A program made the position numbers and the translations under genes. Positions 1-52,402 of a stretch of 52,402 nt of DNA are shown piece by piece; position 1 is the first letter of the stretch; every line of letters begins with the position of its first letter. A model generated the notes under the pieces. That model made no database searches and had not been told where the DNA came from. It worked only from the letters and a program-made list of their open reading frames with translations. The DNA comes from Candidatus Kapaibacterium sp. (GTDB lineage: Bacteria; Bacteroidota; Ignavibacteria; Kapaibacteriales; UBA2268): NCBI GenBank assembly GCA_937936035.1, contig CALGXJ010000040.1, forward strand, positions 1 to 52,402, in the 5' to 3' direction.

Positions 1-2
1 GT

Positions 3-908
3 GGAATTTATCCGGCAGATTCGGATGATTTCGAAGATTTACGCGAATCGCTGGCAAAATTGTCGCTCAATGATTCAGCAATTCAATACGAGCCGGAAAC
101 TTCGAGTGCTCTGGGATTTGGCTTCCGTTGCGGTTTCCTTGGACTACTGCACATGGAAATAGTTCAGGAACGGCTTGAGCGAGAATTCAATCAGAACATT
201 GTTACGACTGTTCCAAACGTTCGCTACAAAGTAATCAAGACAAATGGCGAAGAGATATTTATCGAAAATCCGGCACAATTGCCAAGTCCGGTTGAAATTG
301 AAGAGATACAAGAGCCATACATCAAAGCGCAAATCATAACTCCGAGCGAGTATATCGGTAACATAATGAAACTGTGTATGGATAGACGCGGCACACTTAT
401 CAACACACACTATCTTTCTGCCGACCGGGTTGATATGAGTTGGGAACTGCCTCTTGCGGAAGTAGTTTTCGATTTCTACGACAAGCTGAAATCAACCTCA
501 CGCGGATATGCTTCGCTCGATTATGAATTTAGTGATTACAAGGCGGGCGACCTTGTAAAACTGGATATATTAATAAACGGCGATCAGGTGGATGCGCTGT
601 CCTCGATTGTTCATCGTTCGAAAGCTTACGAATGGGGCAAAAAGCTTTGCACAAAGCTTAAAGACCTGATACCGCGGCAAATGTTCGAAGTTGCAATTCA
701 GGCGGCAATTGGTTCGAAAGTTATAGCTCGGACAAATGTCAAAGCACTTCGCAAAAATGTGCTTGCAAAGTGTTACGGAGGCGACATTTCGCGAAAGCGC
801 AAACTACTTGAGAAACAAAAGGAAGGCAAGAAGCGTATGAAGCAGGTAGGGAATGTAGAAATACCGCAGGAAGCGTTTCTTGCTGTTCTAAGTATTGATA
901 AAGAATAA
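3..908 (+). CDS. lepA: Elongation factor 4 (LepA), C-terminal ~300 aa; the 5' end lies outside the window
   Basis: The frame is open from the window edge (nt 3: [24 protein letters not shown]...). It contains the typical LepA segment [27 protein letters not shown] and the tail [40 protein letters not shown]. The track's 'M' at 60 is an internal TTG Leu codon. Confidence 0.92.
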
Positions 909-924
909 TTAATTGGAATAAATT

Positions 925-1857
925 ATGAAAAACTTCATTTTTTCTGCTTATCGTAGATACAAGGACTACAAAGCAAATAAAAAGAAGCCACAAACTTTTG
1001 CCGAACATGTTGTTTCTTGGATCAAAACAATTGTTGGAGCGATTATCTTTGTGATGATAATCAACGGGTTGCTTATTGCATCGTTTGTTGTGCCAACAGG
1101 GTCGATGGAAAAGACAGTTCTCACAGGCGATTTTCTTTTTGTAAATAAGTTGATTTTTGGGCCATCTACTCCACAAATAATACCGTTTGTGAATATACCT
1201 TTGCCTTTTTATAAATTTCCCGGACTTCGCAAGCCAGAAAAGAACGACGTAATTGTGTTCATTTTCCCAGGTTATCGCGACGAAGTGGAAGCTTCGGAAT
1301 TTCAGTATTATTTGAAGCGATGCGTTGCTACTGCCGGCGATACTTTGCAAATCATAAACAATGTGCTTTACGTAAACGGAGTTGAGCAAAAACTGCCACC
1401 TAATGCGGTTGTAACAAACAACGCTTTTCGCGACCCGATGGAAACGCTTCGCACTTTTCCAAAAGGACGCAACTGGACACACGACAACTACGGACCTATC
1501 CGCATACCTAAGAAAGGCGATGTAATAGATCTGACGCTCGATAATTTAGAAGAGTGGGATATTTTTATTAAACGCGAAGGGAACGATTTGAAAGTGGATG
1601 GCAATCAAATCATTATCAACGGGAAACCTACTGATAAATACACAGTTCAGCGAGACTATTGCTTTGGGATAGGCGACAATCGCGATTTTAGTCTTGATAG
1701 CCGTTACTGGGGATTTATTCCTTACGACAATGTGCTTGGCAAACCACTCATTATTTATTGGTCGTGGGAAATTAAAGATGCCTATGAGCGTCCATATAAT
1801 TTGATTGAAAAAATATCGAATATTCGCTGGAATAGAATTTTAAAAACTGTTAGTTGA
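925..1857 (+). CDS. lepB: Signal peptidase I (S26 family)
   Basis: N-terminal TM helix (IVGAIIFVMIINGLLIASFVV), catalytic Ser box PTGSMEKT, Lys box YLKRCVATAGD, and box E GDNRDFSLDSRYWGFIP. It starts 16 nt after lepA, the conserved lepA-lepB order. Confidence 0.9.
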   Translation: MKNFIFSAYRRYKDYKANKKKPQTFAEHVVSWIKTIVGAIIFVMIINGLLIASFVVPTGSMEKTVLTGDFLFVNKLIFGPSTPQIIPFVNIPLPFYKFPGLRKPEKNDVIVFIFPGYRDEVEASEFQYYLKRCVATAGDTLQIINNVLYVNGVEQKLPPNAVVTNNAFRDPMETLRTFPKGRNWTHDNYGPIRIPKKGDVIDLTLDNLEEWDIFIKREGNDLKVDGNQIIINGKPTDKYTVQRDYCFGIGDNRDFSLDSRYWGFIPYDNVLGKPLIIYWSWEIKDAYERPYNLIEKISNIRWNRILKTVS

Positions 1858-1858
1858 A

Positions 1859-2698
1859 ATGAGTACTATTATTAGCTCGTTCAAAAATAGTAGCGGGCTG
1901 GATATAAATTTAGAGATAGTAGATAATAGCAATAGAACAAAAAAGACGTTGTTTCTATTTCTTCACGGGTTCAAAGCATACCGCAATTGGGGATTTTATC
2001 CGTATTTATGCGAGAAGTTAGCTGAGAACGATATAATTTCTGTTCGATTTGATTTCTCGCTTTCTGCTGTGGTCGATGGTGAACGCCTTATATACAATTC
2101 CGAACTTTTTGCACAAAACACTGTGACGAGAGAAGTGCAGGATGTGCAGGATTTTCTCGAAGCTTTGGAAAAGCAAGAAACACCAATTGATTACAACAAC
2201 TGGAACGGGGAAATTATTCTTTGTGGGCATTCTCGTGGTGCTGCGGTAGCAATTTTAACAGCGAATCTATCCGAACGTATTAAAAAGCTTGTTTTGCTAT
2301 CGCCTATTGCGACTTTTGATAGATATTCCGACCGTCAGAAAGATTTATGGCGACACAACGGATACGTAGAGTTAAAGCTTGTTCACTCGCAACAGAAATT
2401 ACGTCTCAATTATTCATATCTTGAAGATATTTTGCTCAATGCTGATAAATACAATTTGCCAAAGGCTATAGCAAAAGTTGAGAAACCTATTTTGATTATT
2501 CACGGCAAGCAGGATTTAACTGTTACCCCGAAGGAAGCATACGAGCTTGCTCATAGCGTAAAGAACAAGGAAAGATTCCGCTTCCTGCTGTTGGATAAGG
2601 CAGGGCACGGTTTCAACTCGGCTCATCCATTCGATGGGACAAATCAGGTGCTTGAGAAGCTTATTGCAGAAGTAGTAAATTTTATTGACGAGAAGTGA
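1859..2698 (+). CDS. Alpha/beta-fold hydrolase
   Basis: 279-aa ORF starting 1 nt after the lepB stop. It has the nucleophile elbow GHSRGA, LFLHGF near the N-terminus, and a late HG..D/H region (LIIHGKQDLTV, AGHGF). Confidence 0.7.
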   Translation: MSTIISSFKNSSGLDINLEIVDNSNRTKKTLFLFLHGFKAYRNWGFYPYLCEKLAENDIISVRFDFSLSAVVDGERLIYNSELFAQNTVTREVQDVQDFLEALEKQETPIDYNNWNGEIILCGHSRGAAVAILTANLSERIKKLVLLSPIATFDRYSDRQKDLWRHNGYVELKLVHSQQKLRLNYSYLEDILLNADKYNLPKAIAKVEKPILIIHGKQDLTVTPKEAYELAHSVKNKERFRFLLLDKAGHGFNSAHPFDGTNQVLEKLIAEVVNFIDEK

Positions 2699-3120
2699 GA
2701 GGGAAACCATATATATTGCTGATTTTGATGTTGCTTGCAAGCTGCGAGCTAATTGTAATCAAAACACCACCAAAGGAACGCCAGCAACGTGTGGAGCTTT
2801 CGCAACGGGCACCGCTCAGCGTTGTGATGCTGTTCAAAGCCGAACTCGACAGCAGTAATGTTTTCGGTGCAATGTCGCTTATTGCGTCGCCGGAAAAGAC
2901 AAAATACCTTGCCGAGCAACGCTACGAAAGAATCACCGATATTCAGCGTGTTCGCCGTATTTTGCAGAACAAAAAAGTAACCGAATACAAAGCAATGTCG
3001 ATTGCAGAAGATATTTCAATTGTGAGCTTGGAATTAAACTGGTTGGAAAAAATTAATTTTGTCGCTGCAAAAATCGACAGCCAGTGGTATGTAACAGATT
3101 ATAAATATCCGGCAGAATAA
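2695..3120 (+). CDS. Small hypothetical lipoprotein
   Basis: GTG start overlapping the upstream stop (GTGA). Signal peptide with lipobox LLASC. I recognise no family. Confidence 0.55.
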   Translation: MRGKPYILLILMLLASCELIVIKTPPKERQQRVELSQRAPLSVVMLFKAELDSSNVFGAMSLIASPEKTKYLAEQRYERITDIQRVRRILQNKKVTEYKAMSIAEDISIVSLELNWLEKINFVAAKIDSQWYVTDYKYPAE

Positions 3121-3121
3121 C

Positions 3122-4564
3122 CTATTCAAGAATTATCTTTTGGATTTTTGTTTCTTTTGAATTGCTAAATTTAGCAATCAGAAATCCGTTCAGCTGAATT
3201 TTCGATGCAAGATCGATTGCGGTTGAATTTCTAATATCTGTTTTATAAACAAGTTCGCCCAATAGATTGAAGATTTCTAAATTATCGTATTTTCCGAAGC
3301 AACCATTCAAATAAAACGTATTGTTCGAAAAGAATATATCCTGATTTTGGGATTTCTCGGCAACAGAGGTAAAGGCAGAGAGCTCGAAAATATGCCCGAA
3401 AGCAGAAATTCCTCTGAGGTTTTTGATTGTAACGTCAGGTATTTTGAGGTGTGGATTTTTCGGCTCTAAAACTAAATTAGCAACGACACCAGAAGTGTTT
3501 ATAAGGTTTGATTTGCTGACAGTGCCGATAGAAAATTCAATTGTATTTTGGTTAGATTTCCAGATTGAGAAAGTAGCTTTGTTTCCGTCCAAAAGTCCAG
3601 CAGGTTCAATACCGAGAACATCGAAATCGTTCAAATCAGGGATTTCAATAGTACCGGCAAGCGACAGATACGGCTGGTAAGTGCTTGCATAGATAGGATA
3701 AACGATGCTGCTGGTAGATTTTTGGACAACAATTGCAGGCAGTTCAATTTCCTGATTAGAATAATTAATTATGCTACCGGTGGGATGCTGCTTGTCGTAG
3801 TTGTAAGAAATAACCAAATTATCAATCATATTAACTTCTCCGTTGCCATCGCAATCGGCATAAGTAGCGGCGGCGGTGTCCCAGGCAATCACCGGCTGGG
3901 GAGCCCATAGGGTGCTTGCGGGCTCGCGTTTGAAGCTACGCAATTGCTTGGTATTTGGACCGAAACCTAAATAGAAGGAAACAGTGGCAAAATCGAGGTG
4001 GTTAACTATTCCATCGTTGTTAGCATCGCCGGGCCAAACGTTAACGAAGCTATGGATTGTGTAGCTAATGCTTGTAGTGGGCAAATCAAGAAGTTTCAGT
4101 TGTCCGTCGGCAACGACAGTTATCCGCGGATTGATTAAACTAAAAGTAACAATGTCGAAATGCGGAGCTGCGGGGATCACGACAAATTTCAGATTAACAA
4201 CTTTGGGATTGTCTGGGGCGTTTGTGTCGCGGGTGTAGTCCATACCGGAGCTAACGACCAATCTGCCGATGTCGTTAGAGGCATCGGGCAGCGAAAGCAC
4301 AAGGGTTTTGGTAGTGGAGCCAAATTCGCCGCGTTTCCATTCGGAGAAGCGGACAAACTGCGTTTTATTATAGCGAAGTTCGAATGAAACGTTTGTGCAT
4401 TTTTGGATATTTTCGGCAACAATATCGATACTGAATACGTAGGTAGCAGTAACGAACTTGCTTCTGGAGGAATCGACGTCGTCTCTCACAAATACGAGAG
4501 ATTGCGAGTGCAAGCAGGTTGATGCAATCAGTAATAATGTTAATATGTAAATAATTTTTCTCAT
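3122..4564 (-). CDS. Secreted cohesin-like + dockerin-like protein with a T9SS-type C-terminal sorting domain
   Basis: Signal peptide MRKIIYILTLLLIASTCLHSQ. Cohesin-like N-domain (VFSIDIVAENIQKCTNVSFELRYNKTQFVRF). Two dockerin-type Ca-loop repeats, GDANNDGIVNHLD and DCDGNGEVNMID (about nt 3797-4033). A second beta-rich module follows. The C-terminal ~70 aa (LEIFNLLGELVYKTDI...FLIAKFSNSKETKIQKIILE) look like a T9SS type-A CTD. Confidence 0.7.
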   Translation of the reverse strand: MRKIIYILTLLLIASTCLHSQSLVFVRDDVDSSRSKFVTATYVFSIDIVAENIQKCTNVSFELRYNKTQFVRFSEWKRGEFGSTTKTLVLSLPDASNDIGRLVVSSGMDYTRDTNAPDNPKVVNLKFVVIPAAPHFDIVTFSLINPRITVVADGQLKLLDLPTTSISYTIHSFVNVWPGDANNDGIVNHLDFATVSFYLGFGPNTKQLRSFKREPASTLWAPQPVIAWDTAAATYADCDGNGEVNMIDNLVISYNYDKQHPTGSIINYSNQEIELPAIVVQKSTSSIVYPIYASTYQPYLSLAGTIEIPDLNDFDVLGIEPAGLLDGNKATFSIWKSNQNTIEFSIGTVSKSNLINTSGVVANLVLEPKNPHLKIPDVTIKNLRGISAFGHIFELSAFTSVAEKSQNQDIFFSNNTFYLNGCFGKYDNLEIFNLLGELVYKTDIRNSTAIDLASKIQLNGFLIAKFSNSKETKIQKIILE

Positions 4565-4599
4565 ACTCTAAATAATTAGCAATTGATATGCCAGAAATA

Positions 4600-5583
4600 T
4601 CAATTATCGTCCACATTCAGCAATTTTTTTGCTAATTTTGCAACAAGTTTGTTCATTTCTTCTAATTTATCATCATATAATATATCGGTAACTGTTTTAA
4701 TTTTTTCAACATTATTTTCGTTAATTTTATAGAGGGAAAGGGAAATTTCGGCGGCTTCGGGCAATTGTTCGTAATTTCCGGCAATAAAATATCCAACGTT
4801 GAATTTTCGAAGTGCGTCTATTTCGTTTAAAGTAGGTAAGTTATAATTTTCAACAACGTAAAGTTTGAACAAGCTATACAAGCTATCCCGTGTTTCGAGG
4901 TCGTAAGCAACGAAATCTTTGGATTTTTTTGCAACTTCGAAAATTTCTTCGAGAGCAGCAAAGGAAGTTGTAATTCTTGTGTCGTATAAATTCCAGGGTC
5001 GCAGTCCGATTGGCAGGCTAAAACCAATTCCGGTAAGAACAAGCGTTGGTGCAGGTTTCACATTTAAATTCCCAACTTGATTAGAATATAATTTGCTGTT
5101 GTTTTTGGCGTCTGCGAATGCTCTTTGGGTGGCAGTGAGCAACGATGGGTCGAAGAGAGTTTTTTCGGTGGTTGCCCGACGATAGTTCAGATGGGCAAAT
5201 CCTTCGCCTTTTTGACGTTTTGTCGTATCGCTAACGTCCACAAGGAGCAATTCCACCCGCAGCATATTGATAAATCTGTCGGCACGCATAAAAGCAACTT
5301 CATCGGCACCTGCTATTCTGGCAATATCGAGAAGGATAGGCTTTTTCCCTTCGTTGTAGAGATTTTGAGCGATTGTGTCGCGGTCGGGCTTTTCGATGAA
5401 ATCATATTTGAGAGTAAGTCTTGTAGCAAGCGACAAAGCAGCGTCTGCCTTTATTTCGGGAATATCCTCCACTGCAACGTTTCTTCCCGCGATATAGTTG
5501 CCAAGCATAATTTTTCGTTTTTCAACTTTGGCTGAACATCCAACAATAGTAAGCATAATCAATAAAAACAGTAACTTTTTCAT
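4600..5583 (-). CDS. Hypothetical lipoprotein with two similar alpha/beta modules (CsgG/LpoB/TolB-N-like pattern; inference only)
   Basis: I chose the ATG at 5583 (MKKLLFLLIMLTIVGCSAK, lipobox VGC) rather than the track's 5673 start, which would overlap the upstream gene. It lies 7 nt downstream of the plug-like gene and 35 nt upstream of the cohesin/dockerin gene. Confidence 0.6.
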   Translation of the reverse strand: MKKLLFLLIMLTIVGCSAKVEKRKIMLGNYIAGRNVAVEDIPEIKADAALSLATRLTLKYDFIEKPDRDTIAQNLYNEGKKPILLDIARIAGADEVAFMRADRFINMLRVELLLVDVSDTTKRQKGEGFAHLNYRRATTEKTLFDPSLLTATQRAFADAKNNSKLYSNQVGNLNVKPAPTLVLTGIGFSLPIGLRPWNLYDTRITTSFAALEEIFEVAKKSKDFVAYDLETRDSLYSLFKLYVVENYNLPTLNEIDALRKFNVGYFIAGNYEQLPEAAEISLSLYKINENNVEKIKTVTDILYDDKLEEMNKLVAKLAKKLLNVDDN

Positions 5584-5590
5584 TTTATCC

Positions 5591-6904
5591 TCAATAACTT
5601 CTACTAATACTCTGCCTTGTTGCAGCAATAATTGCGTCGTAGCCACCGAAAGCAACATCTTTATAATAGACAAATGCGATGAATGAATGGTCGTTTACGC
5701 TTGTGTTGCCTTCGTATTGGTCGGTAGAATAGCGCACTGCACGGTTTCGGTAAAAGTCGAATTCGCCTGTAGCATATAGATAATTATGCACACCACGACG
5801 CACCCAAGCCCGTAGTTTGTAGTAGCGGTCTGCTTCGTCGAAATACATAATCCAGCGGTGGTCGGGCTTCCAGTTGTTGAAAGAACCGATAATAAAGACA
5901 TCTTCGCTTGTGAGCACTCCATCAGGTTCGAGCAGAAATTCCAAATAGATATAGTCGTTTGCATAATTTGGGACGCGGCTTGTAAGCATAACGCCTTCGT
6001 TGTCGTATTCGTTGAATGTGCCGTTGCGGCGTAAGTCGGAAAGAGGAAGGCGTTGCTCGGTTACACCGCGGGGGAAATATCCGAGATTGGTCAGATCCAG
6101 CACTCTATATTCGTTTTCGGCAGGAACGCCTTCAATTCTAAAAAACTTACGTGCTCCGATAAAACCCGAAACATTTCTACGATATTGATATTTATAAAGA
6201 TATGAATAGTCATCAATATCATTTCTTGATGAAACGACGAGAGGTTCTTCCCAGCGATTATTTTTATAAAGCACGCAAGTATGCACATTATTATCCAGCA
6301 GGTTCAATTTTGACCACACCTGAACATCGAGATTATAACTTGTTGATGAAACATTGTATTTAGTCGAGTACATACTATTCCAAATGCTCATAAGAGATTG
6401 TGCTCGAGGCTCGACCACAAAGAATTTTGCTTCCGCAAATTCTTCTTTATCGTTGTCGTAAGTATAAAATTTCACTTTCCAGTTGCCCGAATATTTAATC
6501 GGGATGCTAAAATCAGGAAAAGAGAAATAGCCTCTGTGCGAGAAATATGGATTTGTGTAGCCGGCTACATCCCAACGAATATTGCTAAACCGTCGGTGGT
6601 AGAGCTCCTGATAAAAAATATTTTCCGTTTCTTTCCAGTCAGCAGTGCAATGGACAAACCGTGCATATAAATTCGGAGGGACGCTTGCAAAAATATCGAT
6701 TTCCACAGTAATTTTTTCGCTACCGATATTTGTCGTATAGCCCGAGCTATTGTTCAGGACAAGGATAGGTGGCATAGTTTCGTTGTCGCCGTAAATACGC
6801 ACTCCTCGCAGCAGAGCCTCGTGCTTAGGGTCGAATTTTTCATCCTGGGCTTTGGCAGAAATTGCAATCAGTATCAGCAAAATATTTATAATTATTCTTT
6901 TCAT
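5591..6904 (-). CDS. DUF5103 / type IX secretion system plug-like protein
   Basis: Start taken at the ATG at 6904 (MKRIIINILLILIAISAKAQ signal peptide). The pattern VRIYG..PPILVLN...ITVEIDIF...YARFVHCTADW...FYQELY...YFSHRGYFSFPD...YSGNWKVKFYTYDN...AKFFVVE, plus the C-terminal carbohydrate-binding-like IIGSFNNWKPDHRWIMYFDEADRYYKLRAWVRRGVHNYLY, matches my memory of the DUF5103 (PF17116) family. Not verified by a search. Confidence 0.55.
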   Translation of the reverse strand: MKRIIINILLILIAISAKAQDEKFDPKHEALLRGVRIYGDNETMPPILVLNNSSGYTTNIGSEKITVEIDIFASVPPNLYARFVHCTADWKETENIFYQELYHRRFSNIRWDVAGYTNPYFSHRGYFSFPDFSIPIKYSGNWKVKFYTYDNDKEEFAEAKFFVVEPRAQSLMSIWNSMYSTKYNVSSTSYNLDVQVWSKLNLLDNNVHTCVLYKNNRWEEPLVVSSRNDIDDYSYLYKYQYRRNVSGFIGARKFFRIEGVPAENEYRVLDLTNLGYFPRGVTEQRLPLSDLRRNGTFNEYDNEGVMLTSRVPNYANDYIYLEFLLEPDGVLTSEDVFIIGSFNNWKPDHRWIMYFDEADRYYKLRAWVRRGVHNYLYATGEFDFYRNRAVRYSTDQYEGNTSVNDHSFIAFVYYKDVAFGGYDAIIAATRQSISRSY

Positions 6905-6942
6905 TTCCACTTGTAATACTTTCGGAAAATTTCGTTGCAATT

Positions 6943-6950
6943 CAAAATTA
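6943..6950 (-). promoter_or_regulatory. Possible Bacteroidota-type -7 promoter element (TAATTTTG on the minus strand, consensus TAnnTTTG) for the plug-like operon
   Basis: Exact match to TAnnTTTG, 39-46 nt upstream of the ATG at 6904 and downstream of the terminator of the preceding gene. I saw no clear -33 TTTG, and the promoter grammar of this taxon is unknown. Confidence 0.3.
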
Positions 6951-7050
6951 ACATAAAGATATAGACGATTAATTATAAAAGAGATTAGTAAAATTGATAC
7001 AAAAAAAGAAATATACAGAAAAAAATAAGTTTAATTAGAGGAATTGAGAA

Positions 7051-7084
7051 AATAAAAAGCAGCCCCTTCGAGGAAGGGGCTGCT
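7051..7084 (-). terminator. Rho-independent terminator of the 2148-aa gene
   Basis: Perfect 11-bp GC-rich stem GCAGCCCCTTC/GAAGGGGCTGC (7059-7069 / 7073-7083) with a 3-nt loop, 27 nt past the stop codon. On the transcribed (minus) strand it is followed by TTTTTATT. Confidence 0.85.
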
Positions 7085-7109
7085 TCGGTGTAGTTATGAA
7101 CGCAGAGTA

Positions 7110-10100
7110 TTATTTAACTCTTACAACTTCACGAGTGATAACGTATGGACCAGCTTCGATACGAACGATGTACATACCGGAAGCGAGGTTCAATCCGCTC
7201 AAGCTAACAGTATGGCTGCCAGCTGCATAAAACTTGCTGGATACAAGCGAGGCAACCTTGACACCCATAGTATTGTAGAGGCTAACCGAAACATTACCAT
7301 CTGTTGGGATAGTGAATGTAACTTTTGCTTCATCAGCGAATGGGTTAGGAACAACCTCGACATTGTAGCCAAGAGCGATTGGATCGTCGATACCAGTTAC
7401 GCTACCTTTGATTTCGAATGGACCGGAGCGGTGGTATTCGAGTTCGGGAATGTTAGCGTAGATAGCACGAATCCAAGCGTTCTTAGTATTAACATTTGGC
7501 ACCATCCAGTCGAATGAACGGAGCGATGCTTTGTATTCGCTTGCAAGAGTATTCCAGGTAGCGCCGTTATCGATAGAGTATTGCAATGTGAATGTATTAA
7601 CGTTTTCGTGAACCCAACGAACCGGACGTTTTTCTCCGAAGTTGAGTTTATCGTTTGCACGAGGATTAGTAATAACGAGTGTGCCGGAGAGAATTCTGAA
7701 TGGTTCGGAAACTGCGAGCACTTTACCAGTTGCAACATCAACCATACGAACAACGGCGTTCTTAGTGTTTGCAGCAGGGATAGTCCATTCAACTTCTTCT
7801 TTGTTGGAGCTAACAGATCCGGTAACAGCGGTCCAGCCATCAACGCCGTTAGCGGAGAATTCGAAACGAACATTAGCGTTGTCTTTCGAAATCCAGCGGA
7901 TGAAGTCTTTTTTGCCGCTTGTGTAGATAGGATCGGTGGAAGCAGGACGAGTAATTTCAGCTGGGACAGAGAATATAGTAAATACAGCGTCGCTTCTATC
8001 GAGTTCTTTGCCAGTAGCAGCATCGAGCAAGCGAACAAGCATTTCGCCGGAATTGAGACGAGGAGCAATCCAGTTGAAGTTTAATTTAAGAGCGTCAACA
8101 GGACCTTGGTTAATACGGACCCAGGAAGCGCCGTTGTCGGCTGAATATTCGAGATACAAAGAAACGCCTTCAACATCGAGAGGAGCAGTCCAGTTGATAG
8201 TATACATAGAACCGCCTTCCCAAACTTCACCGCCATTAGGAGCAACAACAGCAAAGTTCTTAGTGATGATGATAGGTTTAATGTCTTCGAATACGCCAAC
8301 GCCAGTGATAATTTTGCCGTCTGTGGAGAGAACAGCGCAAGTATTGCTCCAGTTGAAGAATATGCTCTGATCTTTGCGTAAGAGTTCGAATCTCAAAGTG
8401 CCGAGATAAGTATTAACTCTTGGAACAATTTGACCTGGGCGACGTGTATATGCATCCCAATCAACTTCGATAGAACGGGTGTTTGGCACCGGAATATCAG
8501 TTAAATTAGTTGGTGAAGTGTAGATCGGACCGTAGCCTAAATCAGAACGGTTGTCGAAAATAACTTCGTTGAGTTTCACAAGTTCAGCAAAACGAACAAC
8601 AGTTGGGTCGAAATTGATTGCAAAAGTAGCATTTGCAAGAGCAAAATCAGCACCGGTATTGCGAATGTAGATAGGAACATCTACGAAATTACCGTTAAGC
8701 TGAGGCATAGCAATAACACGGTATGATAGACCACCAGACTGAGTTTGGTCGTATTTGCTGATAGTAGTTGAAGGATGAATTTCGCCACCTTCGTTGAGAT
8801 ATGATTTAGCATCGGCAATGAGGCGTTTCGAAAGTTCAGGAGCAAGAGGATAGTAAACGCTCATTGGGTCTGCGTCAGAAATGTAAGCAAACGGGTTGCT
8901 TTCGATAGAATTAGTAGTTTGTGGATAAACGTAAGCAGTATTCAAAGCAAGGTTGCGAAGTGATGAAACTTTGTTTGTATTGTTATCAACGATAGTTCTA
9001 TCGATAGCGTTAGCAACGTTGTCGCCGTTTACGTCGTTGGATGGATCAGTAGAAAGAGCATTTACGCGAACTTTAGCACGGTCAGCTGCATTGATCTGAC
9101 CATCACGGTAGACGTCGCCACCAACCATAGCTGGCAATGAGTTAGGACCAGTGATGTTGTTTGCTGCGCCACCATCGTTAAAGTTCAAGCCAGTTGAAGC
9201 CCACTTGGAGTTGTAGCGGTCAGGAGTATAGTTTTGTTCATCGGCAAAAGCGGTATAGCGGGAGCCATATGCCGGAGGTTCCTGACGAGCTTCTGTAGAA
9301 GTAATTAAGTTGTTGTCGGTTCCGTCCCAAGCCTGGAAGTCCCAACCTGATTCAACAGCCCAGGTAGAGAGGTCGTCGCCAACATAGTAGAATGGAGCAG
9401 CGTAAGCCGACATCACTGGCAAGTAGTTCAAGTGATCAACAACCACGAAGTAGCGACCATCAGCAACTTCAGTAAGAACGAAAGGAACGTTAGCGAAGTT
9501 GTTAGCGCCGGCATTTCTGTTTGTAATAAGTTTCGATTGAGTAAAGTTGTAGTATTTATCTGTTGAAAGAGCAGTGCTATTAGGAACATAGGCACCAGGA
9601 ACGCCGGAATTATCTTCGAACAGGCGAATTCTCAAACCTTTGTTGGAGAAGTTAGTACCAATGTTGTTCACAATACCGCCAGCATATCCGCCGTGGTAGC
9701 CATCGAGAAGTACGCGAACAGTGAAGTTGCTCGGAGGAGTAATGTTGAATTGAGCACTTTCGCTGATAAGAGTTTGCATAAAGCCATCAGTGCCGTTATC
9801 ATATTCTAATGCATAAGGAGTGTTGATGTTGGCGCGGGCACGAAGTCTTAATCTTCCGTTTGTCATAGCAGCGCCGATAACGCTTTGGTCGTTGTAGATA
9901 CCGTCTTTGTTAGCGTCTGGGTCTGCAATTGAGCAATTGAGAATACCAGCATATTGTGGTTTTGAAGCAACGCCTAAAAATTCATAATCAGCAGTAGCGG
10001 TTGGGAGAGCGAGAGCATTTGTGTATCCAGCATTTTGGTAAATGCTCGAAACAAATTGATAAGGAACGTTAGAATTGCCAGCACCACCGCCAGTTGAGAA

Positions 10101-13100
10101 TTCTAAGTCAGCTTGTTTGGATGATGAACCAAAAGAGAAAGAAATTCCATTATTACGGTTATAGTCGAAACCAATCCAGCGAACTTTGAGAGCAGTTTCA
10201 GTGTTTTTAACGGATTGCAGATAAACTGGTTCAACTAGTTTAATAAATGGAGTAGTTGATTCGTAGTTTGCAGTTGGATCTGGATTAATACGAGCAACAA
10301 GGTCAGCATCGTAAGGAGTCATTTCGAATGCACGAGCTTTGCCGTAGTTGACCCAGCTATTACCGTTGAATGAGTATGCAGCGATGAGGTTCTTAGTGTA
10401 GTCGACGCCGCCGAATACGCCGAGCTCACTTGCGCGGACGTTAGCAGCACCTTGAACGAATTTAATCATATCGTCGATAGTAAGCACACCACCGGGGTTG
10501 CCTCCCCAGAAGCGTAATTCACGGAATTCGCCATCGAAACGACGGCCGGTAGTTGTTCCGATAGTTGGTTCGTAGCCAATGTAAACTGGTGAAGTGTTTG
10601 TTTTATCAACAGTAATGCCAGAACCGAGCTGTCTCATAATCGGGTTAGTTGCTTCTAATGCATCGTTGCGAGTCCAGGTAAGCTGAGGAACACCATCAAC
10701 GAAGAACAGGATTTGTGATTGTGAACCAACTGATGGAATATTTACCCAAACACCAACGTGAACCCAAACTGAATCGAATTCAACCCTGTTAGGATTGAGT
10801 ATTCTGTAGATTGGGTCGCTCACAGCAGTGCGAATAGTTGGAGTTCCGTTGTCGAGTGATGAAACTACGAACTGCAACTGACCTGTTGGGAGAAGTCTCA
10901 AAGCATAGTGAAGAGCAGCAGCTTCTGTAGTAGCATTTGGATTCTTCTTTGCAACTATTGGATAGAAGTTACCTTCGGTATTTTGAGGGAAGCTATAAGG
11001 TTTGATCCAAGTTTCAAGGAAGAAAGTTTCGCCAGTGATATTGAGTTTAGTATTTTCAGGAATGCTTACAATAGAGTTCTGACCATTTTTGTAAGCGAAC
11101 CAAGGAGCAACTTTGAAAGGTTGCGAAATATAATAAATATCTTGCTGGTTGCGAGCTTCGGAACCGCTTATTTTCATCAGAACATCTTTTTCGTAGTTGC
11201 CAACAAATGGGATAACGCCTTGCAGGTCGTTCATCATACCGGAGGAGGTAACGTTGTTGTAAGGTTCCCACAAAGCATAAGCATCTTCAACTTCAGCGTT
11301 GTCGATAGGCATAGCAGGAGTTTGATTGTCCAAAGCGTCGAACCAGGTGTTGCCACCATCGCGGCTAATCTGGATCATTACGTCGCCGTAAGTTGGACTT
11401 GGTTTAGGAGTTAAGCTACCAATACCATAGGAAACCCAGCGAATTTCATATATTTTACCCTTCAAATTGCTTACACCTTCGCCACCATTTGGAGAAGTAA
11501 GTTTGATATGAGAGCGATCCGGACGGTAGCGGATAGCATCATTGTTTGGAGTGGAAGTCAATCCGGGAGTTGTAAAGAAGTTCAAGTCGTTGTTGCTTTG
11601 CTGATAGATTTTTTCGTTAGCTTTGTCGAGACGAGAAGCCTGCAATGGGAAGTAGAGCTCGAGCCCGGTGCGCCAGTCGTTTGGACCATCAGTGATAGGA
11701 GTAATTGTGCCGTTAGGATCGTAAACGCCCGGGATATAGCGGCGCAATTGACTTTGCTCTAAAGCGTGACGCCAAACTTTAACTTCTTTGATACCACCAT
11801 AGAAGTAATCTTGAGGTCTCATACCGTTGTTAGGATTAACGCCAACCCAGATAGGCATTTTAACATTCAACGGACGAATATTCGGAGCGCTCGTATTTTT
11901 GTAGCGGGCAACTTCTTCGCCATCTACATATAATATAACTGTATTATTCGAAACAACGCCAGCAAGGTGAGTCCAGGAGAGTGAATGCTGGTCTGTTAGA
12001 TTAGGATTGTTGCCATATGGGAGCAATGGAGCTGGGCAAACAACATCGCCAAGCACACTGCCATCAGATGCAGACACACGGAATGCCGGATAAATACCAT
12101 CGCGAAGATAAAGCATCCAGCCCAAACCTGCATCCGATGCGGAGCCGGAGCTTGCAGCAACTATAGCAGGCGTGCTGCCGGCACCATTCGAAGTGTTCAG
12201 ATTAACCCAAGCTTCTACAGTAAATGAGTTCGGAGTAGAGAAGTTTCTAACAGTACGGAAATAAGTGGAGGCACCATCAAATTGAACGAAGAACAAACGA
12301 CCAAGTATGAAAGTCTGGTCAGATTCGTCCATTCTTGTTGAACTTGTGTAAGCAGGGCGGCTGCTTTCGGCGAGGCTGCCGCTTGTACCTTCAAGTTGAG
12401 TTATTCTGATTTTTGCAATTTCACTTCTGAACGGGAAGTTGTCGTCTGCTTTCCAGATAACACGGAGGACTCCACCGTAGCCCCAACCAAGTAGACCAGG
12501 ACCATCGGGTTCGTCTTGCAATAAGCTGGAGGCAACGTCATTTGGCAAAGGTTTAACTGTTCCGGTTGTAACAAAGTAGTCGTCTGTTGCATCGAGGGAG
12601 TCTATCCAGCCTAATCTGTATGTAGGCAAATCAGCAGCAGCGATAAGAGAAGCTTTGTCGCGGCTTTCAGCAACGCGTCCAAATTCAGTATAAGTAGCGC
12701 CTCCATCGAGCGAATACTCGAGGCGATATGCAAAGCGGCGTGTTCCGTAAGGTTCTGCTAACGAAGGAGATGCAAGCCCGGAACGTTCAAAGTAAATCGG
12801 ATAACCGCGATTTGTGCGCATTGATTGGTATGGAGATTCTGGATAACGGTTCACTGTTTGATTAAGTTGATTTGGATTGAGAACTGTAATACCACGAATT
12901 GTAAACGGAGCCGGGTTAACAAATTGAACTTGGTTTGTAACGTTAGTAAGACCATCGCCACTCATTACAACAGTAGTATTGAGCGAAGTGTACGGGTTGA
13001 ACTGAAATTCTGCTAAATCGCTGTCAGTTAAAGCGTTTGCATTGAGAATATTGAAGCGAAGAAGTCCGATAAACGACCCGCGTCCGGTGGAAGCAGGAGT

Positions 13101-13556
13101 GAAACCAGGACCTAAAGTGCTTGTAACATTAACGTCCAGAACAGCGACATAACGCATAGTTCCGCCCACCAAACCTGAAATGCTTGTTCCGCTGAGAGCT
13201 GCGAAACCGCGAGCGGGCTTGTTGTGAAATTCAGATTCAATTATATAATATGGCAGAGGCTCCGGAGCATCAACATCGAACTGAATAGCATCAGTTTTGG
13301 ATGAAGGTTGATTAGCAAGCGAGAAGTTTTCTGCCTGAAGTTTAGAGCCATTATAAGAAACACCAATGTTCATTGCTCCGAGCGGGCCCGCATTAGGCGT
13401 TAGTGAGCGGACCCAAATTTCAACGCCCAGTTGGTTACCCATTCTTCGGGGGGTAAGCGTCATCTGGTAGTTGTAAGTTTGAGCAAGTGATTCGGCGGCT
13501 CCTGCAATGAGTAACAACGCCAGCCAAAATGCACTCAGGAATTTTACTTTTTTCAT
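7110..13556 (-). CDS. Giant (2148 aa) secreted multidomain surface protein: cohesin-like, LamG-like x2, Asp-box Ig-like repeats, dockerin-like, T9SS CTD
   Basis: Intact 6.4-kb ORF. Signal peptide MKKVKFLSAFWLALLLIAGAAESLAQ. Cohesin-like N-domain (~12912-13478). LamG/ConA-like jelly rolls: FTVEAWVNLN...LYVDGEEVA...IKEVKVWRHAL (~11757-12299) and FFLETWIKPY...LFFVDGVPQ...FRELRFWGG (~10497-11084). Dockerin-like GGDVYRDGQINAAD...DVNGDNVANAID (~8979-9122). Second cohesin-like module VDVPIYIRNTGADFALANATFAINFDPTVVRF (~8274-8729). Ig-like repeats and a CTD follow. Confidence 0.9.
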   Translation of the reverse strand: MKKVKFLSAFWLALLLIAGAAESLAQTYNYQMTLTPRRMGNQLGVEIWVRSLTPNAGPLGAMNIGVSYNGSKLQAENFSLANQPSSKTDAIQFDVDAPEPLPYYIIESEFHNKPARGFAALSGTSISGLVGGTMRYVAVLDVNVTSTLGPGFTPASTGRGSFIGLLRFNILNANALTDSDLAEFQFNPYTSLNTTVVMSGDGLTNVTNQVQFVNPAPFTIRGITVLNPNQLNQTVNRYPESPYQSMRTNRGYPIYFERSGLASPSLAEPYGTRRFAYRLEYSLDGGATYTEFGRVAESRDKASLIAAADLPTYRLGWIDSLDATDDYFVTTGTVKPLPNDVASSLLQDEPDGPGLLGWGYGGVLRVIWKADDNFPFRSEIAKIRITQLEGTSGSLAESSRPAYTSSTRMDESDQTFILGRLFFVQFDGASTYFRTVRNFSTPNSFTVEAWVNLNTSNGAGSTPAIVAASSGSASDAGLGWMLYLRDGIYPAFRVSASDGSVLGDVVCPAPLLPYGNNPNLTDQHSLSWTHLAGVVSNNTVILYVDGEEVARYKNTSAPNIRPLNVKMPIWVGVNPNNGMRPQDYFYGGIKEVKVWRHALEQSQLRRYIPGVYDPNGTITPITDGPNDWRTGLELYFPLQASRLDKANEKIYQQSNNDLNFFTTPGLTSTPNNDAIRYRPDRSHIKLTSPNGGEGVSNLKGKIYEIRWVSYGIGSLTPKPSPTYGDVMIQISRDGGNTWFDALDNQTPAMPIDNAEVEDAYALWEPYNNVTSSGMMNDLQGVIPFVGNYEKDVLMKISGSEARNQQDIYYISQPFKVAPWFAYKNGQNSIVSIPENTKLNITGETFFLETWIKPYSFPQNTEGNFYPIVAKKNPNATTEAAALHYALRLLPTGQLQFVVSSLDNGTPTIRTAVSDPIYRILNPNRVEFDSVWVHVGVWVNIPSVGSQSQILFFVDGVPQLTWTRNDALEATNPIMRQLGSGITVDKTNTSPVYIGYEPTIGTTTGRRFDGEFRELRFWGGNPGGVLTIDDMIKFVQGAANVRASELGVFGGVDYTKNLIAAYSFNGNSWVNYGKARAFEMTPYDADLVARINPDPTANYESTTPFIKLVEPVYLQSVKNTETALKVRWIGFDYNRNNGISFSFGSSSKQADLEFSTGGGAGNSNVPYQFVSSIYQNAGYTNALALPTATADYEFLGVASKPQYAGILNCSIADPDANKDGIYNDQSVIGAAMTNGRLRLRARANINTPYALEYDNGTDGFMQTLISESAQFNITPPSNFTVRVLLDGYHGGYAGGIVNNIGTNFSNKGLRIRLFEDNSGVPGAYVPNSTALSTDKYYNFTQSKLITNRNAGANNFANVPFVLTEVADGRYFVVVDHLNYLPVMSAYAAPFYYVGDDLSTWAVESGWDFQAWDGTDNNLITSTEARQEPPAYGSRYTAFADEQNYTPDRYNSKWASTGLNFNDGGAANNITGPNSLPAMVGGDVYRDGQINAADRAKVRVNALSTDPSNDVNGDNVANAIDRTIVDNNTNKVSSLRNLALNTAYVYPQTTNSIESNPFAYISDADPMSVYYPLAPELSKRLIADAKSYLNEGGEIHPSTTISKYDQTQSGGLSYRVIAMPQLNGNFVDVPIYIRNTGADFALANATFAINFDPTVVRFAELVKLNEVIFDNRSDLGYGPIYTSPTNLTDIPVPNTRSIEVDWDAYTRRPGQIVPRVNTYLGTLRFELLRKDQSIFFNWSNTCAVLSTDGKIITGVGVFEDIKPIIITKNFAVVAPNGGEVWEGGSMYTINWTAPLDVEGVSLYLEYSADNGASWVRINQGPVDALKLNFNWIAPRLNSGEMLVRLLDAATGKELDRSDAVFTIFSVPAEITRPASTDPIYTSGKKDFIRWISKDNANVRFEFSANGVDGWTAVTGSVSSNKEEVEWTIPAANTKNAVVRMVDVATGKVLAVSEPFRILSGTLVITNPRANDKLNFGEKRPVRWVHENVNTFTLQYSIDNGATWNTLASEYKASLRSFDWMVPNVNTKNAWIRAIYANIPELEYHRSGPFEIKGSVTGIDDPIALGYNVEVVPNPFADEAKVTFTIPTDGNVSVSLYNTMGVKVASLVSSKFYAAGSHTVSLSGLNLASGMYIVRIEAGPYVITREVVRVK
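7113..7367 (-). other. T9SS type-A-like C-terminal sorting domain of the 2148-aa protein
   Basis: Last 85 aa: YNVEVVPNPFADEAKVTFTIPTDGNVSVSLYNTMGVKVASLVSS...LASGMYIVRIEAGPYVITREVVRVK. These carry the hallmarks of TIGR04183-type CTDs: a PNPF motif, a LYN..G motif, G.Y.VR, and a basic C-terminus. Confidence 0.75.
7404..8255 (-). repeat. Three tandem, diverged ~93-96-aa Ig-like repeats, each with an Asp-box-like motif (protein-level repeat)
   Basis: R1 is APNGGEVWEGGSMYTINW...YSADNGASW...MLVRLLD...AVFTI. R2 is ITRPAS...FIRW...FSANGVDGW...AVVRMVD...EPFRIL. R3 is ITNPRAN...VRW...YSIDNGATW...AWIRAIY...GPFEI. More diverged copies occur earlier in the protein (ISRDGGNTW, YSLDGGATY). Confidence 0.7.
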
Positions 13557-13691
13557 AATTTGTTCCTTTTATTTTTATAAACACAATTTCTTTTTGCTTT
13601 GGCTTTGGGCTATGGGTTTCCATAGCATCCAAGCACTTTTTGTAATTCCATTTAAGAAGTTATTACAAAGAACTTTTCTTTCCCGGATTGG

Positions 13692-13720
13692 GTGTGCCTC
13701 CAAAAATGTGGGAGGCACAC
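13692..13720 (-). terminator. Hairpin between the two giant genes (possible weak terminator or attenuator)
   Basis: Perfect 10-bp stem GTGTGCCTCC/GGAGGCACAC with a 9-nt loop, 25 nt past the stop of the 2434-aa gene. No U-tract follows on the minus strand, so termination efficiency is uncertain. Confidence 0.35.
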
Positions 13721-13744
13721 TTTCCGAGAACAAACCCAATGCCC

Positions 13745-16700
13745 TTACGGTGTTACCGAATAAATTTCGCTACCATAGGTTGATACTTGCAGTACATATT
13801 CTTCGCCAGACTTAGTCCAATAAGTGCCGTCGCTGCTGAATATACGAACTGTGTAAGTACCTGCTGGTAGACCGTTTATTACAGCCGCTTCACTTGATTT
13901 TCCACTCAAAGTAGAACGTCTGATGCGGCGTCCGGTTGTATCGTAGAATTCTAATGTATAGTCGCCGGCGAGGTTAGTAAGTTTAACTCTTACATTCGGA
14001 GTTGTGCTGGCAACGTTGAAGTTGAACCAATCTTCGTCTGTCGAGCTCTTGATGGTGCCACGAATTGGCGTGTTGGTTCCAATTGCTTTTGAAAGAGCTC
14101 TTGTATTGTTTGTTCCGAACGTTACGTCGTCGTCGTAGCTACCAGTTGTTTCGAATGATTTAGGATTGCCAGCGGCGGCCACAGTGCGATAATTTTCGTT
14201 ACCATCTGTGCCGTTGTATTCGAATACATATACGTAGTATTTAGTGTTTGGTGCAAGACCAACAACATTAATACTTGATCCAGTTCCGTTGTATAGAACA
14301 GTTGCACCGCCGATGCTCGACCCCAGACCAACGATTTGATTTCCGAGGTAAGTTTCGCCGTTTTGTGGATACTCTGTGAGTTTAAGTAGAGTGTCTGGCT
14401 TAATAAGGACAATTCGTGCAGCACCACCACCATTAGTCCAGCTGATAGTAGCAGTAGTAGCAGTTATATTTGTAAATGCAAGAGCTGTTGCTTGCGAAGT
14501 TGGAGCAGTCGGAAGAACGTCGAAGAGTTGGCTGACACCTGATAGCACTTCGCTTGCGGCAGCTGAGTCTACACGAAGCTGATAGTTTCCACCAGCAGCT
14601 GTTATCGAGAGGCCGTTCAATGTGACGTATGACTGTCCAACCGGAATAATACTGGAAACATTAGCAAAGCCACCAGCACCTTTTTGTTCTTTTAGAGTGA
14701 AGCTGAACGGAGTTGAAACGTTTACTGCTTGTCCATATTCGTTCTGCAATTGAACTGTTACGCTGAATGCCTGATTGACAACAACTGGCAGTGGTTCAAT
14801 CTTAGTAATCACAAGCTTATTGCCGGTTACTTTTATAGCTGCATCTTTAGCTGCGTCGGTGTTGGCAGTTGCAACAAAAATAGCCCAATCGCCAGTCAGA
14901 GCAGACGAACCTTTAATCGGGAAGTTGGTCATCGAAAGCACTTGCGAGCCATACGAAGCGTTGTTGCGGTAGTCTTTCCACGAAGTGCCAAGCCATTTAG
15001 CAGCAAATGTTGTTCCATTTGCAGGAGTTAAGCCGTTATGTATTGTATTAGGCCATTCGAAGTTTACACGAAGGCTATCGTTTAGAACAGTACCTTCAGC
15101 TGTAATGTCCCACAATGCGAGCAATGCACGGGTTGGGTCGCCACCTTTGCCTAATGTTGGGTTCACATAATTTGGTTTAACTACAACAGCTTGCTGGCTG
15201 GACGAATTCGCAAATCTGATTACTACGGGTATATATTGACCACCAATACCGACATCAAATCTTGTATTTGAATTTGTTACGTAGCGGCGCATATTGCCAA
15301 TTACATAGGCACTTGATGAAAATGTCGGCAATGTTGCACTTGGTCCGAATGTTAATATATTATTATTTGTAGTAATGCTGAATGCACCAGTGAGTGTCCC
15401 ATTAATGCGTAAATCACCGGCTAAATTGATTGCAGCAGCAATTGTCAAGTTGTTTACTTCGTTATTGCGGAACATTGAAGCAGGAATTGTAAGGTTTGCA
15501 ATGTTTGGCAATACAACAGTGGAACCTGTTCCTGCCTTAATTCCGCCCGAAATCATAACAACGTTAAATGATGTATTGAATGTTAATATGTAGCTACCGA
15601 GATCGAAATCATTTATACCTGTGTTGACGCGTAGATACGATGTATTAGCAATATTCAAGTTGCCACCTAATGTTTCCTGACGAGCAACTTCGAGCTGAAC
15701 AGTTGTAGCTGCAGTACCAACAAAGTATGAGTTGCTCAAACCGTTTGTAACTGTTCCAGTGCCTTGCAATACAAGACGTGAATTAGTTAAACTACCATCG
15801 AGCAATCCAGTAGTTCTTGTCAAGTTGCCGTTCAATATGAGCTTCATCGGAGTTACTGCACTTGCGCCTGTTCCGATAGTCAAGTTAGCAGCTGCAAGGT
15901 CTAATGTACCGTTTACAGTTAGGTCGTTTGCAGTAGTGTGAGCAGCATTTATTGTTAAGTTGTAGAGAGTCGGCACTCCACTAACAGTAAAGTATGAATC
16001 TTCGAGCAATGGAGTTAGGTGGTTTGTAGCAACAACGTAAGTGCCAGTTCCGCCATTGATTACGCCATTGAGGCGGCTGATAGCACCGGCGCCGACAGTC
16101 AATGTACGGCTTCCGATGTTCAAAATACCGTTTGTGAGAACGAAGTCGTGGTTGGCGTTAGAAGCTATTGTAGCGTCTAATTCGAGTAAGAGCTCTGAAT
16201 TAGCGGATTTATTTAAAGTAAGATCGGCGAATTGTATTGGAGTAAGAGCAGATGTGGTGCCAGTAATCTTCTGAAGGGTGTTCCCGTTGAAAATTATTCT
16301 ACTTGCAGTGTTTGGAGTTGCAAAGTCCATGCTTGAAGTTCCATTAATAGTGAGATCGCCAGCGATAAACAGTTCTTGCGCCTGGTTTGGAACAGTAAGT
16401 GCGGTTGCACCTTGTGTAAGAATGCTACTGAATTGAGTGGAAGCCGGGGAAACGCTTGAGATTTCAGGAGCAGCACCAGTGAAAGTAATTGTGCCAGCAG
16501 CTGCAGTGAATTTGCCACCTGCACCTGAATTCAGGAATGTGTTAGCACCGGTTCCGGTAATTGTAAAGTCGGATGAAGTTGCAACTTCGTTGTTTGGATT
16601 GGCTGCAATTACGATTGTTCCAAATTCAAGTCGTCCTGCGGATGACTTAGTTATAGTCTTTGGATTGCCAGCGGATACGCCAACTCCAACGTCGAATGTG

Positions 16701-19700
16701 ATTACTGAAGCGGCGGAACCAACATAAAATTCGCCAGTTCCTTCAACTTCAATTCCTGCACCAAGTGGATTTGTTGCGTTGTTGCGAATGGTGAAATTGT
16801 GGTTTGTAGTAGTTGTGAGTTTGGAGCCATCTGCAACTTTGAGTTTGAAGAAGCGGAGAGTTCCGGCTGCGTTGATTGATTTTTCCTGAATGTTTTCGAA
16901 TGTGATTGTTCCGCCGTCTGCAAGCAAGGATGCAGAAGCACTAACAACCAAGTTACCCTTTATCTTCCAGCTGTCGGATGTATTAACTGTAAAACCGGCA
17001 GCAATTGTCAAATTGTTGAATTCAAGTGTTTGGTTCGAAGCATTGTAGATGTTACCATTGCCGGTAAATTCGATTGTTCCGTTGTTTGCTTTCAAGGAGC
17101 CATTGCCTAAAACATTTATTTCGTTTTGAACTTGGAAATTGCTGCTTGTAACAACTTTGGAGCCGTTTGTAACTTCAAGAGCGTAGAAAATGAGATCAGC
17201 AGGAGTTTGCGTATTAACTATTTCGCGCTGACCGAGGTTGCTGAATACTATGCGGCCCGATGTAGGAGCAAAAGCATCAGTGCCATATTGGTAAAAGTTG
17301 CCTTGAATATAAGCAGTTCCTAATGGAGCGAAGTCTTGAGCACCGCCAGAAGAATTCAACTCGACATTGAAGAGTTGTAGTGTGCCACCATTTTGAACTG
17401 TCCAAGGGTCGCCAGTGCCAGAAAGAGCTGTTGTGAAGTAAGTTGTTCCACCAGTTGCATCGAATTTAGTACCATTGAGAATTTCGAATCTATCAGTAAC
17501 TGTGATATTGCTTTGAGTGGAAACATTTGCGTTGTTGTCTGTGCGGATAGTAGTGAAGCTCAGGAATGCCGAAGCAGGAACGCTAATTGTTTGAAGTGCG
17601 TCGTAGCCACCCCAGAATTCAGCATTTACACCGGATACTGCACTATTAGCAAGAAGTGCAACATCGCCGCTAATACGGATTCTATTTGCCGAGCCAGTAA
17701 CATCTGCTGCATTAACAGTAAGATTGTGCACCCAGATACCGCTACCAGTTGTGTAGTTGTTGTTTACAGAAATAGTTGAGCTAACTCCGGCTGTTGTGCC
17801 ATCGCCAATTATTAAGTTAAGACGGCCAGTGCCATTTACACCGAGAATTTCTGAGCCGGCTGCCAAAGTAATATTGCCCATAACACGCAACGAGACAACG
17901 TCGCCATTTACTGTATTGTTGGCTGGTTGAACTGTTGCATTAGGATGGTTCAGAACAAGAGTTTTGCATTCATAAATTGCACCATTACCGTTTACTGTAA
18001 CAGTGGCAGGACCGATCACAACCTGGTCAACTTTTGTTGGAACGCCCGATGGGCTCCAGCTTGCAGGATTGCCCCAGTTGCCGCTTGTGCCAACGAATGT
18101 ACGAAGCACACCACCATCGCCAGGTGCAGCTGCAAGAGCATAGTAATTCGCAGTTGCAATATTTACGCCTGTTATAGCTAATTGACCTTTGCCTGCTACT
18201 GGTGTATTTTCAGTTACAGTTCCGGAAACTTCGGTCGGGCTTGTAACAAACGTATAGTCAGTTGTGTGATATAATTTTAAATCTGCAGCGTTGCTGTATA
18301 ATTCTGTGTTGTCGAATGCAAATGTAACGGATGTAACGTTTCCAGTGCCTGTGATATAATATATTCTATGAGTTGCAAGACCTACACCTGCAATAGGAAC
18401 AGTTCTCGGATAGCGGCGAACCACAATACCGGTTGGACCAGCTATCGAAGGAACACCAATGCCGCTTGTTTGTATATTTGCAGCAGTAGTGCCGGCTGTT
18501 GCAGTTGTTACATAGCCAGTCGTTGACGAACTCAAGCCTGTGTTGATAATTGTGTTGCCAGCAGTTTCAGAAATTTGAGCATTTACATCTGCAAGTGTAA
18601 GAATAAAGCCATTTAGATCTAAATCGCCGAGAGTAATTGTCACATCATTGTTGGCAGCAACTCCATCGCCAACAGTTAAGCCAGCCATTAGCTTCATACC
18701 ATTTGGACGATTGAGAGTTAATCTACCTAATGTAGTAACGGCTGCAGGCAAAACAAACTGAGAGGAAGTGCCTTGAATAGAGAGAATTGTTGATACACCG
18801 GTTGTATAAGTTCCACTACCAATTAATTGCCCGTGCAAAGCAATTGTTCCACCAGCACCGTTTAACGTTAATGTTCCGGAATTTGACACATCGCCATAAA
18901 CGGTGAGATCGAAGGTGGCTTTATTGAATGTTGCACCAGTAGCAGCAGTTAAGTTGCCATAGAGTGTGAGAGCACCGCCTAATGTTGTTGTAGCGGTTGT
19001 TATAGTTAAATTATTCAGTGTTGTAATAGTTGCGTCTATTGTTGCTGCTGCACCCATCTGGAAGTTTGTAGTTTGATCTGTAACAATTGCGTTAGCAACA
19101 AAAGTTGGAGCACCATTGAATACAACTGTGGAACCCTCGGTTGCATCCATAATAAAGTTTGCGGCAGCAGCAGAAGTGTATGTGCCGCTGAGTGTTAATG
19201 TGTAGCCATTGAGTTCAAATCTACCAGAGGCAAATTCCGTAGCTGTAATATTACCAGCAATAGTCAAGTTGCTATTTAAGATAACTTTGCGAGCAACAGC
19301 ACCACGATTTACTATTAGCAAATTCAATTGAGAAATGCTCGAAGGCAGTTCAATATCGCTTGTTTGAGTGGAGAGCACGCTCAATGTTGTATATTGGTTT
19401 GTAAGGATGCTACCTGTGAATGTGTAGTTACATCCAGCTGCAATAACAATCACAGGTTCATCAGCACCATTGCCACCGTTAGCGGTGATAGTACCGCTAC
19501 CAGCGAGGCCTGTTGTAAACGTGATACCATTGTTAGCAGTTGTAACTGATGAAAGGTCTAATGTTCCATTAGAAGCAATTGTCGTTGTAGTTGTAACAGT
19601 ATGTGCCTCATCTGGCAGAGCAACAGTGCCAGCAGTTATAGTCAATGCATTAAATGTAACAGCAAAAGCACCAGATACATTAAATGAAGAATTAGGTCTG

Positions 19701-21049
19701 TTTAGTGTAAAATTACCAAGGTTTACTGCTGCGATAATAGTGAAGTTAGTAGGCAAGCTACCGCTGCCGAGAATTTCAAAGGTTGTTGCAGCAGTTGTAG
19801 TAAATGTGCCCCAGTTAGTAACTGCACCATATAGTTTAACTGTGGAGCCAGTAGCATCAAATGTTGCCCCAGTATTGTCGAATGCACCGTAAACTGTAAA
19901 TGTGTTAGCACCTACTGTTGTAGTGAATGTTGCTGTATTTGTGAAGTTTCCATATACTGTTACATTTCCTGCAAGAGTGGCATCGTTTCCAAAGGTTAAA
20001 TTGTGAACAGTGAGAGATGGAATTTGCTCACCAGCTGCAGTTTGTGCAGCACTAAATGTTAAATTTGTATTTGAGTTTGTGTTGAGCGTAAGGTTTGTGA
20101 ATGTAACTATTCCTGAGAATGTAACAGTTGAGCCAAGAGCGTTAATTGTAGCGCCAGCGGCTGCACCAGCTACTGTGCCTGAAAAAGTAGATGTAGCGTT
20201 ATTTATAGTAAGAACGCCAGTTGCTGGGATAGAGAGGGCTGCTGTGAAGGTGTTTGTAACACTACCACCAGTAGAAATCAATGTACCGGTAAGAGTGATT
20301 GCGCCGGTGAATGTGCGTGTATTTGAGCCGGTGGATGCGGCATTGAGAGTGGCGCCTAAAGCTATATTAGATGTTGTTGTTACAGTTAAATTGTTATTAC
20401 CAACGATTAATGTGCCTGCTGTTACTGACAATGTAGTTGTTGTAGTAAGATTATCTGAAAGAGTACAAGTTGAACCGGGTTTATTAACAGTTAATGAATT
20501 AAGTGTAGTCAAAGTAGCAGGCAAAGTAACAGCAGTAGTACCAACTAATGATAAATTTGCGGGAATTGTATTAGTAATTGTAGCAGTGGATGATTTTGTC
20601 CAGGTACCGCTTAGGGTTACTGTTGCAGCAGCAGTGCTGAAAGTAACATTTGAGGTGTCGTTCTGCACAATATCGCCGCGATAGGTGGCATTACCAATAT
20701 TTACGGCAACTGCGGCATTAATTACAAGCGAAGAAGTTCCGTTTAGCGTGATGCCGCCTGTGCTTGTTGTTGCAACATCTGCATTTTGTGTAATTGTTAA
20801 GGTTGAGTTACCATAAATACTGATTGTGCGGGCAGTAATTGCAGCAGAAGTAGTAACTGTGAACCCGTTTGGGATAATTGCATCATCCGCACTTGTTGGA
20901 ACTATAGCTGGAGACCAGTTTGTTGCTGTATTCCAGTCGTTAGTACCTCCAACAAATGTTATGGTAGCAGCGGGGAGCAGCCCCGTGCTTAAAAAAGCTA
21001 AGATAGTGACTATAAGACTTAATCTTAGCAATCGGTTTTTCTTTTTCAT
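13745..21049 (-). CDS. Giant (2434 aa) secreted adhesin-like protein: two beta-helix-like repeat modules, then Ig/FN3-like and PPC-like C-terminal domains; no recognisable T9SS CTD
   Basis: Intact 7.3-kb ORF. Signal peptide MKKKNRLLRLSLIVTILAFLSTGLLPAA. The motif G..(N/D)W......WSP..VP occurs twice (nt ~20864-20960 and ~18030-18106). Long Thr/Asn/Gly/Ala-rich quasi-repeats. FN3-like ISWTNGGGAARIVL...KYYVYVFEYNG (~14147-14512). PPC-like STDEDWFNFNV...GDYTLEFYDTTG...AGTYTVRIFSS (~13778-14137). Confidence 0.9.
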   Translation of the reverse strand: MKKKNRLLRLSLIVTILAFLSTGLLPAATITFVGGTNDWNTATNWSPAIVPTSADDAIIPNGFTVTTSAAITARTISIYGNSTLTITQNADVATTSTGGITLNGTSSLVINAAVAVNIGNATYRGDIVQNDTSNVTFSTAAATVTLSGTWTKSSTATITNTIPANLSLVGTTAVTLPATLTTLNSLTVNKPGSTCTLSDNLTTTTTLSVTAGTLIVGNNNLTVTTTSNIALGATLNAASTGSNTRTFTGAITLTGTLISTGGSVTNTFTAALSIPATGVLTINNATSTFSGTVAGAAAGATINALGSTVTFSGIVTFTNLTLNTNSNTNLTFSAAQTAAGEQIPSLTVHNLTFGNDATLAGNVTVYGNFTNTATFTTTVGANTFTVYGAFDNTGATFDATGSTVKLYGAVTNWGTFTTTAATTFEILGSGSLPTNFTIIAAVNLGNFTLNRPNSSFNVSGAFAVTFNALTITAGTVALPDEAHTVTTTTTIASNGTLDLSSVTTANNGITFTTGLAGSGTITANGGNGADEPVIVIAAGCNYTFTGSILTNQYTTLSVLSTQTSDIELPSSISQLNLLIVNRGAVARKVILNSNLTIAGNITATEFASGRFELNGYTLTLSGTYTSAAAANFIMDATEGSTVVFNGAPTFVANAIVTDQTTNFQMGAAATIDATITTLNNLTITTATTTLGGALTLYGNLTAATGATFNKATFDLTVYGDVSNSGTLTLNGAGGTIALHGQLIGSGTYTTGVSTILSIQGTSSQFVLPAAVTTLGRLTLNRPNGMKLMAGLTVGDGVAANNDVTITLGDLDLNGFILTLADVNAQISETAGNTIINTGLSSSTTGYVTTATAGTTAANIQTSGIGVPSIAGPTGIVVRRYPRTVPIAGVGLATHRIYYITGTGNVTSVTFAFDNTELYSNAADLKLYHTTDYTFVTSPTEVSGTVTENTPVAGKGQLAITGVNIATANYYALAAAPGDGGVLRTFVGTSGNWGNPASWSPSGVPTKVDQVVIGPATVTVNGNGAIYECKTLVLNHPNATVQPANNTVNGDVVSLRVMGNITLAAGSEILGVNGTGRLNLIIGDGTTAGVSSTISVNNNYTTGSGIWVHNLTVNAADVTGSANRIRISGDVALLANSAVSGVNAEFWGGYDALQTISVPASAFLSFTTIRTDNNANVSTQSNITVTDRFEILNGTKFDATGGTTYFTTALSGTGDPWTVQNGGTLQLFNVELNSSGGAQDFAPLGTAYIQGNFYQYGTDAFAPTSGRIVFSNLGQREIVNTQTPADLIFYALEVTNGSKVVTSSNFQVQNEINVLGNGSLKANNGTIEFTGNGNIYNASNQTLEFNNLTIAAGFTVNTSDSWKIKGNLVVSASASLLADGGTITFENIQEKSINAAGTLRFFKLKVADGSKLTTTTNHNFTIRNNATNPLGAGIEVEGTGEFYVGSAASVITFDVGVGVSAGNPKTITKSSAGRLEFGTIVIAANPNNEVATSSDFTITGTGANTFLNSGAGGKFTAAAGTITFTGAAPEISSVSPASTQFSSILTQGATALTVPNQAQELFIAGDLTINGTSSMDFATPNTASRIIFNGNTLQKITGTTSALTPIQFADLTLNKSANSELLLELDATIASNANHDFVLTNGILNIGSRTLTVGAGAISRLNGVINGGTGTYVVATNHLTPLLEDSYFTVSGVPTLYNLTINAAHTTANDLTVNGTLDLAAANLTIGTGASAVTPMKLILNGNLTRTTGLLDGSLTNSRLVLQGTGTVTNGLSNSYFVGTAATTVQLEVARQETLGGNLNIANTSYLRVNTGINDFDLGSYILTFNTSFNVVMISGGIKAGTGSTVVLPNIANLTIPASMFRNNEVNNLTIAAAINLAGDLRINGTLTGAFSITTNNNILTFGPSATLPTFSSSAYVIGNMRRYVTNSNTRFDVGIGGQYIPVVIRFANSSSQQAVVVKPNYVNPTLGKGGDPTRALLALWDITAEGTVLNDSLRVNFEWPNTIHNGLTPANGTTFAAKWLGTSWKDYRNNASYGSQVLSMTNFPIKGSSALTGDWAIFVATANTDAAKDAAIKVTGNKLVITKIEPLPVVVNQAFSVTVQLQNEYGQAVNVSTPFSFTLKEQKGAGGFANVSSIIPVGQSYVTLNGLSITAAGGNYQLRVDSAAASEVLSGVSQLFDVLPTAPTSQATALAFTNITATTATISWTNGGGAARIVLIKPDTLLKLTEYPQNGETYLGNQIVGLGSSIGGATVLYNGTGSSINVVGLAPNTKYYVYVFEYNGTDGNENYRTVAAAGNPKSFETTGSYDDDVTFGTNNTRALSKAIGTNTPIRGTIKSSTDEDWFNFNVASTTPNVRVKLTNLAGDYTLEFYDTTGRRIRRSTLSGKSSEAAVINGLPAGTYTVRIFSSDGTYWTKSGEEYVLQVSTYGSEIYSVTP

Positions 21050-21572
21050 ATTTTGACCTTTTATAAAGTTTATAAAACTAAGTTTGTTTAAAGTCGAATT
21101 TCCAGCATAGCAAAACGATTATCGGGCAAGCGGACGCCTGCATCTGTCGATTTAAGAAGTGTCGGAGATATTAGAAATTCCTTTTCTCATAAGTTTCTCC
21201 ATAAATTGTGTTACATAAGGAATAGATAAATCATAAAAATAATGTATATTAATCTGTTAATTAAATAGTTGAATATTTAGTTAGCAATCAGAAGCGTAAT
21301 TTAGGCAAACCATACACACCTTTTTTAATTTTGTATACTTACTCAGTTATCATTTTCGGCATTTCTCAAATAAACTTTAGAGATAATTTTATTATCAAAC
21401 TACCAACGACAAATTAGGAAAACCTGATATTCATTGTTCAACATAAACATTTAATAGAAAAAGGGATTACAAACGCAATGCCAATGAACAAAAATTAATT
21501 AAAAGTATAACTTTTGGTTAATCAAATGAACAATATTAGCCAAAGTTAAAATATTATGGGAGAAGATAAGAG

Positions 21573-22283
21573 TTATTCGGATTTGAATGCTTCCATACGT
21601 CGAAGTCGAGCCTGATGACGCGGGCGAACTGTCTTTGAATGAAGAATTTTTCGGAGAACTGCGAGCACATCAAAGAAAGAACGCCAGTTGTGGTGGGGGA
21701 TTTTCTGTTCGAAGCAGAAACGGGCGAGCGACTTTTTTGCAAAAACAATATCGGCATACTGAGCGGCGCAAAAATCCGAATATCCATCGCCAATGAAGAT
21801 AAGGAAGGCGTCGGTGGGCACATCCTTGAGCAATGCGTTGCGTTTGCAGGAGGCAACAAGGCAGCCGCAACTTTCGGTTGCGAGCGGATAGGTGAGATTC
21901 CAACTGCCGTTGTTTTTTTTTGCTTTGTTGGAATAAACCTTCAGATGATTTTGGTTAATATTCGACAGGACGGCGTCGATATAAAGGTCGAATCCATCGC
22001 TAACAACAGCAAGCGGCAAGCAATTGCCCTTGCAAAATTCAGCAAAATCAAGGAAATAGGCATCCACTTGCTGAGCGGCAGCCCAGTTTCTGATAAATTG
22101 CTCGTCAATATTGTCCGGCAAGCTTTCGAAAAGAAGTTCCCAGTATTGGCGAATATCCAACTTGTGCGAAAGAAGTTCAGAATGGAATGGTTCGAACTGC
22201 CCGAAATCGAGGAAAAGTTTGTCGCCGAGGTCGTCGAGAGTGATAGTGCCATCGAAATCGGTGAAAATATACACATCGTTCAT
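21573..22283 (-). CDS. HAD-IB family phosphatase (MtnX / phosphoserine-phosphatase-like)
   Basis: Start taken at the ATG at 22283 (MNDVYIFTDFDGTIT, HAD motif I), which overlaps the upstream stop as ATGA. Motif II-like VVSDG, a CGC...CKR segment as in MtnX, and motif IV IGDGYSD. Confidence 0.65.
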   Translation of the reverse strand: MNDVYIFTDFDGTITLDDLGDKLFLDFGQFEPFHSELLSHKLDIRQYWELLFESLPDNIDEQFIRNWAAAQQVDAYFLDFAEFCKGNCLPLAVVSDGFDLYIDAVLSNINQNHLKVYSNKAKKNNGSWNLTYPLATESCGCLVASCKRNALLKDVPTDAFLIFIGDGYSDFCAAQYADIVFAKKSLARFCFEQKIPHHNWRSFFDVLAVLRKILHSKTVRPRHQARLRRMEAFKSE

Positions 22284-22837
22284 CGGGAACGCACCGAAAA
22301 GAACAACCATACGGTAGCAGCGAGAGTGGCAACAACGATTGCCGGGCGAAGGAACTGCTCCCAAGCACTTTCGGTTGGAGCTGGCAGTTGATTGCGAAGG
22401 AAGTCGGGCGACGAAGCATTTATCTGTTCGGCTTGTGCGTAAGTAAGTGTGTCGGACAATGAAAGAACGAAGGTTTCGGGTTGGGAGAGCACATTGTTTG
22501 AAACAATTTGAAAAGAAAGTGAAACAGAAATGGTGCGTTTTATATCATTTTTAGAAATTGACGAATAATCCACACCAAGGACAACAGGCGAAAGATAGAG
22601 AAAATCGGAAGCATCGGCAGTCGGCGGAGTGATTTTTACCGGCAGCCGGCGGGCAATTGCCTGCAATATAATCATCTGAGCATCGGTCGGGCTTGTGCTT
22701 ATGCGGGCAGTGTCGCTATGGAGAGGCAGCCTGAGAGCAAGGCTATCGGCAAGCGAAGAAGCGACTTGTAAGTTGTGCGGCTGAGCAAGCAAGCTCAGCG
22801 GAAGCAAAAGTAGCGACACAAGCACAAATTTATACAT
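22280..22837 (-). CDS. Hypothetical exported protein with a C-terminal hydrophobic anchor
   Basis: Signal peptide MYKFVLVSLLLLPLSLLAQ and a C-terminal TM-like segment PAIVVATLAATVWLFFSV followed by RSR. 8-nt overlap with the upstream gene and 4-nt overlap with the downstream gene. Confidence 0.55.
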   Translation of the reverse strand: MYKFVLVSLLLLPLSLLAQPHNLQVASSLADSLALRLPLHSDTARISTSPTDAQMIILQAIARRLPVKITPPTADASDFLYLSPVVLGVDYSSISKNDIKRTISVSLSFQIVSNNVLSQPETFVLSLSDTLTYAQAEQINASSPDFLRNQLPAPTESAWEQFLRPAIVVATLAATVWLFFSVRSR

Positions 22838-23426
22838 TAATGAACCTTGCTAAATGTTCTGCATCGGTGATATGGACAAGCGCGTGGTCGTCGACAAGCT
22901 GCGAGACGGCAGATTTCGCTTGCCGCAGAGGGATGGAGTGCTTGTAGGCAAAGTGCCAGATGTCGATAGGCGAAGCAGAGATTTCGAGAGCAAGCAGTTG
23001 AGCCACAGTGAGCGGTTCATTATTTTCGAAGCGGTTGCGGGCAGATTCGACAAAGGCTTTGCCTTCTTCGTCCAGCATCTGAGCGGAAGTAAAGAAATAG
23101 TTGTCGTTATCGAGGAGGTCGCAAATCGGAAAGCCGCGGCCGTCGCGTTCCACCAGACGAGGCAGAAAATACATTCCGACAAGGTATGGTTCTACAAGTT
23201 CGTCTTCCCAGAGATCGAGCCAGATCGCTTCGTCTTCCGAGCGGAGCCATTCGAAGAAATCTATTTCGTATTTTGGGAGCATCATCAGGGTGTTGCTCGA
23301 ATAACGTTTAGCAAGCATTTGGGCTTGCTCTGCGGTAATTTCGGCAAACACCTGATCTTCGAAAAGGATGTAGTTTCGCTGTTCGATGGAATTTTGGCAA
23401 TATGCAATTAATTCATCGTTAGTCAT
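22830..23426 (-). CDS. Hypothetical acidic cytoplasmic protein (198 aa)
   Basis: Natural-looking acidic sequence, first gene of a three-gene overlapping operon. I preferred it over the mirror ORF 22854-23411(+), which has R/F/V-rich shadow-ORF composition. Confidence 0.55.
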   Translation of the reverse strand: MTNDELIAYCQNSIEQRNYILFEDQVFAEITAEQAQMLAKRYSSNTLMMLPKYEIDFFEWLRSEDEAIWLDLWEDELVEPYLVGMYFLPRLVERDGRGFPICDLLDNDNYFFTSAQMLDEEGKAFVESARNRFENNEPLTVAQLLALEISASPIDIWHFAYKHSIPLRQAKSAVSQLVDDHALVHITDAEHLARFINV

Positions 23427-23682
23427 AGTGTGCTTATCAATTAATTAATAACAAAATACGAAATTACGAAGAAAAAATTGATTAATAAATATTGCGTCGG
23501 GATAAGTAAAGTTTTGGCAGTGGGTTGCGCAGAGCGAACCGTAGAAGAAAAATGAAAGAGCAAAAAATTAATATAATGAATTAATATATTTTTATATTTA
23601 GCAATAACTTGTCAAAAATTAACGTTTGCTTAACAAAAAATTTGTATTTTTATATTTTGTTTCAGTATGATGGCATAATAAA

Positions 23683-24420
23683 ATGTCAGAAGAAAATCGC
23701 CAAATCAGCGAAAATTTGCCTCCTCTGCAAAGCAGCAACGCAAAGACAATAGTAGTGGTCGACGACGAAGCAGATATTTGCGAGCTTGTTTCGCTTGCAC
23801 TCACAAAGGCAGGCTACAAAGTAAGAACATTCGAGGATGGCGAAAGCCTGTTTAAGTATCTCAAAACCAACACACCGGAGCTTGTAATATTAGATTTGAT
23901 GCTACCGGACTCGGATGGCTTCGAAATTTGCAAGTATCTGAAAAAAGACGAGAAGTTTTCGCATATTCCGGTAATAATGCTAACAGCTCGCACAGAAGAA
24001 ATGGATAAAGTATTAGGGTTGGAACTCGGTGCGGACGACTACGTTACCAAGCCGTTTTCGACGCGTGAGCTGGTGGCACGCGTCAAAGCTGTGCTTCGTC
24101 GGGACGAAAAGGTAGTGAAGACGCAGAAAACGCGCATTGGCGATATACTGGAGATAGACCATCAGAAATACGAAGTAACTGTAAATGGCGAGAAAGTGGA
24201 GCTTACTTCAACAGAGTTCCGTATATTGAAGTTGCTAAGCGACAGGCGCGGTTGGGTATACTCCCGCGAGCAAATCCTTGATTATCTCGGAGCGCAGGAA
24301 AAAGGCGTTCTCGATAGAACAGTAGATGTTCATATAAAAAATTTACGTGAAAAATTAGGAATAGCTGGCAAATTTATTAAAAACATTCGGGGCGTTGGCT
24401 ACAAAATAGAAGAAAATTGA
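23683..24420 (+). CDS. OmpR/PhoB-family response regulator
   Basis: Receiver domain (VVVDDE...LVILDLMLPDSDG...MLTA...KPF) plus a winged-helix output (LTSTEFRILKLL...VDVHIKNLREKL...IRGVGYK). Confidence 0.9.
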   Translation: MSEENRQISENLPPLQSSNAKTIVVVDDEADICELVSLALTKAGYKVRTFEDGESLFKYLKTNTPELVILDLMLPDSDGFEICKYLKKDEKFSHIPVIMLTARTEEMDKVLGLELGADDYVTKPFSTRELVARVKAVLRRDEKVVKTQKTRIGDILEIDHQKYEVTVNGEKVELTSTEFRILKLLSDRRGWVYSREQILDYLGAQEKGVLDRTVDVHIKNLREKLGIAGKFIKNIRGVGYKIEEN

Positions 24421-26150
24421 TGAAACGATTGTCGTCGAAAATTTTTGTGGGATATTTCCTTGTGATTTTTTTGCTTACCGGGTTAATACTATATTTTACC
24501 TATCGCAATGTAAGCAACCAACACGTAATAACAATTACCGATAACCTGAATAAAATAAATACAATTCTTGAAGCTAAAATCATTTATTTTATCGAAAACG
24601 GACAGATTTCTGAATTAGATAATTACGTAAAAAAGACTGGGAAAGAAATTGATATAAGGCTAACCATTGTAGATAGCACAGGGCGGGTGCTTGCCGATTC
24701 GGAGGGCGACCCGTCCAAAATGGAAAACCACAGGAGCCGTCCCGAGCTCGAGCCTATTTTCAAAGGAGAGAAAGTAGGGAAATCGGAGCGATTCAGCAGA
24801 ACAGTGCACAAAGAGATGCTCTATGTTGCACACGCTCTTTTAGGTAGCAACGGGCAGTTTCTCGGTGCGATTAGGACAAGTATTTTCAGAAATCAGGCGA
24901 AGGATCTTATCAATCAGCTAATTCTGCAGATACTTCAAATTGCTTCTATTGTTGTGTTGGTTACTCTGATTGGGGCATTGATATTTGTACGGTCGCTCAC
25001 CAAGCCGATAAATCAGATTTCGGAGGCTTCGCGCAAAGTAGCTGCTGGCAATTTTGATATAAAAGTTAATATCGGCGGTGGGGACGAAATCTATGAATTA
25101 GCGACGAATTTTAATAATATGACAGCTCAGATTAAAACTTTATTTGCCGAGGTTACCAAGCAAAAAGAAGAACTCAATACTATTATAAAAGCTATACAAG
25201 ACGGGCTTGTTGCACTCGATATAACAGGGAGAGTGCTGGTAGCAAATGCTGGTTTTTGTAAAATTATTTCAAGTAATGAAATTTTAGATAAGAATATTAA
25301 TGAAATAACGCAAAATCAGGATATATTAAATCTTTTCAATCAAACATTGAACGAAAAGAGCAGCACAATCAATGAAATTTCGAACGACAAAAAATTCTAT
25401 CTCTGCAGTGCCAATTTTATAGAAGCAAAAAAGGAAGTAGTGCTGCTTTTTCACGATATAACAGAGATAAAAAAGCTGGAACAGCTGAAAAAAGACTTTG
25501 TTGCAAACGTTTCTCACGAACTACGCACACCGCTTACAGCAATCAAGGGATTTATAGAAACACTTGAGGACGAAATCGACGAGCAATATCATCACTATAT
25601 TGACATTATCAAGCGAAATACAAACAGATTGATTAGCATTGTGCAAGATTTGCTAATGCTATCCGAGCTGGAAGAGCCAAACACAAAACTAATTAAGAGC
25701 CAGATCGACGGGCGGATAATCATTGACAACGTATTGAAAATATTCGAGCCGAAGCTCAAAGATAAAGGACTGAATATAGCAGTGCAATACCAAGATAATT
25801 TTCCCAAAATAAACGTTGATGTGTTCAGAATGGAGCAAGTGTTTATAAATCTTATAGATAATGCAATAAAGTACTCGGACGGCGGGACAATTCTTATTAG
25901 TTGTTCATACGACAAACATTACGCCTATTTTGCAGTGAAAGACAACGGAATGGGCATATCCAAAGAAGACACCGAACGTATTTTTGAGAGGTTCTATATT
26001 GCGGATAAATCACGCTCGAAAAAAAGCGGGGGAACTGGTCTCGGGCTATCCATTGTAAAGCATATTATATTGCTTCATAACGGTGAAATTTCCGTTGAGA
26101 GCGAGAAAGGGAAAGGCACAACCTTTAAATTTAAAATACCACTAAGTTAG
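24420..26150 (+). CDS. Sensor histidine kinase, PhoR-like (2 TM, HAMP, PAS, HisKA, HATPase_c)
   Basis: ATG at 24420 overlaps the regulator's stop (TGATG); the track's 24417 start is a TTG. H-box SHELRTPLTAIKGF, N box INLIDNAIKYS, G boxes DNGMGI and GGTGLGLSIVKH. RFYIADKSRSKKSGG resembles PhoR. Confidence 0.88.
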   Translation: MKRLSSKIFVGYFLVIFLLTGLILYFTYRNVSNQHVITITDNLNKINTILEAKIIYFIENGQISELDNYVKKTGKEIDIRLTIVDSTGRVLADSEGDPSKMENHRSRPELEPIFKGEKVGKSERFSRTVHKEMLYVAHALLGSNGQFLGAIRTSIFRNQAKDLINQLILQILQIASIVVLVTLIGALIFVRSLTKPINQISEASRKVAAGNFDIKVNIGGGDEIYELATNFNNMTAQIKTLFAEVTKQKEELNTIIKAIQDGLVALDITGRVLVANAGFCKIISSNEILDKNINEITQNQDILNLFNQTLNEKSSTINEISNDKKFYLCSANFIEAKKEVVLLFHDITEIKKLEQLKKDFVANVSHELRTPLTAIKGFIETLEDEIDEQYHHYIDIIKRNTNRLISIVQDLLMLSELEEPNTKLIKSQIDGRIIIDNVLKIFEPKLKDKGLNIAVQYQDNFPKINVDVFRMEQVFINLIDNAIKYSDGGTILISCSYDKHYAYFAVKDNGMGISKEDTERIFERFYIADKSRSKKSGGTGLGLSIVKHIILLHNGEISVESEKGKGTTFKFKIPLS

Positions 26151-27034
26151 TTGCTTAATGCAAGCTCGATCAAGTAGTTGCCAATTTTTTCAACGAGCCA
26201 ATCGTAGAGTTCATCGCCAAGGATAAATCGTTCAAGTCTTGAAATCGGACGGTTGAAATCCATACAGTAAATTTCGCCATCTTTGATAGCAAATTCGACA
26301 GCATTGAAATGGTTTTCTATTTTGTTGAGCAGTTTCAGGCAGGCATCGTTGATTTTCTGCTCAGTTTTTGCGTCAATTGCCGGAGCAGTTCTTGAATATC
26401 GCAAATGCAGAGGATTTGTGGGATTGTATTTAACAATTTTCAAATATTTACCACCGACGACAAAGCAACGGACATATTCGTCATACTCAATTGATTCCTG
26501 CAAAATCATCAGGTTTGATCCAGTGAGTTCGTAAGCAGAGAAAAACTCAGTTTTGTTATACACTTTGAAATCATAACGTTTTTCATCGTAAGCATTAGAT
26601 TTCAGAACAGCAGGAAATCCGACGTAGTCGAACATTTTGTCCCAGTCGAGAGGATACTCTAAGTTTCGCATAGCTTCGGGAGTAGTGTTTTTCGGCAGCC
26701 ACTTAGTAGGAATTAAGCAGGATTTTGGTGTTTTAAGCCCCAAATTGTTCGCAACAAGAGCCTGAAAAAAATAATCATTATAGCAGTCGGTAAGACAATT
26801 TGAAATAACTTTTTTCCTCTGCAAACCCAGAGTTTTTAGAAAAGTTCGGTAAAAAGGCACAAATTCAGAGATTTGGTCGAAAATCACATCGTAATGATAG
26901 AAGTCGTTGTTTCTTAGAATGCCAATTTTTATTTCCTCGCAAACGTATTGACTACTTTGTTTTGAATTAATATAGTGCTGAACATCGAGAGGAAAATTAG
27001 TGTAGACACCGAAAAGCAGACCGATTTTTTTCAT
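26147..27034 (-). CDS. ATP-grasp-like protein of unknown specificity
   Basis: FPAVLKSN...MILQESIEYDEYVRCFVVGGKYLKIVKYNP...FNAVEFAIKDGEIYCMDFN follows the ATP-grasp (RimK/GshB-like) pattern. Judged by eye only. Confidence 0.45.
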   Translation of the reverse strand: MKKIGLLFGVYTNFPLDVQHYINSKQSSQYVCEEIKIGILRNNDFYHYDVIFDQISEFVPFYRTFLKTLGLQRKKVISNCLTDCYNDYFFQALVANNLGLKTPKSCLIPTKWLPKNTTPEAMRNLEYPLDWDKMFDYVGFPAVLKSNAYDEKRYDFKVYNKTEFFSAYELTGSNLMILQESIEYDEYVRCFVVGGKYLKIVKYNPTNPLHLRYSRTAPAIDAKTEQKINDACLKLLNKIENHFNAVEFAIKDGEIYCMDFNRPISRLERFILGDELYDWLVEKIGNYLIELALSN

Positions 27035-27161
27035 AGAGCTACCCCAAGAATTAATTTATTTTTATAACGAATAATTCAATAAATTAGTTAATCAATATTC
27101 CAAATAAATAGATAAATAAATAGTCTATTATCAAAAAATCGAACAATCTTTCGAAATTAAC

Positions 27162-28052
27162 ATGAAAAAATTATTATTATTTTTTTCGGTAATATTTGCG
27201 ATTGCAAGCTGCGGGTCGCAGAACACTAAAACAATCATAGTTACAACAAGCAATCCAATATATGCAATTATCAAAGAAATAGCCGGACCAAGAGTAGATG
27301 TAAGGTATATTATACCTTCGGGCGCATCGCCCCACACGTATCAGCCGAAGCCGTCGGATGTATACAAATCGCAGGCGGCAAATGTGCTGATATATGCAGC
27401 AGACAACAACGATGGCTGGGCGGCAAAGCTTCCCGGCAGCAGAAATTTATTGCAGTTAGTGGAACTGCTCCCCAGAGAATACTGGATAAACTATCGTGGC
27501 GAAAAAGTTTCGGCAGCCGACACAACAATTACATCTAAAAATATTGATACTCATTTCTGGATGGACCCGCTGGCAGTGAAGGCGATTCTGCCGGCACTTG
27601 CGGACACACTTGCGAAGATTGACCCGCAAAACGCAGCAACATATCGCACAAACGCCGAACTTTTCTCGAACAGATTGGATTTGCTGCACCGTCAGGTGGA
27701 CAACATTCTTCACAATGTAAAAGGAAAAACTGTTTTTCTGCATCATCCTTCTATTATGTATATGTTGCAACGATACGGGTTGCTTTACGGAGGTTCCATA
27801 GAAGAAGCTCCGGGCAAAGAGCCAAGCCCGAAATACATTGCTTCGCTTATTCAGAAAATAAAAGAAAGCGGAACGAAAGCCATATTCAACGAGCCGCAAC
27901 TTTCGGATAAAGCCGTAAAAAGCATTGCAGACGAAGCAAAAGTAAGCGTTTACTTGCTCGACCCGATTGGCGGAACAAGCGGCAGAGAAAATTATCAAGA
28001 TTTAATTCTGTTCAATGCACGAACTCTTGCGAAAGCACTAGCAGGAGATTAG
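27162..28052 (+). CDS. Metal (Zn/Mn) ABC transporter substrate-binding lipoprotein, ZnuA/TroA family
   Basis: Lipobox IASCGS. Family hallmarks PSGASPHTYQPKPSD, DTHFWMDP and FNEPQ. First gene of a 3-gene ABC operon. Confidence 0.85.
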   Translation: MKKLLLFFSVIFAIASCGSQNTKTIIVTTSNPIYAIIKEIAGPRVDVRYIIPSGASPHTYQPKPSDVYKSQAANVLIYAADNNDGWAAKLPGSRNLLQLVELLPREYWINYRGEKVSAADTTITSKNIDTHFWMDPLAVKAILPALADTLAKIDPQNAATYRTNAELFSNRLDLLHRQVDNILHNVKGKTVFLHHPSIMYMLQRYGLLYGGSIEEAPGKEPSPKYIASLIQKIKESGTKAIFNEPQLSDKAVKSIADEAKVSVYLLDPIGGTSGRENYQDLILFNARTLAKALAGD

Positions 28053-28054
28053 CT

Positions 28055-28810
28055 ATGCCTGATTATGCGATTAAAACAAGCGGTCTGACAGTTGAGTTTG
28101 GCAACAATATAATTCTGGATAATATCAATGTTGAAATAGAAAATGGAGATTTTGTCGCAATAGTTGGTCCGAACGGCTCTGGCAAAACGACATTCCTAAA
28201 AGCGTTATTAAGTATTGTAAAGCCTTCGTCGGGCGAAATAAAGATTTTTGGCAAGGAATTAGATAAAATCAAGCCCGGCGAAATTGGATATGTCCCGCAG
28301 ATTAAAACAATAGACCGCTCATTTCCGGCAAATTCCATTGAGCTGGTGCTGAGCGGTGTGAGAAATCGTTGGCTAGGAGTAAAAAGCAGAGAAGACAAGA
28401 AATTGGCTCTTCACGCACTCGAACTTGTCGGAGCGGCAGACTATGCAAGGAAACAAATTTCGGAGCTATCGGGCGGGCAGCTTCAGCGAGTGTATTTGGC
28501 AAGATGTTTTGCATCAAACCCCAAACTACTTCTTTTAGACGAGCCTGCAACGGGAGTAGACCTTGTATGCGAGTCTACAATTAATGAACTTATAGAAGAA
28601 TTCAACAAAAAGCGGGGTGTTACAGTGCTTATGGTAACGCACGACTGGACAGCCGCCTATCACCACACAAACAAAGTTATGCTTCTGAACAAGCAATTAA
28701 TATATTATGGTAATAAAAACGAAGCATTTACAGAACTCAATTTAATGAAAACGTTCTCGCATCTTGGGCACAAGCATAAAGTTACTTTTGGATTGAAAAG
28801 CTATGAGTGA
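28055..28810 (+). CDS. Metal ABC transporter ATP-binding protein (ZnuC-like)
   Basis: Walker A GPNGSGKTT, signature LSGGQLQR, Walker B LLLLDEP. Confidence 0.9.
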   Translation: MPDYAIKTSGLTVEFGNNIILDNINVEIENGDFVAIVGPNGSGKTTFLKALLSIVKPSSGEIKIFGKELDKIKPGEIGYVPQIKTIDRSFPANSIELVLSGVRNRWLGVKSREDKKLALHALELVGAADYARKQISELSGGQLQRVYLARCFASNPKLLLLDEPATGVDLVCESTINELIEEFNKKRGVTVLMVTHDWTAAYHHTNKVMLLNKQLIYYGNKNEAFTELNLMKTFSHLGHKHKVTFGLKSYE

Positions 28811-29600
28811 AGTATTTAGCCTTGCCTTTATGCAGCGGGCGATGGTTGTAGGGATTTTGCTCGGTGCAGTGGGTGGATTTCTCGGGACATTTGTAGTTCA
28901 ACGAAAAATAAGCTTTTTGGGGAGTGGATTGTCGCACGCGGCATTTGGCGGCATTGCGATAGGTATATTTTTAGGTATCGAGCCAATGCTATTGGCAATT
29001 CCGTTTACATTGCTTATAGCAGTTTTGATGGTATTCTTGAAAAAGAAAGCTGATATTTCCGCAGATACATCAATTGGGATACTTTTTTCGGTGGCAATGG
29101 CAATAGGAATAATATTTTTAGCACTAAACGATAATTATTCGGCAGATGCATATTCTTATCTTTTCGGTTCAATATTGAATGTATCGGTAATTGATCTTTG
29201 GGTGGTGGTTACTCTCACGTTGGTTATAGCGGTTGCTGGCAAAATACATTGGGGACGCTGGGCATATTCAACTTTCGATATGGAGCTTGCCCGCACAAGC
29301 AAATTACCTGTCGAAACAGATGAATATGTGCTGACATTGCTGATTTCGTTGCTGATTGTCGTCTCGATAAAAGTAGTCGGTATGCTATTGCTTGGAGCGT
29401 ATTTAGTAATTCCTGCGGCAACTGCACGCATAGTATCGCGAACGTTCTTCCAGATGAGTGTATTATCGATAGTAATCGGAGCGGTAAGTAGTATAGCCGG
29501 GCTAATATTATCATATTTCGTGGATTTGCCAAGCGGAGCTGTAATAATATTGCTGCAAGCAATATTGCTTCTTGTGTTGCTTACAGCCAAAAGAATTTAA
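28803..29600 (+). CDS. Metal ABC transporter permease (ZnuB-like)
   Basis: Polytopic membrane protein. It overlaps the ATPase gene by 8 nt and follows the typical ABC-3 family pattern (FMQRA...GxxG...LSHAAFGG). Confidence 0.85.
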   Translation: MSEVFSLAFMQRAMVVGILLGAVGGFLGTFVVQRKISFLGSGLSHAAFGGIAIGIFLGIEPMLLAIPFTLLIAVLMVFLKKKADISADTSIGILFSVAMAIGIIFLALNDNYSADAYSYLFGSILNVSVIDLWVVVTLTLVIAVAGKIHWGRWAYSTFDMELARTSKLPVETDEYVLTLLISLLIVVSIKVVGMLLLGAYLVIPAATARIVSRTFFQMSVLSIVIGAVSSIAGLILSYFVDLPSGAVIILLQAILLLVLLTAKRI

Positions 29601-29765
29601 TTGCAAAAATGTTGGATTTCCTGCGTTCCATATCAGCGCGTTATTGACTTGTCAGAATTTTGCAAGCTGTAAGCATATCATTTTTATATTAGAATCGTTT
29701 ATATTATTTCATTTATATTGTAAATTTTATTAATATTGTTAATGCTTGTAAATGTAAATGAGAAA

Positions 29766-31721
29766 ATGAAAAATCTACTTATAATAATCAGCGTTTTGCT
29801 GCTTGGCTCGTGTGCTACGGAAAATGAATATCTTGTGAATCCACCGCCGAGATACGAAACAGTAAATGTGCGGCTGCTAAATCTTGCGGGGGACGGTCAA
29901 AGCCGTTCTATTGTGCTAAATGGAGAAACTGAAATCGAAAATGTGCCATACGGGATGGTGTCGGCGTTTGTGCGTCCACCGGCTGATTCAGTATTTCTGG
30001 AAGTCCGCCGGCAAGGCACAAGCGAACTTAAACCGGACAACAAAGTTCGCTTCGGACGGAATATGAATTATACTTTTGTTGTATTGCCATCGGCAGACGG
30101 AGCGTCGCATTATCGCGATGTAGATACAATCATAACTTTTTCGACTTCGATGGTAGTTGCACAAAGCCAGAAAGAGGCATATCTGAAGCTTTTTAACGGA
30201 TATCCTGACTCAACTGTTAGCTACTCGATGATGCTGGGTTGCCCGAGTGGTCAGCCAATTGCAAGCCACGTTCAATACCGGCGGGCAACATCCCATTCGG
30301 TTGTGCGTTCGGGCGAACTTGCGGTTTCTATAGTCCGGCATAAGCACTCCGGCGACGAGCTTATCGGGCTATTTGATTTAATGTTGGAAAATTTCGGGCA
30401 ATATGCAATTGTAATAATTCGCGAAGGAAATGCCGAAAAAGTATTGCTATTGGACGAAAAGCAATCGACAGTGCAGGCACTCAGAGAACCCGCTACAATC
30501 AATAATCGCGAGGCTTATTTGAAAACAGTGAATTTTTCAAGCGAAATGGTAAGCCTTCACTTACAAAGTTCGGGCGATGTGGCAACAGTATCTCCAATGT
30601 TTGCCGACGCAGTAAAAACAATAGGTGCTTGCGGTACAACTTCGAAAGATACTTTAAGCGTGACACTGAACGGTTCGACAACAGCAAAACTTGTCGTTGG
30701 AATTGATGTTCTGCAAAAATATACGGCATTTGTTTTTGATAGCTCGCATTCGAAAGCAAAAAAATTAGTGTTTGCCGAACCAGCATATTTCACAGAAGAA
30801 ATGAAAAACAGGGCAGTGGTGCGGGTGGTTAATGGTGATTACCTGCAAAGCGGTATTTCTGTTTCTGCCGGGGCACGGGAAATAGCAAACGCGACGGGCG
30901 AGGACAAATTCCGCGGCTTCCGTTCGGGCGACAATCTTGCAAGCGGCTTGAAGTTTGGAGAAATATCGCCTCCGAAGTTACTGGAAGCGGGCATATTGCC
31001 AACAGCAGTGTTTACAGCAACAGAGCCAGCGCGTCTGATAAAAACAACCCGATTATGGCTCGAAGCAAATAAATCATACTATATCGTTGTGTATTCAACG
31101 CAATCAGGTGAGCAAAAAATATCGCTTGTGGAAGAGGGAGCCCCTGCCAATCCAGTAGTTTCGGAAAGCGAAGGAGTGTTTGCACAGTTGGTAAACACAG
31201 TTGCGGATGCAGATTTTGTAAGCTTCGCTCTGCCGGGAGTATTTTCCGATGCACGGCTGAATTACAGCGGGGCGCTTGCGACTATTCTAAGCAGTGGGGA
31301 AACTAAACTGAGTATATTGGGCAAGCAGTTTTCGTTTTCGGCAAGCCCGGAGCACAGAGCTATGCTAATTGCTGCCGGGACAAAGGAATCTCCGGAGTTG
31401 GTATGGTTTATCGAGCCTTCGGTTCAGGCAGCGGCAGACCATTATGTGAGGCGATTTGTGAATGTATCGGACATACCAAAAGTTGATATAAAAATAGGCG
31501 ATGAAGTGCTTATCTATCCCGGGCTTGGTTTTGGTGAACGCACTCCAATCGAACGCATATACAAAGAGAGGAAATTCAGCTTAACATTTGTGAATTCCGA
31601 AACCGGCAAGCAAATAGCGCGAATTGATGATTTATTCTTAACGTACAACAAAACATATACAATTATTTTTGCCGGCAGTTCAAAAAAAGGATATTCAGCA
31701 ATTATACAGCAAGAATATTGA
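29766..31721 (+). CDS. Lipoprotein with repeated DUF4397-like beta-sandwich modules
   Basis: Start at ATG 29766 (MKNLLIIISVLLLGSCATE, lipobox). Recurrent module openers VNVRLLNLAGD, AYLKLFNGYPD, AVVRVVNGDY and VRRFVNVSD resemble DUF4397 repeats (from memory). Confidence 0.45.
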   Translation: MKNLLIIISVLLLGSCATENEYLVNPPPRYETVNVRLLNLAGDGQSRSIVLNGETEIENVPYGMVSAFVRPPADSVFLEVRRQGTSELKPDNKVRFGRNMNYTFVVLPSADGASHYRDVDTIITFSTSMVVAQSQKEAYLKLFNGYPDSTVSYSMMLGCPSGQPIASHVQYRRATSHSVVRSGELAVSIVRHKHSGDELIGLFDLMLENFGQYAIVIIREGNAEKVLLLDEKQSTVQALREPATINNREAYLKTVNFSSEMVSLHLQSSGDVATVSPMFADAVKTIGACGTTSKDTLSVTLNGSTTAKLVVGIDVLQKYTAFVFDSSHSKAKKLVFAEPAYFTEEMKNRAVVRVVNGDYLQSGISVSAGAREIANATGEDKFRGFRSGDNLASGLKFGEISPPKLLEAGILPTAVFTATEPARLIKTTRLWLEANKSYYIVVYSTQSGEQKISLVEEGAPANPVVSESEGVFAQLVNTVADADFVSFALPGVFSDARLNYSGALATILSSGETKLSILGKQFSFSASPEHRAMLIAAGTKESPELVWFIEPSVQAAADHYVRRFVNVSDIPKVDIKIGDEVLIYPGLGFGERTPIERIYKERKFSLTFVNSETGKQIARIDDLFLTYNKTYTIIFAGSSKKGYSAIIQQEY

Positions 31722-32599
31722 TGAGCAAAGGCAAATCAAACATAATAAAAAGTGTATATAAGGAGGTTATGGATTTTTCGGACCAGTTGGACGACAACCA
31801 TACTTTTATGCTTGCCGCCGGGATTGCCTTCAATATTGCTTTATATGTAATTCCGCTTTTTTTGCTGTCGATTTATCTTGTAAATGCCTTTGTAGATATA
31901 AATCATCTCTCGGAAGTAATAGAAAAAATGCTTTCGGATTTTCTGCCACCGACAAAATCATCAAAAGAGATAATCCACATAGTGCTGGAAGAAGTAAAGA
32001 AGATAAACCTGCACAGCAACGCAGCCGGGATTATCGGGCTTGTTTCGCTATTGTGGATATCGTCGATACTTGTGTCGTCTTTGCGGTCGGGGCTGAATGC
32101 AATATTTCACATACCGGCGAAGAAAATTTTCATCATCTACCGCTTGTATGATATTTTACTTACAATAATTATTACAATATTAATTTTAATTTATTCTTAT
32201 CTGGTGCCGATTGGAAATTTTGTTATTTCGTTTTTGGAGAGTTTTTTCCCGGATTTTATACATAAAATCATCAGTGGGGCAATTGTAACGCTTATCTCGC
32301 TTGTATCGTCGTTTGCAATTTATTTCTTTATCTATACATTTATACCGACTAAGCGGATGCCATTTTTTGTGATATTCTGGAGCACTGTCGGATGCGTGTT
32401 GCTAATTGAAATTGCACGACATATTTTCGGTTGGTATATCAGCGGAGTTAGTAATTATGGGAAGTTCTACGGGACATTTGCAGTTGTAATTTCGATGGCT
32501 ATCTGGATATATTATTCTTCGTTTATATTGCTGTTTTCGGGCGAGATTGTCAATTATATCTACAAGAAAAGGCAATTGAGAAAAGCAGAAATTGCCTGA
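31718..32599 (+). CDS. YihY/BrkB-family inner-membrane protein
   Basis: ATGA overlap with the upstream gene. Six-TM profile with the family-typical AAGIAFNIALYVIPLFLL and C-terminal FGWYI...YGKFYGTFAVVISMAIWIYYSSFILLFSGEI. Confidence 0.75.
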   Translation: MMSKGKSNIIKSVYKEVMDFSDQLDDNHTFMLAAGIAFNIALYVIPLFLLSIYLVNAFVDINHLSEVIEKMLSDFLPPTKSSKEIIHIVLEEVKKINLHSNAAGIIGLVSLLWISSILVSSLRSGLNAIFHIPAKKIFIIYRLYDILLTIIITILILIYSYLVPIGNFVISFLESFFPDFIHKIISGAIVTLISLVSSFAIYFFIYTFIPTKRMPFFVIFWSTVGCVLLIEIARHIFGWYISGVSNYGKFYGTFAVVISMAIWIYYSSFILLFSGEIVNYIYKKRQLRKAEIA

Positions 32600-32618
32600 G
32601 AAGAATAGTGTAAGCGAA

Positions 32619-35282
32619 TCACAGTTTCATTCCGATGCTAAAATACAAGACTGGTTGCCCGAACACAATTTCCCCGTTCTCTCTGAAATAGAAGCTTCTG
32701 CCTACGGCAAACCGACCGGGACCCAGAGGTGTGTCGAGTTCGAAGGCAATGCCGCCGCCGTGCAGGAAATCTTTGAAAGCAATTTCGTCAGGCTGCAACC
32801 AAACATTTCCCAAATCGTACCTTGCAGAAAAATAAGTATCGAAATATATTTGAAAAGGAAGCTTATAGCGAGCTTCGAGCGATGCGAGAAAAATTTGTCG
32901 GCCACGTATGGCATCTTCTCGTAAACCGTAGAAGCTTGTCTGACCGCCGAGCGAGAAAAATTCAGCTGTCGGGAGCGACTTATCCGCCGCACCGAAAGAA
33001 ACTGCCGGGCGAAAAGTAACATTCTCGATAGTAGAATTATGGTGATAATAAAAATATGCTTTTGAGAAACTTACTGATGGTTCAATTGCCATGGCACCAG
33101 TTTCGAGGTAAAGTTCAATTCGCTGTCCGCTTCGGGCAAGAAATGAACGGTCTTCGCTATCGAAAATAGTAGCCACTTTGACTGTAGAAATGTTGTAAAA
33201 GTTCGGTTTGCTTATATTTTTTGCAAAATAGCGTTGTTTTTCCAAGCGGTAAGCAAATACAATTGCGCCGCTTTTGTCTAATTGGCGACCGAAATTAGCA
33301 ATTCCACCGAAACGTTCGATAGTGCTTTCGCCAATTTTGCGGTAATCGAAGTGGTAGAGCGATTTTTTCTGAAACAGATAATTATTAATATCGCGGTTAG
33401 AATAATACATTGAAGCCGACAGCGAAAAGTCTGTTTTGAAAATGCGAGGATTTTCGAGCAGCAAAGTGTAATCCTGGTTGCGGGGGCCGATTGTGGAACG
33501 GGCAGAAAGACGAATTCCGGCATTAAAGAGGTTTTCCTGTATTGCGTCGATAGCAGCTTGTCCGTAGCGTTCGCTATCGACTTTGCCGCCAATGCGAAGG
33601 GTTTGGGTGCCACCCTCAGTAACTTTAACAACAACAACTTTTTTTGCATTTTCAATATTTTCTTCAACATCAATTTCAACATTGGAGAAGAGTCCGGTTT
33701 TAACTAAATTATTCCATCCGCGAACTAATTTTTCTGCATTAAGCACTTGCCCGACTTTGAATTTAAGTTCGCGTTGGATAAGGAAATCGCTTGTTTCCTC
33801 GTTCCCAATAATAACGATTTCGCCGATAGTGCCTTCGTCGATGGAGAGGAACAAATTGCCGAAATTATCCACTCTTTCGTTTGTAATGATAGCGTACGAA
33901 AATCCTTCGGAACGGTATTTTTTGAGCAAATCTTCTTTGATGCGGGTTATCCCGTTAGGTGATAAAGAAATTAAGGGATTATTTTGCACATACTCTTTGG
34001 CAAACTCTGCTACAGCCGGATTAGAAACTCCGGTTAAATTTATTGAGGAAAGGAGGGGGAATTTCGTTGCGGAAAAGATAACACTGTCGGGCGTGATGCT
34101 AAGCGAGATTTGCTTGTATTTATCTGTTTCGAGCAGTTTAATAATCAAGTCGTTGTATTGCTCTATGCCGTTGATAGAAGGCACGATTTGCAGGAGATAG
34201 GCAAGGTCGTCGCTATCGAGGCCATCGGCGGCAATTGCTTTGCCCTTTAGCATTTCAATTGAGATATTTTTATGATACTCGTTGATTTTAGAGTAGAATT
34301 TGGAACGATATTTTTGCTGGATTTGAGGCACTAACTGTTTTGCGGCAAAGCGTCCGGCACGGATAAGTGTGTCTAAATTAGAAAAGTCGGTGTTTTTGTG
34401 GCGTCCGATATTGGGGGTAATGATAAAATCTGCGAATTCTTTTTGCTTTCGTGTAAATTTATCCATAGAAATAGTAATCACTTGGTCGGCAATGTTCCAT
34501 GGTGTGTTCAAATCTTCCAAATTGAGTTTTGGAGAAACAGTATTTATAGCAATAATCAAATCGGGAGAAAATTCAAGTGCCTGCTCGGCTGGTATGTTTG
34601 CAAAGATTCCGCCATCGACAAGAATCAACCCATTGGAACGGATAGGAGTATATCGCAGCGGGACAGTTGCGCTTGCGCGGATAGCAGTAATAATATTCCC
34701 CGATTTTTGCGAGATGGACTCACCGGAAATTATATCGGTTGCAACTGCGCGAAACGGAAGTTTCAGATTGTCGAAACTGCCGTGCGGTTTATACAAGCTA
34801 TTCCAGAATACCCTTTGGAGCGTAATATTAAACTGGTCGCCGGCAGAAATTGCCTCAGGAACAATGAATTTAAAATTTTTGAAGCGGAAAGTAATCAACG
34901 AACGGTCTTCAATTATTTTTTGGTCTAAGAAGAGGTCTGTGCGGGTATTTTGCTCTTTGAGAGAAAAAATATCGTTCCAATTGATAGAGTTGATTAAGGA
35001 ATCGAGTTCGGACGGGGAATAGCCCGAGGCAAGCAAGCCACCGATGATTGAGCCAATGCTTGTTCCGACAATACAATGATAAGTGATACGGTATTCATCG
35101 AGCACTTCGATCGCCCCCACCTGCGACACACCGCGGGCACCGCCACCGCTAAGCACCAAAGCGACACGCGGGCTAATTTCATTCAGGGATGGATATGTTA
35201 TTTGGGTAATTTCTGCGAAAGCACCTGATTGAGCAATCAGGAAGAAAATAATCGCCGTGGATATTTTTTTAATGTTGTTCAC
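32619..35282 (-). CDS. Patatin-like phospholipase fused to POTRA + Omp85/surface-antigen beta-barrel (PlpD-like, type Vd secretion architecture)
   Basis: Signal peptide. Oxyanion box LSGGGARG, lipase serine GTSIGS, catalytic Asp VDGGIFANIP. Then POTRA-like segments. The C-terminal barrel ends ...GQPVLYFSIGMKL with an aromatic-rich terminal strand. Confidence 0.85.
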   Translation of the reverse strand: MNNIKKISTAIIFFLIAQSGAFAEITQITYPSLNEISPRVALVLSGGGARGVSQVGAIEVLDEYRITYHCIVGTSIGSIIGGLLASGYSPSELDSLINSINWNDIFSLKEQNTRTDLFLDQKIIEDRSLITFRFKNFKFIVPEAISAGDQFNITLQRVFWNSLYKPHGSFDNLKLPFRAVATDIISGESISQKSGNIITAIRASATVPLRYTPIRSNGLILVDGGIFANIPAEQALEFSPDLIIAINTVSPKLNLEDLNTPWNIADQVITISMDKFTRKQKEFADFIITPNIGRHKNTDFSNLDTLIRAGRFAAKQLVPQIQQKYRSKFYSKINEYHKNISIEMLKGKAIAADGLDSDDLAYLLQIVPSINGIEQYNDLIIKLLETDKYKQISLSITPDSVIFSATKFPLLSSINLTGVSNPAVAEFAKEYVQNNPLISLSPNGITRIKEDLLKKYRSEGFSYAIITNERVDNFGNLFLSIDEGTIGEIVIIGNEETSDFLIQRELKFKVGQVLNAEKLVRGWNNLVKTGLFSNVEIDVEENIENAKKVVVVKVTEGGTQTLRIGGKVDSERYGQAAIDAIQENLFNAGIRLSARSTIGPRNQDYTLLLENPRIFKTDFSLSASMYYSNRDINNYLFQKKSLYHFDYRKIGESTIERFGGIANFGRQLDKSGAIVFAYRLEKQRYFAKNISKPNFYNISTVKVATIFDSEDRSFLARSGQRIELYLETGAMAIEPSVSFSKAYFYYHHNSTIENVTFRPAVSFGAADKSLPTAEFFSLGGQTSFYGLREDAIRGRQIFLASLEARYKLPFQIYFDTYFSARYDLGNVWLQPDEIAFKDFLHGGGIAFELDTPLGPGRFAVGRSFYFRENGEIVFGQPVLYFSIGMKL

Positions 35283-35558
35283 TTAGCGAATTTCGAATGT
35301 TACAAAATTGTCCTCGCCAGAATAATTTTCGAAGATAACTTTTTCAACTTTGCTGCGCGATGGTCCGGCTTGCAGCAGAGATTTCAGTTTATCAATACTT
35401 GCGGGATCGCCAATAGCAACACCCGAGACAGTACCGTCGAATTCATTGCGGACGAAACCCCGCAAACCCATCGAGATTGCATTCCGAGCCACAAAATAGC
35501 GAAACCCGACGCCTTGGACCAGTCCGAACACAGTAAATTTAATCTTAGACGACACCAT
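35283..35558 (-). CDS. acyP: Acylphosphatase
   Basis: 91 aa with VFGLVQGVGFRYF and GFVRN..DGTV signatures. It abuts the patatin gene's start with no gap. Confidence 0.88.
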   Translation of the reverse strand: MVSSKIKFTVFGLVQGVGFRYFVARNAISMGLRGFVRNEFDGTVSGVAIGDPASIDKLKSLLQAGPSRSKVEKVIFENYSGEDNFVTFEIR

Positions 35559-35628
35559 AATAATTCCCGATGTTTCTAGAAATAATCACAAAGAGAAAAC
35601 TCAAATAAATTGGAATGCTCACCGGGCA

Positions 35629-36666
35629 TTATTCCACAATATATTCTTCGCCGTGAATGTCGCGACGCACTTGAATATTGCCATCGCCAAGAGCATTGCG
35701 TAAATCTTCTTCTGCCGGAGGCAGCACTTTATTATCATCCATATATTTCTTAAGTTCATCGTAAGTGATTTGCTTGTATTTGCCATCATCAGGGAAATAG
35801 AGAGTGGAAATTTGCTTAAAAATATCCACTTTAATGAGTTTTCCAACACCTTCTTCGGTTTCGATACGAGATTGAAGTTGTGGGTAGTGCTTAAATGCTT
35901 CGCTGTAAGTATCAATTTCGTAAACAAGGCAACATTTTAATCTGCCGCAGTATCCGCTAAGCTTCGCAACATTGTTGGAAAGCTGCTGCAAGCGGGCGTG
36001 TTCGAGCGTTACATGATTGAAATCAGCCAGGAAAGAAGTGCAACAAAGGTTCAGCCCGCAGGGACCGAAACCCGACCCCATTCGTTTAGTTTCTTCGCGA
36101 GTGGAAATCTGTCGCAGTTCTATTCGGGTTTTGAAGACACGGGCAAGTTCCTTGACAAGCTCGCGAAAATCAATGCGTTGCGGTGCAGTGAAATAGATAG
36201 TTAAGCGTTGGCGGTCGAGTTGCCATTCGGCTTCGGTAACCTTCATATCAAGTTTGAACTGCTCGACAAGTTCACGGGTCTTTTTCACAACGGAAGGTTC
36301 TTCGGCAGTATTGATAAAGTAGCGTTCGAGGTCTTCGTCGTCTGCTTCGCGAACCACTTTATGCTTTATGGAGCGGGCTTTGTGGCAACATCTGACACGT
36401 GCTTTAGCCGAAGCGCCGATATAGGTAACAATACCTAAATCAACTCCATTTTCGGCTTCCACGACCACTTTGTTGTCGGGCTGAATACTATCGAAGCCTG
36501 TCGAAATATAAAAACCACGCCTATTACCTTTGAAGAGAACTTCTACAATGTCTTCATTAGCAAGAATTTCCTGAATATGCTGGACATGTTCGATGATTTT
36601 GTTGTCGCCGTTTGTTCCGTTATTTGCGTGGTTTTTTCCATTTTGATTTATCTCATTTAATTCCAT
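35629..36666 (-). CDS. PSP1 domain protein (YaaT/RicT-like)
   Basis: Start at ATG 36666 (MELNEINQ...); the track's longer N-terminal extension is a low-complexity AT-rich read-through. PSP1 C-terminal signature LTIYFTAPQRIDFRELVKELARVFKTRIELRQI...GPCGLNLCCTSFL. Confidence 0.8.
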   Translation of the reverse strand: MELNEINQNGKNHANNGTNGDNKIIEHVQHIQEILANEDIVEVLFKGNRRGFYISTGFDSIQPDNKVVVEAENGVDLGIVTYIGASAKARVRCCHKARSIKHKVVREADDEDLERYFINTAEEPSVVKKTRELVEQFKLDMKVTEAEWQLDRQRLTIYFTAPQRIDFRELVKELARVFKTRIELRQISTREETKRMGSGFGPCGLNLCCTSFLADFNHVTLEHARLQQLSNNVAKLSGYCGRLKCCLVYEIDTYSEAFKHYPQLQSRIETEEGVGKLIKVDIFKQISTLYFPDDGKYKQITYDELKKYMDDNKVLPPAEEDLRNALGDGNIQVRRDIHGEEYIVE

Positions 36667-36972
36667 TAACTCTCCAAATAAAAATCTATATCTATATAAG
36701 TTAAAATAATTTAATAATAATTGAAATAAATTAACTTTTAATATACAATTTAGTTTGCAAAAAAGCAAATTTACAAAAAATGAGAGAATATTGAATGGTG
36801 TTTTGAGTTTTATGAGTTTCATAAACGAATTTTCGGGATGAGAACCTATACATTGAGAAATCATTTCAGTTAAATGTCCGGGAAATTATATGAATTTAAA
36901 TAAATAACGAAAATAAAATATTAACCTAAACGCTTTAATTTTTTAAATTTGTTGAAAACACAATGGTGAAAA

Positions 36973-37917
36973 ATGAAAATTCCTCAAATTAATCATATCA
37001 GAGAAGCTTGGGAAAGGATAAAGCCGTTTGTGCATCGGACGCCGGTACTAACTTCAGGCTATTTGAACACGCTGCTTGGTTGCGAAATTTTCTTTAAGTG
37101 CGAGAATTTTCAAAAGGTTGGAGCTTTTAAATTTCGCGGGGCAACCAATGCCTTGCTTTCGGCTACGGCAGAGGAACTCCGAAACGGCGTTGCAACGCAC
37201 TCATCCGGCAATCACGCACAGGCTCTGGCGCTGGCAGCTAAGATGCTCGGCACAAAAGCGACAATTATTATGCCGCACAATTCCCCAAGCGTCAAAAAGA
37301 ATGCAGTAGCTGGCTATGGTGCCGATATTATTCTGTGTGAGCCCACACTCGAAAGCCGGGAGTGCACATTGCGGGAGTTTGTAAGCCAAAGCGGGGCACT
37401 TTTTGTGCATCCATACGACAATTTCAATATTATTTGCGGTCAGGGCACTGCAGCACTTGAACTTATCGACGAAGTCGGGACGCTCGATTCAGTTATTGCG
37501 CCGGTTGGCGGTGGCGGGCTAATCTCGGGCACTTCTATTGCTGTAAAATCGCTGCTACCTAAGGCAAAGGTCTATGGTGCCGAGCCATCGGGAGCCGACG
37601 ATGCGGCTCGCTCGTTGCACGAGGGCTCGAGAGTTACGCAAACTGTTCCGAATACCGTTGCGGACGGCCTTCGCACAACGCTTTCCGAACTCACGTTTTC
37701 AATCATCAGGCAAAATGTGGATGATATTATTACTATAGACGACGAAAAAATCATTTCTTCGATGAGATTAATCTGGGAGAGGATGAAAATTATTGTCGAG
37801 CCATCATCGGCAACAGCACTTGCGGCGGTTATAGCAGAAAAAGAACGCTTCGCTGGCACTCGCATCGGAATAATTCTCTCCGGAGGAAATGTTGATTTGG
37901 ACAATCTTCCGTGGTAG
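36973..37917 (+). CDS. PLP-dependent threonine/serine dehydratase-family enzyme (serine racemase / threo-3-hydroxyaspartate lyase-like)
   Basis: PLP-lysine motif FKCENFQKVGAFKFRGA, SSGNHAQ, and the glycine loop PVGGGGLISG. 314 aa with no ACT domain. Confidence 0.85.
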   Translation: MKIPQINHIREAWERIKPFVHRTPVLTSGYLNTLLGCEIFFKCENFQKVGAFKFRGATNALLSATAEELRNGVATHSSGNHAQALALAAKMLGTKATIIMPHNSPSVKKNAVAGYGADIILCEPTLESRECTLREFVSQSGALFVHPYDNFNIICGQGTAALELIDEVGTLDSVIAPVGGGGLISGTSIAVKSLLPKAKVYGAEPSGADDAARSLHEGSRVTQTVPNTVADGLRTTLSELTFSIIRQNVDDIITIDDEKIISSMRLIWERMKIIVEPSSATALAAVIAEKERFAGTRIGIILSGGNVDLDNLPW

Positions 37918-37920
37918 CCA

Positions 37921-38478
37921 ATGACTTTGCTGGAAATATTTTTTCTATCGTTTGTGCTGGGATTGGATGCTTTTAGCGTTGCTATTGCTGCCGGGGCGTT
38001 TTTTCGCAAAGCCACAAGGAGACAAAAATTCCGACTTTCTTTCCACTTCGGTTTCTTCCAGTTTATTATGCCTTTGGTCGGCTGGGCAATTGGAATAAAC
38101 ATTTTAAAATTTATTGAAAAATATGACCATTGGGTAGTATTTGCAATTCTTGTGGCACTTGGACTGAAAATGATTTGGGAAGGCAGGAAGGTAAGCAGTG
38201 AAGCAATCAGCAAAGATATTTCGAAAGGTTTTTATTTAATCACACTTGCAATAGCAACAAGTGTAGATGCACTTGCGATTGGTTTCGGTCTTGCATTGCT
38301 GAATGTGCATATATTTTTCGTAAGTCTGATAATCGGGTTAGTTGCCGCTGCAATGACGCTGATTGGCATACGGATAGGCGAACGCACTTCTTCGATATTC
38401 AACACAAAAGCCTTTATTTTCGGTGGAATTATTCTTATTTTGCTTGGGGTGAAAGTTTTGTTTGAGCATATACTTTAA
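37921..38478 (+). CDS. mntP: Manganese efflux pump MntP
   Basis: 185-aa, 6-TM protein with duplicated LGLDAFSVAIAAG / TSVDALAIGFGL motifs. Confidence 0.8.
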   Translation: MTLLEIFFLSFVLGLDAFSVAIAAGAFFRKATRRQKFRLSFHFGFFQFIMPLVGWAIGINILKFIEKYDHWVVFAILVALGLKMIWEGRKVSSEAISKDISKGFYLITLAIATSVDALAIGFGLALLNVHIFFVSLIIGLVAAAMTLIGIRIGERTSSIFNTKAFIFGGIILILLGVKVLFEHIL

Positions 38479-40689
38479 ATGAAAAAAGAGCAGATTTCAG
38501 ATTTGCAGTATCTCAAAGGTGTTGGTCCGAAGCGGGCAAAAGCACTCAACGAAAGCGGAATAATAACTATCAAGGATTTAGTTTATTATTTCCCACGCTC
38601 GTATATAGCTCGCGACGAAGCCAAAACGATAAATCAGATTTTTCGAGAAATTGCAGAAGCGCAGAATTCTCAATCTCAGCAGTTTTTCGATTTCACCCTG
38701 CAAAAAGAATATACCTTGATATGCAAGATAACAATGAAGCAAGTGCGGCAATTTTCCCGCAAAAAACTACTGCAACTTACAATCTACGACGGTTCTTCCC
38801 GATATGGGAGAATAAATTTTTGGAATAGAATTGAATTTTTTGAGAAAATTTATCAATCGGGACAGTATATTGTGGTTTCGGGAGTTCCGGAAATTGATTA
38901 TTCTGTGCTTACGTTTACACACCCGGAGATAGAAATAATCGAACCTGACGAAATGGAGAATTTTCAGAAAGGTGCAATACTGCCGAAATACAGAATATCG
39001 GACGCAATGCGGCGAGCAGGCATAACGATGAACCAGATACGCTCAATTATACGCAATGCAATTGCGAATTTCAAAGAGTTCGAGGAAAGTTTGCCACAGA
39101 AGTATTTAGATTTGTTGAAATTCCCATCGGTATATGATACAATCCGGGCTTTGCATTTTCCCAAATCGCCTGATGAATTGTCGGCTGCACGCTACAGAAT
39201 CAAATTTGAGGAATTTTTCTTCTACCAGCTACTGCTCAATTTGAACAAAAAGAAAATTCAAACGACGGAGCGTGGAGTAACAATTCCGGCGAAAAGCAAT
39301 TTGGCGCGAACGCTCTACAACTCGTTGCCGTTTAGCCTGACGAACGCACAAAAGCGTGTAATTCGAGAGATTTGCGATGATTTCTGGTCGGGACGCCCGA
39401 TGAATCGTTTGCTTCAGGGAGATGTAGGCTCGGGAAAAACTATTGTGGCACTGCTTACGATGCTTATCGCAATTGATGCCGGCTATCAGGTTGCAATTAT
39501 GGCACCGACTGAAATATTGGCAGAGCAGCACTTTCTTTCGTTCAAAAAATTCATTGAGAATGCTACTCTAAACGTTGAAATAGTTCAGGTGGTTAGCGGG
39601 CAGAAAGCGTCTTTGCGGCGAAAACTTTTCGATGATATTGCTACGGGCAGAGCAAAAATTATTGTAGGCACTCATGCACTTTTCCAGAACGATATTCCGT
39701 TTAATAAACTTGCGTATGTAATAATCGACGAACAGCATAGATTTGGGGTAAGCCAGAGAGCTGAACTAATCGAAATTGCCAGAAAATCGCTTGGGGAAGA
39801 AATCTTAAGCCCGCATATTCTTGTAATGTCTGCTACTCCAATTCCGCGAACTCTTACGATGACTGCCTACGGAGAACTTGATGTTTCCGTCATCAGCGAA
39901 CTACCGAAAAACCGCAAACCAATTCTTACGAAAGTGGCTTTCGACGATACACGGGATGAAATTTATGCATTCATTCGAAGTGAAATCAACAAAGGACGTC
40001 AGGCGTATATTGTTTATCCTCTGGTGGAGAAATCCGAGAAATTAGAACTGAAAGCTGCAACAGAGCATTTTAAATTTATACAAAAGGAAGTTTTTCCTGA
40101 ATTTGCTTGCGGTTTGCTACACGGTCAGATGTTTTGGTATGAGAAGGAAGAAGCAATGCAAAAATTTGCTGGCGGAGAGTTTCAGATACTTGTTGCAACG
40201 ACAGTAATTGAAGTTGGGATTGATGTTCCGAATGCAACGATTATGCTAATTGAGGATGCCGAGCGATTTGGGCTGTCGCAATTGCATCAGTTGCGAGGAC
40301 GTGTCGGTCGCGGTAGCGAGCAATCTTACTGCATATTGCTAACAAAAGACAAATATAAAAGCAAGATGAAAAATATAGACGAAAACGAGCGGCTTGCGGC
40401 GCTAGTTCGTTTGCGGACAATGGAGAGGACAAACAACGGATTTGAAATTGCTGAAGTGGACTTGAAATTGCGCGGTCCGGGCGATATTCTTGGCAAACGG
40501 CAATCGGGATTGCCAGAGTTTAAGTATGCCGATATTGTGGAGGATCGAGAGATCCTCGAAGTGGCTCGTTCTTTTGCAGCAAAGATAATTGAGGACGACC
40601 CAAATCTTTCGAAAAGCGAAAACAGCCTTTTGAAAAATCGGATCGAGCAAAAGTTCAGTTCGTCGGAGAACTACTATGGTATTGCCTAA
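38479..40689 (+). CDS. recG: ATP-dependent DNA helicase RecG
   Basis: N-terminal LKGVGPKRAKAL...YFPRSY, wedge domain, Walker A GDVGSGKT, DEQH box, and the TRG-region QLHQLRGRVGRG. Confidence 0.93.
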   Translation: MKKEQISDLQYLKGVGPKRAKALNESGIITIKDLVYYFPRSYIARDEAKTINQIFREIAEAQNSQSQQFFDFTLQKEYTLICKITMKQVRQFSRKKLLQLTIYDGSSRYGRINFWNRIEFFEKIYQSGQYIVVSGVPEIDYSVLTFTHPEIEIIEPDEMENFQKGAILPKYRISDAMRRAGITMNQIRSIIRNAIANFKEFEESLPQKYLDLLKFPSVYDTIRALHFPKSPDELSAARYRIKFEEFFFYQLLLNLNKKKIQTTERGVTIPAKSNLARTLYNSLPFSLTNAQKRVIREICDDFWSGRPMNRLLQGDVGSGKTIVALLTMLIAIDAGYQVAIMAPTEILAEQHFLSFKKFIENATLNVEIVQVVSGQKASLRRKLFDDIATGRAKIIVGTHALFQNDIPFNKLAYVIIDEQHRFGVSQRAELIEIARKSLGEEILSPHILVMSATPIPRTLTMTAYGELDVSVISELPKNRKPILTKVAFDDTRDEIYAFIRSEINKGRQAYIVYPLVEKSEKLELKAATEHFKFIQKEVFPEFACGLLHGQMFWYEKEEAMQKFAGGEFQILVATTVIEVGIDVPNATIMLIEDAERFGLSQLHQLRGRVGRGSEQSYCILLTKDKYKSKMKNIDENERLAALVRLRTMERTNNGFEIAEVDLKLRGPGDILGKRQSGLPEFKYADIVEDREILEVARSFAAKIIEDDPNLSKSENSLLKNRIEQKFSSSENYYGIA

Positions 40690-41318
40690 CGCAGCAACCA
40701 TTCTTTGATTTTCGAGACGAATGCCTGTTCTTCGAATTGGCAATGGTCGTATTTGCCGGCAAGCAGTCGCTGTCGAAATGCTTCGTAGATGCTCACGGCA
40801 CAAGCAACAGAAATATTAAGGCTTTGAATCATACCGACCTGCGGGATAAGAAAATTGTCATCGGCAAGTCCGACTGCCTCGTCGGATACGCCCGAGTGCT
40901 CGTTGCCAAATACTAGAGCAACCTTTTGCGTTAAATCAAGTTCGTAGAGCGAAATGGCATCTTTTGCAAGATGAGTTGTATAAATTTTGAAGTCTTGCTG
41001 TCGTAGGAAGTTGTAGCATTCCCCGATAGAGCGGAATTTCAGAGTTTCGACCCATTTTCTGGCGCTTGCCGAGCTTGATTGGCCGAGAGCAGGGAAGGGC
41101 TGTCCCGAATGATACACAAGGCATATGCGGGCAATACCGACTGCGTCGCAACTGCGCAACATAGCTGAAAGATTGTGTGGGTCGGAAATGTTTTCAGCAA
41201 CAACAGTCAAATCGAGTTGGCGGCGGCTGAGAACGCTAGCAATTTTATTTACTCGTTGTTCAGTTCCAAATTTATAAGCTTCAGAAATATTCATAATCGT
41301 CAAATTAAAATTTCGCAC
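40686..41318 (-). CDS. SpoU/TrmH-family RNA 2'-O-methyltransferase
   Basis: SpoU motifs: NISDPHNLSAMLRSCDAVG, LVFGNEHSGVS, IPQVGMIQSLNISVACAVSIYE. The stop overlaps the recG stop convergently. Confidence 0.8.
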   Translation of the reverse strand: MRNFNLTIMNISEAYKFGTEQRVNKIASVLSRRQLDLTVVAENISDPHNLSAMLRSCDAVGIARICLVYHSGQPFPALGQSSSASARKWVETLKFRSIGECYNFLRQQDFKIYTTHLAKDAISLYELDLTQKVALVFGNEHSGVSDEAVGLADDNFLIPQVGMIQSLNISVACAVSIYEAFRQRLLAGKYDHCQFEEQAFVSKIKEWLLR

Positions 41319-41580
41319 ATAAATCGTTTATATTGCAATTTTGCCTGCAGGACGATAAATTCATCGCAACTGTCCGAAAAAATTCAATAGCGGGCAAATA
41401 TGAAGGTCGTTTTTTTGCATTCCAGGTAAAAAATTTTATCAAAAAATTGCGTTTTTGAAACGAATATTTATTTTTTATATTATTCCTGATTGTCAGAATT
41501 ACAAAATTCATAATCGCATAAATTAATCTTGTTAATAAAATATTGTTTCTTAAAAATCAGATTATTCAGGAACAATCAAA

Positions 41581-42135
41581 TTAATTACCGTAGGTAATAT
41601 CTTTTTTTATTTGTTCAGCAGTTTCTTTGCTTTGCAGCAGTTCGATTATTTTCAGAGCGAAATCAATACTTGTGCCGGCACCGCGACTTGTGATGAATCG
41701 GTCGTGAACAACAACCGCTTCTTCGGAATAATCATATCCGACCAGCATTTCGCGCACCGACGGGTGGGCGGCAACATTAGAACCTTTTGGCAGCAGCTTG
41801 TGTTGGGTTAGTATGGTAGGAGCGGCACAAATAGCACCAATCCAGCCACCACGTTCATAATGATTGCGAAGAAGTTTTTCTAATTTTTCGTTGTTCAGCA
41901 GGTTCAGAGTGCCTGTGCGTCCGCCGGGAAGAATGATAATATCGAATTCTACGTCTCGGTTGAGTTGCTCAATAAGCAAATCTGGAATAATTTTTACACC
42001 GCGCGAGCAAGTAATAATTTCGGTTTCGCCGGCAATTTTTACGTTGAAATTTGCACGCCGCAATAAATCAGCAGGGGCAATTGCTTCGATTTCTTCTGTT
42101 CCCTGAGCTATAGTTATTAATGCAGTTCTGCTCAT
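41581..42135 (-). CDS. DJ-1/PfpI (ThiJ/YajL) family protein
   Basis: Nucleophile elbow GAICAAP, ILPGG, 184 aa. 4-nt overlap with cdsA. Confidence 0.85.
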   Translation of the reverse strand: MSRTALITIAQGTEEIEAIAPADLLRRANFNVKIAGETEIITCSRGVKIIPDLLIEQLNRDVEFDIIILPGGRTGTLNLLNNEKLEKLLRNHYERGGWIGAICAAPTILTQHKLLPKGSNVAAHPSVREMLVGYDYSEEAVVVHDRFITSRGAGTSIDFALKIIELLQSKETAEQIKKDITYGN

Positions 42136-43061
42136 ATTCCCAAATCAAAAAATATAACAAAACACAAGTAAATAAAGTAAGACGGAGAAACAAACAAAAT
42201 ACTGTCGAACCTATCGAGCGCACCACCGTGTCCGGGCAAAATATTGGAGCTATCTTTGACGGCGGCGTCGCGTTTAAGCATAGATTCTGCTAAATCGCCA
42301 TACTGACCTAACACCCCGACAATAGCTCCGCCAACGATAAAATGCACAACCGGGATTTCCGGCAAAAACAATTTTCCAAGTCCGACAAACGACAAAACAG
42401 CAAACACAAAGCCTGCAACAGATCCTTCGATTGTTTTTTTGGGGCTTATTCGCTCGAAAAGCTTATGCTTGCCAATAGCTTTGCCAATAAAATATGCAGC
42501 ACTATCGCACAGCCAGATAGAACCAAGCAAAGTAATAATAAGGTAAGCCCATCTATCGGGCGGAATTTTCAGCAGTATCGAAAGAAGAGTGAAATCACGC
42601 CCAAATGCGTATGATTTTGCGTGAGTATCGAACAAATACAGGAAATAATTAAATTCGCGCAGTATGTAGAATGTAATAAAAAATATTGATATATAAGACA
42701 TTCCAAGAATTGTAACAGCTGCATTTGCTATTTTATTCGGGTTCTTTGAGTACATTTCGCAAATCAGAGTAATCATAACAAAAATCAGATAAATCAGGAT
42801 AGCCGACATAAACGGACTTAGATTGCTAATACGGCTAAACTGAATAAAGAACACCGACTGAATGATAATTCCGAAAATCGCTCCATTTATGTTGTGCGGA
42901 GCATATCCTTTCTTTTCCGCAAGGGAATAGAACTCTAACAGCGAAAGCAAAGAAACAACTGAAATAGTAATAAAAAACGGGAATCCGCCTAATATAATAA
43001 TAAATAATGCAAACGGTATCCCAATTGCAGCGACAAGAACTCTTTTGGTCAATTCATTCAT
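42132..43061 (-). CDS. cdsA: Phosphatidate cytidylyltransferase
   Basis: Polytopic protein with the CDS signature SMLKRDAAVKDSSNILPGHGGALDRFDS. Confidence 0.9.
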   Translation of the reverse strand: MNELTKRVLVAAIGIPFALFIIILGGFPFFITISVVSLLSLLEFYSLAEKKGYAPHNINGAIFGIIIQSVFFIQFSRISNLSPFMSAILIYLIFVMITLICEMYSKNPNKIANAAVTILGMSYISIFFITFYILREFNYFLYLFDTHAKSYAFGRDFTLLSILLKIPPDRWAYLIITLLGSIWLCDSAAYFIGKAIGKHKLFERISPKKTIEGSVAGFVFAVLSFVGLGKLFLPEIPVVHFIVGGAIVGVLGQYGDLAESMLKRDAAVKDSSNILPGHGGALDRFDSILFVSPSYFIYLCFVIFFDLGI

Positions 43062-43263
43062 ATTCAGGCAAAATAATTATTGGATAAAAATTCAAATTTA
43101 TTTCTTACTCGATAAATTTTTATCGGTAAATTCAAATATAATCAAAAATTATTATAAATATAAACGTCGATCAATAATAATTTCGTAAATATATTGAAAA
43201 TTTATTGAAAAAAAACAATAAATACTTAAATTTGCTAAATTTTCACTTTAATTGGAGAAAGCT

Positions 43264-45138
43264 ATGAAAGTTGAAGAGATTCAGAAGTATATCAAGGACA
43301 TAGAGTTATTCAAAGACCTCAGCGACGAAGAAATATCAATGATAGCAGCAAAAGCGGAGATCCGGAAGATCAAAAAAGGCGAAAAGCTATTCGAGGAGAA
43401 CGCACCACGCACACATTTGTATATGATAGCTGACGGAGAAATTGAGCTTGTCAAGAACACAACTTTTGGAAGCGAGAAAATCCTGACAGTTTTCACTAAG
43501 TATGATTTTTTAGGTGAAGGAGCGTTGATGGACGACTATCCGCACTCGACATCGGCAAGAGCGTCTGTAGATAGCGTAATCATCCAGCTACATCGAGAGA
43601 AGCTAAATGAGCTTATGCAATCGCAGGCTCAAGCAGTAGTGAAAATTCTGTCGCGAGTGGCAAGAGTGATTTCTCGACGGATGCGACAAACCACAAATCA
43701 GGTGGCAGATGCAGCTGCCCAGTATATTTCGGGACGTACCCGTCGCGAACACGACTTGCTAGGCTGGCGGGAAGTGCCGTATGAATTTTATTATGGCATT
43801 CAAACGCTACGTGGTTATGAAAATTTCAATATCACAGGAGTTGCTATATCGCATTATCCATTGCTGATAAAGGCTTTGGCACAAGTGAAGCTAGCAGCAG
43901 CGAAAGCAAATTTTGCACTAGGGCTGCTTCCCCCACGAATGGCAGAAGCGATTTTCGAAGCTTGCGAAGAAATTATACACGGCAAATGGCACACTCATTT
44001 CATCGTTGATGTAATCCAGGGCGGTGCTGGAACTTCAACAAATATGAACGCCAACGAAGTAATTGCAAACCGTGCTCTTGAAATAATGGGCTACGAACGT
44101 GGCGACTACGAGCATTGCCATCCGAATAACCATATTAATCTTTCGCAATCGACAAACGACGCATACCCGACGGCATTGAACATTGCTATTATTTATGAAA
44201 GCCAAAATTTAGTGGAAGCGCTCAAAGAACTTATTGCTTCGTTCCGCAACAAGTCGAAAGAGTTTTCGCAGGTTATCAAAATGGGACGAACTCAGTTGCA
44301 GGATGCTGTTCCTATGACGCTCGGACAAGAGTTTGGAGCATTTGCTGATACTCTGGAAGAAGAAATTCAGCGTCTCGAAGCAAATGCCCGGTTACTGCTC
44401 GAAGTGAATATGGGCGGAACAGCAATTGGAACCGGTATTAATGCAGACCCGAAATTCCGCGAGACAGTAATTCAATATCTTTGGGAAATAACAGGTTTGC
44501 CTGTGAAATCGGCATCAAATTTAGTTGAAGCAACGCAGGATACCGGAGCATTTGTTATTTTCTCGTCGGCGGTAAAACGTCTTGCGATAAAATTATCGAA
44601 AATTTGCAACGATTTGCGTCTGTTGAGCTCGGGACCGCGTGCCGGACTTAACGAAATAAACCTGCCACCGATGCAGCCGGGCTCATCTATTATGCCGGGC
44701 AAGGTGAATCCTGTTATTCCGGAAGTTGTAAATCAAATTGCCTTCAAGGTGATAGGCAACGACCTGACGGTAACTATGGCAGCCGAAGCGGGGCAGTTGC
44801 AATTGAACGTTATGGAGCCGGTAATTGCTCAAAGTATATTTGAATCTATGGAAATGCTTATAAATGGTATAAAAACGCTTAAATTACGTTGTATTGATGG
44901 TATTACTGCTAACGTGGAAAGGTGTCGCGCTTATGTTGAGAACAGTATTGGATTGGTTACGGCACTTAATCCATACATTGGCTACGAGGCAAGTTCTGCA
45001 CTTGCAAAAGAGGCTCTCGAAACAAATCGTGGAATATACGAGCTCGTTTTAGAGAAAAACTTACTTACAAAAGAGCAACTTGACGAAATTCTCTCACCAG
45101 AAAATATGATTGAACCTAAGCCACTGAAAAAAAGATAG
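43264..45138 (+). CDS. aspA: Aspartate ammonia-lyase with an N-terminal cyclic-nucleotide-binding-like domain (fusion)
   Basis: ATG at 43264 preceded by GGAG (43254-43257). aa ~10-135 form a CNB-like fold (LFKDLSDEE...GEKLFEE...YMIADGEIEL...FLGEGALMDDYPHSTSARA). From ~43738 it aligns by eye with E. coli AspA (EHDLLGWREVPYEFYYGIQTLRG.ENF, QGGAGTSTNMNANEV, SQSTNDAYPT, signature GSSIMPGKVNPVIPE). Confidence 0.88.
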   Translation: MKVEEIQKYIKDIELFKDLSDEEISMIAAKAEIRKIKKGEKLFEENAPRTHLYMIADGEIELVKNTTFGSEKILTVFTKYDFLGEGALMDDYPHSTSARASVDSVIIQLHREKLNELMQSQAQAVVKILSRVARVISRRMRQTTNQVADAAAQYISGRTRREHDLLGWREVPYEFYYGIQTLRGYENFNITGVAISHYPLLIKALAQVKLAAAKANFALGLLPPRMAEAIFEACEEIIHGKWHTHFIVDVIQGGAGTSTNMNANEVIANRALEIMGYERGDYEHCHPNNHINLSQSTNDAYPTALNIAIIYESQNLVEALKELIASFRNKSKEFSQVIKMGRTQLQDAVPMTLGQEFGAFADTLEEEIQRLEANARLLLEVNMGGTAIGTGINADPKFRETVIQYLWEITGLPVKSASNLVEATQDTGAFVIFSSAVKRLAIKLSKICNDLRLLSSGPRAGLNEINLPPMQPGSSIMPGKVNPVIPEVVNQIAFKVIGNDLTVTMAAEAGQLQLNVMEPVIAQSIFESMEMLINGIKTLKLRCIDGITANVERCRAYVENSIGLVTALNPYIGYEASSALAKEALETNRGIYELVLEKNLLTKEQLDEILSPENMIEPKPLKKR

Positions 45139-45165
45139 TTATTATTTTTGAATATACATAACAAC

Positions 45166-45195
45166 AAGAGGTTGCTTTCTATTGAGCAACCTCTT
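45166..45195. terminator. Bidirectional hairpin terminator between the convergent aspA-fusion and NifX-like genes
   Basis: Perfect 11-bp stem AAGAGGTTGCT/AGCAACCTCTT with an 8-nt loop, followed by TGTTTAATT on the + strand and by T-rich sequence on the - strand. Confidence 0.7.
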
Positions 45196-45213
45196 TGTTT
45201 AATTATCGCATCA

Positions 45214-45603
45214 TTAATTATTGCAAATGTGATGATGTCCGCCATTGTGGTGATGTTCGTGTTTCTGACAAACCGAGCCATCATCATTTACCAGACCTTT
45301 AACAAATTGCTTGACAATTTCCGAAGAATTGCCAGAGCAACCTCGAACAACTTCAATGCCGGCGCCATTGAGAACGTTAATAGCTCCGCTACCAATTCCA
45401 CCGGCAAGCATAAGGGAAACCCCGCTTTGTGCTAATGTAACAGCAATATTTGATTTGCATCCGCAACCTTGCTCTGACTTAATTCTTTGAATTTCAACAA
45501 TTTCATTGTTGTCCGAAATAGTGTAAACGTTGTAGAACTCGCAATGCCCGAAATGTTCGTCAATCTGGTCATCGCTTCTTACTGGAACTGCAATCTTTTT
45601 CAT
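45214..45603 (-). CDS. NifB/NifX/NifY-domain (dinitrogenase FeMo-cofactor-binding fold) protein with a His-rich C-terminal tail
   Basis: MKKIAVPV...DEHFGHCEFY...MLAGGIGSGAINVLNGAGIEV is the typical PF02579 pattern. The tail is CQKHEHHHNGGHHHICNN. An alternative start 12 nt upstream (45615) is possible. Confidence 0.7.
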   Translation of the reverse strand: MKKIAVPVRSDDQIDEHFGHCEFYNVYTISDNNEIVEIQRIKSEQGCGCKSNIAVTLAQSGVSLMLAGGIGSGAINVLNGAGIEVVRGCSGNSSEIVKQFVKGLVNDDGSVCQKHEHHHNGGHHHICNN

Positions 45604-45717
45604 TCTAATCTCCAATAATTAATTCGAAAAATATTCAAATACATTTCCAAAATTAATTAATGATCTTAATTTAGCAAAGCCTAAAAATTAATATTTATAT
45701 ATTTCTCAGTTATTAGA

Positions 45718-45760
45718 AATTAAAAAGGGAAATTTGTTTAAACTATCACAAATTTCCCTT
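45718..45760 (-). terminator. Rho-independent terminator of leuS
   Basis: Perfect 13-bp stem AAGGGAAATTTGT/ACAAATTTCCCTT (45725-45737 / 45748-45760) with a 10-nt loop, 44 nt past the leuS stop. TTTTTAAT follows on the minus strand. Confidence 0.75.
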
Positions 45761-45803
45761 ATTTTCTGCTATTTATCAGATATTTTTGAGGCTAAGCGGC
45801 GAC

Positions 45804-48356
45804 TTAGACAATAATATTAATAAGCTTATTCGGGACGAAAATAATTTTACGAATTGGCTTGCCCTCAACGTATTTCTGCACCTGTTCGTTTTCAAGAGCA
45901 ATTTGCCTGACTTCGTCCTCCGATGCGTCGAGTTTGATTTGCAGGCGGGTGCGAATTTTGCTACACACCTGAACTACAAACTCGATTGTCTGACGCACGG
46001 TTTTGGCTTCGTCGAACTGGGGCCACCCAGCAAATACAACGCTTTCGGTTTCGCCGAGACGATGCCATAATTCTTCGGCAATGTGCGGAGCAAACGGAGC
46101 AAGGCAGAGAAGGAATTTTTTCATTGCATCTTTTGGTTTGGTTTCGTATTTGTAGAATTCATTGACAAAAATCATCATCTGAGCGATAGCGGTATTGAAG
46201 CTCAGGTTTTCAATATCATCCTGAACTTTTTTGATAGTGTAGTTCAGAACGTATTCCTGTTCGTCGTTGAGCGGAGCATCGACAACATTAGGTGAGAGGT
46301 TGCCGTCGTCGTCGAGAATCATTCTCCAGACACGGTTAAGGAAGCGGTTTACTCCTTCGATACCTTTGGAAGACCAGGGTTTTGATGCTTCGAGCGGACC
46401 GAGGAACATTTCGAACAAGCGGAGGGAGTCGGCGCCGTATTCATTAATTACTTCATCGGGATTAATGACGTTTCCGAGTGATTTGGACATTTTGCGACCA
46501 TCTTCGCCAAGAATCAATCCCTGGTGGAAGAGCTTTTTGAATGGTTCCGGAGTGGACACATAGCCGTAGTCGTAAAGGACTTTGTGCCAGAACCGGGCAT
46601 AGAGCAAGTGCAGCACAGCGTGTTCGGCACCACCGACGTAAAGATCAACTCCATCGGGCATCATCCAGTATTGTTCTTTTTCTTTCGAGCAGAAGAATTC
46701 GTTGTTGTTTGGGTCGATATAGCGCAGGTAATACCAGCAGGAACCAGCCCACTGAGGCATTGTATTTGTTTCGTAGCGGGCACGTTTGCCTGTTTTCTTG
46801 TCCACGAAATCAACCCATTCGGTGACGTTGGCAAGTGGTGATTCGCCGGTGCCGGCAGGCTTAAAATCTTTCACCTCGGGCAGCAGCAATGGTAATTCGT
46901 CGGGGTCTAAGGCTCGCTTCGTTCCATCTTCGAAGAACATAATCGGGATAGGTTCGCCCCAGTAACGCTGCCGGGAGAAGAGCCAATCACGCAATTTATA
47001 TTGCACTTTGCGTTGCCCGATGCCTTTATTTTCGATCCAATTGATAATTCGTTCGATTGCTTGGCGAGTTGGAACGCCATTGAGCGAAACTTCCTGATTT
47101 TCCGAGTTCACTCCAATTCCATCGTAAGAAACGAAGGCTTCATTTTCTACTTCGATTTGGGAGCCATCAGCTGGGGCAACTACTTGTACAATAGGCAAGC
47201 CGAACTGACGGGCGAATTCATTGTCGCGTGTATCGTGTCCGGGCACAGCCATAATTGCGCCGGTTCCGTAGTGAGCGAGCACATAATCAGCAATCCATAT
47301 AGGAATAAGTTTGTTATTGGCAGGATTAATAGCGTAGCCGCCGGTTGGAACGCCGGTTTTTTCTTTGGAAAGTTCAGTGCGTTCGAGGTCGCTTTTCTCT
47401 GCAGCCTGTTTGATGTATTGCTCGACGGAGTTGCGGTATTCGTCGGTTGTAAGCTCAGGAACAAGCTCGTGTTCGGGAGCAAGCACCAGATAGGTAGCGC
47501 CGAAAATAGTATCGGGACGAGTAGTGAACACAGTAATATGTTTGTCGGAAGAATCTATTTTGAAGTTAATCAAAGCACCTTCGCTTTTGCCAATCCAGTT
47601 TTTCTGCATTTCTTTTGTTGAGTGGGGCCAATCGACAAGCTCCAAGTCTGCAAGCAAGCGTTCGGCGTATTCGGTGATTCGAATCATCCATTGGCGCATA
47701 GGGCGGCGTTCCACAGTGTAGCCTTTTTCTTTCCACTCGTCCACTTCTTCGTTGGCAAGCACGGTGCCAAGCTCGGCGCACCAATTAACAGGGATCATTG
47801 CAATATAAGCAAGGCGGTGACGGTCGCGGTATTCTTCGATTTCGCGAGGGTCGGTGATGCTCTTGGGTATTGGCAATTCCGAGATTGGACGAGCTTTATT
47901 TAGTTCTTTGTCGAAATAAGAGTTGTAGATAAGCAGGAACATCCATTGCGTCCATTTGTAATAATTCGGGTCGGTAGTATTGATACATCTGGACCAATCG
48001 TAGCCGAGCCCAATCATATTAAGTTGTCGTTTGAAATTTTCGATATTTTTTTCTGTTGCAACAACGGGGTGGATGCCGGTTGTCATCGAATAGCGTTCCG
48101 TAGGCAAACCGAAGGCATCGAACCCCATAGGGTGCAGCACCGAAAATCCCTTCATACGCTTGTAGCGGGCGACGATGTCCGTGGCAGTGTAGCCTTCGGG
48201 GTGTCCGATGTGGAGCCCGGCACCGCTCGGATAGGGGAACATATCGAGAATATAGTATTTGGGATTATTTTTGTTTTCGACAACTTTATTTACATTATTT
48301 TCCTGCCAGAATTTTTGCCATTTTTGTTCAATTTCTTTAAAAGGATAACCAGCCAT
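45804..48356 (-). CDS. leuS: Leucine--tRNA ligase
   Basis: 850 aa. HIGH motif (GLHIGHPEGY), KMSKS motif (RKMSKSLGN), and the typical LeuS N-terminus FKEIEQKWQKFW. Confidence 0.95.
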   Translation of the reverse strand: MAGYPFKEIEQKWQKFWQENNVNKVVENKNNPKYYILDMFPYPSGAGLHIGHPEGYTATDIVARYKRMKGFSVLHPMGFDAFGLPTERYSMTTGIHPVVATEKNIENFKRQLNMIGLGYDWSRCINTTDPNYYKWTQWMFLLIYNSYFDKELNKARPISELPIPKSITDPREIEEYRDRHRLAYIAMIPVNWCAELGTVLANEEVDEWKEKGYTVERRPMRQWMIRITEYAERLLADLELVDWPHSTKEMQKNWIGKSEGALINFKIDSSDKHITVFTTRPDTIFGATYLVLAPEHELVPELTTDEYRNSVEQYIKQAAEKSDLERTELSKEKTGVPTGGYAINPANNKLIPIWIADYVLAHYGTGAIMAVPGHDTRDNEFARQFGLPIVQVVAPADGSQIEVENEAFVSYDGIGVNSENQEVSLNGVPTRQAIERIINWIENKGIGQRKVQYKLRDWLFSRQRYWGEPIPIMFFEDGTKRALDPDELPLLLPEVKDFKPAGTGESPLANVTEWVDFVDKKTGKRARYETNTMPQWAGSCWYYLRYIDPNNNEFFCSKEKEQYWMMPDGVDLYVGGAEHAVLHLLYARFWHKVLYDYGYVSTPEPFKKLFHQGLILGEDGRKMSKSLGNVINPDEVINEYGADSLRLFEMFLGPLEASKPWSSKGIEGVNRFLNRVWRMILDDDGNLSPNVVDAPLNDEQEYVLNYTIKKVQDDIENLSFNTAIAQMMIFVNEFYKYETKPKDAMKKFLLCLAPFAPHIAEELWHRLGETESVVFAGWPQFDEAKTVRQTIEFVVQVCSKIRTRLQIKLDASEDEVRQIALENEQVQKYVEGKPIRKIIFVPNKLINIIV

Positions 48357-48552
48357 ATTAATATTTATATTATTTATTTAACAAATACAAAAAACAAAAA
48401 TAACGATTTTTTTCAAATCTAAATGAAATATAATAGATTTAGTTAATAAATAATATTGTTTGTTGTGAAGGACAATATAGGGACGGAAGCATATCAATAT
48501 AAAACAAACGGGGAGATTAACCGTCTTTAAAAAGTTATATTTGAGAAGAGAA

Positions 48553-49887
48553 ATGGCAACAACAATAGTAGCTCTTGCAACGCCGCCGGGAATAGGCGGG
48601 CTTGCTGTTATCAGGATTTCAGGTGAGAAATCATTTGAGATTGTCGATAGAATTTTTTCTGGTCGCACAAGGGCGCAGGACGCCGATAGCCACACAATAC
48701 ATTACGGCAAAATCTACCGCGGCGATGAAATCGTTGATACAGTAACCGTATCTATTTTTCGCAAGCCGAATTCCTACACGGGCGAAGACGTAGCCGAGAT
48801 CAGTTGCCACGGCGGTATGATAGTGGCAAACGAAATAATCGACCTATGCATAGAAAACGGAGCCGAAATGGCAAAGCCGGGAGAATTCACCCGACGCGCT
48901 TTTATTAACGGCAAGTTAGACCTATCGCAAGTGGAGGCAGTTGCCGATATAATTCATTCCACTACACGGCTGGCGGCACAAACAGCCTCGCGGCAGCTTG
49001 TTGGAAATTTCAAAAAGCGACTCGACGAAATCATACAAAATTTAATGAAAATTGCTGGTTTGCTCGAGCTGGAATTAGATTTTGCGGAAGAAGAAATAGA
49101 GTTGGTAGAAAAGCATCAGATTATTGAAAGAATCGAGCAGGTTGTGCAATATTGCTTGTCGCTTGCCTTGTCCCATCGGAGTGCCGAGATACTGAGAAAT
49201 GGCTTTTATGTTGGCATAGCAGGATTTCCTAATTCTGGAAAATCAACTTTGTTCAATACATTATTGCAAAAGCATCGGGCGATTGTGAGCCCAGTGCCGG
49301 GCACAACGCGCGACTATATAGAGGAGTCGCTATATATCGGCGACATTCACGTAAGGCTTGTGGATACAGCCGGAGTTCGTACTTCTGATGATATAATCGA
49401 AGTGGAAGGCATCCGGCTTGTAGAGAATGTATTGCAGATGTCTGATTTAATTCTGGTGATAAACGACGCAACGAAAGGCATAAACCATTCTGACGAATTA
49501 GCAGAAGGAATACGGCGGAAGCATCCCAATAGAGAAGTGGTGGTTGTGCAGAACAAAGTTGATTTGCTTGAAGCAGATAGGATAGAAGGCATATCAGCAA
49601 AACATAATTTAGGCATAGAAAAGCTAAAAGAACTGATTGCCGGGAAAGCAAAAGTATTTTTCCCGAGAGAGCAGGACGCTTTGATAAATCAAAGACAAGC
49701 AAAGTTGCTTTCGGAGGCGGCAGGTATTCTGCAAAATTCAATTGAATCGATAAAATCTGGCTTCGACAACGTTGCCATAGCAATTGATATTCGTCAGGCA
49801 GCAGAAAAGTTAGGCGAGATAACGGGGAAGAAATGGAGCGAAGACGTTTTAAATCAAATTTTTTCTAATTTCTGTATCGGTAAATAA
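48553..49887 (+). CDS. mnmE: tRNA modification GTPase MnmE
   Basis: ATG at 48553 (the track's 48541 is a TTG). TIVALATPPGIGGLAVIRISG, G1 GFPNSGKST, G3 DTAG, NKVD, and the C-terminal FCIGK motif. Confidence 0.93.
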   Translation: MATTIVALATPPGIGGLAVIRISGEKSFEIVDRIFSGRTRAQDADSHTIHYGKIYRGDEIVDTVTVSIFRKPNSYTGEDVAEISCHGGMIVANEIIDLCIENGAEMAKPGEFTRRAFINGKLDLSQVEAVADIIHSTTRLAAQTASRQLVGNFKKRLDEIIQNLMKIAGLLELELDFAEEEIELVEKHQIIERIEQVVQYCLSLALSHRSAEILRNGFYVGIAGFPNSGKSTLFNTLLQKHRAIVSPVPGTTRDYIEESLYIGDIHVRLVDTAGVRTSDDIIEVEGIRLVENVLQMSDLILVINDATKGINHSDELAEGIRRKHPNREVVVVQNKVDLLEADRIEGISAKHNLGIEKLKELIAGKAKVFFPREQDALINQRQAKLLSEAAGILQNSIESIKSGFDNVAIAIDIRQAAEKLGEITGKKWSEDVLNQIFSNFCIGK

Positions 49888-51767
49888 TGTTTCACGTGAA
49901 ACAAAGAGACAACAAATTTGACGTAATCGTGGTAGGTGGCGGGCACGCAGGCATAGAGGCTTCGTTTGTCGCTGCAAATATGGGTGCAACGGTGGCACTT
50001 GTAACAATGAACCTGCACACAATCGGACGCCCGTCGTGCAATCCGTCCATAGGTGGCACTGCCAAAGGGCATCTTGTAAAGGAAATTGATGCCTTGGGCG
50101 GTGCAATGGGAGTGCTTGCCGACAGAGGCGGACTTCTCTTTAAAATGCTGAACCGTTCGAAAGGTCCGGCGGTGTGGTCGCCTCGCACTCAAATCGACAA
50201 AGACTTATACCCTAAATACGCTCTTGAATTACTGCTTAGACAACCGAATTTAACTTTGATAAAAGACACTGTTGAGGAAATCATTGTTGAGAACAACAGA
50301 ATAGCCGGAATAAAGACAAAATCTAATGAATACCTCAAGGCAAAAGCCGTTGTTCTATGCGCCGGGACATTTCTTAACGGGAAAATGTTCACTGGTTTGG
50401 AAGTAGCATACGGTGGACGTTACGGCGAACCCGCTTCGGAGCGTGTGTCTGATTTGCTGGCTGCATATGGATTAGAAAAAGGACGGTTAAAAACAGGTAC
50501 ACCACCACGAGTTCACGCAAAATCAATTAACTATGGCAAAACTGAATTATCCGGTGGCGACGAACCACCCGAACCGTTTTCTTATCGCACTCATAAGGTT
50601 AAGAACCGTCTGATGTGTTTTGCAACATCCACAAACGAGCGCACTCACGAAATACTTAGAACGGGGTTCTCCCGTTCACCTATGTTTACAGGCAGAATAG
50701 AAGGAGTAGGACCTCGATATTGTCCTTCGATAGAAGATAAAATTGACCGCTTCGCAGAGCGTCTGTCGCATAAAATTTTGCTTGAACCCGAAGGGCTCCG
50801 GACAGAGAGCGTATATGTGAACGGATTTTCTACAAGTTTGCCGCGTGATGTGCAGGAAAAAGGTTTGCGGACAATCCATGGTCTGGAAAAATGCGAAATA
50901 CTACGCTACGGTTATGCCATAGAATACGACTTTTTCTATCCGTATCAGCTGAAATACACGTTAGAGACGAAGGCGATAGACGGTCTGTTTTTTGCTGGGC
51001 AGATAAATGGAACTTCCGGCTACGAGGAAGCGGCGGCGCAAGGCTTGGTTGCCGGGATTAATGCTGTTTTGAAAGTAAGGCAAGAAGGTGTATTCATCCT
51101 GAGGCGTTCAGAAGCCTATATCGGGGTGCTTATTGACGACTTGATAAACAAGAACACAGAAGAGCCGTATCGGTTATTTACTTCGCTTGCCGAATATAGA
51201 TTGCTTTTGCGTCAGGATAATGCTGCGTACAGATTAATGAAATACGGCTTTCAGTTCGGGATTGTTTCACGTGAAACATTCGAACGTTTTCAGAGGCAAG
51301 AAAATGCGGTGAAATACGCTTTCGAGTATTTCAAAAACAACAAGCTAAAACCTAACGAAGTGAATGAATATCTTATCTCGAATGGAGAAAATCCGATAAA
51401 TGATGCTCAATCTATTTTTATTCTCGCAAAAAGAGAAAACACAGATATTACTCGATTAGCACAAATTGTAAATGTGGAAGACGCAGTGGTGCGAAAAGTG
51501 CTTTCATCTAACAAGTTGCTTGAACAATTACGCACAGAAATCAAATACGACGGGTATATAGAACGTCAAAAACGTGAAATAGAGTATTTTGTGGAAAACG
51601 AAAATAAATACATTCCTGAAAACATTGATTATTTTTCAATTCCTTCGCTATCGAACGAAGCGAAAGAAAAGCTTAGTCGCATTCGTCCGCGTTCGCTTGG
51701 TCAGGCTTCCCGTATTGCGGGTGTTTCGGCTGCTGATGTTTCTGTTTTATCAATTTATTTAAGATAA
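49887..51767 (+). CDS. mnmG: tRNA uridine 5-carboxymethylaminomethyl modification enzyme MnmG (GidA)
   Basis: FAD motif VIVVGGGHAGIEAS, then GRPSCNPSIGG.AKG, GPRYCPSIEDK, FFAGQINGTSGYEEAAAQG. The start overlaps the mnmE stop by 1 nt (TAATG). Confidence 0.95.
   Translation: MFHVKQRDNKFDVIVVGGGHAGIEASFVAANMGATVALVTMNLHTIGRPSCNPSIGGTAKGHLVKEIDALGGAMGVLADRGGLLFKMLNRSKGPAVWSPRTQIDKDLYPKYALELLLRQPNLTLIKDTVEEIIVENNRIAGIKTKSNEYLKAKAVVLCAGTFLNGKMFTGLEVAYGGRYGEPASERVSDLLAAYGLEKGRLKTGTPPRVHAKSINYGKTELSGGDEPPEPFSYRTHKVKNRLMCFATSTNERTHEILRTGFSRSPMFTGRIEGVGPRYCPSIEDKIDRFAERLSHKILLEPEGLRTESVYVNGFSTSLPRDVQEKGLRTIHGLEKCEILRYGYAIEYDFFYPYQLKYTLETKAIDGLFFAGQINGTSGYEEAAAQGLVAGINAVLKVRQEGVFILRRSEAYIGVLIDDLINKNTEEPYRLFTSLAEYRLLLRQDNAAYRLMKYGFQFGIVSRETFERFQRQENAVKYAFEYFKNNKLKPNEVNEYLISNGENPINDAQSIFILAKRENTDITRLAQIVNVEDAVVRKVLSSNKLLEQLRTEIKYDGYIERQKREIEYFVENENKYIPENIDYFSIPSLSNEAKEKLSRIRPRSLGQASRIAGVSAADVSVLSIYLR
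49888..49903. repeat. 16-bp perfect palindrome TGTTTCACGTGAAACA, copy 1 (covers nt 2-17 of mnmG, including the UG of the start codon)
   Basis: Read directly: a-TGTTTCAC|GTGAAACA-a at 49888-49903. Identical to copy 2. Confidence 0.9.
51263..51278. repeat. 16-bp perfect palindrome TGTTTCACGTGAAACA, copy 2 (inside mnmG, different codon phase)
   Basis: Read directly at 51263-51278 (att-TGTTTCACGTGAAACA-ttc). It encodes VSRET here, versus MFHVKQ at copy 1. Confidence 0.9.
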
Positions 51768-51771
51768 AAAT

Positions 51772-52402
51772 ATGAAAATTGTTCTTATCCAACCGGACAC
51801 TTTAATCGGCGAGGCTCTCGAAACGCTTATCCCACGAGAAACAAGCGCACAGCTTTGCCGGATAAATATTGCCCAGCCTCCTGCTTATAACGAAGAATGG
51901 GAATATACTCTTGATTTTACAGACAGAAAATTACTTCGGAAGATTATACTTTCGGAAAAGCCCGATATTATTATTAATCCATATATAATTACTAACAACA
52001 AAGATAATCTTACAAAAGAGCAAATCTGGAATATAAATGTAGATTTGAATGATTTTCTTATTACTACTGCAAAAATCGCAGACATTCACTACATTACATT
52101 TTCCAGCGAACTTGTCTTCGATGGCAAGCGCGGCCCTTACTCGGAGGACGACCTTGTTTGCCCGACGGATTATTTATCCAAAAGCCTTGTGGCAAGAGAA
52201 AACTCCTGCAAACAGGACTTAAACCAGACTACTCTATTTAGAACTACAAAAGTATTCGGCTATTCAAATTATGATAATTTAGATGAAGTATCCGAAATTT
52301 ATGTATATTTGCAAACCGGTATTGATGTGGAAGTGAAAAACACGGTTCTATCGAACCCGGTTTGGAATAATGATGTTGCCCGAGCTGTAATTAATGCTTT
52401 TG
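51772..52402 (+). CDS. RmlD-like (dTDP-4-dehydrorhamnose reductase family) protein, N-terminal 210 aa; the 3' end lies outside the window
   Basis: My own translation, open to the window edge: MKIVLIQPDTLIGEALETL...KPDIIINPY...IHYITFSSELVFDGKRGPYSEDDLVCPTDYLSKSLVAREN.... The ISS..VFDG....Y.E.D...P...Y..SK pattern is RmlD-like, but the N-terminal GxxGxxG loop is absent. Confidence 0.5.
   Translation, partial: MKIVLIQPDTLIGEALETLIPRETSAQLCRINIAQPPAYNEEWEYTLDFTDRKLLRKIILSEKPDIIINPYIITNNKDNLTKEQIWNINVDLNDFLITTAKIADIHYITFSSELVFDGKRGPYSEDDLVCPTDYLSKSLVARENSCKQDLNQTTLFRTTKVFGYSNYDNLDEVSEIYVYLQTGIDVEVKNTVLSNPVWNNDVARAVINAF

Follow-up and report, generated by a model that had tools for sequence, protein, structure and literature searches.

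Do the five co-oriented genes at positions 3122-21049 of this Candidatus Kapaibacterium contig form a single dedicated surface-assembly locus, as a first-pass annotation proposed, or do they fall into separate units of a known secretion system? Within the window (the whole 52,402-nt stretch analysed), we recovered all five ORFs on the minus strand, to which every feature below also belongs: an ORF of 2434 aa (13745-21049), one of 2148 aa (7110-13556), one of 449 aa read from a TTG (5591-6940), one of 357 aa also read from a TTG (4600-5673) and one of 480 aa (3122-4564). The true starts of the third and fourth are likely the ATG codons at 6904 and 5583, giving proteins of 437 and 327 aa. As read from the sequence, four of the five products have a signal peptide, and the fifth, the 327-aa protein, has a lipobox, LTIVGC. 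An intrinsic terminator (7056-7086; 14-bp stem, 8 of its pairs GC, followed by a T-run) lies 3' of the 2148-aa gene, and the remaining three genes are separated by 7 nt (plug to lipoprotein) and then 35 nt (lipoprotein to 480-aa gene). One flank of the block encodes LepA, signal peptidase I and a hydrolase, the other a response regulator and a histidine kinase. Gene orientation, export signals, terminator, short gaps and housekeeping surroundings are thus as first described.

The gene that heads the trio (5591-6904, counted from ATG 6904) encodes what is, by homology, a full-length T9SS plug, in agreement with its initial DUF5103/T9SS-plug label. PF17116 matches above its cut-off (E 7.8e-10, 39.2 bits against 23.9), PDB 4r7f matches over the full length (E 5.4e-10), and NF052315 is matched from positions 20 to 383 of 385 (E 5.7e-25), although its 88 bits are below the equivalog cut-off of 100. 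With its signal peptide, the protein is predicted to be periplasmic. Plug is described as sealing the SprA/Sov translocon at its periplasmic opening if neither cargo nor PorV is bound (PMC10202324). The next gene (4600-5583) encodes a lipoprotein (lipobox IVGC) for which sequence searches of Pfam, NCBIfam and PDB returned no match. Its AF2 model (pLDDT 91, pTM 0.85) has the two modules that had been announced for it, arranged as a tandem alpha/beta fold; Foldseek matches the model to the TolB N-domain, LpoB, PelC, GNA1162, CT253 and HpaA, and each half to the TolB-N/LpoB/PelC/GNA1162 fold (probability 1.0, target-normalised TM 0.44-0.55). The family comprises 201 representative clusters. Since homologues at 36-40% identity do not adjoin a plug gene, the link between this lipoprotein and the T9SS may be one of shallow synteny.

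The 480-aa protein (3122-4564) is built like a T9SS cargo or an accessory protein, with a cohesin-like and a dockerin-like module, a second cohesin-like one and a C-terminal sorting domain (CTD). Its AF2 model (pLDDT 90.5) finds cohesins as top Foldseek matches (TM 0.74-0.76; best non-cellulosomal set, TM 0.72-0.76). The N-terminal sandwich (residues 22-176; 4037-4501) matches cohesins 2vo8, 2jh2 and 5nrk_A and the cohesin dyad 3l8q (E 3.5e-8); the cohesin call is hence borne out by the fold, while the Pfam cohesin HMM gives no match to the protein. The dockerin call is confirmed directly, by PF00404 at 33 bits, above cut-off (E 6.7e-8; residues 178-255; 3800-4033). This dockerin is atypical in that a spacer of ~45 aa separates its two Ca loops; residues P178, G179, D180, D191, D237, D239, G240 and D248 are invariant in 108 family members. 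A second cohesin-like sandwich (residues 287-398; 3371-3706), delimited on the AF2 model, aligns with the first in hhalign (E 8.8e-4). The type A CTD (residues 411-479; 3128-3334) holds at the level of the family, whose profile matches the CTD chains 8glk_D (E 2.3e-7) and 8glj_D, and many relatives contain PF18962; taken singly, the sequence scores 19.8 bits with TIGR04183, below the cut-off of 23. Over more than 200 clusters the family keeps a constant length (450-500 aa) and a constant architecture.

Of the two giants, the 2148-aa protein is by its domains a clear T9SS cargo, predicted to be a lectin/adhesin-like surface protein. It contains Ig-like repeats and two Laminin_G_3 domains (PF13385, E 1e-25), as the suggested LamG search had anticipated, the first at residues 428-603 (11748-12275), and its type A CTD (residues 2069-2145; 7122-7352), as annotated, exceeds both cut-offs (TIGR04183, 38.9 bits against 23; PF18962, 30.1 bits against 27). 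It had also been credited with both a cohesin and a dockerin. The dockerin is probable: a module at residues ~1477-1530 (8967-9128) has two Ca-loop-like motifs, GDVYRDGQINAAD and DVNGDNVANAID, and aligns with the 480-family dockerin in hhalign (probability 90.6%, E 1.3e-6). Pfam Dockerin_1 remains below threshold on the window protein (E 0.031) and reaches E 1.8e-4 and 0.021 at the homologous position of a full-length orthologue (L019, 41% identity) and a partial one (L008, 46%); the orthologue score, 22.1 bits, falls just short of the cut-off of 22.9. The cohesin is unproven, with signals of E 0.018-0.09 and nothing stronger. The secreted 2434-aa protein is rich in Thr, Asn, Gly and Ala, yielded no internal repeats when scanned for them, and has an fn3 domain close to its C-terminus (E 1.9e-5). 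Its C-terminal beta-sandwich (residues 2314-2411; 13817-14110) has weak matches to the ColH collagen-binding domain 3jqw (E 1.6e-3), to TIGR04183 (E 2e-4, below cut-off) and to a CTD HMM derived from 480-family members (E 1.2e-6), so that it may be either PPC/collagen-binding-like or a degenerate T9SS CTD.

We compared the arrangement of these genes across relatives. The five-gene order, 2434-aa gene included, is repeated in two independent assemblies of the same species (L093 and L094), but no giant is found within 10 kb of the plug gene in L001, L002 (~91% identical) or L004. The five genes therefore do not make up a single conserved island: the giants are absent from the vicinity of the plug in these three, and a terminator (found in L093, missing from L001 and L002) separates them from the trio. 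In contrast, plug, lipoprotein and 480-aa gene are a conserved, tightly spaced operon, retained in three flank contexts (the window type, L095 and L004) at protein identities down to 44-62%; the gap between plug and lipoprotein genes is 3-8 nt in L001, L002, L095 and L004, whose flanks differ. A conserved region of ~100 nt 5' of the plug gene (6905-7010), over which homology with L001 and L002 holds before ending ahead of the terminator, is probably the promoter region of the trio. The giants have ties of their own with the 480 family: a distant contig (L019) has counterparts of the 2434-, 2148- and 480-aa genes in a collinear row (32-41% identity), with plug and lipoprotein absent, and the ORF that lies upstream of its 2148-like gene shares 30-32% identity with the C-terminal ~350 aa of the 2434-aa protein; in L008, a 2148-like gene is 5.6 kb from a 480-like gene. 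Elsewhere, a 480-family gene lies directly downstream, on the same strand, of SprA (L015; TIGR04189, 752 bits) and of a PorU-family C25 peptidase, a sortase (L024), which makes the tie of this family to the T9SS broader than the first reading had it. A chance neighbourhood, in which scattered T9SS cargo and an unrelated envelope lipoprotein happen to lie beside a plug gene in shallow, neutral synteny, seems to us very unlikely: it would fit the giants not being kept beside the plug, the many unrelated contexts, mostly with no adjoining T9SS gene, of distant 480-family members and lipoprotein homologues, and CTD proteins being common in these genomes (5 of 78 neighbours), yet it is opposed by the persistence of the trio with both flanks replaced, by the collinear row in L019 and by the independent SprA and PorU-like adjacencies. 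That the genes do not adjoin by mere accident is supported by the trio and by the links between 480-type genes and giants (L019 and, loosely, L008); a five-gene island is not supported.

The first-pass annotation had further read the cohesin- and dockerin-like modules as two complementary halves of a plug-in assembly. The dockerin-like, cohesin-like and CTD tail of the 480-aa protein recurs, however, in at least 30 T9SS cargo ORFs unrelated to it; in 30 of them the dockerin-like module stands 168-202 aa (median 180) ahead of the CTD, and the module in between aligns with the 480-aa protein's second sandwich (hhalign, E 3.3e-5). This fixed spacing in unrelated cargo weakens the two-halves reading and favours a built-in unit; on that ground, the cassette looks like an intramolecular stalk. 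In a plug-in assembly, the 480-aa protein would be a mini-scaffoldin whose cohesins bind dockerin-like modules of other secreted proteins (the 2148-aa adhesin, for one) and whose dockerin binds another cohesin, yielding a non-covalent surface complex encoded beside a secretion-gate gene. We consider this unlikely, despite the true cohesin fold of the 480-aa protein, the invariant Ca-binding loops of its family's dockerin (108 members), the relatedness of the dockerin-like modules of the two proteins, the proximity of their genes in L019 (adjoining) and L008 (near) and the precedent of CTD-bearing cohesin/dockerin proteins in Cloacimonadota (PMC8542988). Besides the recurrent cassette, the ~45-aa insert in the dockerin, the unproven cohesin of the 2148-aa protein and the lack of giants next to the trio in the nearest relatives speak against it, as does the lack of a catalytic domain in any of the five proteins at the thresholds used: none was found with NCBIfam at E<=1 in all five, nor at E<=10 in the 480-aa protein, the plug and residues 36-357 of the lipoprotein ORF (4600-5568). 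At E<=10, the sole catalytic-type match of the 2148-aa ORF was Glyco_hydro_16 inside the LamG region, sub-threshold at 14.3 bits (cut-off 22; E 0.028), and the 2434-aa ORF had a non-catalytic Pur_ac_phosph_N match on its fn3 region.

PorU and PorZ, of the attachment complex, bear CTDs and are secreted by the T9SS, yet they are parts of the machinery. The 480-aa family could likewise be an unrecognised component of the T9SS machinery or attachment complex of Ignavibacteria and Kapabacteria, the lipoprotein then being the periplasmic partner of the plug. Its constancy over more than 200 clusters, the survival of the trio operon through rearrangements and its immediate same-strand neighbours, plug in one clade, SprA in L015 and the PorU-family gene in L024, would agree with such a role. 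The three lineages concerned are only 30-40% identical to each other. Counting against the T9SS tie of the family, our rough estimate for the three independent adjacencies is no better than P ~0.01, and flagellar genes recur near 480-family loci about as often. We judge a machinery role to be distinctly unlikely, however: T9SS-machinery neighbours occur in only ~3 of ~20 deep lineages, the 480-aa protein has no sequence or fold similarity to PorU or PorZ, its tail is the cassette of ordinary cargo, and the more distant homologues of the lipoprotein show no linkage with T9SS genes.

The account that we favour, with moderate confidence, is that of two T9SS transcription units, a conserved trio operon and a pair of adhesin/lectin-like giants, with the cassette acting as a stalk. 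Unit 1 (3122-7010) would comprise plug, lipoprotein and 480-aa protein. By homology, the plug would close the periplasmic opening of SprA/Sov in the absence of bound cargo or PorV, and the lineage-specific outer-membrane lipoprotein, with its two TolB-N/LpoB/PelC-like modules, may act on the periplasmic side of that membrane. The 480-aa protein would be exported by Sec, then by the T9SS through its CTD, and displayed at the cell surface, where its N-terminal cohesin-fold head would sit on the cassette, most likely a calcium-stabilised stalk or presentation unit preceding the sorting signal. Unit 2 (7056-21049) would supply the two giant surface proteins, linked to a 480-type gene in some lineages and, among the closest relatives, dispensable beside the plug operon. 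Gene structure, domain and fold identities, operon spacing and synteny are what the sequences show; surface display, the task of the lipoprotein, the stalk and any contact of the products with one another are inferred. Two proteins of the three-gene operon are uncharacterised, and are worth testing.

Several known systems resemble parts of this locus. In the XDoc dyads of type II/III cellulosomal dockerins, the dockerin has a neighbouring Ig-like sandwich as its permanent partner; as in the cassette as we read it, dockerin and sandwich form one structural unit, but the order in the cassette is reversed (dockerin first, sandwich second) and the likeness is one of arrangement. The lipoprotein shares its alpha/beta fold and lipobox with TolB N-terminal domain, LpoB, PelC and GNA1162, from which it differs in being a tandem duplication with no detectable sequence similarity. 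In structure, the 480-aa model is matched best by cohesins from outside cellulosomes, namely 2vo8 and 2jh2 of Clostridium perfringens and 2xdh of Archaeoglobus fulgidus; the 480-aa protein is only 9-15% identical to them, has a long insert between its dockerin Ca loops and ends in a T9SS CTD. Cohesin and dockerin modules occur outside cellulose degradation according to the survey of Peer et al. 2009, as cited in PMC8542988. The claim that no characterised system has this composition was overstated, as CTD-bearing cohesin/dockerin proteins have been described in Cloacimonadota: a cellulosome-like system of CTD-anchored cohesin/dockerin proteins has been inferred in 'Ca. Stygibacter', with a 3755-aa scaffoldin of tandem cohesins and CBMs and with dockerin-tagged enzymes (PMC8542988). 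The likeness extends to an FCB-group host, cohesin and dockerin modules and a T9SS C-terminal domain for surface attachment, whereas the five-gene locus has neither enzymes nor CBMs, and combines cohesin-like and dockerin-like modules in one small protein, as a common pre-CTD cassette. The literature searched held no description of the arrangement of plug, lipoprotein and cohesin/dockerin CTD protein. For the plug itself, the closest system is the SprA/Sov translocon and Plug of Flavobacterium johnsoniae (PMC10202324): the 437-aa protein has a signal peptide and is a plug-family match from end to end, but it scores below the equivalog cut-off, its host, an uncultured bacterium, belongs to the Ignavibacteria and not the Bacteroidota, and its gene heads an operon with a lipoprotein and a cohesin/dockerin-like CTD protein. 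Set beside these systems, the locus represents the known type IX secretion system in a lineage-specific version, and not a new type of machine.

The five genes of the locus, in the genome of an uncultured Ignavibacteria bacterium, all lie on the minus strand: two giants, encoding proteins of 2434 aa (13745-21049) and 2148 aa (7110-13556), are followed by a trio encoding a homologue of the T9SS plug, a lipoprotein and a 480-aa protein (3122-4564). Alignment with homologues places the real start of the plug gene (5591-6940 as called) at ATG 6904, giving a product of 437 aa, and that of the lipoprotein gene (4600-5673 as called) at ATG 5583, giving 327 aa; the corrected starts reproduce the intergenic gaps of 7 nt and 35 nt reported in the first-pass annotation. 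A terminator with a 14-bp stem and a T-tail (7086-7056) separates the 2148-aa gene from the trio on the same strand. All five products carry N-terminal signal peptides, and the 327-aa protein has the lipobox IVGC. Both flanks consist of housekeeping genes, with LepA, signal peptidase I and a hydrolase to one side and a two-component system, ZnuA, RecG, LeuRS, MnmE and MnmG to the other. The gene order is identical in L093 and L094, which represent the same species and were assembled independently from other samples; this rules out a misassembly and indicates that the arrangement is not an artefact. Acquisition as a mobile or horizontally transferred island is likewise unsupported: tRNA and Rfam searches detected no RNA gene in the window, and the GC content rises only slightly, to 0.43-0.46 in the giant genes (8001-20000) against about 0.40-0.41 in the flanks, which likely reflects a Gly/Ala/Thr-rich protein composition rather than a foreign origin. 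Converging on the 480-aa gene at a distance of 1 nt is a plus-strand ORF of 141 aa (2695-3120), without family match, that is kept in L093, L094 and three contigs from relatives (L001-L003). Elsewhere in the window, a plus-strand ORF of 628 aa (43252-45138) combines an N-terminal cyclic-nucleotide-binding domain with a class II fumarase/aspartase (Lyase_1 and FumaraseC_C), which looks like an unusual regulatory fusion, and a minus-strand ORF of 887 aa (32619-35282) encodes a patatin-POTRA-Omp85 protein, built in the manner of the secreted phospholipases of PlpD type (type Vd).

Comparison with relatives revealed that the five genes, treated as one unit in the first-pass annotation, are not a single conserved island: in L001 and L002, nothing within 10 kb of the plug matches either giant, and L004, a further relative, lacks both. 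L001 and L002 (plugs about 91% identical) retain the trio together with the housekeeping genes downstream of it, and DNA homology with the window 5' of the plug covers about 100 nt, ending before the terminator. The trio is also found in L095, where the lipoprotein is 72% identical and the downstream flank differs, and in L004, where plug, lipoprotein and 480-type protein are 62%, 44% and 49% identical and both flanks differ; the plug-lipoprotein gap is 3-8 nt in these two. The trio itself is a robust linkage. A second association was established on L019, a metagenome contig, where three genes are collinear, with neither plug nor lipoprotein: a large ORF that shares similarity with the C-terminal end of the 2434-aa protein, an orthologue of the 2148-aa protein over its full length (41% identical) and a member of the 480 family. 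Of the 480-type proteins, that of L019 is the nearest outgroup to the trio clade. On L008, 5.6 kb separate a 2148-like gene from one of 480 type. Thus, the 480-type gene is common to two separable linkages, one with the plug and the lipoprotein and one with the giants. We observed that the L003 contig ends within the plug gene and that the L095 contig begins 232 nt before it, in the place that the giants occupy in the window; the giants may be points at which assemblies are prone to break, and their absence from short contigs is therefore uninformative.

The 437-aa protein was aligned with the NCBIfam plug model NF052315 over positions 20-383 of 385 (E 5.7e-25), with a score of 88.2 bits that lies under the equivalog cut-off of 100, and it scores 39.2 bits with PF17116 (T9SS_plug_1st), over the cut-off of 23.9. 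In addition, PDB entry 4r7f aligns in full length to residues 56-429 (E 5.4e-10). By homology with the protein studied in Flavobacterium (PMC10202324), the plug would bind SprA/Sov and close its periplasmic mouth; the window contains no SprA gene, nor, among its scanned ORFs, any further T9SS gene, and an SprA orthologue is present in the related lineage L015. The predicted mature N-termini of three products start with Gln (Gln21 of the 480-aa protein, at 4502-4504; Gln26 of the 2148-aa protein; Gln20 of the plug), the first of which is nearly invariant among 480-family members. Such ends agree with the 'Q-rule' of pyroglutamate N-termini reported for Bacteroidetes, for which Ignavibacterium album has a high Q-value (PMC5837995).

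The 327-aa lipoprotein has no match in Pfam, NCBIfam or PDB sequences. Its AlphaFold2 (AF2) model (pLDDT 91, pTM 0.85) comprises two alpha/beta modules, which Foldseek relates with a probability of 1.0 to the TolB N-domain, LpoB, PelC, GNA1162 and CT253 (TM 0.44-0.55 per module); the lipobox and the fold are thus those of TolB-N/LpoB/PelC-like outer-membrane lipoproteins, with no membership at the sequence level. Identity with one of the lipoproteins described for T9SS or gliding (GldB, GldD, GldH, PorE, PorK or PorW) was rejected, since neither NCBIfam and Pfam searches at E<=1 to 10 nor PDB sequences gave a match. The family comprises 201 representative clusters at 50% identity, every one unnamed or 'hypothetical'; the family is uncharacterised, in one clade its gene is putatively coupled in translation to that of the plug, and homologues at 36-40% identity have no plug beside them. 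In distant lineages (L005 and L006), an ORF of about 220 aa without Pfam family (L005:9181-9846 and L006:9143-9805) and a gene for a 1450-aa BcrAD_BadFG/DUF2229 protein precede the lipoprotein gene in place of the plug. The shorter ORF is not a truncated plug, as tblastn similarity is absent.

The 480-aa protein was modelled by AF2 with a pLDDT of 90.5 as four modules: a sandwich (22-176), a dockerin-like module (178-255), a second sandwich (287-398) and the C-terminal sorting domain (CTD; 411-479). Firstly, the cohesin call of the first-pass annotation stands at the level of the fold: the best Foldseek matches of the model are cohesins (2vo8, 2jh2 and 5nrk_A, TM 0.74-0.76), and the cohesin dyad 3l8q is among the top ones (E 3.5e-8). 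It fails at the level of the HMM, PF00963 being silent on this protein even at E<=10 and carried by one of 120 family relatives among the matches listed. Secondly, the dockerin is borne out by PF00404, at 33 bits against a cut-off of 22.9; both Ca loops are invariant within the family, and the module is atypical in having about 45 aa between them. Thirdly, the CTD, which in the single sequence reaches 19.8 bits with TIGR04183, under the threshold of 23, becomes clear from the family: a profile of 108 relatives matches the CTD chains 8glk_D (E 2.3e-7) and 8glj_D (E about 2e-7), and relatives carry PF18962. A search for entries identical to the 480-aa protein gave none.

When the dockerin-like module of the 480 family was turned into an HMM and run on ORFs of metagenome loci, the HMM matched many other proteins of 400-2400 aa, including PKD, FG-GAP and C25-peptidase proteins. 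At least 30 unrelated T9SS cargo ORFs place this module 168-202 aa (median 180) ahead of a type A CTD; such ORFs occur in L036-L092 (for example L048:7037-11032, L055:460-4188, L064:794-4807 and L088:6158-11044). This dockerin-like module is divergent, about 85 aa long with the motifs VWPGD...ADCDGNG, and Pfam Dockerin_1 (E<=0.001) recognized it in none of the eight ORFs scanned. Both sandwiches of the 480-aa protein align with the module between it and the CTD, the second at a probability of 72% and E 3.3e-5, the first at E 4.4e-4. The sharing of these modules at a set spacing indicates that dockerin-like module, cohesin-like module and CTD are a common tail of T9SS cargo, a cassette, and the 480-aa protein is a cohesin-like head joined to this tail. 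The co-occurrence of cohesin-like and dockerin-like modules had suggested in the first-pass annotation a plug-in surface assembly, in which modules of separate proteins join; the fixed order and spacing of the cassette favour a built-in structural unit over the two halves of such a system, which is not the best reading; binding between molecules may still occur. The L088 example, a 1629-aa ORF that combines Peptidase_C25 and DUF11 with the dockerin-like cassette and a CTD, is a second PorU-/gingipain-like protein bearing the 480-family tail.

The 2148-aa protein has two LamG domains, Ig-like repeats and, at its extreme C-terminus, the T9SS type A CTD announced by the first reading, over both cut-offs (TIGR04183, 38.9 bits against 23; PF18962, 30.1 bits against 27). 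Signal peptide and CTD together mark both this protein and the 480-aa protein as T9SS type A cargo. The dockerin-like segment of the 2148-aa protein (about 1477-1530) scores 14.9 bits with PF00404, below the cut-off of 22.9; the call gains support from two orthologues that have the segment at the same position (that of L019 reaching 22.1 bits) and from an hhalign match with the 480-family dockerin (E 1.3e-6). The cohesin proposed for the same chain is unproven: PF00963 gives E 0.018 and 15.7 bits, under the cut-off of 24.1, profile-profile comparison with both 480-family sandwiches and the cassette module gives E 0.017-0.09, a profile of three orthologues over the candidate segment has no PDB match, and a homologue search with the segment returned two fragments only. 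The 2434-aa protein is Thr/Asn/Gly/Ala-rich with an fn3 domain. Its C-terminal sandwich, which stops 23 aa short of the C-terminus, gives weak matches both to the CTD (21.2 bits with TIGR04183, below the cut-off of 23; E 1.2e-6 with the 480-family CTD HMM) and to the PPC/collagen-binding domain of ColH (E 1.6e-3). BLASTP detected neither repeats within the giants nor paralogy between them.

The 480 family comprises more than 200 clusters (90% identity) of constant length in Ignavibacteria and Kapabacteria, and most of its loci have unrelated neighbours. In L015, SprA/Sov (TIGR04189, 752 bits) lies directly upstream of the 480-type gene on the same strand, and in L024, another of the compared loci, the upstream gene encodes a 1965-aa PorU-family C25 peptidase with a CTD; no more T9SS genes lie downstream of the 480-type gene in either. 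Together with the plug clade, this makes three independent adjacencies to T9SS machinery in about 20 deep lineages, against a rough expectation of about 0.4 (P about 0.01, by our own estimate), which is suggestive, not decisive, of a tie between the family and the machinery. PorZ and PorU are CTD-bearing T9SS components; the 480-aa protein matches no PorZ or PorU model in NCBIfam or Pfam, and only gene adjacency (plug, SprA, PorU-like) argues for a similar place. At three loci, flagellar genes (flagellin, FliS, FliD, FlaG and FlhA) lie within a few genes of a 480-family gene (L008:1911-5356; L015:10849-12749; L018:140-2248 and 4147-6100), the 480-type proteins concerned being 30-36% identical to one another.

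Taken as a whole, the first-pass annotation was largely right in what it observed; its functional neighbourhood holds for the trio and loosely for the giants, and its new system does not, the locus being a lineage-specific T9SS arrangement. To our knowledge, T9SS has been studied almost solely in Bacteroidota, and a literature search found no paper on the cassette or on either the lipoprotein or the 480 family. The locus matters in that it points to three leads: two uncharacterised families, namely the lipoproteins and the cohesin/dockerin-like, CTD-bearing 480 family, and a testable cassette shared by unrelated cargo.

Cellulosomes offer a comparison. The locus does not have the make-up of a cellulosome-like assembly, in which dockerin-tagged enzymes join a multi-cohesin scaffoldin that carries a substrate-binding module. 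None of the five proteins has a catalytic or CBM family that exceeds its threshold. The only near-matches are Glyco_hydro_16 for the 2148-aa protein, falling within its LamG region (E 0.028, 14.3 bits, cut-off 22), and Pur_ac_phosph_N for the 2434-aa protein, falling on its fn3 region (19.8 bits, cut-off 30), and the cohesin-like modules are only two, both inside the dockerin-bearing 480-aa protein. In Cloacimonadota, CTD-bearing cohesin/dockerin proteins are inferred to build cellulosome-like complexes (PMC8542988), from which the present locus differs in having no enzymes or CBMs; the paper on the Melioribacter genome reported that none of the cellulase genes has a dockerin or scaffoldin domain, and took this to mean that cellulosomes are absent (PMC3534657). 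A further reading, which we consider improbable, is that T9SS cargo is anchored non-covalently through cohesin-dockerin contacts in Ignavibacteria and Kapabacteria: the 480-aa protein would be a T9SS accessory whose cohesin head serves as receptor for the dockerin-like cassettes of cargo, including that of the 2148-aa protein, and the plug-linked lipoprotein would act with the translocon gate as a new partner in the periplasm. Should neither the cassette nor the 480-aa protein mediate attachment, the locus is simply a lineage-specific layout of known parts; if either does, it would provide a second way to anchor T9SS cargo. Covalent attachment of such cargo to A-LPS is known from Porphyromonas, and cohesin-dockerin anchoring, if true, would be an alternative to it.

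Follow-up and report, generated by a model that had tools for sequence, protein, structure and literature searches.

A CRP-type sensor domain fused to an aspartate ammonia-lyase in Candidatus Kapaibacterium and other bacterial lineages

The nearest functional analogues of the protein described here are MtPat (Rv0998) and MsPat (MSMEG_5458), both of which are fusions of a cyclic-nucleotide-binding (CNB) domain to an enzyme. MtPat is monomeric, carries the canonical Arg in its phosphate-binding cassette and uses its sensor as an autoinhibitory lid. Its N-terminal CNB domain binds cAMP and gates the fused enzyme directly, not via transcription (PMC8556138). The effector of MtPat is a GNAT, whereas that of our fusion is a lyase, and allostery has been shown for Pat, whereas it is proposed here.

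Other CNB domains lack the cassette Arg. The CNB domains of trypanosome PKA-R, which are without this residue, bind nucleosides and not cAMP, and the nucleoside-binding cassette is defined by a Glu in place of an Ala (A202 of PKA RI-alpha), which excludes phosphate (PMC10959531). The fusion resembles the trypanosomatid proteins in having a polar residue in place of the cassette Arg, but it lacks the Ala-to-Glu change: position 87 is Ala (90/117 members) or Ser (25/117). Since it is never Glu, a phosphate-bearing ligand is possible in the fusion. In the CBD of the family 2B encapsulin of S. griseus (EshA/Sg Enc), the Arg is replaced by Trp and cAMP binding was experimentally negative (PMC11550324). 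This family is the best CNB-type NCBIfam match of residues 5-159 of the fusion (E 1.7e-14), and both have a CNB fold with the cassette Arg replaced. The encapsulin CBD differs in being an insertion in a shell protein, with a poorly conserved pocket and without a long C-helix.

The effector domains of CRP-family regulators (C. glutamicum GlxR, M. tuberculosis CRP Rv3676 and E. coli CAP) have the same fold as the sensor of the fusion (TM 0.71-0.77 for GlxR and M. tuberculosis CRP). In these regulators a winged-helix DNA-binding domain follows the hinge, whereas the fusion has AspA at this place and lacks the winged helix. The long C-helix and the hinge are common to both; C-helix dimerisation is a CRP feature that is predicted here. 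Compared to the CRP effector domains, the cassette Arg is His in the fusion, and the GD/GE loop motif has Arg49 instead of its Gly. On the enzyme side, AspA and AspB of the class II fumarase/aspartase superfamily (6wng, 1jsw and Bacillus YM55-1 1j3u) share with the fusion the SS-loop, three motifs and the C-terminal domain. Characterised or solved AspA proteins begin at the R-x-E-x-D-L-L-G hairpin, whereas the fusion adds ~159 N-terminal residues, which are the sensor domain.

Gene structure and distribution of the fusion

We analysed a window of 52,402 nucleotides from Candidatus Kapaibacterium sp., in which the gene, its enzyme half and its flanking signals are placed as follows.

43227..43234, + strand: candidate -7 promoter box TAAATTTG of the Bacteroidota type (TAnnTTTG), from reading of the sequence
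43254..43257, + strand: ribosome-binding site GGAG, 6 nt 5' of ATG 43264, from reading of the sequence; kept in close relatives
43264..45138, + strand: whole gene of the 624-aa CNB-AspA fusion including the stop; a single open frame, with three Pfam domains on one polypeptide
43741..45135, + strand: complete aspartate ammonia-lyase, residues 160-624; TIGR00839 above cutoff, end-to-end PDB alignments
45166..45195, unstranded: two-way terminator hairpin, common to a convergent NifX-like gene; a 12-bp stem, then a T-run, on both strands

The 624-aa frame runs from ATG 43264 to the stop at 45136-45138 with no internal stops or frameshifts, and in alignments the homologues begin at the Met equivalent to this ATG. 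TAnnTTTG is the Bacteroidota promoter consensus at -7, and the fit of TAAATTTG, which is kept in 5 of 6 aligned relatives, marks it as a candidate promoter box.

The whole protein scored 733.4 bits against the NCBIfam aspA model TIGR00839 (equivalog cutoff 681.2), residues 160-624 being the AspA part; the fumC model gave 484.9 bits, under its cutoff of 664.75. Pfam Lyase_1 covers residues 170-498 (E 7e-99) and FumaraseC_C residues 564-616, and the alignments to PDB 6wng (E 3e-192) and to E. coli AspA 1jsw (E 2e-168) run end to end. The SS-loop GSSIMPGKVNP (residues 473-483, 44680-44712) matches the signature GSSxMPxKxNP, which includes the catalytic Ser, with G473, S474, K480 and N482 invariant in 76 aligned members. 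The motifs for substrate binding in the three conserved regions (TSxNMN, SQSTND and GRTQLQDA) were all found in this half, in which T257-S258-T259-N260, S296-T297-N298-D299 and T343-Q344 are invariant and, by the 1jsw alignment, the same as in E. coli AspA. Judged by these matches, the enzyme half is a complete and intact aspartase, with a predicted activity of converting aspartate to fumarate and ammonia.

The same architecture was observed in all 120 matches listed, of 1593 protein clusters. The fusion occurs in 533 species genomes, complete chromosomes included, from Ignavibacteria, Kapaibacteria, Zixibacteria, Aminicenantes, Calditrichota and others, and in 27 of the 151 genomes of the window's class. 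At least 24 independent assemblies carry an intact copy at 97% identity, also of 624 aa. Together, the open frame, these assemblies and the complete chromosomes rule out an assembly or frameshift artefact. The fusion is real and widespread. Its junction is identical in all members, including a small clade with Tyr in the cassette, which points to a single origin. The original prediction had read the C-terminal ~465 aa as AspA, had named a frameshift between the two parts as a possible artefact, and had known of no characterised example. The TIGR00839 score agrees with the first statement, the intact copies speak against a frameshift, and our literature search likewise found no characterised CNB-AspA fusion. 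The question of how common the fusion is was answered by the cluster and genome counts above, which place it in several phyla.

A search of a representative library yielded nothing beyond fragments and multi-CNB PKG-like proteins, with no full-length fusions and no further fusion partner of the His-type domain; the full-length fusions are probably missing because they cluster with AspA. An identity look-up of the window's own fusion protein returned no record. Public records name the fusion plain 'aspartate ammonia-lyase', and some of them begin at Met140 and thereby lose the sensor. In Aminicenantes loci of high GC content, an 'extended' ORF of 1019 aa proved to be an alternative-frame artefact.

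No conserved neighbourhood pointing to a pathway or ligand was found: of 77 loci, no more than 6 have a neighbour in common. Only 3 genomes have a YgjP-like peptidase gene upstream of the fusion, and in one genome (G058) the fusion gene adjoins an array of cyclase genes.

Sensor fold, cassette and hinge

The sensor half contains the following features.

43264..43719, + strand: CRP-type CNB-fold sensor domain, residues 1-152 (N-helices, 8-stranded beta-roll, B and C helices); PF00027, AF2 and Foldseek
43408..43410, + strand: Arg49, in the loop between beta2 and beta3, where the canonical GD/GE motif has Gly; placed relative to PKG by profile alignment
43507..43563, + strand: variant phosphate-binding cassette FLGEGALMDDYPHSTSARA, residues 82-100, with CAC as the His94 codon (43543-43545); alignments
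43627..43719, + strand: long C-helix, residues 122-152, carrying the invariant motif SRRMRQTT (137-144; 43672-43695); domain model and GlxR alignment
43720..43743, + strand: junction or hinge QYISGRTR, residues 153-160; entropy 0.24 bits, the lowest of the protein; GlxR alignment

Residues 34-120 matched Pfam cNMP_binding PF00027 over profile positions 2-88 of 89 (E 1.3e-18; 67.2 bits, cutoff 27.5). In a profile search of the window's genome, which is 78% complete, the score was 71.6 bits and the fusion gene was the sole PF00027 match. The AF2 model of the sensor domain (pLDDT 82.5) has a beta-roll of eight strands with helices A, B and C on its flanks. Foldseek matched this model to CNB structures at probability 1.00 and a TM of up to 0.77, with the range given above for GlxR and M. 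tuberculosis CRP; the trypanosomatid PKA-R structures 6h4g and 6hyi and the DNR sensor domain were also among the matches. A Pfam search of the 624-aa protein found no HTH domain.

The Arg that binds the cyclic phosphate, a canonical CNB feature, is missing from the window's cassette. Profile alignments place His94 across from the cassette Arg of PKG and GlxR domains. All of the 117 and all of the 79 aligned members have P93 and H94; Tyr takes the place of His94 in 21 clusters, the small clade mentioned above, and the cassette Arg occurs in only two fragments (P0182 and P0137). G84 is kept, with Ser in some members, E85 (the ribose 2'-OH contact) and G86 are invariant, and S95 and the CRP base-contact positions T143 and T/S144 are kept. 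Arg49 was present in 116/117, 78/79 and 15/15 divergent members. The entropy of the cassette is 0.42 bits, the lowest of any sensor segment, compared to 1.55 bits for the whole sensor, and the remaining beta-roll surface is variable (1.7-2.2 bits). The C-helix core has 0.58 and AspA 0.76 bits, and constraint is strongest in the pocket, in the core of the C-helix and at the hinge.

These data bear on the original prediction, which had recognised a CNB domain without an HTH and with a His, at codon 43543-43545, in place of the phosphate-contacting Arg. The profile search and the AF2 and Foldseek results confirmed the CNB domain, in which all four of the quoted N-terminal motifs were found; the residues after it, 160-624, are AspA and no HTH, and the codon is indeed His. 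The description of the cassette as degenerate did not hold: because its entropy is the lowest in the sensor, it is a fixed variant.

The C-helix motif SRRMRQTT aligns with ARRLRRTN of GlxR, R138 and R139 being invariant, and the helix spans residues 122-155 in the AF2 domain model. The hinge, with the family consensus QYxSGRTR, aligns with TDVPGRVA of GlxR, and the GlxR alignment, which covers the beta-roll and the cassette, continues through the C-helix and hinge to the first AspA residues. Since the junction aligns with the GlxR/CRP hinge, AspA occupies the place of the HTH domain of a CRP regulator. This match of the fusion point identifies the sensor as a CRP-derived domain, which corrects the earlier reading. 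In the AF2 monomer the pLDDT is below 50 at residues 139-158, and the position of the hinge carries no confidence.

Proposed ligand gating and rival explanations

We consider it somewhat probable that the fusion is a ligand-gated aspartase, with a CRP/FNR-type sensor half and a complete AspA on one polypeptide. As the fusion is real and widespread, some signal probably switches the aspartase directly. A small molecule would bind the beta-roll pocket of the sensor and shift the cassette and C-helix, a repositioning on ligand binding that, to our knowledge, is seen in every studied CNB domain. The movement would then travel via the invariant 8-residue hinge into AspA, reaching its N-terminal hairpin and domain, and increase or decrease aspartase activity. 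At either end of the AspA tetramer, two sensors are probably paired by their C-helices. Because confidence at the hinge is low in the AF2 monomer, this transmission path is conjecture, and we infer the allosteric control of the aspartase by the sensor from the architecture.

We expect the ligand to be nucleotide-like, but held otherwise than canonical cAMP or cGMP, because E85, S95, T143 and T/S144 persist, whereas the place of the phosphate Arg is invariably taken by His or Tyr. Protonated His94 and the invariant Arg49 might hold a cyclic phosphate. More tentatively, the His-type cassette could read a signal other than cAMP or cGMP and gate the lyase directly in hundreds of species of Ignavibacteria, Zixibacteria, Aminicenantes and Calditrichota. 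Such a signal could be a nucleoside or non-cyclic nucleotide, an unusual nucleotide such as a 2',3'-cyclic one, or a carbon or nitrogen metabolite.

An ordinary cAMP/cGMP receptor, in which His94 and Arg49 take over the phosphate contact and aspartate breakdown tracks the cyclic-nucleotide level, seems rather unlikely to us. E. coli aspA transcription is under CRP-cAMP control, and such a receptor would be the post-translational counterpart. The Arg aside, the fusion keeps each canonical contact that was checked (G84, E85, S95, T143 and T/S144), and the nearly invariant Arg49 lies in a loop that packs on the cassette. However, loss of the cassette Arg generally abolishes cAMP binding by CAP (PMC11550324), and other Arg-less CNB domains are unresponsive to cAMP (PMC11550324; PMC10959531). 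The Arg-cassette fragment P0182 has a residue other than Arg at 49, followed by Asp, like canonical domains, but the Arg-cassette fragment P0137 retains Arg49 and the covariation of residue 49 with the cassette Arg is therefore inconsistent. Of the 26 fusion-bearing near-complete genomes, 21 (81%) have a class III cyclase, and the cyclase array of G058 would also suit a cAMP receptor, but the rate overall is 112/151 (74%). With no enrichment above this background, co-occurrence speaks neither for nor against cAMP. A class III match was absent from the other 5 of the 26, and 4 of these 5 were also without a CYTH match, which leaves at least four near-complete fusion genomes with neither. The window's own genome (78% complete) had no cyclase match.

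It is improbable that the sensor is a ligand-free module for structure or oligomerisation, whose C-helix pairing stabilises or clusters the tetramer, or a constitutive lid. The loss of the key cassette Arg would fit this, as would a conservation of the hinge and C-helix above that of the pocket, which selection on protein-protein contacts would give. Ligand-less CNB relics usually drift in the pocket, however, and here the cassette, including E85 and S95, is almost invariant across phyla without an obvious structural need, while the remaining beta-roll surface varies freely. Still less probable is a CooA/DNR-type sensor that works through a cofactor (haem, gas or redox), in which His94, or Tyr in the small clade, would be the axial ligand. 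Both His and Tyr are classic iron ligands, the DNR sensor domain is a Foldseek match, and the His77 ligand of CooA falls in the region equivalent to the cassette. Unlike CooA and FNR, the fusion retains a full-length nucleotide-type cassette with Gly-Glu; a conserved Cys is absent, and its closest counterparts in sequence and in fold are cAMP-binding CRP, GlxR and PKG domains. That the gene encodes a plain AspA from an internal Met140, with the upstream 139 codons not translated with AspA, we find hardly credible, even though the NCBI records P0283 and P0272 begin with MRQTTN and Met140 is kept in 112/117 members. The upstream codons form an open, in-frame and Pfam-significant stretch whose protein sequence is conserved between phyla, a GGAG site of its own precedes ATG 43264, and Met140 lies within the SRRMR helix motif, at a position that is Leu in CRP-family proteins. 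An additional internal start at Met140 may exist.

Implications of a sensor within an aspartase

Aspartase ties amino-acid breakdown to the supply of fumarate and ammonia, and its control in model bacteria is mainly transcriptional. The fusion, which we read as a ligand-gated aspartase, puts the sensor inside the enzyme across a large, mostly uncultured part of the bacterial tree. It also presents an annotation problem, as the sensor is overlooked or cut off in public records. Should the cassette indeed recognise something other than cAMP or cGMP, bacterial CNB domains would gain a new ligand class, and the fusion would be, to the extent of our literature search, the first central-metabolism enzyme under CNB control. 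The identity of the ligand would add a His-type cassette specificity to a much-studied allosteric module. Aspartases are industrial biocatalysts, and it would also yield a compact, ligand-switchable lyase relevant to biocatalysis. For the organisms themselves, which live in sediments and anaerobic digesters, it would reveal the signal behind their use of aspartate.

Domain structure and spread of the fusion

We found that the gene occupies a single unbroken frame of 624 codons at 43264-45138 on the forward strand, with GGAG six bases before the ATG and the stop codon at 45136-45138. An in-frame TTG at 43252 is a possible upstream start; the homologues, however, start at the ATG. The original prediction had described an aspartate ammonia-lyase (AspA) preceded by a cyclic-nucleotide-binding (CNB) type domain and lacking a helix-turn-helix. 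Both halves were recovered in a Pfam search, which detected no helix-turn-helix domain in the protein.

Pfam domains of the fusion protein
Residues 34-120: cNMP_binding (PF00027), E 1.3e-18, 67 bits (gathering score 27.5)
Residues 170-498: Lyase_1 (PF00206), E 7e-99
Residues 564-616: FumaraseC_C (PF10415)

The AspA identity was likewise confirmed. With NCBIfam, the protein scored 733 bits against the aspA equivalog TIGR00839 (cutoff 681) and fell under the cutoff of the class II fumarase model, and the lyase half aligned over its full length with aspartases of known structure (6wng, E 3e-192; E. coli 1jsw, E 2e-168). The SS-loop GSSIMPGKVNP and the substrate motifs TSxNMN, SQSTND and GRTQLQD are retained and are invariant across the 76-member family alignment.

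A domain-architecture search, as the original prediction had proposed, showed that the fusion is widespread. Residues 1-160 matched 1593 protein clusters; PF00027 and PF00206 occur together in all 120 of the matches listed, and full-length members among these (about 610-630 aa) have PF10415 too. In a pattern scan limited to one genome per species, 533 genomes encode a relative, several of them complete chromosomes; by their record titles they belong to Ignavibacteria, Kapaibacteria, Melioribacteraceae, Zixibacteria, Aminicenantes/Acidobacteriota, Calditrichota and GN15. In the window's class, 27 of 151 sampled genomes encode the same N-terminus in an open frame some 615-720 aa long. An assembly artefact is ruled out by P0001, a homologue 97% identical to the fusion: independent assemblies from JGI, ENA and NCBI encode it intact on at least 24 contigs. 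Its setting is that of the window, with DJ-1 and CdsA on one side and a NifX-like gene on the other.

Genomic surroundings

The fusion gene is monocistronic; an AT-rich spacer of 202 bp separates it from the divergent cdsA. No conserved neighbour gene was found across 77 fusion loci.

Elements near the fusion gene, in the window and in three loci of other genomes
43110-43125: perfect 16-bp palindrome CGATAAATTTTTATCG in the spacer
43195-43234: conserved block TTGAAAATTTATTGAAA...AACAATAAATACTTAAATTTG, ending in a Bacteroidota-type -7 box (TAnnTTTG)
45166-45195: two-way hairpin between the fusion and the convergent NifX-like gene
L007 6865-7629, L008 6366-7088 and L012 4523-5185, same strand as the fusion: YgjP-like gene

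The conserved block, whose -7 box lies about 30 nt upstream of the fusion start codon, is likely the promoter of the fusion gene. The palindrome, with arms (CGATA...TATCG) kept in five relatives (proteins 72-97% identical), may serve as an operator through which a dimeric regulator acts on one or other of the divergent genes. Three genomes of the window's family have a YgjP-like metallopeptidase gene immediately 5' of the fusion, separated by 4 nt in L007 and L008 and by some 90 nt in L012; the window lacks it. The window was compared at 45803-48438 (leuS) and 36566-36821 with locus L097 of a sister species, whose DNA is about 81-85% identical. Between the two species the leuS segment is inverted and the PSP1 gene has changed sides, while the order DJ-1/CdsA/fusion/NifX is retained; no flanking inverted repeats were found.

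CRP-type sensor, hinge and proposed switch

The predicted model of residues 1-167 (pLDDT 82.5) has helices at its N-terminus, a beta-roll of eight strands, a short helix in the cassette and a single long C-helix at 122-155. The structures most like it are effector domains of CRP-family regulators, namely GlxR, M. tuberculosis CRP and T. thermophilus CAP (TM 0.70-0.77); PKA, PKG and channel domains rank after these. Pairwise alignment with GlxR covers the entire sensor domain and extends past its end, setting SRRMRQTTNQVADAAAQYISGRTR of the fusion onto a 24-residue GlxR stretch that we take to be the CRP C-helix segment contacting the cAMP adenine, followed by the hinge into the DNA-binding domain. 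The first strand of AspA (R-x-E-H-D-L-L-G; E. coli counterpart RIEEDLLG) begins at this hinge. Since it does, the fusion is best described as a CRP-type regulator with its DNA-binding domain swapped at the hinge for an aspartase: effector-domain fold, C-helix and hinge are shared with GlxR and the CRP family, whereas AspA stands where they carry a DNA-binding domain. The junction is identical in all members examined, the most divergent clade included (RYATGATR-x-E-x-D-M-I-G), which argues for one ancestral fusion event.

From this anatomy and the general behaviour of CNB domains, we propose how the protein may work. Ligand in the beta-roll would shift the position of the cassette and C-helix, and the C-helices, amphipathic and of CRP length, probably pair two sensors. 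The invariant eight-residue hinge would relay the change to AspA, at its N-terminal hairpin and N-terminal domain. Active sites common to several subunits would receive their TSxNMN and SQSTND loops from that domain, and catalysis would be switched or tuned. In the monomer model the hinge has a pLDDT below 50 despite being the most conserved stretch, which fits a hinge ordered in the oligomer only. Functionally, the closest parallel is MtPat/Rv0998, an acetyltransferase gated by cAMP (PMC8556138).

A fixed variant pocket and its probable ligand

The phosphate-binding cassette was read from the sequence.

43507-43563, forward strand: phosphate-binding cassette FLGEGALMDDYPHSTSARA

The original prediction had seen a His in place of the phosphate-binding Arg and called the cassette degenerate. 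The His stands: codon 43543-45 is CAC (His94), and in profile alignments with PKG and GlxR domains this residue pairs with their phosphate-binding Arg. The degeneracy does not, as this is a fixed variant. P93 and H94 never vary in 117 close homologues, and E85, G86, F82, D81 and S95-T96-S97 vary little or not at all; 79 species genomes drawn from several phyla show the same residue pattern. Column entropy is 0.42 bits in the cassette, 0.58 in the C-helix core and 0.24 in the hinge, compared to 1.55 for the whole sensor and 0.76 for AspA. Constraint is thus focused on the pocket and on the elements that transmit the signal in other CNB proteins, a pattern that would be expected of a working allosteric switch; a sensor without any ligand seems improbable.

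Of the canonical cAMP-site residues, the ribose-contact Glu85, Ser95 (CAP Ser83) and the CRP base-contact positions T143 and T/S/N144 are retained. Besides the Arg-to-His94 change, a nearly invariant Arg49 stands where the 'GD' motif in the beta2-beta3 loop has its Gly. Tyr takes the place of His94 in a small Kapaibacterium-like clade (21 clusters, two genomes of the window's own family included). Arg occurs at position 94 in two fragments only and, because Arg49 is lost in one and kept in the other, covariation of position 49 with the cassette Arg is suggestive at most. The window's sensor (43264-43743) is 35-43% identical to six others in its own family (G007, G031, G058, G110, G134, G150) and 45-58% identical to sensors from other families of the class, a contrast that may hint at horizontal transfer or at a heterogeneous family.

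We lean towards a ligand that resembles a nucleotide but is not cAMP or cGMP bound in the canonical way, or else towards some other metabolite. The retained ribose and base contacts speak for cAMP or cGMP gripped by His94 and Arg49, but two CNB folds lacking the Arg do not use cAMP, which makes this reading rather doubtful: the PKA-R of trypanosomatids has inosine, guanosine or adenosine as its ligand (PMC10959531), and the family 2B encapsulin domain, with Trp for Arg, does not bind cAMP (PMC11550324). Trypanosome nucleoside binding relies on Glu where the cassette otherwise has its Ala (PMC10959531), whereas the fusion has A87, which leaves room for a phosphate-bearing ligand. Haem or redox sensing is very unlikely.

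Class III cyclase matches occur in 21 of 26 fusion-bearing near-complete genomes and in 112 of 151 overall; the other five fusion genomes (96-100% complete) gave no class III cyclase match, and four of these no CYTH match. Cyclase co-occurrence across genomes does not decide the ligand. The window's own genome (1.69 Mb, 78% complete) gave no class III cyclase match, and the fusion is the sole PF00027 match in that 78% complete assembly. On contig C3 of genome G058 (324460-336358; locus L011), a Tyr-type fusion adjoins, and diverges from, an array of four class III cyclase genes, a single case that may be chance.

Public records label the protein 'aspartate ammonia-lyase', and the NCBI entries for two close homologues (P0283 and P0272, 483-485 aa) begin at internal Met140 (MRQTTN...; 43681-43683 in the window). 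That the product itself begins at Met140 is barely credible. A full-text literature search found no paper on a CNB-linked aspartase, nor on aspartase with Ignavibacteria. The fusion is a variant of already known CNB-gated enzymes, and the Met140-start annotations strip its sensor and conceal the fusion in public records.
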